A stretch of 64,000 nt of DNA, from assembly GCA_963754655.1 (NCBI GenBank), contig CAVWGN010000001.1:480001-544000 (forward strand), written 5' to 3'. Both the position numbers and the translations under genes were made by a program. The stretch is from an uncultured Chlamydiae bacterium. Its GTDB lineage: Bacteria; Chlamydiota; Chlamydiia; Chlamydiales; Parachlamydiaceae. Shown piece after piece: positions 1 to 64,000 of the stretch (its first letter is position 1; each line of letters starts with the position of its first letter). The notes under the pieces are model-generated. The model ran no database searches and was not told the origin of the DNA. It saw only the letters and a list, made by a program, of their open reading frames with translations.

Positions 1-848
1 TAGTCATCGACAAAGTAAACACCTGTCCAGGATTTACGTTTGCGATGGCAGTTATCATAAAAGTGAAATTCCGTATCCCAAAAAAGCGTCCAGCAGCTAT
101 CTAAAGCATACGCAATATCAGCTCCCAAATAGAATCCATACCAGGTAAAGCGATACATGGAGGTATGATGAGGGTTGCTAAGTCCCAACTCACTGGCAAT
201 AGAAGAATTAGAAGGACTGCCAAATGGATTTGAAGAGGGTGAATCTCTAAAGGGATTAGAAGAAGAAATGTAGAAGGCACTGGAGGAATGAGAATCAAAA
301 AATTCAGAAGAAGATTCAGATGAGGACTGGGAATCATTAGATTCTTCATTATGCTTAACGCGCAAATGTTGTCGATGATAGGAAAAGCCAATTAAAGGAA
401 TAACAGAGAGACGGCAGGAAAAAAAGGCAAAAGGATATCCGACGGCACCGTCAAAATCATAAACTTCGCTGCGTCGCTTAATGCGATCACTTGTAAAGAC
501 CCCAATGGGATAATAGAGATAACGGCTGTGAATATTAAAGTGTTCGTGGGCGCGGCCTTTCTGGGTGGCTCCATAGTCAGCAGAAAATCGGACGTAATAA
601 TCCGAGGAGACCCATTTCACTTGACCACTAATGGTATAACTCTCAATGTCCTTAAAATGAAGATGATCATTAGCACGTGCATGAACATAACTCGACTCTA
701 AATGAGTATTTTTCCATTTCAAGTCATCGCGCCTCCAACCAATTTCAATATCTGCGCTTTGGCAGCAAGTGCTTTCAGTACATCCTGCAAAGAGAGAAGG
801 ACTCATAAGAGTACAAGCCAGCATAAAGGAAATAAGCAATTGAAACAT
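1..848 (-). CDS. Protochlamydia outer-membrane (PomS/PomT-like) beta-barrel protein, runs off the window (3' partial)
   Basis: Not in the ORF track because there is no stop in the window. Manual translation from ATG 848: MFQLLISFMLACTLMSPSLFAGCTESTCCQSADIEIGWRRDDLKW...EVYDFDGAVGYPF...PLIGFSYHRQHLR...YRFTWYGFYLGAD. Signal peptide, Cys-rich N-terminus and motifs resembling the Pom family; AGGAG upstream. Confidence 0.75.
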   Translation of the reverse strand, partial: MFQLLISFMLACTLMSPSLFAGCTESTCCQSADIEIGWRRDDLKWKNTHLESSYVHARANDHLHFKDIESYTISGQVKWVSSDYYVRFSADYGATQKGRAHEHFNIHSRYLYYPIGVFTSDRIKRRSEVYDFDGAVGYPFAFFSCRLSVIPLIGFSYHRQHLRVKHNEESNDSQSSSESSSEFFDSHSSSAFYISSSNPFRDSPSSNPFGSPSNSSIASELGLSNPHHTSMYRFTWYGFYLGADIAYALDSCWTLFWDTEFHFYDNCHRKRKSWTGVYFVDD

Positions 849-949
849 TAGGAAACTCCTTTGAAAGATTGCATTCTCTTGTATGCTGAGAGTTAAAAAA
901 AATCAATAGAATTCGAAATTTTTCTATCACTTTTTATAAAGAATGAAAA

Positions 950-1525
950 TTAGATGTGTTGATATTGCTGAAGTGCCGCATGCCCCATGCGCCGGCTATT
1001 GATCAATTTTAAGGTCTGTAATTGATCTAAATGAGGCTGAGAGTGAAAATCTTCTTCAATAAATAGCACTCCGCCAGGAGCAAGCAAGGCGTGTGCATCT
1101 ATCCATTGAATCAGGTGTGCACTATAAAAAAGCGAAGTGTGCGGAGCTGGGGTGCGATAAGGAGGATCGGCGTAAATAATATCAAAGGATCTTTCTTGCT
1201 TTTCTAGCAATTGTAGCTTGGCAAGGGCTTCACCTTTTAAGACTTGACATTGTTTTTGCACCTTTAAATGCTCAATATTGCTTTGAATGCAATGAATGGC
1301 CTCTTGATGAGCTTCAATAAAGGTTGCCGATTGAGCTCCACGACTTAAGGCTTCAAGACCCATGGCGCCTGAACCTGCAAAAATATCAAGAAAGCGAGCA
1401 CCTTCGATGGTTTGTTGGCAAATATTAAACAACGCTTCTCTTAGACGATTAGCTGTAGGGCGTGTTTGATCGCCTTTTGGAGTGTGTAAATGCTGGCGGC
1501 GATAAAGGCCTGCAATAATGAACAT
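950..1525 (-). CDS. rsmD: 16S rRNA m2G966 methyltransferase
   Basis: TRPTANRLREALFN, LDIFAGSGAMGLEALSRGA and DPPY motifs. Confidence 0.95.
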   Translation of the reverse strand: MFIIAGLYRRQHLHTPKGDQTRPTANRLREALFNICQQTIEGARFLDIFAGSGAMGLEALSRGAQSATFIEAHQEAIHCIQSNIEHLKVQKQCQVLKGEALAKLQLLEKQERSFDIIYADPPYRTPAPHTSLFYSAHLIQWIDAHALLAPGGVLFIEEDFHSQPHLDQLQTLKLINSRRMGHAALQQYQHI

Positions 1526-1539
1526 GCCTGTGCTTATCC

Positions 1540-2847
1540 TTAATTAATGTCAAAGTCAATGACTTGGCTAAGACCAGAGGAGGTCGTCACAACAAGTTTA
1601 TAATGCCCTTTAGGCCAGCCACTAGTAGGAGGCGAAAAGACAGACATGAGGATACTGTCACCATTTTCTTCAATAGCAGCCTTTGCAGGAATAGAGGAGC
1701 CACTTTCAATGTGTTCTAAGGTTAGATAGATCATACTGCCTTTAACGCCATTTTTCACTTCAATGTCAACATATAAGTCGCTCAAATTGGATTTGAATGT
1801 AGTTGTCGGATGTTTAATTTGACCTTGCTCGTCGATTTTCTCGCCCAAAGTGATAGCGCCCAAACTCATCGTTTCCTGTTTGGGTTCCTGAGCAGTAGGC
1901 TGCGCTTGTTTGTTCTCCTCACTTTCAGATGGAGATAGAATGCGCATGCTCCAGATTTTCCATTTTTGATCTTCATAAATTAAATAGTATTTGACATAAG
2001 CAGCAATTTGATCAGATTGCAAGATGACTGATAAAGTTCCCACTCCATTGCGAATAGTCGGTTTATGGAAGGACACAACATGATAATGTGTCAAAATGGG
2101 ATAGCGCTTAATAAATTCGCGGAAAGCATCTTCAGAAGTTGCATCTTTAAATTCTTTCGAAGAATAATTTTGGTAGGCTTCTGGCAACTTTTGATCTTGG
2201 ATATCCTTTAATTGAGCTTTAGCAACTTCAATGAGATCTTCCGCATGATCACCTTCCTTAGTATTTTGAATATTTCCAGGCTTTAAAAGACGAAGACTAA
2301 GGATTTTCCACTTATCATTTTCTTTGATCAATTTATATTCAATAGGCGTACTGATATGGTCAGTGGAGGTGAGATTACCTTTTAAAATTCCAATATTATG
2401 TTCGATCGAGCGTTGATTAAAATGAGCAATCTGGTTATTGAGAAAAACAGGATAGGAGTCAATAAAATTGCGAAATTGATCAAGTGAAGTCGCTGCCTGA
2501 AAATCTTTTGAAGTATAATCGTAATAAGCTTTAGAAATATCGTGCTGTCGCAAAGCTGCTAATTGATGATCAACAACATCTACCCAACTTTCTGTGAATA
2601 AGATTCCGGCTGTCACTCCAATGAGCGCCAATACTGCTAAAAGACCGATCAACTTAAACCAAAAAGGCATGGGCTTTTTCTTCATGATGGGCGCAGGTGA
2701 AGAGGACTCCTGCTTGTCGGAAAGAGGAGGAGGAGAAACAGAGCTAGCATCCAGCTTGGAGCCACAGTGGGGGCAATATTGATAATCAGATGTGACTTGT
2801 GCGCCACAATGGGAACAAAACATAATGGTACTCCTTCCCTTTAGCAT
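1540..2847 (-). CDS. Membrane-anchored protein with N-terminal double zinc ribbon and two repeated DUF4864-like domains (start may be 2823)
   Basis: CSHCG...CPHCG, one TM helix, twice-repeated AY..Y.SK.F..ATS...FR.FI..YP...WKI.S.R unit. Confidence 0.7.
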   Translation of the reverse strand: MLKGRSTIMFCSHCGAQVTSDYQYCPHCGSKLDASSVSPPPLSDKQESSSPAPIMKKKPMPFWFKLIGLLAVLALIGVTAGILFTESWVDVVDHQLAALRQHDISKAYYDYTSKDFQAATSLDQFRNFIDSYPVFLNNQIAHFNQRSIEHNIGILKGNLTSTDHISTPIEYKLIKENDKWKILSLRLLKPGNIQNTKEGDHAEDLIEVAKAQLKDIQDQKLPEAYQNYSSKEFKDATSEDAFREFIKRYPILTHYHVVSFHKPTIRNGVGTLSVILQSDQIAAYVKYYLIYEDQKWKIWSMRILSPSESEENKQAQPTAQEPKQETMSLGAITLGEKIDEQGQIKHPTTTFKSNLSDLYVDIEVKNGVKGSMIYLTLEHIESGSSIPAKAAIEENGDSILMSVFSPPTSGWPKGHYKLVVTTSSGLSQVIDFDIN

Positions 2848-2904
2848 GTTCGCAGCTTAATCATAGGAAGAATTGATCGCAAACTTTTTAGCATTTTGAG
2901 TGAA

Positions 2905-3939
2905 TTAATAGGCACCATAGAAATGAATCAAGCTTTCAGCTTTTTTATAGTGCGAGCGTTTGAGCATTTCATAGACTTGCAATCCTTGTGCATTTTGCCC
3001 TTGTTCAAAGTAAAGCTTACCTAGCTTAAAAAGCGTTTCTTTATCGTCTGGACATAATTGAAGAAGCGTTTCATACTCTTTAATTTCTTCCTTAGGCATT
3101 TGTAAATCGCGATAGCTGTAGGCAAGCTGGGCATGGACCCACGGATCATGCGGAGCATAATCGCTTAGAATTTTAAATTCTTCAATTGCTTTTTCGGCAA
3201 TGGAGCGGAATTTATATTTGAAAGAGTCATTATATTTAGTCTGAGGAATCCAACGATCATCATCTAATCCTTCAACCGTTCTAGGATCCACATAGAGGCC
3301 AGATAACATGACATAAGCATTTGCCAAACCTGCATGGGCTTCCAGATCGGTAGGTTCCACGCGTACTAATTTGATGTGTTCATCGACACATGCTTGTAAA
3401 AGAAGTTCTTTCATAAAATGAATGTCGTGCCAAAACCACCAACAATTTAATTTTTCAAATGACGAACTCAAAAAAATGCACCAGGAGGGACAACTATAAA
3501 TATGATATTCGTGTGCATGCAACTCTGCTGCTAGCTTACAGCAAGCATGGGCAATCATCAAATGATGCTCAGATTCTCCTTCGGGCTCTTGAGTAATCTG
3601 TTGACAAGCTTGAATAAATTCTGATGTCAAGCCCATCAATTTTTCAGCTTTTCGTGTGTGAGCATACATGTGCAAAGTAAAATAACAGAAAATAGTAGCA
3701 AAAATGAGAGCAAGATGAATCGCGACTACAAATGTCTGGACCAATAAGGTTAAATGCACAAAAAAATAAATCGTTTCTCCAGTAATTAACAGAAGAAAAA
3801 TGAGGTTAAAAACGGTATAAGCTTTTAAGATTTTTTGAAATCTAATGACAGCAGAATTAATTAAGACCCCAATGCGGTCCTTATAAAATTCTTTATCAAA
3901 TTCAATAAAGACTTCCTTTTCTACGGCTGGTATTGTCAT
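2905..3939 (-). CDS. TPR-containing membrane protein
   Basis: Two N-terminal TM segments; C-terminal TPR-like helices (AHAGLANAY, VHAQLAYSY, TLFKLGKLYF). Confidence 0.7.
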   Translation of the reverse strand: MTIPAVEKEVFIEFDKEFYKDRIGVLINSAVIRFQKILKAYTVFNLIFLLLITGETIYFFVHLTLLVQTFVVAIHLALIFATIFCYFTLHMYAHTRKAEKLMGLTSEFIQACQQITQEPEGESEHHLMIAHACCKLAAELHAHEYHIYSCPSWCIFLSSSFEKLNCWWFWHDIHFMKELLLQACVDEHIKLVRVEPTDLEAHAGLANAYVMLSGLYVDPRTVEGLDDDRWIPQTKYNDSFKYKFRSIAEKAIEEFKILSDYAPHDPWVHAQLAYSYRDLQMPKEEIKEYETLLQLCPDDKETLFKLGKLYFEQGQNAQGLQVYEMLKRSHYKKAESLIHFYGAY

Positions 3940-4097
3940 GATGTCCTAATGGGAAATATTAACTATACGTTCCTTATAATCTAATAACAAAATTTTGGAC
4001 AACATTTTTGAATTGAAAAATTTATTTAAGGTTTTTATGAAGTTTTAAGGGTCTACCTTATTAAAACCAATAGTCAATCAAATCAATCTATTCTCGG

Positions 4098-4933
4098 CAG
4101 AGTGTTTTTACTAAAATATTTGACACTTACAGCCCTTCAGGCTACATGACACAACTCATTCATACCCAGGGCTAGGGTGTTAATTTTGTGCAAAAAATAA
4201 GCTTTATTTTTCATAATAATTGGCATAGTTGAATTGAAGGTCGCATGTTTATGCCGTCCTTTCAGGACTCGATGTCTTTTTGATAGAACCCAGGCCTCCG
4301 CTTCGCTGCGACCTGGGCTGTAACATGGCGGCCCTTCAGGCCTTAAAAAGAGATGTTTAAGTCCCTCTTCTATAGTCCCTAAGTCATCTTTTTGTTAAGG
4401 CCTGAAGGGCCGCCATGTTACAGTCCAGGTCGCAGCGAAGGCGGAGGTCTGGGGCTGTAACATGACGCGGCCCTTCAGGCCTTAACAATAGATGTTTAAG
4501 TCCCTCTTCTATAGTCCCTAAATCATCTTTTTGTTAAGGCCTGAAGGGCCGTCATGTTACAGCCCAGGTCGCAGCGAAGGCGGAGGTCTGGGGCTGTAAC
4601 ATGACGCGGCCCTTCAGGCCTTAACAAGAGATGTTTAAGTCTCTCTTCTATAGTCCCTAAATCATCTTTTTGTTAAGGCCTGAAGGGCCGTCATGTTACA
4701 GCCCAGGTCGCAGCGAAGCGGAGGCCTGGGTTCTATCAAAAAGACATCGAGTCCTGAAAGGACGGCATAAACATGCGACCTTCAATTCAACTATGCCAAT
4801 TATTGTGAAAAATAAAGCTTATTTTTTGCACAAAATTAACACCCTAACCAGGGCGTTGCCCTGGGCATGAGTGAGTTGTGTTATGCAGCCTGAAGGGCTG
4901 TAAGTGTCAAATATTTTAGTAAAAAACACTCTG
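4098..4933. repeat. Palindrome family A, copy 1: 836-bp near-perfect inverted repeat built from REP-like GCCCTTCAGGC / CCCAGG hairpins, with three tandem 139-bp central units
   Basis: Ends cagagtgtttttactaaaatatttgacac / gtgtcaaatattttagtaaaaaacactctg; central loop agatgtttaagtccctcttctatagtccctaa at 4351, 4490 and 4629. Confidence 0.95.
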
Positions 4934-4973
4934 TATCTCTTGGCTCTTTAAGCATGCACATGTCAAATTTTAT

Positions 4974-5900
4974 TTAAGCTTCTTGTTGTGGAAGAGTAGA
5001 TAATTGATAAGATTCTTTCAACTCTTCCTGGTCAAATAACACTAACCCTAAAAGGACTAAGGCAAATGACAAATAAAAAGGCCATGTGACAATTTCATCT
5101 AGGACTAGCCAGCCAAATAAGGCTGTAAAAAGAGGAGTGGTAAATCCTGCAAAAGACATAAAAGTGGCTGAATAGTTCTTAAGAAGCGATCCATATAAAT
5201 TATAACAAATTAAATTGGAAATTAAGATGAGTAAGAGAGTGCATTCTAAATAAATAGGATAATTTGTCACCGGAAAAGGCTGCCAATCTTCTAGAGCAAA
5301 AGAATGTCCCAAGGCTAAAGCACCCCCCACTAACATGCTTATTCCATTGGCAGTTAACGGAGAAAGCTCATTCTCGCTTACCAATTGCTTTAATAGAATC
5401 CATCCATAAACACTGCAAATTGCTGCCATCATAACCGCTAATTCAGCCCAAGAAAAGAAAAAAAGATGACCTGTTTGCTCTTCAGTTGATGTTTGACTAA
5501 GCAAAATAGGTGTAAATCCTAAGAAGCCCATCATTAATCCCATCCATTTCTTACTTGTTAATTTCTCTGAAAAAAGAAAATAAGAGAAAACAGCAGAAAG
5601 GAAAGGCGATAGGCTATAAATAAAGCAAGTTTTGAATGAGGTCAAATACCTCAATCCCCAAAATTCGAACACATTAGTTAAGTAAATATTAAAAATAGCC
5701 AGAAGAATTAAGCGCCCCCATGTCTTGCGATCCAAAAATAATGTCTGCTTTTTTATGAAAATTTGATAGCTTACAAGCAGGATTCCAGCCAGTAACATGC
5801 GGGTTCCTACGAAAAAAAAAGGCTGCACATACAACAAACCTGTTTTGGCAATGGTAAATACACTGGCAAATAAGGCATATAGCAAAAGGACATAAAACAT
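4974..5900 (-). CDS. EamA/DMT family transporter, probable homologue of the chlamydial SAM/SAH carrier
   Basis: ~10 TM helices in two EamA repeats; resemblance to C. trachomatis CT580/CTL0843 is from memory and unverified. Confidence 0.75.
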   Translation of the reverse strand: MFYVLLLYALFASVFTIAKTGLLYVQPFFFVGTRMLLAGILLVSYQIFIKKQTLFLDRKTWGRLILLAIFNIYLTNVFEFWGLRYLTSFKTCFIYSLSPFLSAVFSYFLFSEKLTSKKWMGLMMGFLGFTPILLSQTSTEEQTGHLFFFSWAELAVMMAAICSVYGWILLKQLVSENELSPLTANGISMLVGGALALGHSFALEDWQPFPVTNYPIYLECTLLLILISNLICYNLYGSLLKNYSATFMSFAGFTTPLFTALFGWLVLDEIVTWPFYLSFALVLLGLVLFDQEELKESYQLSTLPQQEA

Positions 5901-6234
5901 AGCATACCTCTAAACTAAAAAAGAAATTTTAACCTTTAATTTCATAAAAATAAAGATAAAAGTTATCTGTTTGCTTGTAGATAATGAAAAATTTTATTGA
6001 CAGTAATTCTTAAAGCTTTAATTAAAATTAATGTTTTGTTTATTAATTTCAAATAATTTTTTAGTTAAATCTTTCTTTTGTGTATAATGAATAGAGAGGT
6101 AGTAGGATTTACTAACTTAACAAACCCTTAAGAAGGTTTTCGCAAACTAAAAGAATGATTTTAATTAATTTCTATGCTCTAATCCGATGACAAAAACATC
6201 TTTAGAGCAAGAGAATCACTAATGTGGAGTTGCA

Positions 6235-6924
6235 ATGCAAAAAACAAAAATTTTATTAATTGAGGATGAAGAGGATATTGCTTCATTAATCAAGTTACAG
6301 GCGGAACTTGCCGGTTATAAAGCGCATGTGGAGGCTGATGGTTTAAATGGCTTGGTGGCTGTTGAACGTGAGAGACCGGATGTGATTGTATTAGATATCA
6401 TGCTTCCAGGACTCAATGGATTAGATGTGTGTCGTAAGATTCGCAGCAATCCTGATTTTAATGCGATTCCGATTATAATTATTTCAGCTAAGAGTGAAGA
6501 GTTGGATGTCGTGTTAGGATTGGAATTAGGAGCCGATGATTATGTTGCCAAGCCTTTTTCTTTAAAAGTTCTCTTTTCCCGCATTAAAGCCGTATTGCGT
6601 AGAGGAAAGGAAACGGAAAAGGAAAGCAAGGTATTGACATTTGGAGATTTTATCATGGAAGTGGATCGCTATCTTTTGCGTAAAAAAGATAAAGCGATTC
6701 CTTTGACACTGTCAGAATTTGGCATTTTACGTCGCTTATTACTTAATCGTGGTAAAGTTTTAACACGCAATCAGCTGTTAGATGATGTTCAAAACGATGA
6801 TGCTTTCATTATTGATCGCAATATTGATGTCCATATTGCTTCTTTGCGCAAGAAATTAGGGCCTAATTTTGAGGGCATTGAAACGGTACGTGGAGTAGGT
6901 TATCGTTTTAAAGATGAAGATTAA
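6235..6924 (+). CDS. OmpR/PhoB family response regulator (no kinase adjacent)
   Basis: ILLIEDE, LDIMLPG, GADDYVAKPF, winged helix IETVRGVGYRF. Confidence 0.93.
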   Translation: MQKTKILLIEDEEDIASLIKLQAELAGYKAHVEADGLNGLVAVERERPDVIVLDIMLPGLNGLDVCRKIRSNPDFNAIPIIIISAKSEELDVVLGLELGADDYVAKPFSLKVLFSRIKAVLRRGKETEKESKVLTFGDFIMEVDRYLLRKKDKAIPLTLSEFGILRRLLLNRGKVLTRNQLLDDVQNDDAFIIDRNIDVHIASLRKKLGPNFEGIETVRGVGYRFKDED

Positions 6925-6939
6925 ATAAAAATAAAGCGT

Positions 6940-8343
6940 TTAAGACTTTTCTTCTTTTCTTATTCGCTCTTTTAATACTTGCCAACGGGCCGGATCAAAA
7001 CGAATCCAAGCTGTCTGATGTTTGGAAATTTGCACAAGTCCGGCTTTTCCTTTTCCCAAACGGGACACATATTTGCGTTGTGTAAAGCAAATTTCTCCCT
7101 CTCCTTGCAGGCGCGCTTTGCTATAATAAAGGGCAAGCTGCATGGCATCTTTTAAAGTTTCAGAATCGGGTTCTTGATCTTTGCCCAGGCGAATGATGAC
7201 ATGCGAACCTGAATAGCCTCTGACATGCAGCCACCAATCACGGCCATTAGCTAACTGAAAAGTGAGACGCTCATTGGCTTTGGCGTTTTTTCCAACCCAA
7301 ATTCGCACTCCATTAGTTGAAAGATACTCTTTATAGATAGGGGAAGGGGAAATGGCAGAAGGGATTGTTTGGCTAGTTGGAAGAAAGGAAAGAGTGGATT
7401 TAAAGGCAGCAAGTTCATCGGCTGTCTGGACCAAACTCAACTTTTGCTTTTGCTGCTCCAAAGAATGCAGTTCGGTTTGAATGCGCTTTAAGTATTGAGT
7501 TAAGGGTTCTTGTCCCAGGTGAAGTTTTTTTGCCCGCTTGAAACGCGCTGCCATTTCTTCTTGAGGCGTTTTAGCTGGATTTAATTTTAAATGATAGGGC
7601 TGATCTGTCATCCAATCGTGTACGATAAGAGAGGAGACTCCCTTTTGAATTGAGGCGAAATGCGCTTTGATTAAATCTCCCTCATGTTGAATGTGCGACC
7701 ATTGGGCACACTCTTTTAAATTTTCTGCAATGTCGTGCTCTTTTCTTTTTAGCTTCTTCATCTGTTTAGAAAATTGATGAGTTAAAGCTTGTTTTTCTCT
7801 GTTTAATTCCCATTGTTTTTCTATTTCCTTATACGCCCGATCAACTTCTCGATGGCTAAACCAAGGAGAAGTTTCGGAGGTAAAGGCACGTAGAGGAGGG
7901 AGTAAATAATGCGTTTGAACGAGAGGGTGCAGGGCAAACACAATTTTTCCATCAGGCTGCACCAGATAATAATTGGGATGTTTAGAGAAAAACTCAGCAA
8001 TGAGGCGCCGTTCACCCTGAGGAATAATAAAGGTTAATTGAAGAATGCGGTCGTGTTGAAGGAGACAGGCATTTTTTAAAGTTGCCCCTTTCAAAAAAGC
8101 GGATAAGGGATGTGAAGAGGAAGAATGGGGTGGAAGAGAAGAAGTGAGATGAAAGCGCAGAAAAGGAGGAGTAAAGCAAAAAAAAAGAGTTTCCTGATGA
8201 TTTTTTCCCTGCAAGGTAAGAAAAAAACGACGCAAGTCGTTGGGGAAGCAATTGACAACGGTAAAGTTAGCAACCCGTGCCTGAAGCTCTTTAGAGAGAA
8301 CTTCCATTAAGGCATAATTGAAAACAGGAAGGGGTATTTTCAC
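6940..8343 (-). CDS. NFACT / RqcH (FbpA-like) ribosome quality-control protein
   Basis: [28 protein letters not shown] and ALYYSKAR (NFACT-R domain); central coiled coil. Confidence 0.88.
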
Positions 8344-9542
8344 TCTTCTGTCTTTGGAAAGCTGGAAATCAAAAAAGATTCTTGTTTGATGGCATTAAGT
8401 AAAGCTTGCACTCGATCTGTTTTTTCCCAAGTAAAGTTGGCTTCATTCCGTCCAAAATGCCCTTCAAAAGCGGTTTGACGGTAAATAGGACGTTTGAGAT
8501 CAAGCATGTGAATAATGCCTTTAGGAGTCAGCTGAAAAACTAAGGGAATAATATGACTCAATAAATCTTCGCTAATGACACCTGTTCCAAAAGTGTCGAC
8601 CTTAATTGAAATGGGATGGGGCACTCCAATGGCATAAGATAATTGCACTTCACAACGCCTAGCTAAGTTTGCTGCGACAATATTTTTGGCAATATAGCGA
8701 GCGGCGTAGCAAGCTGATCGATCCACTTTTGATGGATCTTTTCCTGAAAAAGCTCCTCCTCCATGCCGTCCCATGCCTCCATAACTATCGACGATGATTT
8801 TGCGTCCCGTTAAACCACAGTCTCCTGAAGGGCCGCCAATCACAAAGCGTCCGGTAGGGTTGATGTAAAATAAGGTGTTGTTATCAATGAGAGAAGCGGG
8901 AACAATTTGATGCACTAATTCTTTCATGTCTTTGATGATAGTGGCCTGATCTGTTTCTTTAGAATGTTGAGTGGAAATGACTACTGTATGAAGCCGAAGA
9001 GGATGATACTGTTCATCATATTCGATGGTCACTTGTGATTTTGCATCAGGGCGCAGATATTTGAGTATTCCCCTTTGTCGTTTTAAGCGCAAACTGCGCA
9101 CGATTTGATGCGCTAACATAATGGGCAAAGGCATGAATTCAGCTGTTTCATCACAGGCAAAGCCAAACATGAGACCTTGATCCCCCGCTCCTTGTTCTTT
9201 ATAAGAATTTTGCGATTCATTGACACCTTGTGCAATGTCGGGCGACTGTTTATTAATGGAGCACATCACGCCGCAAGATTGAAAGTCGAATCCCAATTGA
9301 GGGTTATCATATCCAATATCTTGAATTGTCTTGCGTACGACATCTTGATAATCAATATGCGCATAAGTTGTAATTTCCCCAGCTAGGACCACAAGTCCGC
9401 GAGTGACAAGAGTTTCGCAGGCTACTCTTGCGTTCGGATCAATGGCTAAGCAGGCATCTAGAATGGCATCAGAAATTTGATCGGCAATTTTATCGGGATG
9501 TCCGATTGAAACCGATTCAGAAGTAAAAAGAAAGTGAGTCAT
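8340..9542 (-). CDS. metK: S-adenosylmethionine synthetase
   Basis: [39 protein letters not shown]. Confidence 0.98.
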
Positions 9543-9632
9543 GAATTTTTTCTCTAATGATTTTTGTTTAGAGTTATCATAAGAGAATTAAATAGCATTT
9601 TGCAATTCATTTATCTCAAAGTGTAACAAACC

Positions 9633-10664
9633 TCAAGGAAAGAATCCCTCTTCAAAAAAGAAAGAAGTTGTCCATAAAAGTTCTCCTAATCTCTCATAAA
9701 ATTCCTCTTTTTTTTGTAAATAAAAAGAACGATTCTTCAATCCTATTGAATGAAGTTGTTGAGGGGACAATTTTAGAAGAGATTGAATTTGATTCTCCAA
9801 TAAGACAGGATCAACGTAATAATTGATAGCTAAAAACCAAGGTTCTGAATGAGCATAAGGAACTAAACAGCGCGCATCGTGGATAAATTCGTTCATAGGT
9901 GGAGCATCTGTTGTTAAGACTACGGCACCTGTTGATAAGGCTTCCATAATAGAGTGTCCAAAGCCTTCAGTTTCACTTGGACATAAATGAATGCCGCATT
10001 GATTTTGAAGGGTGCGCAATTCTTTTTCAGGAATTCGATAGGGAATCCATTCGAGGTTGGATTGCGTAGAAGCAAAATCAGTTGGATATTTAATAACAGT
10101 TAAAAGGGGAAAATGAGGAGATGAAAGCCAGATATTTAAAATGGGAATCGTTCCTTTTTGAAGGCTTCCTCCTGCCAAATGGAAAAAATGGGAATAATCT
10201 TTTTTGACTTCTTTTCGATAACAATCAGGGCTTGTAAAGCCTATATAATAGGTTTGCTTATTCAATGCTTTGAAAATTCTTTCGATTTCTTTTGTACGAC
10301 ATAAGACTAAATCAATCTTATTGATTAAATCAATTGTCTGTTTATACCATTCAGGATTGGGAATAAACCAATTCAAATGGGCCCAATGATATTTCTCAGG
10401 GCACAAAATTTGAAAAAAAATATTGATGTGCGCACGGCGCTTTTTTGTTTCTTCGAAACTGACAAATTTGACAGAACAACCATATTGCTCTAATGCTTCT
10501 TTAAGAACTTTGAGATCGGTTTCCAATCCTCTACCATTATTTTCGCCGATAAGATTGATTTTTAGTGGCGTGGGAAGAATTTGATTTTCGGAAATAGCAA
10601 AGAGTGCGCAGAAAGAGAAAAGAAAGACAAATAATAAGGCTACAAAAGAAATTTTCTTATTCAT
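9633..10664 (-). CDS. GT-B (GT4-like) glycosyltransferase with signal peptide
   Basis: HLCPSETEGFGHSIMEALSTGAVVLTTDAPPMNE (EX7E motif); likely start MNKKISFVALLFVFLFSFCALFA at 10664. Confidence 0.85.
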   Translation of the reverse strand: MNKKISFVALLFVFLFSFCALFAISENQILPTPLKINLIGENNGRGLETDLKVLKEALEQYGCSVKFVSFEETKKRRAHINIFFQILCPEKYHWAHLNWFIPNPEWYKQTIDLINKIDLVLCRTKEIERIFKALNKQTYYIGFTSPDCYRKEVKKDYSHFFHLAGGSLQKGTIPILNIWLSSPHFPLLTVIKYPTDFASTQSNLEWIPYRIPEKELRTLQNQCGIHLCPSETEGFGHSIMEALSTGAVVLTTDAPPMNEFIHDARCLVPYAHSEPWFLAINYYVDPVLLENQIQSLLKLSPQQLHSIGLKNRSFYLQKKEEFYERLGELLWTTSFFFEEGFFP

Positions 10665-11204
10665 TTTTAGTTTATAGCTTAAATTGTTAAGAAAGCATCC
10701 CAGAACTGAGAAATATTCAGTTCTCTCTATCCAAGTTAAAAATAGCAGGATTCCTTTAATAAAATAAAGAAGAATTCTGCAACTAATTTCCAAAAAAATA
10801 TTTAAGGATTGGACTAATTATTTTGTCTTTGGCCCACGCAGTTTTATAATCAACTTATAAAACATTGCTAAATATGGGAGTGCGTTGGGGGTTGATGAAA
10901 ATGCCGTAAAACGAACTTCATCAAGTTCCAACGCACTGCTAAATCGAAAAATATCTATATTTGACAATTTTTTTAAAGCAACTTTTTCAATTTAAAATAC
11001 TTAAAGATTTAGGATTGAAAAATGGGAATAATAAATCTTGAAATATATATGAAAAAATCATAACTTTCTAAAAAATTAATTTTCATTTGTTTTGGGCAGA
11101 ACATCTTACGATATACCAAATTGAAGTCAAAAATGGAAATTTCGGCTTGGCTAAAGCCAATATCATTAATTTAAAGGTAATGAATTGATACGAAGCGGTA
11201 TTGG

Positions 11205-11699
11205 GCGTGTCTTAAAACCTTAGGGCAGAGGAACTGGACTAGTAATCTATTACATTTTTAAACTTTTCCTATACGTTAAGTTAAAAGATGAGCTTAGGTT
11301 AAGCGACGCATTCAGTCGCCGCGCCGCTTCGCTCCGGGCTTTAGGTGAGGGGTGTGGGACCCACCGTTCGGTCGTCCTCCGGGCTCGGCATGGTGGACTA
11401 GTATTAGTCGTCTTACGGACTCTACGGCAATGTAGAAGTCATTGAATGCTAGGCAAGGCGTTTTGATCATGCCCCTAGAGTCCGTAGGACGACTGATACT
11501 AGCCCACCGTGACCGAGCCCGGAGGGCGACCGAACGGTGGGTCCCACACCCCTCACCTAGAGCCCAGAGCGAAGCGGCGCGGCGACTGAATGCGTCGCTA
11601 GCCTAAGCTCATCTCTTAGCTTAATGCATAGGAGAGGTTTAAAGCCGTCTCCATTATGAAAAAACCGCTGTAAATGGGTAATAGTTTTTTAAGACACGC
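11205..11699. repeat. Palindrome family B, copy 1, inside gcgtgtcttaaaa/ttttaagacacgc terminal inverted repeats (MITE-like)
   Basis: Arms gacgcattcagtcgcc...ggactcta / tagagtcc...ggcgactgaatgcgtc around a ~42-nt loop; palindromic core ~11257-11643. Confidence 0.9.
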
Positions 11700-11819
11700 T
11701 AAGCGAGTGAGTGAGTCTAGGATATGCTGCACCGCCTTCGGTTATGTCAATATAAGTAGATGCATTAAAGATAATAGAGAGATCTTCAGTGAAATTAAAG
11801 CATGAAAATCCAAATTTAC

Positions 11820-12294
11820 CATATGCGCCGTAAAGCCCCGTCCTTCGAGGCTGACAGGAAATTGATAATTTCGGACTTATAACTTATCTTAATTGGTCTT
11901 GAGTATATTGTGAGTGGTTTCAAAAATTATTTAAAGCCTGAAATTATCAATTTCCTGTCAGTCTCTTCAGGATGGGAATATAAGGCGCAAAATTTCCAAA
12001 ATGCGCTTTAGCATTTTGGAAATTTTAATCTAGTGGCATTTTTTGATTTTCGATATATTGTTTAATGATTGAAATTGGCGCTCCGCCACAAGAGGCTGCA
12101 AAGTCACTTGAAGACCATAGCATGCCCTTCCAGTACGGGCCAAATAACGTGTTGGCGGCCGGGCAGGCCGCGTCGGCCTGTGGATCGAATCTCAATAGAG
12201 ATCGCAAGCAGGAACTAGTAGAAATCCGCGAGGAAGGTCTACTTCTTAAGTTAGCTTAAGGAATCCTCCACATTTATGCGGAGGAGGATGTCAA
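11820..12294 (+). mobile_element. Internally deleted IS200/IS605 (IS608-like) element: left end, tnpA 3' fragment (-), tnpB 3' fragment (+), right end
   Basis: TTAC at 11816-11819, then the AAAG-CCCC hairpin left end; TnpA tail LWSSSDFAASCGGAPISIIKQYIENQ (12025-~12140); TnpB-like tail NVLAAGQAASACG...RKQE (to 12259); right end GAATCCTCCACATTTATGCGGAGGAGGATGTCAA. Confidence 0.88.
11847..11965. mobile_element. 119-bp MITE inserted in the IS608-like left-end hairpin, 3-bp TSD (TTC)
   Basis: TIRs gaggctgacaggaaattgataatttc / gaaattatcaatttcctgtcagtctc; TTC at 11844-11846 and 11966-11968. Confidence 0.85.
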
Positions 12295-12335
12295 CTTAAG
12301 ATTGCATATGAGCAATCGCTAAAGAAACGGCAAAA

Positions 12336-13451
12336 ATGAATAGAATTCTTTATTATTTTATAAGCATCCTCTTCACATTAAATGCTATACAAGCAAGCTT
12401 ACCGTCAGATGAAAATACACAAAAAAAAGCGTTGATTTTTGGAGTGACGGGTCAAGATGGACATTACCTTACTGAATTGCTATTAAATAAAAACTATGAA
12501 GTTCATGGTGTTGCAAGGCATGCCCCTTTGCTAGCTAAAACTTCTAGTCAACAATCCAATCAAGATCATTTTTACTTTCACATAGGGGATATTACCAATT
12601 ACTCTCATTTGATTCATTTGATTGGAACAATTCGCCCTGATGAAATCTATAATTTAGCAGCTCAAACTCATGTACAAGCTTCATTTGAATACCCCGAGGA
12701 TACTGCTCAGATTAATGCTTTAGGGACTCTTCGAATTTTGGAGGCAGTGAGGATCTTAGATCTCGAGAAAAAAGTGAAATTTTTCCAAGCCTCTTCCAGT
12801 GAATTGTATGGTCTTGCACAAGAGACGCCGCAAACAGAAAAGACTCCTTTTTATCCTCGCTCACCTTATGGAGTTGCTAAGTTGTATGGCTATTGGATTA
12901 CCGTGAATTATAGAGAATCTTATGACATATTTGCTTGCAATGGAATTTTATTTAACCATGAATCTCCTTTAAGGAATGAAACATTTGTTACGCGCAAGAT
13001 TACCTTGGCAGCTTGCCGACATAAATTAGGGCTGCAAGATGTTCTTTATTTAGGAAATCTAGATGCTAAACGTGATTGGGGATATGCGAAGGACTATGTG
13101 GAGGCCATGTGGTTAATGCTACAACATGAAAAATCTGATGATTATATTATTTCGACAGGTGAAGGATATTCCGTGCGTGAATTTGTTGAACTTGCCTTTA
13201 AAGAACTTGATATTGAAATAGAATGGCGAGGAGAAGGTGTAGAAGAACAGGGAATTGATAAAAAGACAGGAGAAGTCCTCGTAAAAATTGATTCCAAATA
13301 CTATCGCCCAACTGAAGTGACTTATCTTTTAGGCAAAGCTGAAAAAGCTGAAAAAATCCTTAAATGGAAACCCAAAACAAGTTTTAAGGAACTTGTCAAA
13401 ATCATGATTGATGCAGACTATCAAAAAGCATTGAACGAAAAAGCGATGTGA
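12336..13451 (+). CDS. gmd: GDP-mannose 4,6-dehydratase paralogue 1 with signal-peptide-like N-terminus
   Basis: [49 protein letters not shown]. Confidence 0.93.
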
Positions 13452-13501
13452 TTTTGTTAAATTTTGAAATATTTATTCTTAACCCTCTCTGAGTAACAAA
13501 T

Positions 13502-14677
13502 ATGTTATTTTATCCTTTTTTCTTTACGCTAGCATGTCTCATTTTTAACTTAACAAATGTATTTGCAAATCATCAAACAATAGACGATGAAAGCAATCAA
13601 CCTAAAAAAGCGATCATTTTTGGCATCACAGGCCAAGATGGTGCTTATCTTACAGAATTCCTTCTAAACAAAAACTATGAAGTTCATGGTGTAATTAGGC
13701 GCTCTTCTTTAGCAAATACCACTCGTCTTGAGTCCTTTATTCAAGATTCAGCAACCTTTAATAAAAGCCTTTTTTTACATTATGGTGACCTAACAGACTC
13801 TATGAGTATTTTTGATCTTATTCAAAGAGTTCAACCGGATGAGATCTACAATTTAGCAGCCCAAAGTCATGTCAGAGTTTCTTTTGATCTTCCTGAATAT
13901 ACAGCAGAAGTAGATGCTCTTGGGACATTGCGTATTTTGGAAACAATTAAGCTATTAAATCTTTCAACAAAAGTAAAATTTTATCAAGCTTCAACAAGTG
14001 AACTCTATGGGCTTGTGCAAGAGACGCCTCAAACAGAAACGACTCCTTTTTATCCTCGCTCACCTTATGGAGTAGCCAAGCTCTATGGCTATTGGATCAC
14101 TGTGAATTATAGAGAATCTTATGGCATATTTGCTTGTAATGGAATTTTATTTAACCATGAATCTCCTCTTAGGGGAGAAACATTTGTTACGCGCAAAATT
14201 ACCTTGGCAGCTTGCCGTCATAAATTAGGGATGCAAGATGTTCTTTATTTAGGAAATCTGGATGCTAAGCGCGATTGGGGATATGCTAAAGACTATGTAG
14301 AGGCTATGTGGCTCATGCTGCAGCAAGATGTACCCAATGACTATGTCATCGCGACAGGCGAAGCACATTCAGTGCGTGAATTTGTTGAGCTTGCTTTTAA
14401 AGAACTTGACATTGGAATAGAGTGGCAAGGAGAAGGCGTAGAAGAGCAGGGTATTGATAAAAAAACAGGAAAAGCCATCGTAAAAATTGATCCTAGGTAT
14501 TACCGCCCAAGTGAAGTTGATTTTCTTTTAGGAAAGGCTGATAAAGCAGAAAAGATGCTTAAGTGGAAGCCTAAAACAAGTTTTAAGGAACTTGTCAAAA
14601 TTATGGTAGAAGCCGATTATAAAATAGGATTAAAGGAAAGAATGTTTATATTGAATGAGCATCCAATAGTATATTAA
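13502..14677 (+). CDS. gmd: GDP-mannose 4,6-dehydratase paralogue 2 with signal-peptide-like N-terminus
   Basis: [40 protein letters not shown]. Confidence 0.95.
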
Positions 14678-15702
14678 CAATAAATATGTCAATAGCATTC
14701 CCTGTTAAGTGAATTAAAATTTATAAATGAAAGTAGACCAATAATTGGAGGAGCAGCAATAATGGATAGTTAATGATTATGGTCTACAAAACAAGAACTA
14801 TTTTGAGCGGAGAATACGTAGAAGCTTAAGCGGTTTTTTTCAGAAGGTGCAGTAGTTTTTATTCCTCATTTATATTTTTATTGAGTATTTTGGCTCTTTT
14901 TATCTTTCTGCTTTATTAGTCTTACTTTGGCTTTTGGAAGAAAAAAGATAAATTCCAAACTATAAAACTTATTGTCTTTCTGGCATTCTTTTCAAATTTG
15001 ATTTTTTTCTCAAGTTGTTTGTTGTATTTTTCGCGTGCCTAAATGTAGTACGTATCTTTAACTTATATAGTTCAACAGATTAAGAAATTTAAATTCTCAA
15101 GCAATAACGCTTCTTAGCGCTAAGGATGATCTTCTATATTGTTGAAAATGCCGAGAAAATCAGTCTTTGTTTACACTCATAAAATAGTTGATTAACGATT
15201 TTGCGAACTTATTGCAAAAGTATAAATTTTTATTCATTTACAAAGATTCAAGAGATCGAATTATTTCATATATTTATTTGCTAAGCGATTGAAGGAGGAG
15301 CATCCTTTTTATTCTCTTGATTTTCTAGAATAAAGACACAAATTGAAAAACTTAATTATAGGCCATATATGGTAATTCCCTGTATAGATTTCACCATAAT
15401 ATTCTTTTAAAACTGCGCATCGATTAAGTCATAATGTTTGAAGTACAAGATTTGAACATTGCTAAGTCCTCTAAGGGGAAGCCTTGATAAGCAAGGCAAA
15501 ACAATATTTAAAATTGCAAACTTTTCCGATTTATATTTAACATCTGATCAAGCCAAGAAATAGGAGAAAAATCTTAGGGTTTTCTTTAACATTTAGAAAA
15601 GCAATTATTGGACAAGGGAGAGAATACTTTACTTCTAGACACATTTAACTTTATAAAGAAAATATGTAATCTTTAATTTAATGGGAATATGAAAATCTTT
15701 TA

Positions 15703-17201
15703 GTAATTACTCAGGTCTGCTTAGAGATTAAGTTAAGACTGTGGAAGAAAAATGACTAAAGGATTATCGATAAAAGCTTGTTCTATAGCTTTTAAAATTT
15801 TGAATCCTCTCTTAAGAGCGGTAGAAATAAAGCTTCGCAAGAGGCAAAATATTTTTGCGAAATAGGGTGAACGAAAGCAACCAGAGACCTTCATTTTGAG
15901 TTTCATCATTCGAAGATCGCGTTCGGCTAAGTTATTATCAAATGGAATATTCTTATTTCCTAAAAAGCGCAGCGTTTCTATTTTAACATTTTTCAATCGA
16001 TTAAGTAAATTTTTAGCTTTAGATTGTGCCTATTGTGCAGGACCGGTTTCTTCATATTCTTTAAAACCCCTTTCCAAGATGGCTTCGTACTTTGCTTCAA
16101 ATTCTTTTTGCTTAAGTTGTCTCTCTTCACTTTTATTAATTTCTTGCAATAGCTCCTTCATGTCTTTTGCCCACTTTAGTTTTGTCGTTTCAAAGGCTGC
16201 CTCAAGCTCTCTTAAATGATGAGCGTGGCAAAGAGAATGCTGGCAATCAAACTTAAAGTAAGGAGCATAGTGATCGTGTACAAGAACGCCTCTAAAACTC
16301 GGTAATACATCCATTTCAACCATTGCCAGGTAGCTTCTTCTCGGATGGGCAAAAAATAGCGTTGAGTCTTTAGTTGAGGCAACATGCAACCAAAAAAGTT
16401 GCTTATTTACTTTTAAAGCGGTTTCATCTGCATGCAAAATAGAAGATGTTTTAAGCTTTTTCCTTGAGAATTGCTTCAAAGCTTTGTTAATTTTTAGCTG
16501 TTAATTTTTCCACTCTGAATAAGGAAGCTTGGCTGAGGGTATGGCCAAAAACATCTTGGCAAAACTCTTGTACCCTTTGTGCTGAAACAAAATGATAATT
16601 ATGTAGATAGATAAGTAAGGATTTAAAATGTGGACCGTACTGCACGGGGGCACTTATTTCTTTGGATATACAAGGACGACAAATGGTCTGACAATAGGGA
16701 CATTGAATTTCATGAATATGGTGATCTGTTATCTTAATGCAAAGCTCTGGTATTTCAAACACTTGAGTCTTTGTAATTTGTCTATTAACTTGTTCTACAT
16801 TTTGCCCACATTGAGGGCAGTCTTTTACTTTGTACTCTTTAATTTCATCGGGTGTTTGTGAAGTCTTAAGAGTTCAGCCTTTATGTCCGATTTGTCCCCG
16901 CTTTTCTTGTCACTTTTAGGCTTTTTAGCTACAAATTTTTTAAAAACATCACTAGAAGGCGGCTTCTGACTATTGCTACTATTTCGATTAATTCTTTCCT
17001 CTAAAGCTTTCACTTTCATCTCTAGTTGATGCACTAATTCTTTTAACTTTTGATTCTCTTTCCAAAGAATCAGAATCAATGTATCTTTTTGTTCAGAGGT
17101 TAATTTAGTTAAATCCGGAAGCTTATCCATGCTTAACTCTCTTAATAGAATCTAATTAATTCTATTATAACAGTTTAAGCTTTTTGTGCCTAAGTAGTTA
17201 C
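15703..17201 (-). mobile_element. IS66-family element with frameshifted transposase pseudogene
   Basis: Fragments [58 protein letters not shown]; TIRs gtaattactcagg / cctaagtagttac; imperfect 8-bp TSD atctttta/atttttta. Confidence 0.92.
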
Positions 17202-17245
17202 ATTTTTTATAGGTAAATTTTCAACGATAAAATATAGAAATAAGC

Positions 17246-18740
17246 GTAACTACTCGGGCTATCAAAATAATTCTATAATTTGTGTATAATAGAGGAGGAT
17301 AACTTGATGGTTTTTTTATGGAAGAGCTCCCCCCTTAATCAATTATCTTTAGAGCAGAAAGATCTGTTGATTATTGAATTATTTGCGTTAGTAAAAGAAT
17401 TAAGAGAAAAAATAGCTTTCTTAGAGAGGAAAAACGCAGAGTTAAAAGCCAAGCTATCTTCTAATAGCCGAAATAGTCACAAGCCACCACCTTCAAGTGA
17501 TGGATTTAAAAAGCCAAAAAGTCTTAGATCCAAGAGTGAAAGACTCAGCGGAGCGCAAAAAGGGCACCTTGGCCATACATTAAAAGAAAGCGATCATCCC
17601 GATCGGGGGAATAGGCATCCCATAAAAAAAATGCCCTCATTGCGCCAGAAGTCTTGGAGAGGAAAATCATTTATATTGGAAAAAAGGCTCAAGTCTTTGA
17701 TATTCTATAACTAAAGATAGAAATAGAAGAATGTTTTTGCCTCAATTGTCAAAAGAGTTGCTCAGCGAACTTCCCTTCAGGAATGCGATTTATGGCCTAA
17801 GAATACAAGCTTTTCTCATCTATTTGAGAGACTATCACTACTTACCAAGTGAACGCACAGTCGAATTTTTTCAAGATGTTTTTCAGCACACTTTAAGCGA
17901 AGGTGTTATCTATCAAGCAGAAATGAATTGTAATGACCATTTAGAAGAGTTCGAAAAGCTGCTAAAGAATGCTTTAAAAGAGGCTCCGTTAAATCATGCA
18001 GATAAGACAACTTTAAGATTAAAAAAAATCATTGGCTACATGTTTTATCTAATCCTTGGTCAACCTATCTTTATATTCACAAAAAACGAGGTGGGAGGCG
18101 ATGGATGAAATAGATATTCTTTCTCACTTTCTTGGAATTCTGGTTCACAATCATTTTAAGCCTTACTTTAAATATGGCTATGAGCATTCATTATGCAATG
18201 CCCATCACTTAAGAGAACTGCAAGCAGTTTTTGATGATACCGGCCATTCATGGGCAGATTTAATGCAAATGTTACTTAAAGAAATTAAAGATACAAAAGA
18301 AACAAAAAGGCTTCTTGCGACTAACAAGAGAGTTTTTCAGACGAATATGATAGACTAATCAATCTTGGATACAAAGAACAAAAGAGCGCTCGCCGCCTTG
18401 TCGCCCAAAAGAGATCTGCTTGCTCGATCGCCTTAAATCTTATAAAACCCCAACTCTTCTTTTTATGTACAAAGAAGAAGTGTCATTTGATAATAACCAA
18501 GCGGAAAGAGACATTCGTATGATGAAACTCAAGATGAAAATAGCTGGGTGTTTCCGCAGTCAACAAGCAGCAAAAGCTTTCTGTCTAATTCGAAGTTATA
18601 TTTTCACCATGAAAAAAAATGGTATGGCTGTATTTCAATTTTTGGCGGATGTCTTTCATCCACCCTCTTCAGATTTCTTCTCAAGTATTCGCTTTTATTA
18701 AATTTGTCAAATCACAAATTATTACAACCTAATTATTTAC
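17246..18740 (+). mobile_element. Second, diverged IS66-family element with frameshifted transposase pseudogene
   Basis: [47 protein letters not shown]; ends gtaactactcggg / cctaattatttac; flanks aaataagc/taataagc. Confidence 0.9.
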
Positions 18741-18856
18741 TAATAAGCGCTAATATTGCTTGACTTAATATGGAACCATTTACCATATATCTCTCTACAG
18801 GCGTTAATTTTTTCACACTTGCCCAAGTTTTCAGAATTCAAACAAGAAGGGGGTAT

Positions 18857-19639
18857 ATGATGCGTTTATTCAAAATTCTCGTTTTCTTTTTTAGCTTATT
18901 GACTCATTTTTATAGTCAGGCCGCAGAGATAGAAGTGCCTTCACCATTTTTAATGTATAAAGTCGCTGGTACAGTAGATGAAGCTTGGTTTATAAACTCA
19001 GGAAAAGCATCTCTAGTAGATTTAGAAATTGCTTTGTCAACAGTTGGATATAATTTGACGGATTTTAAGAAAATTTTAGATTGGGGATGTGGTTGTGGAA
19101 GAATTACTCGCCACATGTCCGAAATAAAAAATTATGCTGAAATTCATGGATGTGATATTGATGCAGAGGCAATTAATTGGTCTAAAACTCATATTCCATT
19201 CGTAAATTTTTCTATTTGTGACGGACTTCCTCCAACTCTATATCCAAATAATTATTTCGATTTTATTTTTAGCCATAGCGTTATGACTCATTTGGATGAA
19301 AATTACCAAGATGCATGGTTGGCTGAATTAAAAAGAATTCTTAAGCCAGGAGGAGTGATAATCTTAAGCACCCATGGAGATACTGCAATATCAACATGGA
19401 TTGACTATCTCAGAGCCAATAATATTAATGCAGAACCTTATTTGAATGCTCTCGACCAAAGAGGTATGTGCTTTTGGAAGGATGATCAATGGGGAGGAAT
19501 ATTTCCTGATTTTTATCATTCCGCTTTTCATCGTGCGTGGTATATATATCAGCATTGGGGAAAATTTTTTCAAGTTAAATCCTATTTAGTACAAAGAGGT
19601 TTAGGTTGGCAAGATTATGTTGTAATGATGAAGGAATAG
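18857..19639 (+). CDS. Class I SAM-dependent methyltransferase with signal peptide
   Basis: ILDWGCGCGR, FDFIFSHSVMTH, LKRILKPGG; N-terminus MMRLFKILVFFFSLLTHFYSQA. Confidence 0.88.
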   Translation: MMRLFKILVFFFSLLTHFYSQAAEIEVPSPFLMYKVAGTVDEAWFINSGKASLVDLEIALSTVGYNLTDFKKILDWGCGCGRITRHMSEIKNYAEIHGCDIDAEAINWSKTHIPFVNFSICDGLPPTLYPNNYFDFIFSHSVMTHLDENYQDAWLAELKRILKPGGVIILSTHGDTAISTWIDYLRANNINAEPYLNALDQRGMCFWKDDQWGGIFPDFYHSAFHRAWYIYQHWGKFFQVKSYLVQRGLGWQDYVVMMKE

Positions 19640-19664
19640 TTTAAATTTAGTATACAGGAGGAAA

Positions 19665-20498
19665 ATGTTTATCGTACGCTTGTCTTACTTTTTAATTATT
19701 TTGTTATTAGCCTTTACATTTGATAGTGCATGGGCTCAACAATCACTTTTTCAAAGAATTAGGGGAACAAACCGAAAGGAAATAACTGAATTTGTTAAGC
19801 AATTTCCAGAAGAACAATATAAAGTTTATACAATTCCAGAATATGGAAGTTTTTATCTTGATGATATAGGTGATTATGTCAAAAGCATGTTAATCTCTGG
19901 TCATCCTTGGGAACCGCACATTAGAGAACTAATTTTTAAATATGTTAAACCTAAATCTATTGTATTGGATATTGGGGCTCATATTGGAACACATACATTA
20001 GATATGTCTAAACAAGTGGGACCTAAAGGACGGGTCTTAGCATTTGAACCCCAACCAAAAATTTTTCGAGAATTGTTTTGGAATGCAAGGTTAAATAAAG
20101 CAAAGAATATTTATTTTTATCCGGTTGCTGTAGGGGATCATAATGGCACAATTGAGTTAAGCCCGCTTCTACCTTATAATGAAGCTGGAACGAGTCTTAT
20201 TTGGGGAGGCGCTGGAAAGTTTATGCCTCTAATTACTATCGATTCATTAATGTTGAATAATGTATCTCTTATAAAAATTGATGTTGAACTTCAAGAAAAT
20301 TTAGTCCTAGATGGTGCAAAAGAAACTATTGCAAGGTGCCGTCCTGTAATTCTTATTGAAATTAGAGGAGATTACGGATTTGAAAATGCCCCACCTGCAA
20401 TCAAAGATGAGATTGTATTTACAATATCCAAATTAGAAAGGATGGGATATACAGTTACATGTATAGGTCATGCTGATTTTTTAGCTATTCCCATTTAA
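19665..20498 (+). CDS. FkbM family methyltransferase with signal peptide
   Basis: VLDIGAHIGTHT, VLAFEPQP, LIKIDVE; N-terminus ...LLAFTFDSAWA-QQ. Confidence 0.9.
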   Translation: MFIVRLSYFLIILLLAFTFDSAWAQQSLFQRIRGTNRKEITEFVKQFPEEQYKVYTIPEYGSFYLDDIGDYVKSMLISGHPWEPHIRELIFKYVKPKSIVLDIGAHIGTHTLDMSKQVGPKGRVLAFEPQPKIFRELFWNARLNKAKNIYFYPVAVGDHNGTIELSPLLPYNEAGTSLIWGGAGKFMPLITIDSLMLNNVSLIKIDVELQENLVLDGAKETIARCRPVILIEIRGDYGFENAPPAIKDEIVFTISKLERMGYTVTCIGHADFLAIPI

Positions 20499-21377
20499 TG
20501 GAAAAATTAAGATTAGTCATCTACCTTTTCATCGAGCTTATTTTAACTGTGTTTTGAGTTTTTCTCTATTTGATTGCGACTTTGATGTAACCAAATGGCG
20601 AAAAAACTCAAAACACCTTCGATGATTGAACTCCTCGTTGATTTTCTAATTTAGACTCCTTGTATACTTAAATTTCAATATTGTTTACTGGTCAAGGGAT
20701 CAGGAAAGCAAAGAATCAATATTTAACTTCATATTTGAAGTTTTGCAAAATTAATTAATTCACGTTGGCACAGCCCTAAAGTGGCCAGTATATCTTCTCT
20801 TTTCTTATGCCTTTCTGTAATTTCTTCGATAACCCAGCTTATAGTCTTACCAAGAGTCTCTTCTAGTACAAATCGACAAGCTTCACCAATTGTATTTAGA
20901 GTGATTTTTGCCCGTTCACACGGATGATTCTTTTTCAATATTGAAACTAAGAGACTATGCGCTAAGATGACAAGATACATGTGCCTTGTTTGGCTTTGTC
21001 CGCTTCTTAGCTGACATTCTCCCATTCCTAAATATTGTTTGCCATCCCGGTGAAATGTTTCTGTACCACTCCAGCGTTTTTTATAAGCGTTCTATATACG
21101 TCTGACTTCCCACTTGATGCGATTAGTCACTAAAATTTTAACTGGATCTTTATCATTCTTTATGTCCCAAAGAATAAGAATTCGCACTTTATGATCAATG
21201 TTGGGAATGTGGCAGCTCTTCGTAAAATACCATTGTTTTTTTTCCATTCCATTCAATCGTTTTCGGTTTTTCGGCTAAATTGATCCAGCCTCTTCAATTG
21301 CATGCATTTGCTTGCCTTGAAAATCTACCCAACGATCGAACTTCAAATCTCCTACATAAGCTCTATCTAAGCTGTTA

Positions 21378-22586
21378 TAGTAATTTCAATTTAAAATTTC
21401 TTAATTGCAAACTTTCAAAAAAGATTGATCAATTGCTTCAGCAAGACTTGAAAATAAGTTTAAAACCTCTTTTACACTCCTCTTAAAATTGGCCCAAAAT
21501 TTTTCAATCGGATTCAAATCAGGAGAATATGGTGGTAAAATAAATTTCACATCCTGCCTTTTGAATGATTTCTACGCTTGTTTTGGACTTATGAAAACTC
21601 GCATTATCCATAATGACCGCTTGTCCTGATTTCAGCTCCGGAACTAAGTTGCTCGAGCCATGCGTTAAATAAATTTGTATTGCATGTTCCGGTATAGCAA
21701 AATGGCGCTAAAATGCTTGATTGATTCTGAGCTGCTATAAAGCTTTCCCTAGAATATCGACTTCCGGAAACTGCTCCATATACTTTTTGTCCTCTGATTG
21801 CCCTTGCATTTTCTCTTTGCAAATATTCATGGATCCCACTTTCATCAATATAGACTCTTTTTTCTTCGGGAATGTCTTCCTAAGTTTAAGAGCATCGCCG
21901 TTACGATACTTCCTTTAAGAAATAATTGATCCAGAAGGTCACAAATTGCAGTAATTTCATTGCTTTTATCATCTACTTTTAGCTGCCCTAAACAAACTTT
22001 ATTTTCACAGCTCCAAGCATGTAAAAGATGAACCACTTGTTTATCATTAGCTTTATCTTTGGATCCACGTAAGCTCTTGCCATCTATTGCAATGACATCA
22101 TCTGCCAACTTTTGTCGAAATAACTGAGCGACTTCTTGAAGCATAGCTTCTAAAGAGAGAGGGTTAATTAGAGAGATCACTCGTTCCAAAGTAAAAGCAG
22201 AGGGAGTACCTGAAGAAATATCCAAGTATTGCCCTAGCCAATCTTGCATAGCCTCTGCCATATTGGACATCTCTTCCCAATCTTCAGCTCCGCATAACAT
22301 AGTAACCGTAATGATGAAAAGAATAGTTGTTAAAGAATAGCTAAAATTTGGAGATAGACCACGAGGATCTTCTATTCTTTCTAAAATTGCTATAAATTGT
22401 GTTTGTGCTGCTGGATGATCGAATATTGGCTTTTTCAAATGAATGAGCGCCCTCTTTTTTTCATGAATAACTCCTAATTTTCATGAATAAGTCCTAATAA
22501 GTAGGTTATAACTCTAAAAAGTATAACTACTTTACAACTAGAAGTCGATTATTCAAAAAAGTGTTTTAATGCTAGAGCCCTGACTA
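21378..22586 (-). mobile_element. IS630-family element remnant inserted at TA inside the IS701-like transposase
   Basis: VYIDESG, IMDNASFHK and PPYSPDLNPIEKFW motifs; TA duplication; removing it restores NHI-NSLDRAYVGDLK. Confidence 0.85.
21886..22582 (-). mobile_element. ISAs1-family 5' fragment (left end plus truncated transposase)
   Basis: End CAGGGCTCTAGCATT; ORF ..IEDPR..IAIDGKSLRGS..VCLGQLKVDDKSNEITA..GSIVTA, then fused to IS630 sequence. Confidence 0.88.
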
Positions 22587-23430
22587 TAATATGATTTAAA
22601 GGCCTTGCATTCGTATAATAGCTATCAAATACGAAGTCTCCCGGAATCTTGTTAGCGACTATCCAATCCACCAATTCAATGAAGAGATCAGTATGATCTT
22701 TGAAAGGAATTTGCTTCTCTTTGCAATTCTCCTCCTTTATAAAGCATCGGAATTCAAGAGGATAATGCTTGCTTGATGAACATATGTAATTGGCTATTAA
22801 ATAATCGTGTGCTATTATGCTTCTTTTTTCTGCATGATCCCCCATCCAGCCTACATCCTCAATAAATTGGCCGTCATGATCAATCAGTACATAATTGTTC
22901 CATACTTTGAATATCTGGTTGTTGGATCTTCTTGGTGAAATTTCAACCTTTCTTCATTTAATTGCTCAGCATTCCAATCAACACTTGTTATCCATCGGTT
23001 TAAGCAGGATTGGTCTGTTGTTTGTGCAAACTCAGCATTCATGCCGTTGGCTGTTTTCCTCTGCGCCAACAATAAACCCGTTAAATACTCTCCAACATGT
23101 TGCCTCTCAGGTTCATTAGCAAAAAGATGTCCAAACTTTTTAATGGCTTCTTGAACAATTTGCGGAAACTCTACTATTGCAGGCATAATAATATCTCCTA
23201 ATAGAAGAGCTATAGTTTTAATTTTACCACATTTTCAAATTTGCAAAACTTCAGTTCATATCTCAATATAGACACCCATATTTTTAGATTGGAGCTTATA
23301 TTGGAAACACATTCATTAGCTATGTCTAAACGATTAGGGCTATGGAAGGTGAAAGAGTTTTCACAAAGGCAGTTGATTGCATCTGTCAATCAAGTTTGAT
23401 CAGAATGGTTTCTATGCAAATTCAATTGCT

Positions 23431-24369
23431 TCAATATTCTTGCAAGATTTTTTCGATAAATTCTTGTACATGTGCTTCTTTTTGCTCATATCCAGCAAAG
23501 TTAAAACTACTTGTATTGAAATGAAATAGTCGCTTATTTAAATGAAATTCTGTAGGTGGATAGTCATCTTTTTTGATAAGTTCAATTTCTATAGGCGTAA
23601 ACCCCTTATCTAATAAGGCCTGTTCTGAGTGTAATGCTAGAGTACTGCCTACTTGCCCCTCATATTTTTTACAATTAACATCTGGATGGTTATTTAAAAA
23701 ATGGTATGTATACGATCCTGTATCATGAAGAATATTATTTACTACTGCTATGTCGAATTTTAACTCTTTCACGTAAGGCATGGTACGTGGATTAAAAGCA
23801 ACAAAAACAACCCATAAATAGTCTATATCAGCATACTCTTTTCGAATACCTATGATATCGTGTTTTTTTAATAGAGTGCGGATATTTAAGGGTCGAATAG
23901 GAAATGCATCTCCATCTACCAATGCAACAATATCATTGTGTTTATATCCATAATTTTCTAAAGCATATTGGATGACATGACAATGTCTGACACTTGGCTG
24001 TTGACCAATATCACTTGGTTGAGGTGAGATGAAAGCATGTATATTAGTAAGACTAGGATTTTTTATCCATTCTGCTATTTCATAATTTAAAGATTCATCC
24101 GGGTGCCATTTCTGCTTATAACGGACACATTTAATTCCATATTTTGCGCAGTTTTCTTTTATCGCTGTTGAAAGAATTGGATCTTTAGCATCATTAAACA
24201 CGATTAATTCATAATCATTACGCATAAATTTCTTAAACATTTTATACTGAATTTCAATATATTGAGGTTTGTTATAATGAAATGTTAAGAAGCGAACTTT
24301 GGCTGAAAGAGGGCTATTGATTACAACTAACATTACAATAAACATAAAAAATTTGTGTTTCATACTCAT
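23431..24369 (-). CDS. Secreted hypothetical protein, possible GT-A glycosyltransferase
   Basis: Signal peptide ...VVINSPLSA-KV; DxD-like ALVDGDAFPIRP; island context. Confidence 0.6.
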   Translation of the reverse strand: MSMKHKFFMFIVMLVVINSPLSAKVRFLTFHYNKPQYIEIQYKMFKKFMRNDYELIVFNDAKDPILSTAIKENCAKYGIKCVRYKQKWHPDESLNYEIAEWIKNPSLTNIHAFISPQPSDIGQQPSVRHCHVIQYALENYGYKHNDIVALVDGDAFPIRPLNIRTLLKKHDIIGIRKEYADIDYLWVVFVAFNPRTMPYVKELKFDIAVVNNILHDTGSYTYHFLNNHPDVNCKKYEGQVGSTLALHSEQALLDKGFTPIEIELIKKDDYPPTEFHLNKRLFHFNTSSFNFAGYEQKEAHVQEFIEKILQEY

Positions 24370-24469
24370 TTTTCTATTTCCTTTTTTTTTTGTAATTTAT
24401 GCTTATAGCATTTAAAAAATCATAAAGATAAACGTAGGCAATTCAGTTAAAATTTGATTATGAAGAAAA

Positions 24470-25672
24470 TTAACAGGCCTGGATAGTTTGTAGGTCATAA
24501 GATTTAATCACTTTTTTGAGTAAAAATTTCCACTTTTTTAAAACCAGTGCTTTCCTTTTTTGGTTATATTTTTTCATTTTTCTGCTGATCATTTCAACGT
24601 CGACTGTTTTGAGTAATTGTTCTAAATGCTCAAAAGAATGAAAATATTGTATATATGGCATATTCTCTTTATCATAAAAGTCGGCATGATCAATCCAAAA
24701 CTTAATTACATTCGGATCTGATAAGTTATTAGGATCTCCTAGAGTAGTCGGAGGGGGAATAAAATGAAAGAGATGAAAGTAAGACACCTCGTTTAAAATT
24801 TCCTGACTCTTTTTACGTAGCTGAGCCAAGAAAGTTTTAGAGGGGAAAAATAATGGAACATTTGCGCTATATTCTTCAAAAATAGACATTGTACTAATTT
24901 GATAAGGGAAATGAATAATGCCCTTATAATCGTAAAGATCTTGCCAGTTATAAGGACGTGTAAGATCATTACTAATCATTTTGATATACTTTTTTTGCAC
25001 ATAATCAGCAAATTGAGAATTTCTGACCGAAGGTTGACAAATAAAACTTTTTTTCTTCCCAGAATAATGAGCATTAGTATATTGACATAAAGATGGAATG
25101 ACTTCGCCTTTAATTCCAGTATAATATTCTAAATATTTCTGATCCCCTTTATTATTTGCGACTATAAATAATTTATTACGATTGACGCCCTCAATTAAAA
25201 AGTTATCTAGCCAAGACTTTAATTCTGGTTTATCTGTAAAGGGGATTTCATATCTCACTGCGTTAATGATAATTATTGGCTTGTTTGTCTTTTCATAGAA
25301 AAGAGCAAAAGAAGCATTATAAGCTGCAATATAACCATCAAATTGATCTAAGAAGTCTTTATATTTCTCATAAAATTGTTGGTATATTTTTTGATCGGAG
25401 GAATATAGCCATGAAAAATAATCAACAATTTCTACAGGATCATGTTCATATCCTAAAGTCCAACGAGAATTGCTAACGCCTGATGTAGGAACTATCCATA
25501 TCACAACTTCATGGCCTAATTCTTCAAAAATGCTTTTTACATCAGCAGATACTGAACCATGAAAATCAAGACAGAAAAAGCGTAATTTTTTTTTAGGTAT
25601 TTTTTGTAAATCACTAGCAAATAAAAATGAAAAAATAAAAAAAAGACTCATAAAACCAAATACTTTTTTCAT
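24470..25672 (-). CDS. Secreted hypothetical protein, possible GT-B-fold glycosyltransferase
   Basis: Signal peptide MKKVFGFMSLFFIFSFLFA; GIIHFPYQISTMSIFEEYSANVPLFFPS resembles a GT-B C-terminal motif. Confidence 0.55.
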   Translation of the reverse strand: MKKVFGFMSLFFIFSFLFASDLQKIPKKKLRFFCLDFHGSVSADVKSIFEELGHEVVIWIVPTSGVSNSRWTLGYEHDPVEIVDYFSWLYSSDQKIYQQFYEKYKDFLDQFDGYIAAYNASFALFYEKTNKPIIIINAVRYEIPFTDKPELKSWLDNFLIEGVNRNKLFIVANNKGDQKYLEYYTGIKGEVIPSLCQYTNAHYSGKKKSFICQPSVRNSQFADYVQKKYIKMISNDLTRPYNWQDLYDYKGIIHFPYQISTMSIFEEYSANVPLFFPSKTFLAQLRKKSQEILNEVSYFHLFHFIPPPTTLGDPNNLSDPNVIKFWIDHADFYDKENMPYIQYFHSFEHLEQLLKTVDVEMISRKMKKYNQKRKALVLKKWKFLLKKVIKSYDLQTIQAC

Positions 25673-25873
25673 AAAAAATCTATATTTTCTAGTTTATATT
25701 GCTTCATGTCTTAAATTTAAATTTATTAAAATTTCTAGGTTGAGATTCGCATTTGTTTTTGCCATTGTAAAGCAATTAATGAAGAATTCGTGTAGGTTGT
25801 GCATTTAGATTTTCGTTTGGAGCGTAAAGGTTTCCTTTTTCAAACCTGTATGCGTACTTTTATAAATGAGTAT

Positions 25874-26815
25874 TTAGAGTTCTTTAGCTGCCATTTTTCG
25901 AAAAACTGAATGAATAGATTGTTTGATATGTGGAAGTTCTGGAAATTCTTTTTGCAACTTTGTTGTATCTAATTCATTATTTGATCTTCGTGCTTTTAAG
26001 ATTTCATTTTGTTCTTCTATCGTAAAGTTCGTATAAGTAAAGTTAGGATCAATATACGTCTTATAAAGATCAAGAAGCTCATTGTGAGAAATGGTGCCAG
26101 GATTCACGAAATTAAAATTTCCTTTTAAATTGCACAAAGTCATCTTAATTGCAATTGGCAAAAGATCATCTAAAATAGACATGGAATTGGGAATATTAAT
26201 GACTTTTTGATACTTTGTAATTTTAGTGATAAAGTTTTTAGGATGTAGTTCAGAAGAAATAGGCATTCTCAGCCGCAAGTTCAAAACATTGGGATAAGAA
26301 TCAAGCAACTTTTCAAGCATGATTTTAGTTTTTGAGTAGAAGGATCCTGCAAAATTAGGTTCATCTTCTTCGGTAAAGCCTTTGCCGCTGCCCATGGGGT
26401 GCTCAGCATCATATTCATAGATACAGCCAGTCCCAAAATTGGTGACGTGAATGTCATGAAGATAAGCGATATCTGCTAAATTTAATATTCCAATAATGTT
26501 GGTGCGAATTGTTTGTTGTTGATGGTCCTCGCACCAATCAACATTGGGAGTTCCAGTCAATCCTGCACAATTGAAGATGTAATCTGGACGTCTGAGTTGA
26601 ATTTCGCTTTCGACTTCTTCTCTATTTTCCAGTCTTGATTCTGCGACATAGACAATCTGGCCCTCTTCACGCAAAAGGACAACCATTTTTTGTCCAATCC
26701 AACCAGTTTTTCCTCCCCAAACTAAAAAGACTTTATTTGAATTTTCATCTGCATAACCATACAATCGGCTGATAAGAAGACATAAAAAAAATATAAAATT
26801 TAGTGAATTTTTCAT
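25874..26815 (-). CDS. UER1/NRS-ER-type bifunctional 3,5-epimerase/4-reductase (RmlD-like SDR) with signal peptide
   Basis: GGKTGWIG, NCAGLTGTPNVDWCE, TGCIYEYD, GSFYSKTK, LRLRMPIS, ARRSNNELD. Confidence 0.85.
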   Translation of the reverse strand: MKNSLNFIFFLCLLISRLYGYADENSNKVFLVWGGKTGWIGQKMVVLLREEGQIVYVAESRLENREEVESEIQLRRPDYIFNCAGLTGTPNVDWCEDHQQQTIRTNIIGILNLADIAYLHDIHVTNFGTGCIYEYDAEHPMGSGKGFTEEDEPNFAGSFYSKTKIMLEKLLDSYPNVLNLRLRMPISSELHPKNFITKITKYQKVINIPNSMSILDDLLPIAIKMTLCNLKGNFNFVNPGTISHNELLDLYKTYIDPNFTYTNFTIEEQNEILKARRSNNELDTTKLQKEFPELPHIKQSIHSVFRKMAAKEL

Positions 26816-26854
26816 GAATATTCCTTTGTCAATTGTGTTTTTATATTCAAGCTA

Positions 26855-27976
26855 TCATTGTAAAATGAGTTCACCATTTGGTGTGCGAATTTCAATAAGA
26901 GAATCATTTTCCATCTTCTGCCAAATTTCAGGATGATTTTTGTACCATTCAATTGTTTGATGAATTCCTTCTTCTAAAGAAATTGTTGCACTCCAGTTGA
27001 GCAGAGCCTTAGCTTTGTTAGTAGAAGAAATATGGGTATCAACTTGGCCAGGTCGATCGGTGATAAACTTCAATTGAGAATAAGGCAAGTTAAACTCTTT
27101 AAGAATGAGATGGGCAATTTCAAGGACGCTTGTTGCAATACCTGAACCAATATTGATGACTTGTTGCTTAATTGAATCAAAATTTTCAAGATGTAAGGCT
27201 GCATCGATGGCTTTAGCCATATCTGATGTGTGTATCCAATCTCTTTTTTGTTGCCCTGAGCCATGAATGGTTAAAGACTCGCCTTTAATAGCCGATGTGA
27301 TAAGGCGTGGAATCAACTTTTCCAGGTGTTGGTTAGGTCCATAATTATTAAAAGGACGTAAAATTACAGCGGGTACGTTAAAAGTACAACAATAAGAATA
27401 GACTAATCGATCAGCACCCACTTTTGCTGCAGCATAGGGCGAACGTGCATTGAGCAGATGCTCTTCATTCATAGGTTCGCTTTCAGCTGTTCCATACACT
27501 TCCGAGGTCGATATATGAATAAAGCGTTCAATATTTTTAGAATATTTGACAACAGCGCTCATGAGCACACGAGTTCCAAGGACATCTGTGGAAAAAAACA
27601 CAGCATCATCTTTAATACTGCGTGTCACATGTGTTTCGGCTGCAAAATGCACTACAAAATGAGATTTAGCCATGGCAGCATTCACAACGCTTTCATTTGT
27701 AATGTTATCATGAATAAATTCAAAGCGCGGCGATTTTTGAATATATTCTGGAATCTTATCTAAAGAACCGGCATAGGTAAGAGCATCTAAAACGATAAGC
27801 TTATAACTGGGATATTTATCAAACATATATTTGATGAAATTGCTCCCAATAAAACCAGCTCCTCCTGTTACTAAAACGGTTTTCTCATTTTCATTTGGTA
27901 AAGTTTCTCGGGCATATAGAGCCGACTGCTGTGAAAGAAAAAATAAAAGGTATAGAGTTAGACGAAAGTAGGCCAT
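26855..27976 (-). CDS. rmlB: NDP-glucose 4,6-dehydratase with signal peptide
   Basis: VLVTGGAGFIGSNF, DALTYAG, HFAAETHV, HISTSEVYG, SPYAAAK, NNYGPNQ. Confidence 0.88.
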   Translation of the reverse strand: MAYFRLTLYLLFFLSQQSALYARETLPNENEKTVLVTGGAGFIGSNFIKYMFDKYPSYKLIVLDALTYAGSLDKIPEYIQKSPRFEFIHDNITNESVVNAAMAKSHFVVHFAAETHVTRSIKDDAVFFSTDVLGTRVLMSAVVKYSKNIERFIHISTSEVYGTAESEPMNEEHLLNARSPYAAAKVGADRLVYSYCCTFNVPAVILRPFNNYGPNQHLEKLIPRLITSAIKGESLTIHGSGQQKRDWIHTSDMAKAIDAALHLENFDSIKQQVINIGSGIATSVLEIAHLILKEFNLPYSQLKFITDRPGQVDTHISSTNKAKALLNWSATISLEEGIHQTIEWYKNHPEIWQKMENDSLIEIRTPNGELILQ

Positions 27977-28242
27977 ATAGTTCCTTGGTTTTCAAATAAA
28001 AACAGGTTAAATTGAGCTAAAATTTTAAAAGAAAAGGTATAAAAAACAAAAATTAATTTGCAAGTTAAAATGGCATCTTCCTATATAATATTTATGATAA
28101 CTTTCATTTCTCCAGCCATATTGGGATTAATCCGGTTAAATTAACAGGAGTAGAAAACCCTGGTTAAAATGAAAATTACATTATATAGTCATCGTTTTTT
28201 TATTGATAGTACCTTCCTATTAAATGCTCTTAGGATTCATCT

Positions 28243-30255
28243 ATGAATATTTTACCTTTCTTACTTCCTTTAGCAGGATTGCTTTTTCTATCGTTTCTTC
28301 AAACGCTGGAAGCTCAACATTCAGACTCTCCCAATTATCTTTTTGAAGAGGGTGAACTCATTTTTCCTTCCGATCAATTTAAAAAAGAGGCCAATTTACA
28401 GTCATGGGCGCTTTTCAATGAAGCGCGAGACAATAGAGAGGCATTTTGGGCCAAGCAAGCGCAATGTCTGCATTGGTTTCGTACTTGGGAGCGCGTCTTG
28501 GAATGGAATCCTCCCTATGCCAAGTGGTTTGTGGGCGGGAAGCTAAATGCGTGCTACAATTGTTTAGATAGGCATATGCAATCGGCGATTCGTGATAAAG
28601 CTGCCCTCATTTGGGAGGGAGAAAGAGGCGAAGAAAGGACATTGACCTATGCACAGCTCTATCAAGAGGTTAATCAATTTAGCAATGTTTTGAAATCGTT
28701 GGGCATTCAAAAGGGAGATAAGGTAGTCATTTATCTTCCTCTGATTCCTGAGGCAGCTGTTGCAATGCTGAGCTGCGCACGCATTGGTGCCGTGCATACA
28801 GTTGTGTTTGGAGGTTTTTCTGCAGAGGCTTTAAAAGATCGTATCTTAGATGCAGAAGCCAAGCTTGTCATTACAGCGGATGGGGGATTTCGCAAAGGGA
28901 AGATTGTTCCTCTTAAAGAAGCCGCTGATTTAGCAGCTAAAGAATGCCCTTGCGTGCAGAATGTCATTGTTATTAAACATACTCAGCAACCTATTCCTAT
29001 GCAGAAAGGACGAGATCATTGGTATGATGCCTTAATGAATCATGCTCAACCTTTCTGCCCTGCCGAAGAAATGGATGCCGAAGATGTGCTCTACATTCTT
29101 TATACTTCGGGCACAACAGGTAAGCCTAAGGGCATTGTACACACAACAGGTGGCTACATGGTGGGAGTGACAATGACCACCCGTTGGGTTTTCGATATCA
29201 AGCCTTCTGACATTTACTGGTGTACAGCTGATATTGGTTGGGTGACCGGCCATAGCTATGTGGTTTATGGTCCTCTTTCCAATGGAATGACACAGCTGAT
29301 GTATGAAGGAGCTCCTGATTGGCCGCAAAGAGATCGCTTTTGGAAGCTAATTGAAAAATACAAAGTCAGCATTCTTTACACCGCTCCTACTGCGATTCGT
29401 ACCTTCATGAAATGGGGAGAAGAGTGGTTAAAAGGCAGCAACCTCTCTTCATTGCGGCTGCTGGGATCCGTGGGAGAGCCTATCAATCCACAAGCATGGA
29501 TGTGGTATTATACGCATGTGGGACAAGAAAAATGTCCTGTGATTGACACTTGGTGGCAAACGGAAACAGGCAGTATTATGATTGCTCCTATTCCGGGGTT
29601 GACAGCTCTTAAACCGGGTAGCGCAACGCTTCCTTTACCAGGAGTAGATGTGGCAATTCTAAATGAACAGGGCGAACATTCCTCTTCAGGCTTGCTTGCC
29701 ATCACTTCTCCTTGGCCTTCGATGCTAAGAGATGTTCATAAAGATCCTAAGCGATATGAAGACACTTATTGGAAAAAGTGGGAGGGTCGTTATTATTTTA
29801 CTGGCGATGGGGCTAAGCAAGATGTAGATGGCTATTTTTGGCTCATGGGACGTGTCGATGATGTGATGAATATCTCTGGTCATCGCATTGGTACAATGGA
29901 AGTGGAAAGCGCTTTTGTCGATCATCGCAGCGTGGCAGAAGCGGCAGTGATTGGAATTTCTCATCCAATTAAAGGACAAGCAATTGCGGCTTTTGTGACT
30001 CTTAAAGAGGAGTTTTATTCTAGCAAAGAATTGGAAGAGGAGCTCAAGCAACATATTGTTAATAAAATTGGCGCTATTGCACGGCCAGAAAAAATAATTT
30101 TCATCTACGATCTTCCGAAAACACGAAGTGGGAAAATCATGCGTCGCCTTCTTCGTGATATTGCTGAAGGAAGGATTTTAGGAGATGTCACGACTTTATC
30201 CGATCCAGCAGTCATTAATGAAATTAAAAGCAAATACGACGATGAAGCAATTTGA
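28243..30255 (+). CDS. acs: Acetyl-CoA synthetase (AMP-forming) with signal-peptide-like N-terminal extension
   Basis: YTSGTTGKPKG, DTWWQTETG, YFTGDG, GRVDDVMNISGHR, LPKTRSGKIMRR. Confidence 0.95.
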   Translation: MNILPFLLPLAGLLFLSFLQTLEAQHSDSPNYLFEEGELIFPSDQFKKEANLQSWALFNEARDNREAFWAKQAQCLHWFRTWERVLEWNPPYAKWFVGGKLNACYNCLDRHMQSAIRDKAALIWEGERGEERTLTYAQLYQEVNQFSNVLKSLGIQKGDKVVIYLPLIPEAAVAMLSCARIGAVHTVVFGGFSAEALKDRILDAEAKLVITADGGFRKGKIVPLKEAADLAAKECPCVQNVIVIKHTQQPIPMQKGRDHWYDALMNHAQPFCPAEEMDAEDVLYILYTSGTTGKPKGIVHTTGGYMVGVTMTTRWVFDIKPSDIYWCTADIGWVTGHSYVVYGPLSNGMTQLMYEGAPDWPQRDRFWKLIEKYKVSILYTAPTAIRTFMKWGEEWLKGSNLSSLRLLGSVGEPINPQAWMWYYTHVGQEKCPVIDTWWQTETGSIMIAPIPGLTALKPGSATLPLPGVDVAILNEQGEHSSSGLLAITSPWPSMLRDVHKDPKRYEDTYWKKWEGRYYFTGDGAKQDVDGYFWLMGRVDDVMNISGHRIGTMEVESAFVDHRSVAEAAVIGISHPIKGQAIAAFVTLKEEFYSSKELEEELKQHIVNKIGAIARPEKIIFIYDLPKTRSGKIMRRLLRDIAEGRILGDVTTLSDPAVINEIKSKYDDEAI

Positions 30256-30355
30256 AATCATGGCTTAAAAATTAAATATTTGTAGGATTGATTTTTTTTA
30301 TAGACATTCAATTACGATTACCTGATTAACCAATGATTATTTTTTCCTGAAGAAG

Positions 30356-30862
30356 ATGCTACACATTCTTGTTTTCTTAGCTTCTGTGGTTTGTCAACAC
30401 TTATTTGCCGAACCTCAAATTTTAAACTTAGCTCATTTTTCTTTAGAAAATTCAACAGAAGCTTCTCTTCTTTCTTTACAAGGCCAAATCATCCAAGTAA
30501 GAGGATTTTGGTATCCCTTGTCTCCTCAAGAAGGCATTTTGGCTCCTCAGCCGCATTTAAAAAGCTGTTGCGTGCGTGCACCAACTACTATTCAACAACA
30601 GCTCCTTGTTAGAGGTGCCGTAGACTCACTTTCCGCTCAAAGAGCTGTAACAGTAGAAGGGATGTTTAAAATCGATCCTCGTTATAATTCAAAGGGCGAG
30701 CTGATTCAATTATTCATATTGGAGCAAGCTAGAGAAAGGTCACAAACATCTTTGTACTTTAGCCCGATGATTCTTGGTATTGTTATGGTTCTTTTATCTG
30801 TTGGATTCATTTTTTTTAAACGCAAGTTCGGTCCATCTACAAAAGCTGGTGCTCGTTTATAG
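30356..30862 (+). CDS. Exported hypothetical protein (DUF3299-like) with C-terminal TM anchor
   Basis: Signal peptide, VRGFWYP, SCCV motif, C-terminal hydrophobic helix. Confidence 0.55.
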   Translation: MLHILVFLASVVCQHLFAEPQILNLAHFSLENSTEASLLSLQGQIIQVRGFWYPLSPQEGILAPQPHLKSCCVRAPTTIQQQLLVRGAVDSLSAQRAVTVEGMFKIDPRYNSKGELIQLFILEQARERSQTSLYFSPMILGIVMVLLSVGFIFFKRKFGPSTKAGARL

Positions 30863-30923
30863 ATGTCCCCCCGGGGAACATCTTTTGCATAAAGTTTTAA
30901 ATCTATCTGTTTGTCTATAGGGT

Positions 30924-32018
30924 TTAATGTATGTGATTAATTTTCGTAATCTTTTGTTTTAAATGTGCAATTTCTTGGGAAAAATCAATTTGCTTGCCAT
31001 AACGTTCAAAAAAGTTCTCAAAGAAGCTTAATTGATTTTCATATCCTTTTTTTAAATTCCAATGGTTTAAGTGACAAATTTTTGCCATATCTTGACTACA
31101 AAAAGTCAGGGGAGCTTGATCAGCTTCTTGTAAACTGTTAGCCCCTTGCATATTACAAACATATTGCGTACAATGAGAAATACCCCGCATATGAGAAAAT
31201 TCATGCGTGGCGAGTCTCATCAAGCGTTTGAGAGTCTGTTCAAAATTTTTTGTCCTCATTCGATGAATAGAAAAAAGCCCGCACGCCTGTTCAAGAATTC
31301 CCACTCCAAAAATAAAATTAATGTCATCCGCGTAAGCATAGGGATAAAGATCTTGGTCAGTAAAACCAAGGAAAAAGCTATTTGCAGGTAAGAGGCTTTG
31401 AAGCTTTGCTAAATGGGGTTCGATAGGATATTGTGGATGAGGACGATGACGGACGTGGGCATCATCTAAGGTTAAAGGAGTAAGATCTAACATTGTATCA
31501 AGACCGTGGAATGCTTGTAAATAATCACACACAATTTCTAATATTTGACGGTCTCTAGGAGAAATTTCTCCAAACACAACAACTTTGAGGTGTGTGCGAG
31601 GGGCATTGAGTTGGGTTTCAGGGGCTATTTTAAAAGCTTCTAGCGTTTGCTCTCTTTCATTATACCCTAATCCCTTCTTCCAACTATTAAGTGTTGCAAG
31701 CCTATCAGCTTGTGTTGCTTGTACCATTTGTTGCTGCAAAGAATCTTCAGTCCATATTCCATCGGAGTCGAGAGTGTTTTTTGTTTGATCTGGCAAGCTA
31801 TCATCCCCTCTCTCTTCTTCTTCTACATTAAAAGTATCATTTCCTTGTTCCTTCAAAGGGGTAGCCATTAAGTAATAGCGATAGGTGATATAGCAAGCAG
31901 CCAGAAAGCTAAAAGCAGCTGCTGCAACAATAAGAATTGTCCTTTGTCGAATCGTTAAAGAAGAAAGAATAGTTTCTTTAAATAAAAAAGGATTTATTAA
32001 ATTAAAATGAATATTCAT
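30924..32018 (-). CDS. Archaemetzincin-like (M54) zinc metalloprotease with N-terminal TM segment
   Basis: HEFSHMRGISHC...CNMQG metzincin motif; TDQDLYP..NFIFG. Confidence 0.85.
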   Translation of the reverse strand: MNIHFNLINPFLFKETILSSLTIRQRTILIVAAAAFSFLAACYITYRYYLMATPLKEQGNDTFNVEEEERGDDSLPDQTKNTLDSDGIWTEDSLQQQMVQATQADRLATLNSWKKGLGYNEREQTLEAFKIAPETQLNAPRTHLKVVVFGEISPRDRQILEIVCDYLQAFHGLDTMLDLTPLTLDDAHVRHRPHPQYPIEPHLAKLQSLLPANSFFLGFTDQDLYPYAYADDINFIFGVGILEQACGLFSIHRMRTKNFEQTLKRLMRLATHEFSHMRGISHCTQYVCNMQGANSLQEADQAPLTFCSQDMAKICHLNHWNLKKGYENQLSFFENFFERYGKQIDFSQEIAHLKQKITKINHIH

Positions 32019-32354
32019 GATATTTGTTTATAATTTTTAAAAATTAAACTGATTGTCTTATTTATGTTTATTAATGTCAATAAGTACATGATCTTGTGTC
32101 AGAACGACGCATGAAAATCCATTTACACTGGCTTAAAATGTTTGACGGGCTATATGACGCATTCAGTCGCCACGCCGCTTCGCTCTGGGCTCTAGGTAAG
32201 GGGTTGTTAACCCACCGTTCGGTCGCCCTCCGGGCTTGGTCACGGTGGGCTAGTAACAGTCGTCCTACGGACTCTCGCGGCAATTTAGAACCGATTGAAT
32301 GTTAGAAAAGGCGTTTTGATAATGCCGCGAAAGTTCGTAGGACGACTGTTACTA

Positions 32355-33066
32355 GGGCGTGTCTGAAAAACATTATCAAAAAGTGATATAAATGATAATA
32401 CACGCAATTATAACTACTCCTCTATATTTTTTTCTAACTCATAACGGGTGTTTTACTAAATATTTGACACTTGCAGCCCTTCAGGCTGCATCACACAACT
32501 CACTCATACCCTGGTCTAGGGGGTTCATTTTGTGCAAAAAATGGGCTTTATTTTTCACAATAAGTGGCATAGTTGAATTGAAGGTCGCATGTTTATGCCG
32601 TCCTTTCAGGACTCGATGTCTTTTGATAGAACCCAGGCCTCCGCTTCGCTGCGACCTGGGCTGTAACATGGCGGCCCTTCAGGCCTTAACAAGAGATGTT
32701 TAAGTCCCTCTTCTATAGTCCCTAAATCATTTTTTTGTTAAGGCCTGAAGGGCCGCCATGTTACAGCCCAGGTCGCAGCGAAGCGGAGGCCTGGGTTCTA
32801 TCAAAAAGACATCGAGTCCTGAAAGGACGGCATAAACATACGACCTTCAATTTAACTATGCCACTTATTGTGAAAAATAAAGCCCATTTTTTGCACAAAA
32901 TGAACCCCCCAGACCAGGGCGTTGCTCTGGGTATGAGTGAGTTGTGTCATGCAGCCTGAAGGGTTGCCAGAGTGTCAAATTTTTAGTAAAATACCAGTCA
33001 TGAAATACATCCTATGGGCCCTACAACTATTATTTATATCATAAATAATCTTTTTCAAACACGCCC
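32355..33066. mobile_element. GGGCGTGT-ended MITE inserted in the right arm of the family B palindrome (TA or CTAG duplication)
   Basis: gggcgtgtctgaaaaa / tttttcaaacacgccc splitting ttactagcccaccgtgacc, which is intact in the other copies. Confidence 0.85.
32445..32997. repeat. Palindrome family A, copy 2 (single central unit)
   Basis: Same arms and loop as 4098-4933. Confidence 0.95.
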
Positions 33067-33260
33067 TAGCCCACCGTGACCGAGCCCGGAGGGCGACCGA
33101 ACGGTGGGTTAACAACCCCCTCACCTAGAGCCCAGAGCGAAGCGGCGTGGCGACTGAATGCGTCATATGGCCCGCCATACATTTTAAGGCCATGTGATTG
33201 GAGTATGGCATCAAAGCCAGATGGGATTTTAATGCGTCGTCTCTGAATCTTGTGTCTATT

Positions 33261-34076
33261 TTATTGATGTAAATGCTCTGGCGACAATCGGTCTACTCGT
33301 TGAATAGAATGGCCAAAGAGCCGTTCGGCTAAAGAGAGAAATTTTTCAGGATCGTCAGAAACATAATATTGGTGTTGTCCTTGAAGAATTGGAGATAAAA
33401 GCTGGTGCTGCTTTAAGAGATAAGCAACCTGATGGGCACATGTTGAAGCGGAATCGACCAAAGAGACTTTTCCCCCTACTTCTTGCTGAATGAGCGAACT
33501 GAGTAAAGGATAATGCGTGCATCCTAGCAAGACGGTATCTACTTCTTGGTTTCGTAATGGGTGTAAATATTCTTGAATAATAAGACAAGTAGCTGGGTGC
33601 TGAAGCCAGTGCTCTTCGACTAAAGGAACAAAGAGAGGGCAGGCAATAGGTATGAGGGTCGCTTGCGGGGCTAGCTTGCGAATGGCTGCTTGGTAGACTC
33701 CTGATTGGATAGTGCCTTTCGTTCCAAGAACAGCGATGAATTGATTGTGCGAGACTTGAACAGCTTTTTCTGCTCCAGCTTCAATGACTCCTACAATAGG
33801 AAGATTAAAAAGTCGGCGTAATTTGGGAAGAGCAAATGCTGAAGCAGTATTGCAAGCGACAACTAATAGCTTAATGTTCTTTTCGAGTAAACAAATGGTG
33901 TTTTCTATAGAATAACGAACAATTGTTTGGCTGCTCTTATTGCCATACGGGACGCGAGCTGTATCGCCAAAATAAATCAAGCGTTCATGGGGCAGGAGAT
34001 GCATGATTTGCTGCATCACCGTTAAACCTCCAACACCTGAATCAAATATTCCAATTGCATTCGATGACAAAGACAT
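33261..34076 (-). CDS. murI: Glutamate racemase
   Basis: IGIFDSGVGGLTV, ACNTAS, LGCTHYP. Confidence 0.97.
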   Translation of the reverse strand: MSLSSNAIGIFDSGVGGLTVMQQIMHLLPHERLIYFGDTARVPYGNKSSQTIVRYSIENTICLLEKNIKLLVVACNTASAFALPKLRRLFNLPIVGVIEAGAEKAVQVSHNQFIAVLGTKGTIQSGVYQAAIRKLAPQATLIPIACPLFVPLVEEHWLQHPATCLIIQEYLHPLRNQEVDTVLLGCTHYPLLSSLIQQEVGGKVSLVDSASTCAHQVAYLLKQHQLLSPILQGQHQYYVSDDPEKFLSLAERLFGHSIQRVDRLSPEHLHQ

Positions 34077-34176
34077 GAGGCATATCCTTCAGTTTAGCAG
34101 CGCATAGGCAATCGTTTTAGGCGGAGGTAGAGCAATGGGTGTCAACTTAAAAGTGTTTATTGATGCAAAGACCCTT

Positions 34177-34908
34177 CTAAGGAATTTTTAGCGTTTGTCC
34201 TACCATGATGCGATCATTGGCAAGTTGATTGGCATCACGTAAGGCCTGAACCGATACTTTTTGTGCGCGGGCAATTTTTTCCAAAGAATCACCTGGCTGA
34301 ACCTTATAGGTTTTTAATTCCTCGTTCGCTTTCAAGGTGAATTCTTGTGCTGCTTCCTTTGCTTGCCACACCTCCATCATCGATTGCAAAGCAGCTTCCA
34401 AATTTTGCATGTGTTGGCTTTGCGTTTGAAGGAGATTCTCTAACTCAGCAATTTTCTGCTTGTATTGTCCTAAAACAGAAACAGAATCATTGGCTTGGGT
34501 CTTGATTTGACGCAAGTCAGCCATCACGTTTCGGACCAGCGTTTCTAAATTGCGAATGGAGTGATCTAAAGTCTCTGTTTTTCCCTCCAAATTGACATTG
34601 GAGGCTCTCACGAAATCACGCTGTGATTGCACGTCATCTATGAGCTGTTGCCGCAATTGATCAAAAGAAGCTTCTTGGCTTTGAAGTTGATTTTCAAAGG
34701 TGCGAATTTCAGATTCGTGATTGCGCATTTCATGTTTGAGATCAGCTAAGCCCGTTTTCAGTTGGCGTAAAACACTGGTTAAGTCATCCCCTGGAGCAGG
34801 AACAGGACGCGCGACTTGATAGGGTTGCGAATAAGTTTGTGGGGCAGCCCATCCTGTTGTAGTAAATAGGAAAAGGGCTGCAGCTAGATAAAACCGTTTA
34901 ACGTTCAT
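34177..34908 (-). CDS. Periplasmic coiled-coil LysM protein (occupies the cpoB/ybgF position downstream of pal)
   Basis: Signal peptide, long coiled coil, C-terminal YKVQPGDSLEKIA...GQTLKIP LysM. Confidence 0.85.
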   Translation of the reverse strand: MNVKRFYLAAALFLFTTTGWAAPQTYSQPYQVARPVPAPGDDLTSVLRQLKTGLADLKHEMRNHESEIRTFENQLQSQEASFDQLRQQLIDDVQSQRDFVRASNVNLEGKTETLDHSIRNLETLVRNVMADLRQIKTQANDSVSVLGQYKQKIAELENLLQTQSQHMQNLEAALQSMMEVWQAKEAAQEFTLKANEELKTYKVQPGDSLEKIARAQKVSVQALRDANQLANDRIMVGQTLKIP

Positions 34909-35742
34909 AAATCTTAAACTCACCACGGCGGTTTTTTGCCCAACCTTCTTCATGACGTTCTAAAATGACAGGACGCTCTTTTCCATAGGAAATCGTAAAT
35001 AAACGATCGGGATCGACCCCTTCATTAATCAATAAATTGCGTACGGTGTTGGCGCGGCGAGATCCCAACGCTAAGTTATAAGCTTGAGGTCCTCTTTCAT
35101 CGGTATGACCCTCAATAAAGATATAGATATTAGGATGGAAGCGCAAAAAATCTGCAATATTATGAATAGTTTGAAGGTTTTGCGGCCCTTTAACTAAGCT
35201 GCTGTCATAGTCAAAATAAATGGGGCGGAAAATCCCTGCTAGCTGAGGATTAGTACTGGGATCGCGAAATGCTTGAATGCCTGGAATAAAACTTCCTTGT
35301 TCTCCCGGCGTTTCACGAGGGGGGGAGCCATCATATCTGACATCGCCAGCTCGTTAGTGGGATCCTGAAGTGGAATAAAATCATTATTTGCTGAAGCGTT
35401 GTTTCCATAATAGGAGTCTTGAGAAATCGTATAGGAATCTGTCGGGCTATAAAAGTCTTGCGGTGTGTAGTAGTCTTGATTGTTGCTGGTGTCTTGGTAG
35501 CAGCAATCCTGGAAATTGCCTTCGGGACAGCAATTTTCATCTTCAATGCATTCAAAATCGTTACGACTACGGATCTGGCGCGAGTTTTCATGGTTTCCAC
35601 CTAAAGCTCTGACTCCACGTCCCATGTGTCGGCCAGCAGATTTAGTGTCTTCCCATACATCACTGCTGGATCTCTTACAGCTTTGTAAAGTAAAAACAGC
35701 TGCTAAAACGCTTGTCAAAAAGAAAAATTGCCGTGTTTTCAT
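34898..35742 (-). pseudogene. pal: Peptidoglycan-associated lipoprotein, frameshifted at a G7 tract (35319-35325)
   Basis: Lipobox FTLQSC in one frame; PRETPGEQGSFIPGIQAFRDP..IYFDYDS..IEGHTDERG..YNLALGSRRA..KNRR (OmpA domain) in another frame. Confidence 0.85.
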
Positions 35743-35906
35743 AAGGGTTCCTTAGAAATTAGAAGAAGATCAAGAAAGATTTATTGATGGAAACACAGTT
35801 TAGCATAAGAGAAAGCATATTGGCAAAAAAAAATGAAATCAAAATGCTTTTTGCTCACAGTGAATGAATTATGAATAAAAAATTGGCCTAAAAATTTTGC
35901 AACTCT

Positions 35907-36683
35907 TTATTCTTGTTTACTGCTTGCATTTAAAATTTCTTCAGAGGATAGAAAGGGCCTATTAAGAGGATCTTGAAAGTGCCCTCCATTGGGTCCTCTA
36001 CCATATCCAGGAGGCTTATATATTTTTGAAACGTTATTTTCATTTATAAAATGCAAGTTGAGGACCTCTAAAATATCATTTCTTATGAAAAATAAGTTTA
36101 CTCCACACTTGTCTGCATAAACTAACGTATATCCATGTCTTTCGCCTAGTCGTTGGAGCGATAAGATGCTGGCTCCGAAATAATTTGTTCCATCCCAACT
36201 ATTGAATGGTTGATAAACGACGACTTTATCTTCATCTGGTAGGTGAGTTGCATTATATTCAATAATGACGACACGGGGACTATATTTAGAGCTAATGGTA
36301 TTCCAAATATAAAAGTCATTGAAATCAATATCGATTGATAAGAGATCGAATTCTTCTGGAACCTGATATTTTTCAAAAAGATCATTGATGTTTTCTGCTG
36401 TAATAAATTCTTGGTGAAGATTGATGCTTTTATTTTCAAATCTTCCATCCATCATTAATCCTTGCCAGTCAAAAGATTCTCTTAGAACTCTTGTATTACA
36501 TTCGATGCCATTTTCAGCGCCAAACTCAACATAATATTTATTGGTAGTACCTAAAAGATTAAAAATTGCAAGAGTTATCCCATCTTCACCATTTTGGCTA
36601 AAAATTTTTTGTTCATATGGTCTTAAATTAATTTGAGCAAAACAGATACTAGGAATTATGAAAAATACTATCAATCTTAACAT
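35907..36683 (-). CDS. FkbM/Methyltransf_21-like protein with signal peptide, inserted between tolB and pal
   Basis: SQNGEDGI, YVEFGAENG, DLLSIDIDFND, PRVVIIEYN; AT-rich. Confidence 0.75.
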   Translation of the reverse strand: MLRLIVFFIIPSICFAQINLRPYEQKIFSQNGEDGITLAIFNLLGTTNKYYVEFGAENGIECNTRVLRESFDWQGLMMDGRFENKSINLHQEFITAENINDLFEKYQVPEEFDLLSIDIDFNDFYIWNTISSKYSPRVVIIEYNATHLPDEDKVVVYQPFNSWDGTNYFGASILSLQRLGERHGYTLVYADKCGVNLFFIRNDILEVLNLHFINENNVSKIYKPPGYGRGPNGGHFQDPLNRPFLSSEEILNASSKQE

Positions 36684-36782
36684 AAGTGATCCTTATAATA
36701 AAGGGATTGATAATTTTCGTATTTATATGAATTTCTGCGAGATTGTCAATTAAATTTTTAAATATTTTAAAAATCGTCTATT

Positions 36783-38177
36783 TTATGATTTTAAGCGAGG
36801 CTCCCAATTGGGGAAACGCTTTTCACCAGGTCCAAAAGTAATTTGCGTGGCTTCTGCCTGATTGAGATTAATAATAAACAATTCGCTTGATTTGGGGGTC
36901 GATGAATTAAAGACTAGGTGCAAATTATTAGGAGCCCAAGAGGGATTCTCTTTATGACCACTTCCTTGGGTAATTTGCGTCTCTTGATTTGTGTTAAAGT
37001 CATACACCCAAATTTGGCGATCCCCTTTACCGCGTGCACAATAAGCCAGTTTCGTGCCATCAGGAGACCAAGAAGGAGCTGTGTTTTCACGATTGGTTTT
37101 AGAAATTAAGGTTGCTTGAATATTTTTTATATCAGTTCCAGGTGCTGGAATTTGAATGACGTAAATTTTGGGAGAGCCGTCTTTATCCGATACAAATGCG
37201 ACGCGCATGCCATCGGGACTAAATGTCGGAGACCCTTGCGTCGCTTGCCGAGCTGAAAAAATTTGTTGAGGCTTGCCAATCGCTCCTTTTTCTGGACTAA
37301 ATGGCTGCAAAAAGAGATCGGGATTGCCCGTAATATCGCAAATAAAGGCTACTTTATCCCGCTGCTGAGAAATAGCGGGCATGAGTTGATTGCCTCTAAT
37401 CGAGGTTAACCGCCGCTTTTTTCCATCTTTGATAGAAGAAAGGTAAATTTTAGGTTGGCCGAGTTGATAGGAGACATATAAAAAACCGCCAGTTGCAAAG
37501 CCAGGCTTTGGGGGTAAATAAACAGGGGTGACGCAAGTTGAGCGCTCTTGTGTCAATTGGTGAGGGTTACCCCCATCATAATCTGCTTCCCACACTTCTG
37601 AAATCCATTTGCTGCTATCCGAGGAATTTTGTGTTTTAATCGTATATAAAATGCGCGTTGAAGCAATCCCATCCTTTCCAAAAAGAGCTTTATAAATGAC
37701 GTCAGCTAAACGATGAATTTGACGTCGATCTTCTCCTAAATCGCCTGTTAAAGGAATAGAATCGATGGTTTTCAAAGACTGCTCTTGAACATCTAATAGG
37801 ATAGTTCGGATAGATCTGTTTTGAATTTGCGGTTTGATGACATAAAAAATGTGACGCTCTTTCCAGACGCTTGTAGAGCCAAGCTGATTAAAAGCTGCAC
37901 CTTGTCCAATTTGATTGCTATCAGAGGTGCGCTTAGCAACAGTTGTTGATCCATTATGAGAGAGATCAAAAGCTAAAATCTTTTCTAATTGCTGGGCATA
38001 ACTTTCTTGCAGATCTGATGCTTCTTGACTAATGGGAAGGAGATATAAGGGAGTTAAGCTGCTCTCAGTTGCCAGTTTGACAACAAAGGGCTCTTCGATT
38101 GCCTCTGCTAATACAAAATTGAAGCACAATCCATTTAAAATGGCGACGAGCCAAATCCATACTATTAAAGCTCTCAT
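36783..38177 (-). CDS. tolB: Tol-Pal beta-propeller protein
   Basis: PD40 repeats (PTFSPDG, PSWSPDG, PSWAP); operon context. Confidence 0.93.
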   Translation of the reverse strand: MRALIVWIWLVAILNGLCFNFVLAEAIEEPFVVKLATESSLTPLYLLPISQEASDLQESYAQQLEKILAFDLSHNGSTTVAKRTSDSNQIGQGAAFNQLGSTSVWKERHIFYVIKPQIQNRSIRTILLDVQEQSLKTIDSIPLTGDLGEDRRQIHRLADVIYKALFGKDGIASTRILYTIKTQNSSDSSKWISEVWEADYDGGNPHQLTQERSTCVTPVYLPPKPGFATGGFLYVSYQLGQPKIYLSSIKDGKKRRLTSIRGNQLMPAISQQRDKVAFICDITGNPDLFLQPFSPEKGAIGKPQQIFSARQATQGSPTFSPDGMRVAFVSDKDGSPKIYVIQIPAPGTDIKNIQATLISKTNRENTAPSWSPDGTKLAYCARGKGDRQIWVYDFNTNQETQITQGSGHKENPSWAPNNLHLVFNSSTPKSSELFIINLNQAEATQITFGPGEKRFPNWEPRLKS

Positions 38178-38204
38178 CCTACGACCTTTTTATTTTTTTT
38201 AAAT

Positions 38205-39509
38205 TTAAGAATCATTTTGAAGAGTGATGACAAAGGTGTTTTGCTGCACTCCTTGAAATCGCTGACCAAAGGATGGGAATAAAAGGGTTGGAATTTTGCT
38301 TTCCACATACGCTTTGTTTTTGCTGCTTTCGCTTTGAACTGTTTCCACTTTCACTATTCTTCCCGTTCTGTCCAACGTGAGTTTAATTTTAACAGCTCCG
38401 TAATCGGGAAAACGCAATGCCATTTTTAAGCGGTAGGCAACCTCATCGCTATAACTGATTTCCTTCGTTCCCCATTCTCCTGAGCTTCCTGTTTCTCCCC
38501 ATGGTAAAGCATCTACTTGTAAGACTCCCAATTCTTGAGGCAGGGCAGCAGCTTCTAAGTTTACCGATGAGGAAGAAGAGCTCATCTTATCGCGTGTTTC
38601 GCCCATTTTTGCAAGAGTTTCTTTGGCTTTAGCTAACAGAGCTTGTTCCTTCTGCCGGGCAGCTTCTTGAGCAGCTGCAATTTCTTGTTGTCGTTTTTTT
38701 TCAGCTTCTGCTATCTCTTGTTGTCGCTTTTTCTCTGCTTCAGCTATCTCTTGTTGCCGCTTTTTCTCTGCTTCTGCTCGCTCTTTTTGTCGCTTTTTCT
38801 CCGCTTCCGCTTGCTCGCGCTGCTGCTTTTTTTCGGCTTCTTCTTTTAGTTTAGATTTTGTTGCCTCAGTTTTAGGGGGTTTTTTAGCAGCTTCAATGGG
38901 TTTTTTGACAGGAGCTGATGTTTTATTCGTTGTTTTTGGAGTTTCTTGAAGCATAGGTTTAGGAGAAGGGGCTTTTGGTTGAGGTTTATTTTCCGTTTTA
39001 ATGGGAAGAGGAGGGAAAACAGGAAGGGGAGGAGGGATAGTAGGAGTCGAAATAGGAGCTGCCTCTTGCATAGAGGCAACTACCTGAGATTCTTCTTTCT
39101 TAATAGGCACTTCTTGAATAGGAAAGGCCTCTTCTTTTTCCAAAGAAATATCAGGTTGAGGTGAGGTTTCTTCTTTAAGAGGCTGAGAAATCGCAGGGGG
39201 TTCTATTTTCGGCGGTTCGATAGGAGAATGAAGAGTTGGCATTGGTGCAGCAACGGGCTGGACAGTAGGAGTAGACGCTGGCATTTGAACGACCGCTGAT
39301 TCAAAGGGTTTGAGGCGAACTGTTTGAACAATGATTTTAGAGCGTGGTTTTGGAGCAGGGGGAGCAGGATTCCAAAAGGTGCCCAACCCTAATAACACAA
39401 GATGTATAGCGATGACGATCAGCACAATGGTAAACAGCTGAGAGTGATAGCGAGGAGAAGAAAAAGTAGAAGGAGAAGGAGGGATATGATGGGGCATGTG
39501 CTTCGACAC
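38205..39509 (-). CDS. tolA: TolA-like protein with Pro-rich linker and 33-bp (EAEKKRQQEIA) repeats
   Basis: N-terminal TM, K/E/A-rich helix, TonB-C-like end; position between tolR and tolB. Confidence 0.8.
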   Translation of the reverse strand: MSKHMPHHIPPSPSTFSSPRYHSQLFTIVLIVIAIHLVLLGLGTFWNPAPPAPKPRSKIIVQTVRLKPFESAVVQMPASTPTVQPVAAPMPTLHSPIEPPKIEPPAISQPLKEETSPQPDISLEKEEAFPIQEVPIKKEESQVVASMQEAAPISTPTIPPPLPVFPPLPIKTENKPQPKAPSPKPMLQETPKTTNKTSAPVKKPIEAAKKPPKTEATKSKLKEEAEKKQQREQAEAEKKRQKERAEAEKKRQQEIAEAEKKRQQEIAEAEKKRQQEIAAAQEAARQKEQALLAKAKETLAKMGETRDKMSSSSSSVNLEAAALPQELGVLQVDALPWGETGSSGEWGTKEISYSDEVAYRLKMALRFPDYGAVKIKLTLDRTGRIVKVETVQSESSKNKAYVESKIPTLLFPSFGQRFQGVQQNTFVITLQNDS

Positions 39510-39515
39510 CTTGCC

Positions 39516-39941
39516 TTATGCGGGCTTTAAAATAATATCTATCTGGGAAAAACCAGCCTCTTCAGCTGCATTCTTAACAGCTTGATAGGTTCCAAAATGA
39601 GCTTTTTTGTCATGAAAAATTTGTGGGCGAATCTGTGGATATTTGACTTTCGCTTGCTTGAGCACTGCTACAAGATCTTTTGGAGTAATGAGTTGATTGT
39701 TAAACCAAATGGTATTGTCTTGGTGCACATGAATTGTAATGGGGCTGCTCTCCTGCACAGAAGTATTAGCTAGCATAGCAGTAGGGCCATCGGCGAGTTC
39801 AACCCGATCCAATTCCAACAGAGGAGCAATGACGATAAACATAATTAAAATCACGAAGACAACATCAATAAGAGGGGTTAAATTGACCGTCGGTTCTTCA
39901 AACGTTGAATGGCCCATAAATGAAATGCGACTTCTTGTCAT
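39516..39941 (-). CDS. tolR: TolR/ExbD
   Basis: VNLTPLIDVVFVILIMF. Confidence 0.9.
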   Translation of the reverse strand: MTRSRISFMGHSTFEEPTVNLTPLIDVVFVILIMFIVIAPLLELDRVELADGPTAMLANTSVQESSPITIHVHQDNTIWFNNQLITPKDLVAVLKQAKVKYPQIRPQIFHDKKAHFGTYQAVKNAAEEAGFSQIDIILKPA

Positions 39942-40099
39942 GGCTGAAATTCCTCAAGCATATCGGGTAGAGTATCCTTAAATGTTTTAATCTCAAGTGT
40001 CTGTATTACCGAGCAGACATCAGGCAAAAGCGGGTCAAGCAAAGCGACGCATTCAGTCACTATCCGCGCTGCGCTCTATGTTTGATGTTAGCCACCGGG

Positions 40100-40505
40100 A
40101 CCCACCATTTGGTCGTATACGCTGCCGCAGAGGTTAAGAGCGGGCGCTAGATTAAGCGACGCATTCAGTCGCCCGCCGCTTCGCTCTGGGCTCTGGATAA
40201 GCGGTTGTTTAACCCACCGTTCGGTCGCCCTCCGGGCTCGGTCACGGTGGGCTAGTAACAGTCGTCCTCCGGACTCTAGCGGCATTATCAAAACGTCTTG
40301 TCTAACATTCAATCTTTTCTACATTGCCGCTAGAGTCCGGAGGACGACTGTTACTAGCCCACCGTGACCGAGCCCGGAGGGCGACCGAACGGTGGGTTAA
40401 ACAACCGCTTATCCAGAGCCCAGAGCGAAGCGGCGCGGCGACTGAATGCGTCGCTTAGCCTAGCTTCCACTCTTAGCCTAAGACGTATGCGACCAAACGG
40501 TGGCA
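40100..40505. repeat. Palindrome family B, copy 3, between tolQ and tolR (loop in the opposite orientation)
   Basis: Near-perfect core 40146-40464; degenerate extra arm copy at ~40045-40120. Confidence 0.92.
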
Positions 40506-40646
40506 CCCCCGGGTTCTATGGCCTAATGCCTGTGTGACCAACAAAAAAAAGCGGCGACCACATCGTCGCATAGCTCAACCTCAACTCTTGCTTAACACTT
40601 AGGCTCATGCTCATGTTGCTAAATGTTTTGCAAATACATCTTAGTG

Positions 40647-41423
40647 TTAAGCGTCAACTTTGCGATATTGAAGTTCGACTGTTGCTAGGATTTCATTGGA
40701 GAATCCTTCCATTTCTGTTGCAAAATCGCGGATATTATTTTTCAAATAATTATAACCTACAAGAGCGGGAATGGCATCAAGTAGTCCCAAAACAGTTGTG
40801 GCTAGAGCCAGAGATAATCCTCCTAGGACCATTTGATGCGTGCTACCTACACTTTGCGCCTGTAACTCGGAAAATGTCGTTAAAATTCCCCATACTGTAC
40901 CCAATAGCCCCAAAAAAGGAGCAAGACTGACAGTAGTCGATAAAATATAAAGGTGCCTTTCGAGAAATTTGACTTGTTGAGCAACTTGCGTAGATAGATG
41001 AGAGGAAATATAATCGATATCACTTAACGACAAATAAGAGGAGGGCAAAGCAGGCTGGCCAAATCCCGTTCCTATTGATTCACTTTGTTGAAGTTTGGTA
41101 AAATGTTTGTTCTTATTTAAAACCTCTAAGCATTGTTTTTTTAAGACTTGGTAAAGATCTAAAAAAGGATTAATCATTTTCTTCTTATTGATGCCTTCGC
41201 AGTCTAAACTTAAAGGATTCAGTTTTTGAAGTTGAAAAGCTTCATGAAAACGAAAAGCATGCTTTTTTGCCTGATAAGTAATCCAAATTTTATAAAGCAA
41301 AATCGACCAACTGCAAATGGAAAGAGCATAAAGGCCCAAGAAAATAAGCTTGCCGAGGATGTCCGCTTGCGAGTAAGCTTCAAAAAAAGGATTACCATTT
41401 AGCATAATAATGTTTACATCCAT
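40647..41423 (-). CDS. tolQ: TolQ/ExbB
   Basis: LAPFLGLLGTVWGI, GLSLALATTVLGL..AIPALVGYN. Confidence 0.92.
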   Translation of the reverse strand: MDVNIIMLNGNPFFEAYSQADILGKLIFLGLYALSICSWSILLYKIWITYQAKKHAFRFHEAFQLQKLNPLSLDCEGINKKKMINPFLDLYQVLKKQCLEVLNKNKHFTKLQQSESIGTGFGQPALPSSYLSLSDIDYISSHLSTQVAQQVKFLERHLYILSTTVSLAPFLGLLGTVWGILTTFSELQAQSVGSTHQMVLGGLSLALATTVLGLLDAIPALVGYNYLKNNIRDFATEMEGFSNEILATVELQYRKVDA

Positions 41424-41637
41424 TGATAATTCCTTTATACTCGATATAAGTTTTTATAATTTTAATTTTATAAATTAAGGGATTGTTAACTTGATACAAG
41501 TTGGATAACTGATTATGTCCTATTTGTCAAGTTTTGTTTACAAAGTGAGAGGTCAAACCTTGCATCTTGTCTCAAATGAGTATCATCCCCAGTTTAAAAG
41601 GCTTTTTGATGAGCCGTATAAAGTAAGGAGATTTTTC

Positions 41638-43887
41638 ATGCTAAACTCTGTGCGTTTCTTTCTAATATTTATGATGGGATGGATGCTGCCCTTTCAAGTA
41701 TCAGCAATGATAGGCGGCTCCTCGCATGTTAGAGTAGAGCTTATTCAAGAGGAAGAGACTATCCAGGCTAGCCGTCCTTTTTGGGTCGCCCTTCGTTTAA
41801 ATTTAGAGGATAACTGGCATGTTTACTGGAAAAATCCTGGGGATGCTGGAATTCCGCTCAAAGTAGAATGGAAATTACCTGATGGCTTTGAGGCAGGTCC
41901 GTTGCAATGGCCTTTCCCTGAAAAATTTACGGTGGCTGATATGGTAGGATTTGGCTATAATGGAGAAGTCATTCTTTTAAGCCAAGTCACTCCGCCAGCG
42001 CACATGAATCCCCAGGCTAAAATGGATATGCAAGCTCAAGTCAAATGGCTTGTTTGCTCTTCACTGACTTGCCAGCCTGGTTCTGCGACTGCGACTCTAC
42101 CTTTAATGGTTTCTGCCGAGCAGCCTCATATAAGATCAGAATTTGCTGCAGTTTTTGAAGAGGCCCGTGCCAAAATTCCTCAGACACATGTAGAAGTCAA
42201 AACCATTCGTAAACAAGGAATTGTTCAACTTGAAGTTCCGCAAGAAATGACGGGATCTCAAGCAGAGACGATTCGTGGTGTCTATTTCTTTCCTGAGCAT
42301 AAAGATGTCATTGATCCTTCTTTTGAACCTATTGTTGCCTCAAGTACGAGTGAATCCAACCGCTATCTAGTCAATCTTAAGGGAAGCGATGAAATTGGAG
42401 CTGCAAGCCAATATTTAAAGGGAGTGCTAGTGCTGCACAAACAGAATGGCGCGCGCGAGAGTGTTCAGGCCTTTGATATCGATTGTCCTATTGAACAAGA
42501 AGGCGATCAAAATGTCTTAAGTTTACTTTCTTCTACGCCCTCTTCTCCTTTGGCAATTGGCAATCCAACAATAAAATCCAATTCTTCCTCGTTGACTTTT
42601 GAAGGAGGAATAGGACTTGCTTTGGTTTTTGCCTTTATGGGTGGGATGCTTTTGAATTTAATGCCCTGCGTTTTGCCTGTCATTTCTTTTAAAGTCATGA
42701 GTTTTGTGAAAATGGCGGGACAAAGCCGTTCTTTAACTCTGAAACATGGATTGATGTTTTCTTTAGGTGTGATCTTGTCCTTTTGGCTACTGGCTTCGGC
42801 TATGCTCATGCTGCGTGCTTATGGACAAGCAGTGGGCTGGGGATTCCAATTACAAGAACCTCTTTTCGTTGTCATCTTGGCCTCGGTGCTCTTTGTCTTT
42901 GCCTTGAGCTTATTTGGTCTCTTTGAGTGGGGAATGTTTTTTGCCTCATGGGCAGGGCAGACACAAGTTGAAACGTCACAAAAATCTTCTAGTTATACGG
43001 GTTCCTTTTTGAGTGGTGTCTTAGCTACAGCTGTTGCCACTCCTTGTACAGGCCCATTTTTAGGTTCGGCTGTCGGATTTGCTGTTACTCTACCCGTTTT
43101 TCAAGCCCTTTTAATTTTTACCTCTTTGGGATTGGGAATGTGCTTTCCCTATCTTCTCTTATCTGCATTTCCCTCTTACTTACGCTTTATGCCAAAACCG
43201 GGCGCTTGGATGGAGACTTTTAAGCAATTGATGGGCTTTATTCTCCTTGCCACTGTGCTTTGGTTGATGTGGGTGTTTAGTGCGCAAACCGATGCTTTTT
43301 CCTTGATTTGCCTGCTTGCTGGTTTCCTCTGTTTCTCAATAGGAGGTTGGATTTATGGCAGAGGCTGTTCGCTTGTTGCCACGCGTAAAAAGCGCATTTT
43401 TGCCTCTCTTTTAGTCATTTTGTTTGCTTTTGTGGGAGGAGAAGCCATTTTGTTTCCACGTGCGTCCTGGTATAGTCAAGATTCAGGATCCTCCCATGCA
43501 AAATCTTCTAAAGATCATTGGGAAGGATGGGAAGATTTTTCGCCAGAGCGGTTGGCGCAACTCAGGAGTGAAGGTAAACCAGTTTTTATTGATTTCACGG
43601 CAAAGTGGTGTTTAATCTGTCAGGCCAACCACCTCGTCTTATCTTCTGATTACGTAAGAAAGCAATTGGATGATTCAGGTGTTGTAAAGATGAAAGCGGA
43701 TTGGACGAAAAGTGATCCCATCATTACTCAAGCGTTAAGCACATTTGGTCGTAATAGCGTCCCTTTATACGTGCTTTATGGAAACAATGAGAAGCAAGAA
43801 CCTCTGATTTTACCTCAAGTTTTGACTCCAGACGTTGTAGCGGATCATCTCAACAAGGCGATTTCGGAAGAAATTGCTTTAAAATAA
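41638..43887 (+). CDS. dsbD: Thiol:disulfide interchange protein DsbD
   Basis: WHVYWKNPGDAG, LNLMPCVLPV, ATPCTGPFLG, DFTAKWCLICQ; start taken at MLNSVRF. Confidence 0.92.
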   Translation: MLNSVRFFLIFMMGWMLPFQVSAMIGGSSHVRVELIQEEETIQASRPFWVALRLNLEDNWHVYWKNPGDAGIPLKVEWKLPDGFEAGPLQWPFPEKFTVADMVGFGYNGEVILLSQVTPPAHMNPQAKMDMQAQVKWLVCSSLTCQPGSATATLPLMVSAEQPHIRSEFAAVFEEARAKIPQTHVEVKTIRKQGIVQLEVPQEMTGSQAETIRGVYFFPEHKDVIDPSFEPIVASSTSESNRYLVNLKGSDEIGAASQYLKGVLVLHKQNGARESVQAFDIDCPIEQEGDQNVLSLLSSTPSSPLAIGNPTIKSNSSSLTFEGGIGLALVFAFMGGMLLNLMPCVLPVISFKVMSFVKMAGQSRSLTLKHGLMFSLGVILSFWLLASAMLMLRAYGQAVGWGFQLQEPLFVVILASVLFVFALSLFGLFEWGMFFASWAGQTQVETSQKSSSYTGSFLSGVLATAVATPCTGPFLGSAVGFAVTLPVFQALLIFTSLGLGMCFPYLLLSAFPSYLRFMPKPGAWMETFKQLMGFILLATVLWLMWVFSAQTDAFSLICLLAGFLCFSIGGWIYGRGCSLVATRKKRIFASLLVILFAFVGGEAILFPRASWYSQDSGSSHAKSSKDHWEGWEDFSPERLAQLRSEGKPVFIDFTAKWCLICQANHLVLSSDYVRKQLDDSGVVKMKADWTKSDPIITQALSTFGRNSVPLYVLYGNNEKQEPLILPQVLTPDVVADHLNKAISEEIALK

Positions 43888-43896
43888 AATATCAGG

Positions 43897-44691
43897 ATGC
43901 CACGCGTGTTAATCGATTCGCATGCTCATTTGACTAGTCCCTCTGTTTTTGATCATCTCAATTCTGTCTTGGAAAGAGCTCAGCAAGCGGAAGTAAAGGC
44001 AATTGTCAACATTTGCACTGATCCCCTATCTTTGGAGCGAGGCCTTTCCCTTTCTCAACGCTGCCCATGGATCTATCAAGCTGCTGCTACGACTCCTCAT
44101 GATGTGGAAAAAGAGGGGGAGCAGGTTTTTGAGATCATGGCTGCCAGTGCTCGTCAGGGGCTGTTAAAAGCCGTTGGAGAAACAGGCCTCGATTATTATT
44201 ATGAACATTCCAATCCTGCAATTCAAAAGCAATTTTTGCGGCGCTATCTTCAGTTGGCGCTGGAATGTCAGCTTCCAGTCATTATTCATTGTCGAGAGGC
44301 TTTCAGCGATCTTTTCGAAATTCTCGATGCCGACTATCAAATCAATGGGCGCCATGCACCAGGAGTCTTACATTGCTTTACAGGCACAATGGCTGAAGCC
44401 GAAGAAGTCATTAAAAGGGGATGGATGCTTTCTTTAAGTGGAATTGTGACGTTTAAAAAAAGTATCGAGCTGCAAGAAGTGGCGCGAAACATTCCTCTTA
44501 CGCAATTGTTGATTGAAACAGACACTCCTTACTTGGCTCCTCAAAAGCATCGCGGTAAGCAAAACGAACCCGCTTTTTTAGCCGAAACAGCTCAGTTTAT
44601 TGCCTCTTTAAAGCAAATTCCTTTTGAGGAGCTAGCAATGATAACGGCGCAGAATGCATGCCAGTTGTTCAAACTTCCTCTCTTGGCCTGA
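43897..44691 (+). CDS. tatD: TatD family nuclease
   Basis: IDSHAHL, GETGLDY, IHCREA, LHCFTG, ETDTPYLAP. Confidence 0.95.
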   Translation: MPRVLIDSHAHLTSPSVFDHLNSVLERAQQAEVKAIVNICTDPLSLERGLSLSQRCPWIYQAAATTPHDVEKEGEQVFEIMAASARQGLLKAVGETGLDYYYEHSNPAIQKQFLRRYLQLALECQLPVIIHCREAFSDLFEILDADYQINGRHAPGVLHCFTGTMAEAEEVIKRGWMLSLSGIVTFKKSIELQEVARNIPLTQLLIETDTPYLAPQKHRGKQNEPAFLAETAQFIASLKQIPFEELAMITAQNACQLFKLPLLA

Positions 44692-44710
44692 TGCCTAATG
44701 GCTAACACCT

Positions 44711-45991
44711 CTAGAAGAGATAGCGAGCTTCCACCCAAACTCTTTCCCCATCTTTATCATGAGAGCTATGAACTTGCATAATTTCAATTACGCCCTTTGC
44801 TTGAAGCGCATCTATTGCTTCTCTAATCCAAACAACGTAGTCATCAATCAATAAAATTGTTTCTTTATTAGCTAACTTTTGGCAATTAAGAATGTCTTGA
44901 GTACAAGAATCATAAGAATGATTGCCATCAATATAAATCAAGTCGAATGTTTGGTTAGGAAACATCTCAGTATATTCAGGAATTGTTAGTGCGGAATCCC
45001 CTTTGATGAATTCAAATTTCTTCTTGTATTTGCGAGAGAGATATTCTACAGCTACAGGAGTATAGGCATGCCAGCAAATATCGAAAGAGGCAAACTGTTT
45101 GAGATTTTTGCAACACTGAAAGAAATTCTCAGCACTATGCCCTCCATTAAGACCAATTTCCAAAATGCTTTCAATATTTGGGTAATGAGAAAGGAGCGTT
45201 TTAATTTGTTCTTTTTGCGTCTGACTCATATATCCTTCATTATTACTCGAGTGAACAGGGGAAAGTTGGAATCCATAATAACTAAGATATTGATCCAATG
45301 TCACTAAATGACGGTCATTTAGAACAAGTGGAAAATAATTATCAAATAAATAGTTTAATTTTCCCTTTTGATCAGCAAAATGAAGAAGAAAATCTCCTGG
45401 TTGATAGGTAGAAGTTAATGAAGAAATTTTTTCAATAGAATAGGAATTAAATACTCTTTGAGGAAAAATTTTGGTATGTGAGCCAAATTCTGGTTGTTGC
45501 AGTTCTGCAGCAATTGACATTTGTTCTGGCCATATGTGAGAAAGAAATTCTGTATGTCCATAAGCTTGAGTTAAAAGTTTTTGACTCCACTCAGAGTTTC
45601 TAATGAAAAATACTCCCGTATTAATTCCATTCCAATCCTTAGCAATAAGAAAATGATATTTTTCATCAATCAAATCTTCTAGAGGAATGTCTTGATTCAT
45701 GATTAATGTATCAGCATCCAACCATACAACCCATTTATAATTAGGATTTTCAAATGTTTTCAGAACCAAAAGAATTTTACTCCAATAAATATGACGAGAA
45801 AGATCAAGAGATTCTTCGCAATAAATAAAATCATATCCATGTCGTTGGCAATAGGCTCGCTTATTTTCTACTCCTAGTCTCACAGATTTTTGATAATCCT
45901 CGCCATAAGCGATAGTGACAACAGCAATATCACTTGCGGAGAGAAATGTTGTATATAAGAGAAAAAAAAGGCTCCAAAGAAATTTTCTCAT
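44711..45991 (-). CDS. Signal-peptide GT34 (MNN10/GMA12-like) glycosyltransferase fused to a Methyltransf_24-like domain
   Basis: NKRAYCQRHGY, WSKI, WLDADTLIMN, INTGVFFIRNSEWS, YQPGDFLLHFA; then LEIGLNGGHSA, GDS, DLIYIDGNH. Confidence 0.85.
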   Translation of the reverse strand: MRKFLWSLFFLLYTTFLSASDIAVVTIAYGEDYQKSVRLGVENKRAYCQRHGYDFIYCEESLDLSRHIYWSKILLVLKTFENPNYKWVVWLDADTLIMNQDIPLEDLIDEKYHFLIAKDWNGINTGVFFIRNSEWSQKLLTQAYGHTEFLSHIWPEQMSIAAELQQPEFGSHTKIFPQRVFNSYSIEKISSLTSTYQPGDFLLHFADQKGKLNYLFDNYFPLVLNDRHLVTLDQYLSYYGFQLSPVHSSNNEGYMSQTQKEQIKTLLSHYPNIESILEIGLNGGHSAENFFQCCKNLKQFASFDICWHAYTPVAVEYLSRKYKKKFEFIKGDSALTIPEYTEMFPNQTFDLIYIDGNHSYDSCTQDILNCQKLANKETILLIDDYVVWIREAIDALQAKGVIEIMQVHSSHDKDGERVWVEARYLF

Positions 45992-46212
45992 TAGGATTAT
46001 CTCACTTGTTTAGGTTAGGTATTTATCATTAAATAAAGAGTATTAAAATTTTTTTGCAAATAAATTCAAAAGGCTAAAATCAATGTTGTTAACCGAGTGA
46101 GTTATTTCAAGAAATTGATACTCTTTTTATTTGTAAAATTCGCTTGGTCTCTTTATGTTGAAATTAGTTCTTTAAAAACAAGAATTGGTTTTAACATTCA
46201 AACATTGATCTT

Positions 46213-47175
46213 ATGGCTTATTCCTATCCAGCCTCTCCTATTCCACGTGCGTTTATTTGGCGGCGTGCTCATTCCTTGACTGGCTTATGGCTGGTGCTTT
46301 TTTTATTTGAACACTTGCTCACAAATTCGCAAGCCGCTCTTTTTATTGGAGACAATGGACAAGGCTTTGTCAGTGCGGTCAACTCTATAAAAGATCTTCC
46401 TTATTTGCCCGTCATTGAAATCTTTTTGTTAGGAGTTCCTTTTCTCATTCATGGTTTATGGGGCATTCGTTATTTATTAACAGCAGAATATAATTCTATT
46501 CCCTCCGACGGCTCCTCTCCTTCTTTGCCTCAGTATAGGCGCAATCATGCTTACACTTGGCAGCGCATCACTTCTTGGATTTTGCTCGTGGGAATTCTGG
46601 CTCATGTCATTCACATGCGCTTTGTCGAATATCCCACTTCAGCTCAACTTGGTGCCCAGCACCTCTACATCAGTCGAGTGGAAGCAGATGATGGACTTTA
46701 TACTCTTTCCACGCGTTTAGGCTTTGAGATTTATAATCAAAAAAACATTCAAGAAAGAAAGCAAGATATTTTGTCACAACCGAAAATCCAAGTGCAGCAA
46801 AATAGCAAGCCTCAAGAACTGATTGCAGCTCAAAAACAACGTGAAGAGGATGCTTGGCTGGTAGCTGTAGAAAAATGGCCTTTGCAAAAAAATCAGCTCC
46901 TTGCTGTCTCTCCTTCTTTTGGTGTTGCAGAACTGTTGCTGGTGCGCGACACTTTTAAGAATCCCACTATGATCCTTCTTTATACAGGTCTTGTGTTAGC
47001 CACTTGCTTTCATGCTTTTAATGGATTATGGACATTTATGATTACGTGGGGAGTCACATTAACTGCTCGATCTCAGCAAGTCATGCGTTCTTTGGCAACT
47101 GCTTTAATGGTACTAGTGACTTTTTTAGGCTTAGCGGCTATTTGGGGAACCTACTGGTTTAACTTAACACATTGA
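46213..47175 (+). CDS. sdhC: Succinate dehydrogenase cytochrome b subunit
   Basis: RRAHSLTG, FEHLLTN, WQRIT, FHAFNGLWTF. Confidence 0.93.
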   Translation: MAYSYPASPIPRAFIWRRAHSLTGLWLVLFLFEHLLTNSQAALFIGDNGQGFVSAVNSIKDLPYLPVIEIFLLGVPFLIHGLWGIRYLLTAEYNSIPSDGSSPSLPQYRRNHAYTWQRITSWILLVGILAHVIHMRFVEYPTSAQLGAQHLYISRVEADDGLYTLSTRLGFEIYNQKNIQERKQDILSQPKIQVQQNSKPQELIAAQKQREEDAWLVAVEKWPLQKNQLLAVSPSFGVAELLLVRDTFKNPTMILLYTGLVLATCFHAFNGLWTFMITWGVTLTARSQQVMRSLATALMVLVTFLGLAAIWGTYWFNLTH

Positions 47176-47187
47176 AATGAAGACACG

Positions 47188-49086
47188 ATGACCTACGGTA
47201 AAAAAAAGAAAGAGATTATTGTCGTTGGAGGAGGCCTTGCAGGGCTATCTGCCGCCATGCGACTGGCTGAAAATGGATGTTATGTCAAAGTGGTGTCTGT
47301 CACAAAAGTCAAACGTTCACACTCTGTTTGTGCTCAAGGTGGCATTAATGCTGCTATCAATCTCAAAGGCGAGGAAGACTCTCCTCTTATTCACGCCTAT
47401 GACACTATTAAAGGAGGCGATTTTTTAGCCAATCAGCCCCCTGTTCTTGAAATGTGTCTGGCCGCGCCCCATATCATTAATATGATGGATCGACTCGGCT
47501 GTCCTTTTAATCGAACGCCAGAAGGAAATTTGGATTTTCGTCGTTTTGGCGGAACTTTATATAATCGTACTGCATTTTGTGGGGCTTCAACAGGTCAACA
47601 GTTATTGTATGCTTTAGATGAACAAGTCCGAAAATATGAAGTAATGGGACGTGTGGAAAAGTTTGAAGCACACGAATTTATGCGTTTGGTTCTCGATGAA
47701 CAGGGTGTAGCTCGTGGCATTGTCATTATGGACTTGTTCAACATGAAATTAAGCGTTCTTAAAGCTGATGCAGTTGTCGTGGCCACAGGTGGAATAGGGG
47801 TCATTTTCAAAAAATCAACGAATTCTACGTTTTGCACAGGAGCCGCTAATGGGCGTCTTTTCAAACAAGGAATGCAGTATGCCAATGGAGAATTTATTCA
47901 AGTTCATCCCACAGCCATCCCCGGAATTGATAAATTGCGCTTGATCTCAGAATCGGTACGTGGAGAAGGAGGGCGCGTGTGGGTTTATGGTGATTCTTCT
48001 AAAACAATTGAAACTTCGGATGAGAGAAGAATTCTCTGTGGGAAAACGGGAGAGCCTTGGTATTTTTTAGAAGAACTTTATCCAGCTCTTGGCAATCTTA
48101 TTCCACGCGATATAGCATCGCGCGAAATTCTCAGAATTTGCGAAATGGGTCTTGGCGTCGATGGGGAGATGCAAGTGTACCTTGACGTCACGCACTTGCC
48201 ACATGCCCAGCAAGAAAAGCTGCACTCTGTCTTGGATATCTACCAAAAATTTACGGGTGAAGATCCAAGAAAAGTTCCCATGCGCATTTTCCCTGCTATG
48301 CACTATACCATGGGAGGTGCTTGGGTCGATTGGCCTGCTGCAGATGATCCTGACCGTTGGACAAGATATCGTCAAATGACCAATTTGCCTGGATGCTTTA
48401 GTATTGGGGAAGCAGATTATCAATACCACGGTGCCAATCGACTTGGAGCCAATGCTCTGCTGGCTTGCATTTTTAGCGGATTAGTTGCAGGGCAGGAAGT
48501 TCCGCGCTATATTGATGACTTGACCTCCTCTTATCATGAAACACCTTCAAAGGTTTACGAACAAGCCATTCAATTAGAAGAAGAACTTAAGCGTGACCTT
48601 TTAACTCGCAATGGATCGGAAAATATTCATCAACTGCATGATGAAATGGCTTACTGGATGATGTGTCATGTGATGGTGAAGCGGAATAACCGAGACCTAC
48701 AAGAGACTCTAAATAAATTGAAAGAGCTGCGCGAACGCTATAAATCCATCTCTCTAGATGATCGCGGTCAATTTGCCAATCAAACCTATGTATTTGCTAA
48801 TGAATTCGGCCCCATGCTCGAGTTAGCTATGGTTATCACTAAAGGGGCTTTACTGCGTAATGAATTTCGGGGCGCGCACTTCAAACCCGAATTTCCAAAG
48901 CGCGATGATGAACAATGGCTGAAAACGACGATTGCAACCTATGATCTTAATGGAAATGAACCTCTGATTTCTTACCAACCAGTCGATTTGCGTCATTTGA
49001 AGCCAAGTTTGCGTGATTATTCCCAAGCTAAAAAAGTAAAACCGACTTTAGAAAATATCCCGGTTAACCTGACATTGCCGGTTTAA
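47188..49086 (+). CDS. sdhA: Succinate dehydrogenase flavoprotein
   Basis: VGGGLAG, RSHSVCAQGGINA, HYTMGG, HGANRLGAN. Confidence 0.97.
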   Translation: MTYGKKKKEIIVVGGGLAGLSAAMRLAENGCYVKVVSVTKVKRSHSVCAQGGINAAINLKGEEDSPLIHAYDTIKGGDFLANQPPVLEMCLAAPHIINMMDRLGCPFNRTPEGNLDFRRFGGTLYNRTAFCGASTGQQLLYALDEQVRKYEVMGRVEKFEAHEFMRLVLDEQGVARGIVIMDLFNMKLSVLKADAVVVATGGIGVIFKKSTNSTFCTGAANGRLFKQGMQYANGEFIQVHPTAIPGIDKLRLISESVRGEGGRVWVYGDSSKTIETSDERRILCGKTGEPWYFLEELYPALGNLIPRDIASREILRICEMGLGVDGEMQVYLDVTHLPHAQQEKLHSVLDIYQKFTGEDPRKVPMRIFPAMHYTMGGAWVDWPAADDPDRWTRYRQMTNLPGCFSIGEADYQYHGANRLGANALLACIFSGLVAGQEVPRYIDDLTSSYHETPSKVYEQAIQLEEELKRDLLTRNGSENIHQLHDEMAYWMMCHVMVKRNNRDLQETLNKLKELRERYKSISLDDRGQFANQTYVFANEFGPMLELAMVITKGALLRNEFRGAHFKPEFPKRDDEQWLKTTIATYDLNGNEPLISYQPVDLRHLKPSLRDYSQAKKVKPTLENIPVNLTLPV

Positions 49087-49092
49087 ATCTTC

Positions 49093-49152
49093 TCCTTCTG
49101 ATCCATTTGATCGCTTTTGGTTGTCCAAAAGCGATCAAATGGATCAGAAGGA
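49093..49152. repeat. Perfect 28-bp-stem hairpin between sdhA and sdhB
   Basis: tccttctgatccatttgatcgcttttgg-ttgt-ccaaaagcgatcaaatggatcagaagga. Confidence 0.95.
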
Positions 49153-49169
49153 ATACAAAGAGGAAAGTT

Positions 49170-49943
49170 ATGCCAGATAGTTATGTCCTCAGAATTTTCC
49201 GTGGCCATCCTGGTCATCAATATTGGGAGGAATTTGAGCTCGAGCTCTTGCCTTTTGCTAATGTCATTTCCTCTTTAATGGAAATTCAACGACGCCCTAT
49301 TAATCGCCTAGGAGAAAAAGTGACCCCTGTCGTATGGGAATCTGGATGTCTAGAAGAAGTTTGCGGTTCTTGTTCCATGCTCATCAATGGCTATCCGCGT
49401 CAAGCCTGTACCGCGCTTATTGACAATTTAGTAAAAGCAACAGGAGAGTCTATCATTCGGGTTGCCCCTTTAACCAAATTTCCTCTCGTTCGTGATTTAA
49501 TTGTTGACCGCAGCCGCATGTTTGAAGATCTCAAGCGTGTTCATGGATGGATTGATGTTGGCAGTACATTTAATAATCAAGAGCCTGGTCCAAAAATTTC
49601 TCCCGAAAAGCAAAAAGTCATGTATCATCTTTCGACTTGCATGACGTGTGGATGCTGCTTAGAAGCTTGCCCTCAAGTCAATGATCATTCCGCTTTTATT
49701 GGGCCAGCAGCTGTCTCTCAAGCGCGGCTTTTCAATGCGAATCCTGTAGGCTATACGCAGCGATCCACGCGTTTGCATCCCTTGATGCAAGAAGGGGGAA
49801 TCAGCGATTGTGGGAATAATCAAAATTGCGTCAAGGTGTGCCCCAGAAATATCCCTTTGACAGACTCTATCGCTGCCATTAGCCGTGACGTGACCTTGCA
49901 AGCTCTAAATGACTTATTTAGCTTTCCCGATCGAGAAGATTGA
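49170..49943 (+). CDS. sdhB: Succinate dehydrogenase iron-sulfur subunit
   Basis: CLEEVCGSCSM, CMTCGCCLEACP, CGNNQNCVKVCP; ATG 49170 after gagga. Confidence 0.96.
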   Translation: MPDSYVLRIFRGHPGHQYWEEFELELLPFANVISSLMEIQRRPINRLGEKVTPVVWESGCLEEVCGSCSMLINGYPRQACTALIDNLVKATGESIIRVAPLTKFPLVRDLIVDRSRMFEDLKRVHGWIDVGSTFNNQEPGPKISPEKQKVMYHLSTCMTCGCCLEACPQVNDHSAFIGPAAVSQARLFNANPVGYTQRSTRLHPLMQEGGISDCGNNQNCVKVCPRNIPLTDSIAAISRDVTLQALNDLFSFPDRED

Positions 49944-50010
49944 CAAAGAATCAATCAATTGACTATAAGGCCGTGTGATTCTTATCACATTTTATCATTG
50001 TTGGTTCATC

Positions 50011-50952
50011 ATGCGAACTTATCTTTGGAAAGAAATTTTGCTATTTTCTGCGCTTTTTTTTGCCATTGCCTTTACTGCTATCAAATTTTTTACAAAAGAA
50101 AATTACAAGTATCAATTGTCGGTATTAGCCATTTTTCAAAATGAAGATCGTTTTTTAAAAGAGTGGTTAGATTTTTATCGCGTTTTAGGTGTTGAACACT
50201 TTTATCTATTCAATAATTTAAGTGAAGATAACTATCTTGAAGTTCTACGTCCTTATATTCAATCTGGAATTGTAGAGCTTTATGATTGGCCTTATGTGAA
50301 TCAGCCTGGAAGTGAAGCAGATTGGACAAAAATTCAGTCGGCTGCTTACCGTCAAGGGCTTGACTTTGCAAAGGGGCAATCCAAGTGGGTGGCTATTTTA
50401 GATACAGATGAATTCATGTTTCCCAAGCAGAAAGAAAACCTTGTTGATTTTTTAAAAGACTATGAAGAATGTAGTGCAATATTGGTGAATTGGCAATTGT
50501 TTGGCACTTCGCACGTTTCGCGCATTCCTGATAACCAATTGATGATAGAAACGCTTATGATGCAAACGCCAATTCAATCAGATGTGAATACCTATTGTAA
50601 AAGCATTGTACGTCCTGAAAAAGTGAAATATTGCTGCGAGCCTCATTACGCAATTCATTATCCGTGGAGCTATTCAGTTGATCCCAATAAAAGAATTTTT
50701 ATATGGGAATTTCATCAATCACGCCCTATCAATATCGATAAAATCCGTATTAATCATTATTGGTCTAGAGATGAAGAATTTTTTTATACCAATAAGCTTG
50801 CGCGTTATGAAAATTGGGGGAAAAAGCAAGATTGTATAGAATGTAACGAAGCGGCCAATCAATTAGTTAACAAAGAAATTTTTTTTTGGGTTCCTCGCAT
50901 TTATCAATTGCAAAAAAATGATCCCATTTATCCTTCTCTATCATCATCTTGA
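50011..50952 (+). CDS. GT92/DUF23-like glycosyltransferase, N-terminal membrane anchor
   Basis: AIFQNEDRFLKEWL, GVEHFYLFNNLSED, WVAILDTDEF, KSIVRP, INHYWSRD. Confidence 0.82.
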   Translation: MRTYLWKEILLFSALFFAIAFTAIKFFTKENYKYQLSVLAIFQNEDRFLKEWLDFYRVLGVEHFYLFNNLSEDNYLEVLRPYIQSGIVELYDWPYVNQPGSEADWTKIQSAAYRQGLDFAKGQSKWVAILDTDEFMFPKQKENLVDFLKDYEECSAILVNWQLFGTSHVSRIPDNQLMIETLMMQTPIQSDVNTYCKSIVRPEKVKYCCEPHYAIHYPWSYSVDPNKRIFIWEFHQSRPINIDKIRINHYWSRDEEFFYTNKLARYENWGKKQDCIECNEAANQLVNKEIFFWVPRIYQLQKNDPIYPSLSSS

Positions 50953-50958
50953 GGTTCT

Positions 50959-51174
50959 ATGCGAAAAATAGGTTATCTTGCTTTAAGTCTTTATTTATTA
51001 TTGGTAGGCTTATTATCTCTTATTCCAAATTTAATTGTTCCCAGCGGATTCATGACTGTATTAGTTTTAATTGCTAGCTTTGGAATTTTTCTTGATACTT
51101 GTATTCCAGCCAAAAAATACGAAAAAAAAGCGAATATGAATGCAAGACCAAGAAATCTCAATAACACCTATTAG
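50959..51174 (+). CDS. Small two-TM hypothetical membrane protein
   Basis: GAGG RBS; two hydrophobic helices and a basic tail. Confidence 0.6.
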   Translation: MRKIGYLALSLYLLLVGLLSLIPNLIVPSGFMTVLVLIASFGIFLDTCIPAKKYEKKANMNARPRNLNNTY

Positions 51175-51212
51175 TAATTGAAAAACTCCATCTTAATCCT
51201 CATTCGTGCTTA

Positions 51213-51378
51213 GAGTTTATATTTTTAGCAGATCGATAAGAAATGGTAGGGCGGCGGTAGCCACTTGCAGTGGGAAGCCCCGCATTCCGTTCGCAAGCTC
51301 GCTTCATACGGGGCTTCCCACTGAAAGCGGCTACCGCCGCCCTACCATTTCTTATCGATCTGCTAAAAATATAAACTC
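51213..51378. repeat. Palindrome family C, 166 bp
   Basis: 50-bp perfect arms gagtttatatttttagcagatcgataagaaatggtagggcggcggtagcc plus inner stem cagtgggaagccccg/cggggcttcccactg. Confidence 0.92.
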
Positions 51379-51485
51379 CCAGATTTAATCACACACCCGT
51401 TACATGGTTTAAGAAAATTTCATTCAATGAATTCTTTCCATTTGTGTATACTTTGAGGAAATCCTCAATTTTGGATCATTTCAAG

Positions 51486-53036
51486 ATGCCAATCATTTCC
51501 TTTCACTCTTTGCTGACTAAGCGTTTGCTGCTTTTACTTGCTGCCAAAGCCTTTATTCTCATAGCTATCATTGTCTATGCTGGAATTGAATTAGGTCCAG
51601 ACGAAGCGCAGTATTGGACATGGAGCCAGGCTTTGGATTGGGGGTATTACAGCAAACCACCTGGTATTGCTTGGCAGATTTGGTTGGGCACCCAATTATT
51701 TGGTCAAACAGAAGGGGGAGTGCGTTCGCTCACGGTTCTATTAGCCTTTTTTCAAGCTTGGGCCATTTATCAAGTGGCTTTAAAAGCAGGATTATTACCA
51801 CGAACAGCCTTTTGGTGCGGCCTATTCATGGCACTTTCCCCTCTAGGCATTTTGGGATCCTTTTTTGCTATTACTGATGTGGGATTTCTTCTCTGTTGGA
51901 CGGGAGCTTGTCTCAGTGTTGTTTCAGCTCTCCATCAAAAGCAAGAACCTCATCCCTTCATCATAGGAGGGTGGGTGATGGCAGGCGCTTTGTTTAAATG
52001 GCCTATCTATTTCTTTTGGATTTTCTTTTGTTTGGGCCGCTATTGGTATTTTCCTCAACAAAAAAGAAGTTCTATTTTGGGAGGAATTTTGCTGTCTTTA
52101 GTGGGGTTACTTCCCAGCGTTTGGTGGAATTGGTCACATGATTGGGCAACGTTTCGTCATGTTTTGGCTACTCTTCAAGGAGGAAGTGGACAACGATCAA
52201 CTGGCAACCTAGTAGAATTTTTGGGCTCTCAGGCAATGCTCTTATCGCCTGTCCTTTTTATTCTGCTGATGTGTGGACTTTGGCAGTGGCTGTGTCAAAA
52301 AAAACATTTAACTCCGGCTTTATATTTTTGTGGATTTGTGACACTCGTCAGTTTAGGTTGTGCAGTTTTCCTCTCTTGTTTCCAAAAAATCCAAGGCAAT
52401 TGGATCATTCTTGCTTATCCTACGGGCTTAGTTATTCTTGGATGGGACTCTTTTCAAAACTCTTCCTTAAGAGCTTGGTGGGCAAAAATGGGAGTTGGAT
52501 TATCTGTAATTTTAACTTCTTTATTTTTCTTTTTTCCCTCTTTTTATACTGTTCCAAATCTTGTTTCTTACACCCCCTCTTATCGATTCAATCCTTTTAA
52601 GCATAATCTGGGTTGGACAATGCTGCAAAACGCTCTTACTAGTCAGGGTTATGATCCCCATAAGCACTTTCTGGTAAGCGATAAATATCAAACAACGAGT
52701 ATTTTAAGTTTTTATGGAGAGGGTCAGCGCCGTGCTTATTTTCTCAATCTTCAAGGTGCGCGTCACAATCAATTCTCTTATTGGCCAAGTTTGCAGGAGG
52801 AACAGCAAGAAAAGACAGGGTATTTTGTCTGGATAGAAAACATGCCTCATCTAGAACGTCATTGGCAAGCAAAATTCAATTTTTATCAAAGCGAGCTTCA
52901 GCACTATTTTGAAGAGGTAGAGTTTTTAGAATTGGCTCCATTGGTCTACGAAGGACCCTCTATTGCTAAGGGGGCATTGATCTTCCGCTGTCATCGGTGC
53001 AAGAATTTCTATCCCGCTCATTCTCAACTTTATTAA
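51486..53036 (+). CDS. GT-C (ArnT/PMT_2-like) integral-membrane glycosyltransferase
   Basis: DEAQYWTWSQALDWGYYSKPP; multiple TM helices. Confidence 0.88.
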   Translation: MPIISFHSLLTKRLLLLLAAKAFILIAIIVYAGIELGPDEAQYWTWSQALDWGYYSKPPGIAWQIWLGTQLFGQTEGGVRSLTVLLAFFQAWAIYQVALKAGLLPRTAFWCGLFMALSPLGILGSFFAITDVGFLLCWTGACLSVVSALHQKQEPHPFIIGGWVMAGALFKWPIYFFWIFFCLGRYWYFPQQKRSSILGGILLSLVGLLPSVWWNWSHDWATFRHVLATLQGGSGQRSTGNLVEFLGSQAMLLSPVLFILLMCGLWQWLCQKKHLTPALYFCGFVTLVSLGCAVFLSCFQKIQGNWIILAYPTGLVILGWDSFQNSSLRAWWAKMGVGLSVILTSLFFFFPSFYTVPNLVSYTPSYRFNPFKHNLGWTMLQNALTSQGYDPHKHFLVSDKYQTTSILSFYGEGQRRAYFLNLQGARHNQFSYWPSLQEEQQEKTGYFVWIENMPHLERHWQAKFNFYQSELQHYFEEVEFLELAPLVYEGPSIAKGALIFRCHRCKNFYPAHSQLY

Positions 53037-53375
53037 ATGCCTGAAGGTAAAGAAAGACTAGTCAAAGAATGTGCTTTTTTTTATAATAAAAGTGTAAAAA
53101 GTTTAGACTTACTGCTAATTGGGATTTTAGGCTAAAAGAGCCAATCAACGATATTTATTTGTTTAGGGACCATGACGCTAAAGGAAGAGTTTCGATTGCT
53201 TGTCAATTTAAGAACTCGAACTTTAGGAAGCGGACCCACTTGCACAAACCGTGTTGATCGTGCATTAGCCAGTCCCTTTTGGCGGTATTTTCATTTCGAT
53301 GCAAGTGTAGTCTACTGACGTTATGTTTAAACATGCTTGACATATATTTTCTTCATAATTTTTGAGTGCCTTATT

Positions 53376-55190
53376 TTAACCTTGAATATCGCTTTGATAT
53401 CTATGAATATTAAACTCTGCAATCAAATAGGGTGAAAAATAGGGAGGGGAAAGATAATTTTTTATTCCCCATTCAGGATGAATGAATAAAATTCCTTGTT
53501 CACCCATTTTCATTAAAGGAAAGCTAACGCGAAATGCTTTTATCGTACGATTCAAGTCCAAGATAGCACCTGCTTGATGGTCCTCAATTATATTTCCATA
53601 AATTGTTTTCAAAGTATATGAAACTCGAATCAATTGATCTTTAGATATATTTGCTCCTGTGCCTGGAATTATTGGTTGATAATAAAGACGATTTTTCTCT
53701 AAACACTTGATCTCAGAATTTGGTTTATTCTCTAGCTTCTGAAAGTGAGAAATTGCTAGAGATTTTTCATGATCATCAATACCTTCAAAAATTTGTTGAT
53801 AAATAAGAGGAAGAATAGTTGATAATTGATTTGATAGAATTAAATCAACTTTAGTCTTTTGCATAACTTCTAAGTGATGAATAACCGAAGATAATGAAAT
53901 CAATCCCTTATTGAATTTGTAATAACTCCATATTTTGAAACCAGTTAAGAAAGCCTGATCATGAAAAGACAGAGGATCTTCGGCTCTATGCAAAAAAGAA
54001 GTAACGTAATGGGCATCAATTTTTTTCTCGGCTTCTTGCATTCCTTTAATTAATTCCGAAAATTTATTTATTTTCTCATCCTCAAATTCATCATTAAAAC
54101 GATTAAAAATAGCTTGAGCAATGACCTGGGGAAAATCCATTTCACGATTTATATAAAAGATGTCTTTTACTAATTCATTTTCACTGAAAATTTTTACAGG
54201 TTCTCCATAAAAGTGAGACAAAATTTGCTCAAGCCATTGCGAGTGATCTAACATGTTGATAATTTTCAATTGAGTTTCTTGATAAGAGTTGATCAATACA
54301 TATGAAGAATTAGAGCGATCGATAGCTTTTCCAAAAATCAATTTTGGAGAATAATTTTCAAGAGCGTCTGAGGCAATATCTATTTTATCACTGATAGCAT
54401 TAAGTTCTTGCGCTAAAGAAGAATAACCTAAACTGGGTTGTATAGGGAAATTTTCAAAAGGTGGCATAAATTTTTTATTGTTCTTGCCTTTAAAGACAAT
54501 GAAATCATCGAAAGATAAAGAAGATTGTTTACAGATTTTTGAAGAATCTAAAATTTCTAGAATTTGCTCAAAACGACCCACATATAAAGAATTTTCCAAT
54601 CCAAAGCCCAGTAAAATTCCTATCAAAATATTATCATTTTTAAAAAAAGAAAAGAAATCTTGTTGGCTATTTTTTATCTCCCTTAACAATTTATCAGCCG
54701 TTAATTCTGGCCCCAAGGCATAACGAAAAAGAAGAGAGTGATTAGAAAATACTTTGTGAAATGCCTTTTTATTAATAAAAATAATATGTGAATGAGGTTT
54801 CTCATGTTCATCAGAAGTTTCCTTTATGAGAAAAATAAATTCGGAAGTTTCGGAAGGAAGAGACAATTTTTTCCAAATTCGTACACCTTCAGCTATAGAT
54901 GTAGAGAGATGATGCGTCATTTTCCCACTGAAATCAATATGGCCTATACTATAAGGTTCAATACAAATAGGTTTTTCCCCATATAAAACGTATCCAACCT
55001 CGGATCCCCAAAGAATTGCATGGAAAAATTCAGTAAGAGATTTCTTATCTCTTTCTGATAAAGTAATTACTAAATCAGCCTTCCCAAAAAGGGGTTTTAA
55101 ACAAAAAATAAAAGATAAAAAAATTATCAAGCAATTATGCAATTGTTTGAAAGCTTTAAAATGAAGGTTTAATTTTTCCAGATAGAACAT
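53376..55190 (-). CDS. Exported hypothetical protein ('GEKP...GILLGFG' family) with a degenerate C-terminal FKBP/Mip-like domain
   Basis: Signal-like N-terminus; LYYQPIIPGTG..VSYTLKT..LDLNRTIKAF..MKMGEQGILFIHPEWG. Confidence 0.7.
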   Translation of the reverse strand: MFYLEKLNLHFKAFKQLHNCLIIFLSFIFCLKPLFGKADLVITLSERDKKSLTEFFHAILWGSEVGYVLYGEKPICIEPYSIGHIDFSGKMTHHLSTSIAEGVRIWKKLSLPSETSEFIFLIKETSDEHEKPHSHIIFINKKAFHKVFSNHSLLFRYALGPELTADKLLREIKNSQQDFFSFFKNDNILIGILLGFGLENSLYVGRFEQILEILDSSKICKQSSLSFDDFIVFKGKNNKKFMPPFENFPIQPSLGYSSLAQELNAISDKIDIASDALENYSPKLIFGKAIDRSNSSYVLINSYQETQLKIINMLDHSQWLEQILSHFYGEPVKIFSENELVKDIFYINREMDFPQVIAQAIFNRFNDEFEDEKINKFSELIKGMQEAEKKIDAHYVTSFLHRAEDPLSFHDQAFLTGFKIWSYYKFNKGLISLSSVIHHLEVMQKTKVDLILSNQLSTILPLIYQQIFEGIDDHEKSLAISHFQKLENKPNSEIKCLEKNRLYYQPIIPGTGANISKDQLIRVSYTLKTIYGNIIEDHQAGAILDLNRTIKAFRVSFPLMKMGEQGILFIHPEWGIKNYLSPPYFSPYLIAEFNIHRYQSDIQG

Positions 55191-55227
55191 AATATTTAAT
55201 ATTTAGATTTTAATTGTTTATTTAGGC

Positions 55228-55437
55228 TTAGCGTCTTAGTGGGCATTTACAGCGATATGGGCATCTATTGCGAGGATTACAGCCCTCACAAGTTGGACAA
55301 TAAACAACATGCCCACACTCTGGATCCTTATATGTAACGATGAGACATAAGCCATCTTGTAACCAAGTTAAGTTTTTAACTGGAACTAATCCAAGATTCT
55401 CCAAATTCACAAAAATTCCTTCATTTGATATGACAAT
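55228..55437 (-). pseudogene. 5'-truncated small Cys-rich protein
   Basis: IVISNEGIFVNLENLGLVPV...CGHVVYCPTCEGCNPRNRCPYRCKC; upstream sequence is a group II intron fragment. Confidence 0.6.
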
Positions 55438-55440
55438 GAA

Positions 55441-55535
55441 CGATTTGGTGTCAATATCTGAGGGAAGAGTCTTATGCACTAATATTGCACGGGTCTGTGC
55501 GGGGAGATGTAAGTAACCTTCATTCCTACCGTGAC
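55441..55535 (+). mobile_element. Degenerate group II intron 3' fragment (end of RT ORF, domains V-VI)
   Basis: cgatttggtgtcaatatctga gggaagagtcttatgcactaatattgcacgggtctgtgcggggagatgtaagtaaccttcattcctaccgtgac matches the GAGCCGTATGC..GCACGTACGGATCTGTGCGGGG..GTAAC..CCTACCGCGAC pattern. Confidence 0.7.
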
Positions 55536-55660
55536 CGGATGATTCAAAAATTTGAGCCTTTGATCAAAACATTCCATGATTGAACTCAGGCATGTGCATA
55601 AAATGAGTTGCATTAGCTTTATGCGTAGGAGCCTGAAGGGCTCTAAATTGAAATAGCCCA

Positions 55661-56061
55661 GGGTTAGGGTGTTCATTTTGTGCAAAAATGAGCTTTATTT
55701 TTCACAATAATTGGCATAGTTGAATTGAAGGTCGCATGTTTATGCCGTCCTTTCAGGACTCGATGTCTTTTTGATAGAACCCAGGCCTCCGCTTCGCTGC
55801 GACCTGGGCTGTAACATGACGGCCCTTCAGGACTTAACAAGAGATGTTTAAGTCCCTCTTCTATAGTCCCTAAATCATCTTTTGTTAGGCCTGAAGGGCC
55901 GTCATGTTACAGCCCAGGTCGCAGCGAAGCGGAGGCCTGGGTTCTATCAAAAAGACATCGAGTCCTGAAAGGACGGCATAAACATGCGACCTTCAATTCA
56001 ACTATGCCAATTATTGTGAAAAATAAGGCTCATTTTTTGCACAAAATGAACACCCTAGCCC
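55661..56061. repeat. Palindrome family A inner module, copy 3, joined to a different REP-like unit on its left
   Basis: gggttagggtgttcattttgtgc / gcacaaaatgaacaccctagccc with the same internal arms and loop. Confidence 0.93.
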
Positions 56062-56067
56062 CAGGAT

Positions 56068-57911
56068 GGGATGAGAAAACGAGGGCTAAAAACCGATTTT
56101 TACACAGCTAAAATCGCTAACGGTTCTGGTTCCAATTTATTTGATTTTATAGTAAGTTCAATGACATCTGAATTTACTTTGCCCAAACTCAAAACTTCTT
56201 TTCGTTTTGCTAAATCCGTTTTGCCAATCCATGTTTCTTCCCATTCCTCCAACATTTCGACTGACACCGTTTCTAAAGCCTCTTGTAAGATATCACAATT
56301 ATTTTCCCCAACCATTCCTGCAAGACTTAGGATACTTTTAGTTATACTAGATGTCGCTTTGGTTCTCTCTACTATTATTTTCTGTCTTCCTATCAAAGAC
56401 TCTATTCCTTCGCTGCTTCCCACTAACACCTGTCCCTTGGATAGCACTCTACCTTCCTGTTTCAAAAAATAAAAAATCTCTTTTGCCAAATGTAGTGCTT
56501 CTGGTTTCAAACTTCTAAAGTGAAGTCTTGCTTTAAGAAAAAAAGTCGCATAGCTTCGTCTATGAAGACCTTCAGTTCTTACTAAATGCCTTGCCAAACG
56601 AATGATTTCTATCATCTGAGCATATTTTTCAATGACTTCTTCGAAATCGACTATCCAACCAGCTTTATCTTTTAATCTATTTATATCTAAATGGGGAATC
56701 GTCTCTTGCATTTGAAGAAGGTTTAAAATATCTTGTAGCCAATCAATTAAAATATCAGCATTCATGAATCGCGCTTTTTCTCTTTGTTTGGGAGGGCTCA
56801 AAAAAGCCTCTGGACTCTGTTTTGTCTTTTGTTTTGTATCTGTAATCAATTGAATTATGTGTTTCCAAGTATCATCTTTTTCCAGTTCCTTTTTTAATAG
56901 AATTGCTAGTTTATGGACCACATCATAGGTGTTTATTGTTTTTTCATGGTTTTGGCAATATAGTCTTACACCTTTATTTACATCACTGCCATGATCTGCC
57001 ACTATCTGCAGAAATGGGCCAATTTTTTCCGATATTTCTTCTAAAACATGCGCAACTTTTTCACCAGTTGATGAATTCATGGGTTGTAGCGCTAGTGGTT
57101 GGAAATCTTCATGATGAATATCAAAGCTGCCCCTTTTTTCAAACTTACTTTGTAATGTACTTAATTGAACTCCAAGAACTATTAAGCACTTTTGGTAACC
57201 AGCTTGAACTTTAAAATCAACAAGGATAATCCAATCTGAAGCCTTTTCCTTAGCCTTTATAAGCTTGTAAAGCCCATATCGTAAAAACCACAATTCGACG
57301 CTTTTCCATGAAGGCTGGAAATTGAAATATTTAAATATTGGAATGTTACAACTCTGCATGGAGATGAAAATTCGCTGAATCGCTCTAAATGCTATTGCAG
57401 CTAATGCAAGTGAAATCACAAAAAATATAAATAATATAGGATATTGATGTCGAGCGACCCTTCGATTGTTGCTAATTTCTTGCTCAATTATTGCACAAGC
57501 TTTTTTTTTAATTCATCAATTTGCTTGTCTTTGATTTTACTTTTCTCTTCCACCTCTTCTAATCTCGACTGAAGGCATTTTATCTGTTTGTTTAATGCCA
57601 AGATATTATCTTGTTCCTTTTGTAGCCTTTCTCCTAATCGTTTCTTATCAGTCATTAGAGCTTGAATCTTAGTTCTTTTTTCTGCGTTTCTTTGCTTCCA
57701 TTCATCACGACTTTCCTGGTAATGCTTCACTTGTTTACGTATATCTGAAGGACGCTCATGCTTTTGAGTGCTTTTTGAATCCATTTTATGCCTCATCTAA
57801 TTTTGAGCAATCAATTATAAAAGCCTCTTTTTAAAAAGCCAAGCGAATTTAAAATAGGAGGAAAAGCGTTCTAATAATTAGTTGTTAAATATTTTTTTGT
57901 TTTCTCATCCC
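56068..57911 (-). mobile_element. 1844-bp unclassified IS, probably Mutator-like DDE; orfA 57488-57796 and orfB 56100-57500 joined by a -1 frameshift
   Basis: 13-bp perfect TIR gggatgagaaaac; perfect 11-bp TSD agccccaggat (56057-56067, 57912-57922); A9G slippery site; ILVDF, VADHGSD, DVVH and EGIES motifs. Confidence 0.88.
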
Positions 57912-57912
57912 A

Positions 57913-58125
57913 GCCCCAGGATCGGTTTATGTGGCTCCTGATGCCATTTATGTCAATATAGATGGGAATTTTGTTCCTGTTAATAGCGTCAAGATCGATG
58001 AAAATGGAGTTTATGTTGAGGGATTACAGACTGGTTGTATGGTTCATTGTGCAAGATGTGGCCAAACCTATGATCGGGAAAAATATACTGCGAGATGTCC
58101 TCACGATAAACCAAAGTATAGATAG
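57913..58125 (+). pseudogene. 5'-truncated small Cys-rich protein, paralogue of 55228-55437
   Basis: Frame extends APGSVYVAPDAIYVNIDGNFVPV...CMVHCARCGQ...CPH back to the IS/palindrome junction; no natural start or RBS. Confidence 0.6.
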
Positions 58126-58251
58126 ATTTCAACTGTAGACTTAAATACGTTGGTGAAGAATTTGATGAGAATCGCTAGCTTCTCATCAATTCATTATTAA
58201 AGTTCATTGTTGTTTTTTTTATACCAATCTTCACATATTTTTTTTCCTGCT

Positions 58252-59163
58252 ATGTCAAATTCAATATTTCGCCTTCTCTTTTTTATATCATTTGTTTTTT
58301 TGATCCAATCCACTCTCTTTGCTAAGGTTGACTATTTGGAAAGAAAACAAAAACTACAGCAACAGTTGAATGCCATCCCTAAAGCAGATATTCAAGATAT
58401 TAAATTTTTATTTCATCATCTCTTTTATTTTCATGAAATTGGCTCTACTTTATTTGGAGATAAACCAGTATCGTTTTGTCAACCTGAATTCATTAACAGC
58501 TATGCAGAACTAGAAGTACATCAAGATATATATAGTTATTCTCAATCTATATTAAAACCAAGTAAGAATTATAAAAAAGAGTGGTTAATTTGGGAGAAAA
58601 ACAAGCACGTATTTGAAATTAAAAAATTTGTTATCGTTAGAGAAAGTCTCGGTGTTCTGTTATTGAACAAAGAAAATGTAAAAGATGTTGTAATTAAAAA
58701 CCGCGATATTTTTCATTCTATCATAAAAAACTTCGACGTAAATGAGTTCATAGAAAACGTTAAAAAAGGAAAGGGAGCGTTTGACTTGCTAGCAAGAAAT
58801 CATGAACTTTTTGGCATCCTACTGGGTTTTGGAGAATATAACTCACATCTTTTTCAAAGGTGCGAAGATCTTAATCCTTACGAGATTCCTGTGAATCTTA
58901 GAATTAAAATTCCTCCTTCTCCAGGATATAATTCAATTCAAAGCGAATTAGAGGATTTATCCCAAAAATTATGCAGTTTCAATGAATATGAGCGATGCTT
59001 TCCTCTTGTCACCTTTAATCGAGTCATATTTGCCACTGATCCTAACCATCCAGAAACAATTTTTCTTAGAAAGAAATATGAGGCTCAAAGGAAGAAAATT
59101 CATCAGATTCTTAATCGGGAAGATTGGTTTGAACAAATTCTTCTGCGATTGACTTCTGAATAA
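58252..59163 (+). CDS. Exported hypothetical protein ('GDKP...GILLGFG' family), paralogue of 53376-55190 without the FKBP domain
   Basis: Signal peptide ...IQSTLFA; GSTLFGDKPVS, LFGILLGFGEYNS, PSPGYNSIQSEL. Confidence 0.7.
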   Translation: MSNSIFRLLFFISFVFLIQSTLFAKVDYLERKQKLQQQLNAIPKADIQDIKFLFHHLFYFHEIGSTLFGDKPVSFCQPEFINSYAELEVHQDIYSYSQSILKPSKNYKKEWLIWEKNKHVFEIKKFVIVRESLGVLLLNKENVKDVVIKNRDIFHSIIKNFDVNEFIENVKKGKGAFDLLARNHELFGILLGFGEYNSHLFQRCEDLNPYEIPVNLRIKIPPSPGYNSIQSELEDLSQKLCSFNEYERCFPLVTFNRVIFATDPNHPETIFLRKKYEAQRKKIHQILNREDWFEQILLRLTSE

Positions 59164-59286
59164 AAGTGATGCAATGAACTTATTTGTATATTTGGGTCAG
59201 TACACACGGTAAGCTCGGCTTATCGTGCTTTATAATTCAAAATCTTAGATGAAATCAATTAAACTTTTGATGCCTACTATGAACAT

Positions 59287-59994
59287 TTACACGCAAGTGA
59301 CGACCTTGCGATGAGGCAGAGAAGCAATTTGCTCAATTTCGTTTATTTCTTTTTCCACTAAATTAAAATGATGGCTTAACTGTTCAACTAATTGATCTTG
59401 AAACAGTTCTGGATGGGGCCAATAGTCTCGCAAACGGCATAAAAACTCGGCATGCGAACGTCCTTGTCGATAAGCAGGCGTTTTAGGTGGCATGGCTAAG
59501 TAATCCATATATTCAAGACAATAATCCCAAAGCAGCGAACTATGATGCAGCCAACGTCCTCTAACAATGGACTGTGCATTGCCTCCCCATTTTCGCTCGT
59601 CTATTGCATAGTCGTTTTCCTGCAGCTGAAAGGAATGCAAAGAAAATAAAGGTCGATAAAGTGTTGCTGTCCATTGCATGAGAGGGCGAGGAAAAGGAGA
59701 AATGGGAAGAGCATCTGCTTGACAAATCAAAGTGACAAATAAGGTATTCTCATCCACAACAACTGTTCCTCCTCCGCTAAAACGGCGGATGAGAGGAATA
59801 GGCGCTTGCTCGAGTTTTGCTTGGTGGATCAAGTGCTGCACTTGTCCTGAGATTCCCATCACAATGGCTGGAGGCGATCCTTGATTGAAAATGCACCAAT
59901 TACGTGTATCAGCGCGTAAGAGAGCTTCTTCCCATTGTAATTGCTGGAGAATGGGAATAGAGGCCAATTTAATCAGATTTAATACTGGTTTCAT
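59287..59994 (-). CDS. lplA: Lipoate-protein ligase family protein
   Basis: QLQWEEALLR, IRRFSGGGTV, RKWGGNAQ, WLHHSSLL. Confidence 0.88.
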   Translation of the reverse strand: MKPVLNLIKLASIPILQQLQWEEALLRADTRNWCIFNQGSPPAIVMGISGQVQHLIHQAKLEQAPIPLIRRFSGGGTVVVDENTLFVTLICQADALPISPFPRPLMQWTATLYRPLFSLHSFQLQENDYAIDERKWGGNAQSIVRGRWLHHSSLLWDYCLEYMDYLAMPPKTPAYRQGRSHAEFLCRLRDYWPHPELFQDQLVEQLSHHFNLVEKEINEIEQIASLPHRKVVTCV

Positions 59995-61874
59995 GGACAA
60001 TCGTCGCAAACTGAAGAAGAGCTTGTCTCTTCGCTTTGCGGCTTTCTTGTTTTGTTGCGCATTAAGGCAATCATTAAAATAGAAATATCAGCAGGTGAAA
60101 CACCGGAAATGCGTTGTGCTTGTCCCACTGTTCGAGGAGCAAATTTAGCCAGTTTTTGGCGAGCCTCGTTGCGCAAGCTCTGAACGCTTGAATAATCAAA
60201 GTCAGGCGGAATGAGAATATTTTCGACATGAGCAAGCTTAGCGACTTCCTGGGTTTGCCGATCAATATAACCCGCATACTTGAGAGTGAGCTCAATTTGG
60301 AAGTTAGTTTCCTCCCCAAAATCTTGAATGACATCAGGATAAGCCTGAAGTAAAGAAGCATAGGTATTTTCTGGGCGGCATAAAAGCTGAGCGATCGAAT
60401 AGCCTTTGCCATTGACTTGCTTGTAAATTTTATGCAATCGCTGGCTTTCCTCTTCCATGATTCGTTTTTTATTGCAAACGCGCTGGTAGCGTGTGGCATC
60501 AATGAGTCCTGCCTCATAGCCATAGTGGCGTAAGCGCAAATCGGCATTATCTTGCCTAAGGAGAAGGCGGTGCTCGGCCCGGCTGGTAAACATACGATAG
60601 GGCTCATCTAATCCTTTGGTGACAAGATCATCAATCATGACTCCAATATATGCTTCTGAGCGTTGTAGAATAAGAGGCGGCTTGCCCATTACTTTGTAGG
60701 CAGCATTGATTCCTGCCATCAGGCCTTGCCCAGCTGCTTCTTCATAGCCTGAAGTTCCATTGATTTGTCCAGCTAAAAATAATCCTTCAATGGTTTTGCA
60801 TTCTAAAGAGGAATGGAGCTGCCCGCTCACGACATAATCGTATTCAATTGCATAGGCTGGACGCATGATTTCGGCATTGCGCAAAGCAGGAATGCTATGA
60901 ATAAAGCTCAATTGAACGTCAAAGGGGAGAGAAGAAGAGACTCCATTCACGTAAACTTCTTGGGTATTGAGCCCTTCAGGCTCTAAGAAAATCTGATGAC
61001 GTTCTTTGTCTGCAAATCGTACGATCTTGTCTTCAATGGAAGGACAATAACGAGGGCCAATTCCTTTAATTTTTCCCGAATACATGGGCGAGCGATGGAT
61101 ATTGGATAAAATGATCTTCTTTGTTTCTTCCGTTGTATAGGTAATGTGGCATGAGACTTGAGGCAGGCGAGGAATTTCCTCGTCGTCATAGGAAAATTTT
61201 ACTCCAGGCTCACCCGGCTGTTCTTCTGTGTAGCTATAATCGATAGAGCGTTTATTCACTCGGGGGGGAGTCCCCGTTTTAAGACGTCCTAATTTGAGGC
61301 CATATTTTTCTAAACTGGCAGACATTCCGATTGAAGGCTGGTCTCCCGCCCTTCCACCAGAGTAATTGGTCTCTCCAATATGCAGGAGCCCGCGAAGAAA
61401 AGTCCCTGATGACAAGATAACGGCTTGGCCATCGTAGGCAATACCCTCTTTGGTTAGAACACCTATGACGCGATCTTGATGAACAATTAAATCCTCAATC
61501 GTTCCCTGTTTAATTTCTAGATGCGAAGTTTTTTCTAAGCGATGTTTCATTTCTATTTGATAGGCCCATTTATCTGCTTGCGCTCGAGGAGCCCAAACGG
61601 CAGGTCCTTTGGTGGCATTGAGCATGCGATACTGGATTCCCGTCATATCAATGACTTTACCCATTTCGCCCCCTAAGGCATCAATCTCGCGTACCATATG
61701 CCCTTTGGCAATTCCACCTATAGCAGGATTGCAGCTCATTTTGGCAATTGTATCTAAATTCATCGTTAATAAGAGGGTGCGCAATCCCATGCGAGCAGAG
61801 GCTAAAGCAGCTTCACAGCCAGCATGTCCTCCTCCAATGACGATGACGTCGTAAGGGGTGGGAAATTTCCACAT
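59991..61874 (-). CDS. mnmG: tRNA uridine-5-carboxymethylaminomethyl synthesis enzyme
   Basis: GGGHAGCEAA, MSCNPAIGG, GPRYCPSIEDK, AGQINGTSGYEEAA. Confidence 0.98.
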   Translation of the reverse strand: MWKFPTPYDVIVIGGGHAGCEAALASARMGLRTLLLTMNLDTIAKMSCNPAIGGIAKGHMVREIDALGGEMGKVIDMTGIQYRMLNATKGPAVWAPRAQADKWAYQIEMKHRLEKTSHLEIKQGTIEDLIVHQDRVIGVLTKEGIAYDGQAVILSSGTFLRGLLHIGETNYSGGRAGDQPSIGMSASLEKYGLKLGRLKTGTPPRVNKRSIDYSYTEEQPGEPGVKFSYDDEEIPRLPQVSCHITYTTEETKKIILSNIHRSPMYSGKIKGIGPRYCPSIEDKIVRFADKERHQIFLEPEGLNTQEVYVNGVSSSLPFDVQLSFIHSIPALRNAEIMRPAYAIEYDYVVSGQLHSSLECKTIEGLFLAGQINGTSGYEEAAGQGLMAGINAAYKVMGKPPLILQRSEAYIGVMIDDLVTKGLDEPYRMFTSRAEHRLLLRQDNADLRLRHYGYEAGLIDATRYQRVCNKKRIMEEESQRLHKIYKQVNGKGYSIAQLLCRPENTYASLLQAYPDVIQDFGEETNFQIELTLKYAGYIDRQTQEVAKLAHVENILIPPDFDYSSVQSLRNEARQKLAKFAPRTVGQAQRISGVSPADISILMIALMRNKTRKPQSEETSSSSVCDDCP

Positions 61875-62403
61875 AGGTCAACCTTTTAAACAAAATTCTT
61901 TATTGGATAGCGAGAATAGCAGACAAAAAGAACAGGGATAAGACAAGCTATGCTATGAGAGACCATCATGAAACTGCGGACTGCTTTTGAGCAGTCCGCA
62001 AAGTTAGGTAGACCCAGTATTTTATTAATCAATTCTCTCGGTGTGTGACGCTAGGCCGTGTCTTAAACCAAACCGAGGAAGTTAATCAATCGAGCACTAG
62101 GATTCCTAGTTTATTTTCCCTTATGCCGATCGCGTCGGCTACGCTTCTTGCGCTTATGCTTCGCAATTTTGTACTTGCGCTTCTTTTTTACAGAAGACAT
62201 ATCCTCTCCACTTCACTTATTCAGGTTATTTCCTTAACTTTGCAAACATGCAACTATCGTAGAAGAAAGTCGAGAAAAAGTAAACAATAACATTATTAAA
62301 AGAGGAGTTAGGAGGGGAGAAGAGCAAAAGAAGATGACTTTATGATTGACCCAAGACAAAAATTAGAGTAAATAAATTTTCGAATAAATTAAAGGAGGGT
62401 TGA

Positions 62404-62829
62404 ATGTTTTTAGATGACGTTCCTATCAATTATATGGGTGTTGCTGTAGCCACTATCATTTATTATGTCATTGGACTCATTTGGTATTCCCCTTGGATTT
62501 TTGGCAATCAATGGGGAAGACATGAAGAATCCGTAAAGGAAAATCAAGAGCACTTTTATAGCCATCCCTTTGTCTCTTACCTAACAGAATTTGTGATTTC
62601 TCTGATTATCGCCTATGTCTTAGCTGTTTTTATTCAAATTAGCCAAGCAGAGGAAATTGTAGAGGGAATAACAATAGCATTTTGGGTATGGATTGGATTT
62701 ATTGCCACTACCCATTTTTCTGCTGTTCTTTGGGGACGTAAAACTGTAAAGCATTTCTTGATCCATGCTGGTTTTATTCTTGTTGGATTAATGGCAATGG
62801 GGGCTATCATTACCTATTTTGGATTCTAA
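62404..62829 (+). CDS. DUF1761-like four-TM membrane protein
   Basis: INYMGVAVA..GLIWYSPWIFG..W; aggagg RBS. Confidence 0.75.
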   Translation: MFLDDVPINYMGVAVATIIYYVIGLIWYSPWIFGNQWGRHEESVKENQEHFYSHPFVSYLTEFVISLIIAYVLAVFIQISQAEEIVEGITIAFWVWIGFIATTHFSAVLWGRKTVKHFLIHAGFILVGLMAMGAIITYFGF

Positions 62830-63226
62830 ATCGTTCTTCCATCATCCTCCTATGATGACAAATAAGAGGATGATGAAAAATTCAAATAAGCCGTGCTAGC
62901 GGTTTTCACAGACAGGTTTCCCATGTAAAGCGAATAAGTAGAAAGTGGTCATGGGTAAGCCATCAAAAAGAATCAGTTGAATATTCGTACTCAATCGCGT
63001 ATATAGAATAAAGTCAACTTGATGAGTTTGACATCCGCTGCTAACCGCATGTGGATAGGTTCGAAATGATTTGGGCATTTGAAAAGGAATCACTCAAATT
63101 TTGGAATGAACCAATGGTTTTTAATATTTCATCATTTTCAAGCTATTTTAAATAAGATTCGATTGCATGAATTTATAAAAAATATTTTAATGCAAAATGA
63201 ACATTCAAAACCAAGGAGGAATGTTT

Positions 63227-64000
63227 ATGACCCAAGGTGATAAATCCAGTTATACGGATAAACAACAAAGGCAAGCTGAACATATTGAAGAAGGATATGA
63301 AAACAAAGGAGTAGATGAAAAAGAAGCTGAAAAGCGTGCGTGGGCTACTGTAAATAAAGTTTCCGGTGGCGGAAAAAAGAGTGGTTCTGGACGCAAGCGT
63401 TCTGCTTCATCAACTGGAGTGGTTAAAAAGACCGGCGTGAAGCAATCAAGCAGTGCCCAAAATAGTGCTGGCGGTGCGAAAAAAGCAACAGGCGGTGCGA
63501 AAAAAGCAACAAGTGGTGCGAAAAAAACGACTGGTGGTGCTAAAAAAGCGACTAGTAGTACCCAAAAAAGTACGGGCGGTGCTAAAAAAGCGACTAGTAG
63601 TAGTGCCCAAAAGAGCACGGGCGGTGCGAAAAAGGCGACTAGCGGTACGAGAAAAACAACTAGTTCTAGAAAAAGTACTGATGATGCGAAAAAAAGCTCA
63701 GCCAGTAATAAAAAGAGTACTGGTGGTGCAAAAAAATCAACTAGTGCAAACAAAAGTGCGGGTGTGAAAAAGTCGACTAGTACCAAAAGTCGCACATCTT
63801 CCACCAAACAAAGTTCTTCTAGAAGCGAGGGCGCTCGTACAGGTGAAAAGAAGTCGGCGAGCTCTGCAAAAAAGAAGTCAACAAGCTCTGCAAAGAAGCC
63901 CGCTCCGGCTAAAAAGACAGTTTCAAGAAGTGCAACAAGAAGCTCAGCTAGCAACTCAAGAGGAGCTGCTTCTAAGAGCCGTCCTAAAACTGCAACAAGA
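63227..64000 (+). CDS. Basic histone-H1-like protein: conserved 'DKSSYTDKQ.RQAEHIE..Y...AWATVNK' head plus GGAKKAT repeats (3' partial)
   Basis: aggagg RBS; manual translation MTQGDKSSYTDKQQRQAEHIEEGYENKGVDEKEAEKRAWATVNKVSGGGKKSGSGRK...GGAKKATGGAKKATSGAKKTTGGAKKAT, open to the window end; absent from the ORF track. Confidence 0.85.
   Translation, partial: MTQGDKSSYTDKQQRQAEHIEEGYENKGVDEKEAEKRAWATVNKVSGGGKKSGSGRKRSASSTGVVKKTGVKQSSSAQNSAGGAKKATGGAKKATSGAKKTTGGAKKATSSTQKSTGGAKKATSSSAQKSTGGAKKATSGTRKTTSSRKSTDDAKKSSASNKKSTGGAKKSTSANKSAGVKKSTSTKSRTSSTKQSSSRSEGARTGEKKSASSAKKKSTSSAKKPAPAKKTVSRSATRSSASNSRGAASKSRPKTATR

Follow-up and report, generated by a model that had tools for sequence, protein, structure and literature searches.

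Chlamydiae import nucleotides, NAD and SAM, and metabolites of this kind are drawn from the host via the inclusion and the periplasm. The inclusion of C. trachomatis is reported to import UDP-glucose (PMC4829429), and glycogen enzymes as well as the bacterial PGM are reported to be secreted into the inclusion lumen (PMC4829429, PMC9251005). For leaders on enzymes of the kind considered here, the only description in the literature searched is that of the signal peptide of Waddlia Ndk2 (PMC13318545, PMC7143554). Ndk2 has a predicted signal peptide of 19 aa and was detected by mass spectrometry in the host cytosol fraction, where 13 of 19 Waddlia proteins carried predicted signal peptides, and its signal peptide sent mCherry to the Golgi and the perinuclear region of transfected cells (PMC13318545, PMC7143554). 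The authors call this localisation, which was determined in heterologous systems, possibly artefactual and are themselves sceptical that secretion by the bacterium is dictated by the signal peptide; as a protein that has a signal peptide and nevertheless arrives in the cytosol, they cite CPAF (PMC13318545, PMC7143554). The genome analysed here encodes a leader-bearing NDK of the same orthologue class as Waddlia Ndk2, and it is one of many enzymes with such a leader.

Results

We analysed a window of 64,000 nucleotides from an uncultured Chlamydiae bacterium of the Parachlamydiaceae. Between positions 9633 and 30255, all ten non-IS genes encode a signal-peptide-like leader at the N-terminus, followed by a recognisable catalytic domain, as the initial annotation had stated. 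Genome-wide, a signal-peptide-like N-terminus was present in 413 of 2137 crude ORFs (19%), and in 279 of 2137 (13%) when further TM-like segments had to be absent. Compared with this background of 13–19%, ten out of ten is far beyond chance, with the qualification that neighbouring genes are not independent of each other.

The island is low in GC (0.29–0.37 compared with 0.388), and IS remnants flank and interrupt it. The adjacent SAM synthetase gene metK (8340–9542, minus strand) provides a leaderless contrast, with a Pfam match from residue 4. The first island gene (9633–10664, minus strand) encodes a GT4-family glycosyltransferase (Glycos_transf_1, E 1.3e-9) with the leader MNKKISFVALLFVFLFSFCALFA ahead of ISE; it likely starts with the ATG at 10664 rather than with a TTG upstream, and a paralogue with a leader is located at genome position 1538310–1539404. 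Two GDP-mannose 4,6-dehydratases follow on the plus strand, Gmd1 (12336–13451; leader of about 20 aa; PF16363, E 2e-140, residues 33–357) and Gmd2 (13502–14677; leader of about 22 aa; PF16363, E 1.8e-151, residues 39–368). Downstream of the broken remnants of two IS66-family transposases in divergent orientation (15733–18701; DDE_Tnp_IS66 and DUF6444 on fragmentary ORFs), a class I SAM methyltransferase (Methyltransf_11/25, E 8e-16; 18857–19639, plus strand) carries the leader MMRLFKILVFFFSLLTHFYSQA ahead of AE. Its likely start at 18857 corresponds to the internal Met codons 30/31 of a longer ORF (18770–19639, plus strand), where the leader begins and which are preceded by a G-rich, Shine-Dalgarno-like stretch. 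The next gene (19665–20498, plus strand) has AGGAGG upstream of its ATG and encodes an FkbM-family methyltransferase (Methyltransf_21, E 9e-20) with a leader ending in AWA before QQ. A degraded transposase region extends over 20729–23186 (minus strand), with DDE_Tnp_1_assoc on 21845–22438 and without Pfam matches for its remaining ORFs.

Two of the island proteins had been annotated as resembling glycosyltransferases, which held for the first and only weakly for the second. P6 (23431–24369, minus strand) matched neither Pfam nor PDB sequences; however, its confident AF2 model (pLDDT 92) yielded 162 PDB matches with E ≤ 1e-3 in Foldseek, the top matches listed being mostly named GT-A type glycosyltransferases. 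D152 and D154 of its DxD motif are invariant across 15 sequences, and the leader, which ends in SPLSA ahead of KVRFLTFHYN and thus right before the first beta-strand, is present in 14 of 15 distinct chlamydial homologues. P7 (24470–25672, minus strand) likewise has a leader, as have three of three paralogues in one congeneric genome, but it gave neither Pfam nor PDB matches and could be assigned to no family; its model has a pLDDT of 61, and the best Foldseek matches were GT-B glycosyltransferases with E about 3e-3 or worse. A protein-atlas lead for P7 points to phage clusters named 'glycosyltransferase'.

The remaining genes encode an NRS/ER-type (UER1-like) NDP-4-keto-6-deoxyglucose 3,5-epimerase/4-reductase of eukaryote/giant-virus type (25874–26815, minus strand), which aligns from residue 25 with PDB 4qqr (E 1e-105) and 7jid (E 5e-66), an RmlB-like NDP-glucose 4,6-dehydratase (26855–27976, minus strand; PF16363, E 2e-67), with which PDB dTDP-glucose 4,6-dehydratases align from residue ~30, and the acetyl-CoA synthetase Acs (28243–30255, plus strand; ACAS_N, AMP-binding and AMP-binding_C), in which ACAS_N begins at residue 56. 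The initial annotation needs correction for Acs: the gene lies at the edge of the island in DNA of normal GC content (0.43 compared with 0.29–0.37), and only 50 of its 117 nearest homologues have a leader while 67 do not. No second Acs was found in the genome, the other blastp matches being NRPS-like only.

The possibility that the leaders are non-functional, being wrongly called starts, upstream DNA that is not translated, or relics brought in with genes of eukaryotes or giant viruses, is suggested by the low GC content, the IS remnants around and within the island, eukaryote/virus-type genes such as that of the NRS/ER-type enzyme, the clear Shine-Dalgarno motif at few of the leader-bearing starts and the public annotation of GMD in at least one relative, which begins at an internal Met. 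Inspection of the start codons bore out the initial annotation in that no Met lies between leader and domain. In Gmd2, codons 2–60 contain no in-frame ATG, GTG or TTG, and the RmlB-like gene has no alternative start before codon 51, so both leaders must be translated. Acs (TTG13) and UER (TTG18) have alternatives within the leader only, while Gmd1 retains TTG33 and GTG37, both at the first beta-strand and without a Shine-Dalgarno-like motif. Bacterial-type GMD, G6PD, NDK and Acs are leader-bearing as well. Moreover, the leader sequences do not align among hundreds of homologues and yet the hydrophobic n/h/c pattern persists, which argues for selection on the translated peptide. Taken together, we consider non-functional leaders very improbable.

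The earlier claim that the leaders share no sequence relationship and belong to enzymes that are themselves unrelated is supported. It had also been proposed to ask whether they are kept across Chlamydiae and absent elsewhere, and this is the pattern observed for GMD: 104 of the 120 nearest homologues, including the two copies in the window, have a leader and 16 do not, compared with none of 82 genes in 79 non-chlamydial loci; among Chlamydiota genome loci it is present in 26 of 32 genes. For G6PD, the 49 leader-bearing sequences among 114 homologues form the nearest clade, which is followed by a leaderless Zwf clade. A leader was found in three of four chlamydial homologues of the UER-like enzyme, and a clear one in only the top three of 150 representatives of PAPS synthase. 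Across Chlamydiota, it is the presence of a leader and not its sequence that is conserved, though not in all relatives.

Outside the window, 265 ORFs are signal-peptide-like, of which 259 were scanned against Pfam (six ORFs longer than 1300 aa were dropped), together with the window ORFs. This revealed leaders on over 20 additional enzymes of cytoplasmic or eukaryotic-Golgi type encoded outside the island, among them G6PD, NDK, pyrophosphatase and PAPS synthase as helpers for cofactors and energy. They comprise a Fcl-like epimerase, a GalE-like enzyme, PMM/PGM, two UDPGP-family enzymes, one of them a UAP/AGX-type UDP-GlcNAc pyrophosphorylase (PDB 8yp3, E 6e-64), G6PD, NDK, inorganic pyrophosphatase, a bifunctional PAPS synthase, a second Methyltransf_11, AdoMet decarboxylase and spermidine synthase, as well as GT2, GT10, GT17, GT34, five GT92 and DUF6492 proteins. 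The GT34 (GMA12/MNN10-type) protein, which additionally contains a Methyltransf_24 domain, and one GT92 protein with an N-terminal hydrophobic segment and four paralogues elsewhere in the genome are encoded in the window (44711–45991, minus strand, and 50011–50952, plus strand, respectively).

For several steps the genome contains two sets of enzymes, leader-bearing ones and leaderless duplicates. G6PD has two leaderless paralogues and NDK an adjacent one; GalE and RmlB likewise have leaderless counterparts, that of RmlB in a classical rmlA-C-D-B operon that is leaderless throughout, with domains beginning at residues 2, 20, 3 and 10. By local blastp, no leaderless copies were found of Acs, pyrophosphatase, PAPS synthase, AdoMet decarboxylase, spermidine synthase and both UDPGP enzymes. 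If all of these enzymes were fully exported, the cytoplasm would lack their activities, a difficulty at least in the case of pyrophosphatase and of the supply of UDP-sugars.

This difficulty would be resolved for Acs, pyrophosphatase and the UDPGP enzymes if the leaders were membrane tethers (N-out/C-in or in-plane anchors) with cytoplasmic catalytic domains, which would assemble as a metabolon at the inner membrane surface beside a lipid-carrier or transport step. Extracytoplasmic chemistry would then be unnecessary and the problem of cofactor supply would vanish; a PMT_2-type lipid-linked-sugar transferase is encoded in the window (51486–53036), and the leaders of Gmd2, Acs, GT10 and the second Methyltransf_11 lack a basic n-region. 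However, a basic n-region is also missing from some bona fide exported proteins that the genome encodes, and 33 enzyme leaders, compared by crude, home-made n/h/c measures with those of 30 bona fide periplasmic or outer-membrane proteins, had similar mean numbers of basic n-region residues (1.36 and 1.33), h-region lengths (11.5 and 11.2), uncharged spans (19.1 and 20.3) and identical downstream flanks (+1.3/−2.0). A basic n-region followed by a net acidic flank is the opposite of the charge pattern expected for tethers, h-regions of 11.5 residues on average are too short to form a stable transmembrane helix, and small residues occupy positions −1 and −3 in 33 of 33 enzyme leaders (25 of 30 in the exported proteins). 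In addition, N-terminally anchored glycosyltransferases of eukaryote-type families have lumenal catalytic domains. We therefore regard tethering as quite unlikely. None of the 33 enzyme leaders contains a twin arginine, indicating that they are not Tat signals although TatC is encoded. By these crude measures, the enzyme leaders appear to belong to the same class as the true signal peptides of the genome. Depletion of cysteine, expected for exported copies, was seen in G6PD only and not in GMD or Acs.

Discussion

Judged from the sequences, the leaders exist, are translated, resemble the signal peptides of the genome and are conserved across the phylum, and they mark a set of enzymes that is wider than the island. 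To this extent the interpretation in the initial annotation is partly supported, whereas its assumption that ATP, NAD(P), SAM and NDP-sugars never occur beyond the cytoplasm is a weak one in the case of chlamydiae, which take up host metabolites. With modest confidence, we favor Sec export into a host-fed, extracytoplasmic, Golgi-like glycan pathway, for which we infer export, cleavage, compartment, substrates and product.

The leaders would then be ordinary Sec-type signal peptides, most of them probably cleaved by signal peptidase I, with a few lipoprotein-like or uncleaved anchors. The genome encodes a LepB-like signal peptidase I, and GspE adjoins a secretin and pseudopilin-like ORFs. The whole sugar-nucleotide enzyme set would cross the inner membrane to act in the periplasm and, once released by type II secretion or in vesicles, also in the inclusion lumen. 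What speaks against this reading is that Sec exports unfolded chains, so that GMD, the RmlB-like and GalE-like enzymes and G6PD would have to acquire NAD(P)+ outside the cytoplasm, while free NADPH, SAM, ATP and CoA would have to be available there to the reductases, the methyltransferases, Acs, PAPS synthase and NDK. ManC and GalU were not found in the genome, where a PF00483 search matched only RmlA, a GlgC-like gene (so labelled from the sequence and the adjacent gene), a small NTP_transf_3 protein and IspD; this is in keeping with substrates that are produced or acquired outside the cytoplasm.

Alternatively, the enzymes could be exported effectors that reach the host cytosol or secretory pathway via type II secretion or outer-membrane vesicles and target host glycans, nucleotide pools or sugar-nucleotide pools, without any lumenal or periplasmic pathway. 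NADPH, SAM, ATP, CoA and GDP-mannose are all present in the host cytosol, and GT10, GT17, GT34 and GT92 are eukaryote-type families. The localisation reported for Waddlia Ndk2 and its signal peptide, as well as the CPAF precedent, point in the same direction, with the caveat of a possible artefact raised by the authors (PMC13318545, PMC7143554). However, folded enzymes would have to cross the inclusion membrane by no known route, and the host cytosol already contains G6PD, NDK, pyrophosphatase, PMM, UAP and GMD, so that export of a full housekeeping set would better fit a compartment without those enzymes. We thus consider effectors an unlikely explanation.

In the favored extracytoplasmic pathway, which would be self-contained, exported PMM/PGM may convert host glucose-6-phosphate, from which eukaryote-type pyrophosphorylases would produce UDP-sugars, with exported pyrophosphatase pulling the reactions forward. 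The RmlB-like dehydratase and the NRS/ER-type reductase could form NDP-L-rhamnose, and the two GMDs together with the exported Fcl-like enzyme GDP-fucose or other 6-deoxyhexoses, from GDP-mannose that is probably host-derived because ManC was not found. NADPH for the two reductases would be regenerated by exported G6PD and released NDPs recycled by Ndk2. Sugar transfer would be catalysed by GT4, the GT-A protein P6, GT10, GT17, GT34 and GT92, and methyltransferases would decorate the product, possibly with contributions of Acs-derived acetyl-CoA and PAPS. In this amoeba-type chlamydia, enzymes for activated sugars that are normally intracellular all carry apparent export tags, which suggests that glycans may be assembled outside the inner membrane from metabolites taken from the host.

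Results

Genes of the island and their translation starts

The window belongs to a genome of 3.16 Mb on two contigs with 38.8% GC, which encodes Pom-family porins (Pfam 'Protochlamydia outer membrane protein'). The closest named relatives of its proteins carry the labels Candidatus Protochlamydia phocaeensis, Chlamydiales, Parachlamydiales, Chlamydiota and Simkania, and the source organism is treated here as an environmental, Parachlamydiaceae-like chlamydia. The island (9633-30255) has a low GC content (0.29-0.37 between 10 and 28 kb, measured in 2-kb windows) and contains two back-to-back IS66-family copies at 15733-18701, both fragmented into a number of short ORFs that represent N-terminal parts of DUF6444 and pieces of DDE_Tnp_IS66, as well as a degraded transposase region at 20729-23186. 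Pfam and PDB searches identified among its ten non-IS genes a GT4 glycosyltransferase, two GDP-mannose 4,6-dehydratases (Gmd1 and Gmd2), a Methyltransf_11 and an FkbM-type methyltransferase, an NRS/ER-type 3,5-epimerase/4-reductase, an RmlB-like 4,6-dehydratase, an acetyl-CoA synthetase (Acs) and two proteins without family, P6 and P7. The Gmd proteins match PF16363, by which we class them as predicted GDP-mannose 4,6-dehydratases, over its full length and above the curated cut-off (E 2e-140 for profile positions 1-332 and E 1.8e-151 for 2-332), and their Rossmann glycine motif GxTGQDG is intact. By close full-length match to solved members, namely PDB 4qqr ('3,5-epimerase/4-reductase', E 1e-105, residues 25-302) and 7jid ('UDP-L-rhamnose synthase', E 5e-66), the epimerase/reductase is a putative NRS/ER (UER1)-type bifunctional enzyme.

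The initial annotation had reported a signal-peptide-like N-terminus (leader) on all ten enzymes, which our analysis confirmed: the family or structure match begins 25-56 residues into each protein and follows a short n-region, then a hydrophobic stretch and, in most cases, an alanine. Two starts were corrected, that of GT4 most likely to the ATG at 10664 and that of Methyltransf_11 to the internal Met codons 30/31 (position 18857), from which its leader begins. The claim that no Met lies between leader and catalytic domain of the SDR enzymes and Acs also held when GTG and TTG were counted. Gmd2 has no alternative start in codons 2-60 and the RmlB-like gene none ahead of codon 51, the sole alternative in Acs and in the NRS/ER-type gene is a TTG within the leader, and TTG33 and GTG37 of Gmd1 coincide with the first beta-strand and have no SD-like motif. 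As a crude background, 2137 non-overlapping ORFs with a minimum length of 120 aa were read from their first ATG; 413 (19%) of them had a comparable N-terminus and 279 (13%) had one without further TM-like segments. Ten out of ten is far beyond this background, with neighbouring genes not being independent.

Elsewhere in the window, leader-bearing ORFs of unknown family were observed at 30356-30862 (+), which additionally has a C-terminal hydrophobic segment, at 35907-36683 (-) and at 58252-59163 (+). At the island border, an EamA/DMT-family transporter (4974-5900, -) is encoded about 2.4 kb from a leaderless MetK (8340-9542, -). Since the DMT family includes nucleotide-sugar and SAM carriers, this transporter could supply exported methyltransferases.

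P6 and P7 had both been described as glycosyltransferase-like. P6 (23431-24369, -) matched no CAZy or Pfam family, and among 150 other sampled Chlamydiota genomes, 12 encode a homologue. An AF2 model based on 15 sequences reached a pLDDT of 92 and retrieved 162 PDB chains at E<=1e-3 with Foldseek, with TM-scores of only about 0.4; the top matches listed were mostly named GT-A glycosyltransferases (COLGALT1, LARGE1, B3GalT6, glycogenin, GnT-I). Because of these matches and a D152-x-D154 motif that is invariant in the 15 sequences, both of which back the earlier description, P6 is called a putative GT-A, DxD-type transferase outside the catalogued families. For P7 (24470-25672, -), which was found in a single other sampled genome of the same genus, with three paralogues there, and had no match in Pfam or among PDB sequences, the fold matches were weak: most top Foldseek matches were GT-B enzymes, but the best had E 3.3e-3 and none reached 1e-3, and the model from an alignment of only 4 sequences had a pLDDT of 61. 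We regard P7 as GT-B-like but unproven, and as a lead. Further leads for both proteins came from a protein atlas, which yielded only unnamed chlamydial clusters and phage 'glycosyltransferase' clusters.

Leader-bearing enzymes in the genome and their leaderless counterparts

Outside the window, 265 ORFs had signal-peptide-like N-termini; 259 of them were scanned with Pfam at E<=1e-7, as were the window ORFs, while 6 longer than 1300 aa were dropped. As expected, many of these are ordinary exported proteins, i.e. solute-binding proteins, porins, BamA, TolC-like proteins, proteases, amidases and beta-lactamases. The same set contains many enzymes whose usual place is the cytoplasm or, in eukaryotes, a lumen. 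Among them are an Fcl-like epimerase (L019:16088-17098, +) and, directly downstream, a bifunctional PAPS synthase with ATP sulfurylase and APS kinase domains (L019:17400-19124, +), which together occupy positions 250959-253995 of C1, the contig containing the window. Pfam further identified a GalE-like epimerase, a PMM/PGM and two UDPGP-family enzymes, one of which matches eukaryotic UDP-GlcNAc pyrophosphorylases (8yp3, E 6e-64, alignment from residue 44). Leaders also precede a G6PD (L044:1-1602, C1:1020085-1021686, +; domain from residue 50), an NDK (domain from residue 94), an inorganic pyrophosphatase and two copies of a Ppx/GppA-family phosphatase. Glycosyltransferases are represented by GT2, GT10 (fucosyltransferase family), GT17, a GT34 with a methyltransferase domain and five GT92 enzymes, accompanied by a DUF6492 protein and a second Methyltransf_11. 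No sulfotransferase family was detected among the scanned leader-bearing proteins at E<=1e-7. Two proteins with FGE-sulfatase domains and leaders were present in the scanned set.

A spermidine synthase (L074:1-1038, +) and an AdoMet decarboxylase (L074:1084-1527, -) form a divergent pair at C1:1945885-1947411; both are leader-bearing, and local blastp detected a single copy of each, which hints at polyamine synthesis outside the cytoplasm. Four leader-bearing proteins without Pfam match (L021:1-876, -; L082:15080-16309, +; L086:5738-6610, +; L089:13313-14215, -) have mature N-termini that look alike by eye (I/L-x-x-I/L-P-x-x-D/E-R/K-x-A-L) and may constitute an uncharacterised secreted family. 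Other candidates were discarded because, judging from the Pfam matches, what resembled a leader was the initial strand of a Rossmann or P-loop fold: 6PGD, IspD, adh_short, adenylate and guanylate kinases, UDP-glucose dehydrogenase, a FabF-like protein, DAO and FAD enzymes, LMW phosphatase and Mrp/ParA.

Leaderless counterparts exist for some of these enzymes. The genome encodes a classical rmlA-rmlC-rmlD-rmlB operon (432435-435809), the products of which lack leaders (domains from residues 2, 20, 3 and 10), whereas the island encodes a rhamnose branch of eukaryote/virus type, composed of two enzymes with leaders. Local blastp detected leaderless paralogues of G6PD (two, 55% and 41% identity), NDK (adjacent, 62%), GalE (60%) and RmlB (35%). 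In contrast, Acs, the pyrophosphatase, PAPS synthase, AdoMet decarboxylase, spermidine synthase and both UDPGP enzymes were found as leader-bearing copies only, which poses a difficulty for full export.

Conservation of the leaders among relatives

Homologues were compared with starts taken from heterogeneous public gene calls. Of the 120 best homologues of Gmd2 (67-100% identity, mostly from metagenomes and including the two copies of the window), 104 carry leaders, which are hydrophobic, unrelated in sequence and located ahead of a conserved 'KKALIF' strand; leaderless GMDs start with a 'MKKKALIT'-like sequence. A GMD match at E<=1e-60 was present in 158 of 401 sampled Chlamydiota genomes, but in only 7 of 45 genomes of the window's own family, which fits a mobile island. 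In the best 30 chlamydial GMD loci, 26 of 32 GMD genes were leader-bearing, compared to none of the 82 GMD genes in 79 non-chlamydial loci (58-70% identity to Gmd2) among the matches listed. For GMD, the leaders are thus common in Chlamydiota and absent elsewhere within this sample.

Leaders were also present in 14 of 15 sequences for P6, in all three for P7 and in three of four for the NRS/ER-type enzyme, where the neighbouring genes were leader-bearing as well. They are patchy among relatives of Acs (50 of 117 homologues) and of PAPS synthase, for which the three nearest of 150 representatives are leader-bearing and 18 of the 150 have a hydrophobic N-terminus. For G6PD, the leader occurs in 49 of 114 homologues, which form the nearest clade, with the ordinary leaderless chlamydial Zwf clade next. 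Because leader-bearing and leaderless Zwf copies form separate clades, the pattern suggests an old duplication after which one copy was export-tagged. As many Acs and some GMD relatives have no leader, leaders were probably both gained and lost in evolution. The leaders cannot be aligned, yet their physico-chemical pattern is kept, as selection on a translated targeting peptide would produce; that they are non-functional seems highly improbable to us. In a relative (L187, G112:C22:114367-118440), the GMD frame holds a hydrophobic leader upstream of the apparent annotated Met, and the corresponding public protein (P0020) begins with MVGSTIQ…, downstream of that leader. The starts of leader-bearing genes may be systematically mis-called in annotation.

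Leader type and export route

With home-made heuristic measures, 33 enzyme leaders were compared to those of 30 proteins of periplasmic or outer-membrane families from the same genome. Enzymes and controls had on average 1.36 and 1.33 basic and 0.12 and 0.13 acidic residues before the h-region, h-region lengths of 11.5 and 11.2 and uncharged spans of 19.1 and 20.3, followed within the next 12 residues by 1.33 basic and 2.0 acidic residues in enzymes and 1.27 and 2.0 in controls. Small residues at -1 and -3 were present in 33/33 enzymes and 25/30 controls under a permissive rule (16-30 residues from the start) that yields many chance matches. By these measures, the predicted n/h/c layout of the enzyme leaders is indistinguishable from that of exported controls. 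The leaders might instead tether the enzymes to the membrane with the catalytic domain facing the cytoplasm, as the initial annotation had considered in the form of a membrane-bound metabolon. The basic-in, acidic-out pattern and the short h-regions speak against N-out tethers and stable transmembrane anchors and argue for N-in/C-out signal peptides, and we judge a cytoplasm-facing tether to be quite unlikely.

A twin arginine was found in 0 of 33 leaders, and the enzymes are therefore predicted to be exported via Sec, as unfolded chains, rather than by Tat; the genome encodes TatC (C1:196012-196818). A LepB-like signal peptidase I is encoded as well, and GspE adjoins a secretin and pseudopilin-like ORFs. 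Lipobox-like motifs occur in two of the 33 leaders, those of G6PD (LSAC) and the pyrophosphatase (LFSC), and the lipobox cysteine is not kept in all G6PD homologues. In the G6PD of this genome, LSAC is followed by a Cys-rich linker (…CEEDCQALSKEC…). An Inc-type signal was rejected by eye, as each leader has one h-region of roughly 12 residues right at the N-terminus, in place of the bilobed hydrophobic domain of Inc proteins. Cysteine depletion was considered as a mark of export and dropped: within the genome, 4/4 leader-bearing paralogues contain fewer cysteines than the leaderless copy, and cysteine is half as frequent in the leader-bearing G6PD clade as in the leaderless Zwf clade (0.45% vs 0.88%), but no leader-linked difference was seen across homologues of GMD (0.71 vs 0.70) or Acs (1.54 vs 1.58), and the sequences are not phylogenetically independent.

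Discussion

The genome encodes a coherent set of enzymes that all carry Sec-like leaders, and we infer that these enzymes act together outside the cytoplasm. On the genomic evidence, they most likely constitute a Sec-exported, extracytoplasmic system for sugar-nucleotide synthesis and glycosylation, an assignment we make with moderate confidence. In such a system, PMM/PGM would convert a hexose phosphate, from which the UAP/UGP-type pyrophosphorylases would form UDP-sugars, with the pyrophosphatase pulling the reaction forward. The RmlB-like dehydratase and the NRS/ER-type enzyme could then produce NDP-rhamnose, and the GMDs together with the Fcl-like enzyme a GDP-6-deoxyhexose, while G6PD would provide NADPH for both reductases. 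Glycosyltransferases would transfer the sugars, the leader-bearing NDK (Ndk2) and the Ppx/GppA-like phosphatases would deal with the released NDPs, and methyltransferases would finish the product, possibly with PAPS and acetyl-CoA. This scheme assumes cofactor loading after Sec export and the presence of free NADPH, SAM, ATP and CoA in the compartment. ManC and GalU were not found in a PF00483 search of the genome, the matches being only RmlA, a GlgC-like gene (so labelled because of its sequence and of a neighbouring gene resembling glycogen phosphorylase), a small NTP_transf_3 protein and IspD; in the absence of ManC, GDP-mannose would probably be host-derived.

Chlamydiae import ATP, other nucleotides, NAD and SAM. 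Import of glucose-6-phosphate is described in PMC4829429. Such metabolites must therefore traverse the inclusion and the periplasm. The interpretation in the initial annotation is supported in part and broadened: the leaders are confirmed and the pattern extends beyond the island, whereas its premise that these metabolites never occur outside the cytoplasm is weakened.

Secreted metabolic enzymes are already known from chlamydiae, and the set described here would be a variant of these. C. trachomatis type III-secretes glycogen enzymes and a phosphoglucomutase (GlgA and CT295 among them) into the inclusion lumen and imports UDP-glucose there (PMC4829429, PMC9251005). In both cases, housekeeping carbohydrate enzymes, including a phosphohexomutase (with export being predicted in our case), gained secretion signals; a nucleotide sugar would be used outside the bacterium, as is UDP-glucose in C. 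trachomatis, and the vacuole would serve as a bacterium-controlled metabolic compartment. The signal differs, being of type III in C. trachomatis and a Sec-type hydrophobic leader here, and instead of a handful of glycogen enzymes the present set comprises SDR enzymes, several Leloir glycosyltransferase families, methyltransferases and cofactor and energy helpers. The location is experimentally supported for C. trachomatis, whereas here it is predicted from genes.

Ndk2 is the one member of the set that is already in print with a signal peptide and was found outside the bacterium. According to PMC13318545 and PMC7143554, a signal peptide of 19 residues is predicted for Waddlia Ndk2, ndk1 and ndk2 are found together in Parachlamydiaceae, Waddliaceae and Criblamydiaceae, and Ndk2 was detected by mass spectrometry in the host cytosol fraction (PMC7143554, Table 1), in which signal peptides were predicted for 13 of the 19 proteins from Waddlia. 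The arrangement is the same here, with a leaderless ndk directly beside the leader-bearing copy, in which a linker of about 70 residues separates the leader from the NDK domain. The accessible text of both papers treats Ndk2 as a single effector and draws no link to a wider leader-bearing metabolic set. Effectors acting in the host cytosol would have little need to bring G6PD, NDK, pyrophosphatase, PMM and UAP with them, which is an argument and not a test; mainly because these housekeeping enzymes would be superfluous there, we favour a pathway in the lumen or periplasm over a role as host-directed effectors, which we consider unlikely. In the main texts of the openly available articles searched, leader-bearing GMD, rhamnose, G6PD or GT enzymes of chlamydiae were not described, and the Ndk2 papers were the only ones to describe a leader-bearing member of the set; the accessible parts of PMC3417536 and PMC2811131 contained nothing on leader-bearing chlamydial sugar enzymes.

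The chemistry and folds, with PF16363 GMDs and an RmlB-like dehydratase, would be those of the classical RmlABCD and Gmd/Fcl pathways. The classical enzymes are cytoplasmic, with no more than about 10 residues ahead of the Rossmann strand, whereas the island enzymes are leader-bearing, and in the rhamnose branch of the island RmlC and RmlD are replaced by a single epimerase-reductase of eukaryote/virus type. The eukaryotic ER and Golgi contain type II-anchored UDP-xylose synthase, plant UDP-glucuronate 4-epimerase and ER hexose-6-phosphate dehydrogenase. Signal- or anchor-bearing SDR enzymes for NDP-sugars and a G6PD thus occur in the lumen beside GT-A and GT-B transferases, as predicted here, and GT10, GT17, GT34 and GT92 are typical of that compartment. 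In eukaryotes, GMD, the rhamnose enzymes, UAP, PMM, NDK, pyrophosphatase and PAPS synthase catalyze cytosolic steps, the products of which are delivered by transporters, whereas all these enzymes have leaders here. The likeness is an analogy, with no homology or shared descent claimed for the whole set; plant UDP-glucuronate 4-epimerases (UGlcAE) are linked to a Protochlamydia protein in PMC3220709.

More tentatively, environmental chlamydiae might run a largely self-sufficient, Golgi-like factory beyond the cytoplasmic membrane, located in both periplasm and inclusion lumen. Glucose-6-phosphate, NTPs and GDP-mannose of the host would be the starting materials from which Sec-exported enzymes produce UDP- and GDP-sugars, NADPH and NTPs would be regenerated on the spot, and Leloir glycosyltransferases would transfer the sugars to a product that is methylated, sulfated and possibly acetylated. 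In the textbook view, synthesis and use of nucleotide sugars by bacteria are confined to the cytoplasm, and lipid-linked donors serve for glycosylation on the far side of the inner membrane. A conserved, phylum-wide export-tagged set with its own NADPH, NTP and pyrophosphate housekeeping would break this rule and, if true, would be the first case of bacterial nucleotide-sugar synthesis and nucleotide-sugar-dependent glycosylation outside the cytoplasm, as well as a candidate source or mirror of eukaryote-type lumenal glycosylation enzymes. It predicts that the bacterial surface or the inclusion matrix carries a glycan that contains rhamnose and fucose and is O-methylated and possibly sulfated, that GDP-mannose and glucose-6-phosphate have to come from the host, and that the mature N-termini lie at defined A|X sites. 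The concept of the inclusion as a controlled metabolic compartment, known from C. trachomatis glycogen, would thereby be extended to complex glycans and to the far more diverse environmental chlamydiae, and if the compartment is confirmed, such a system could be categorically new.
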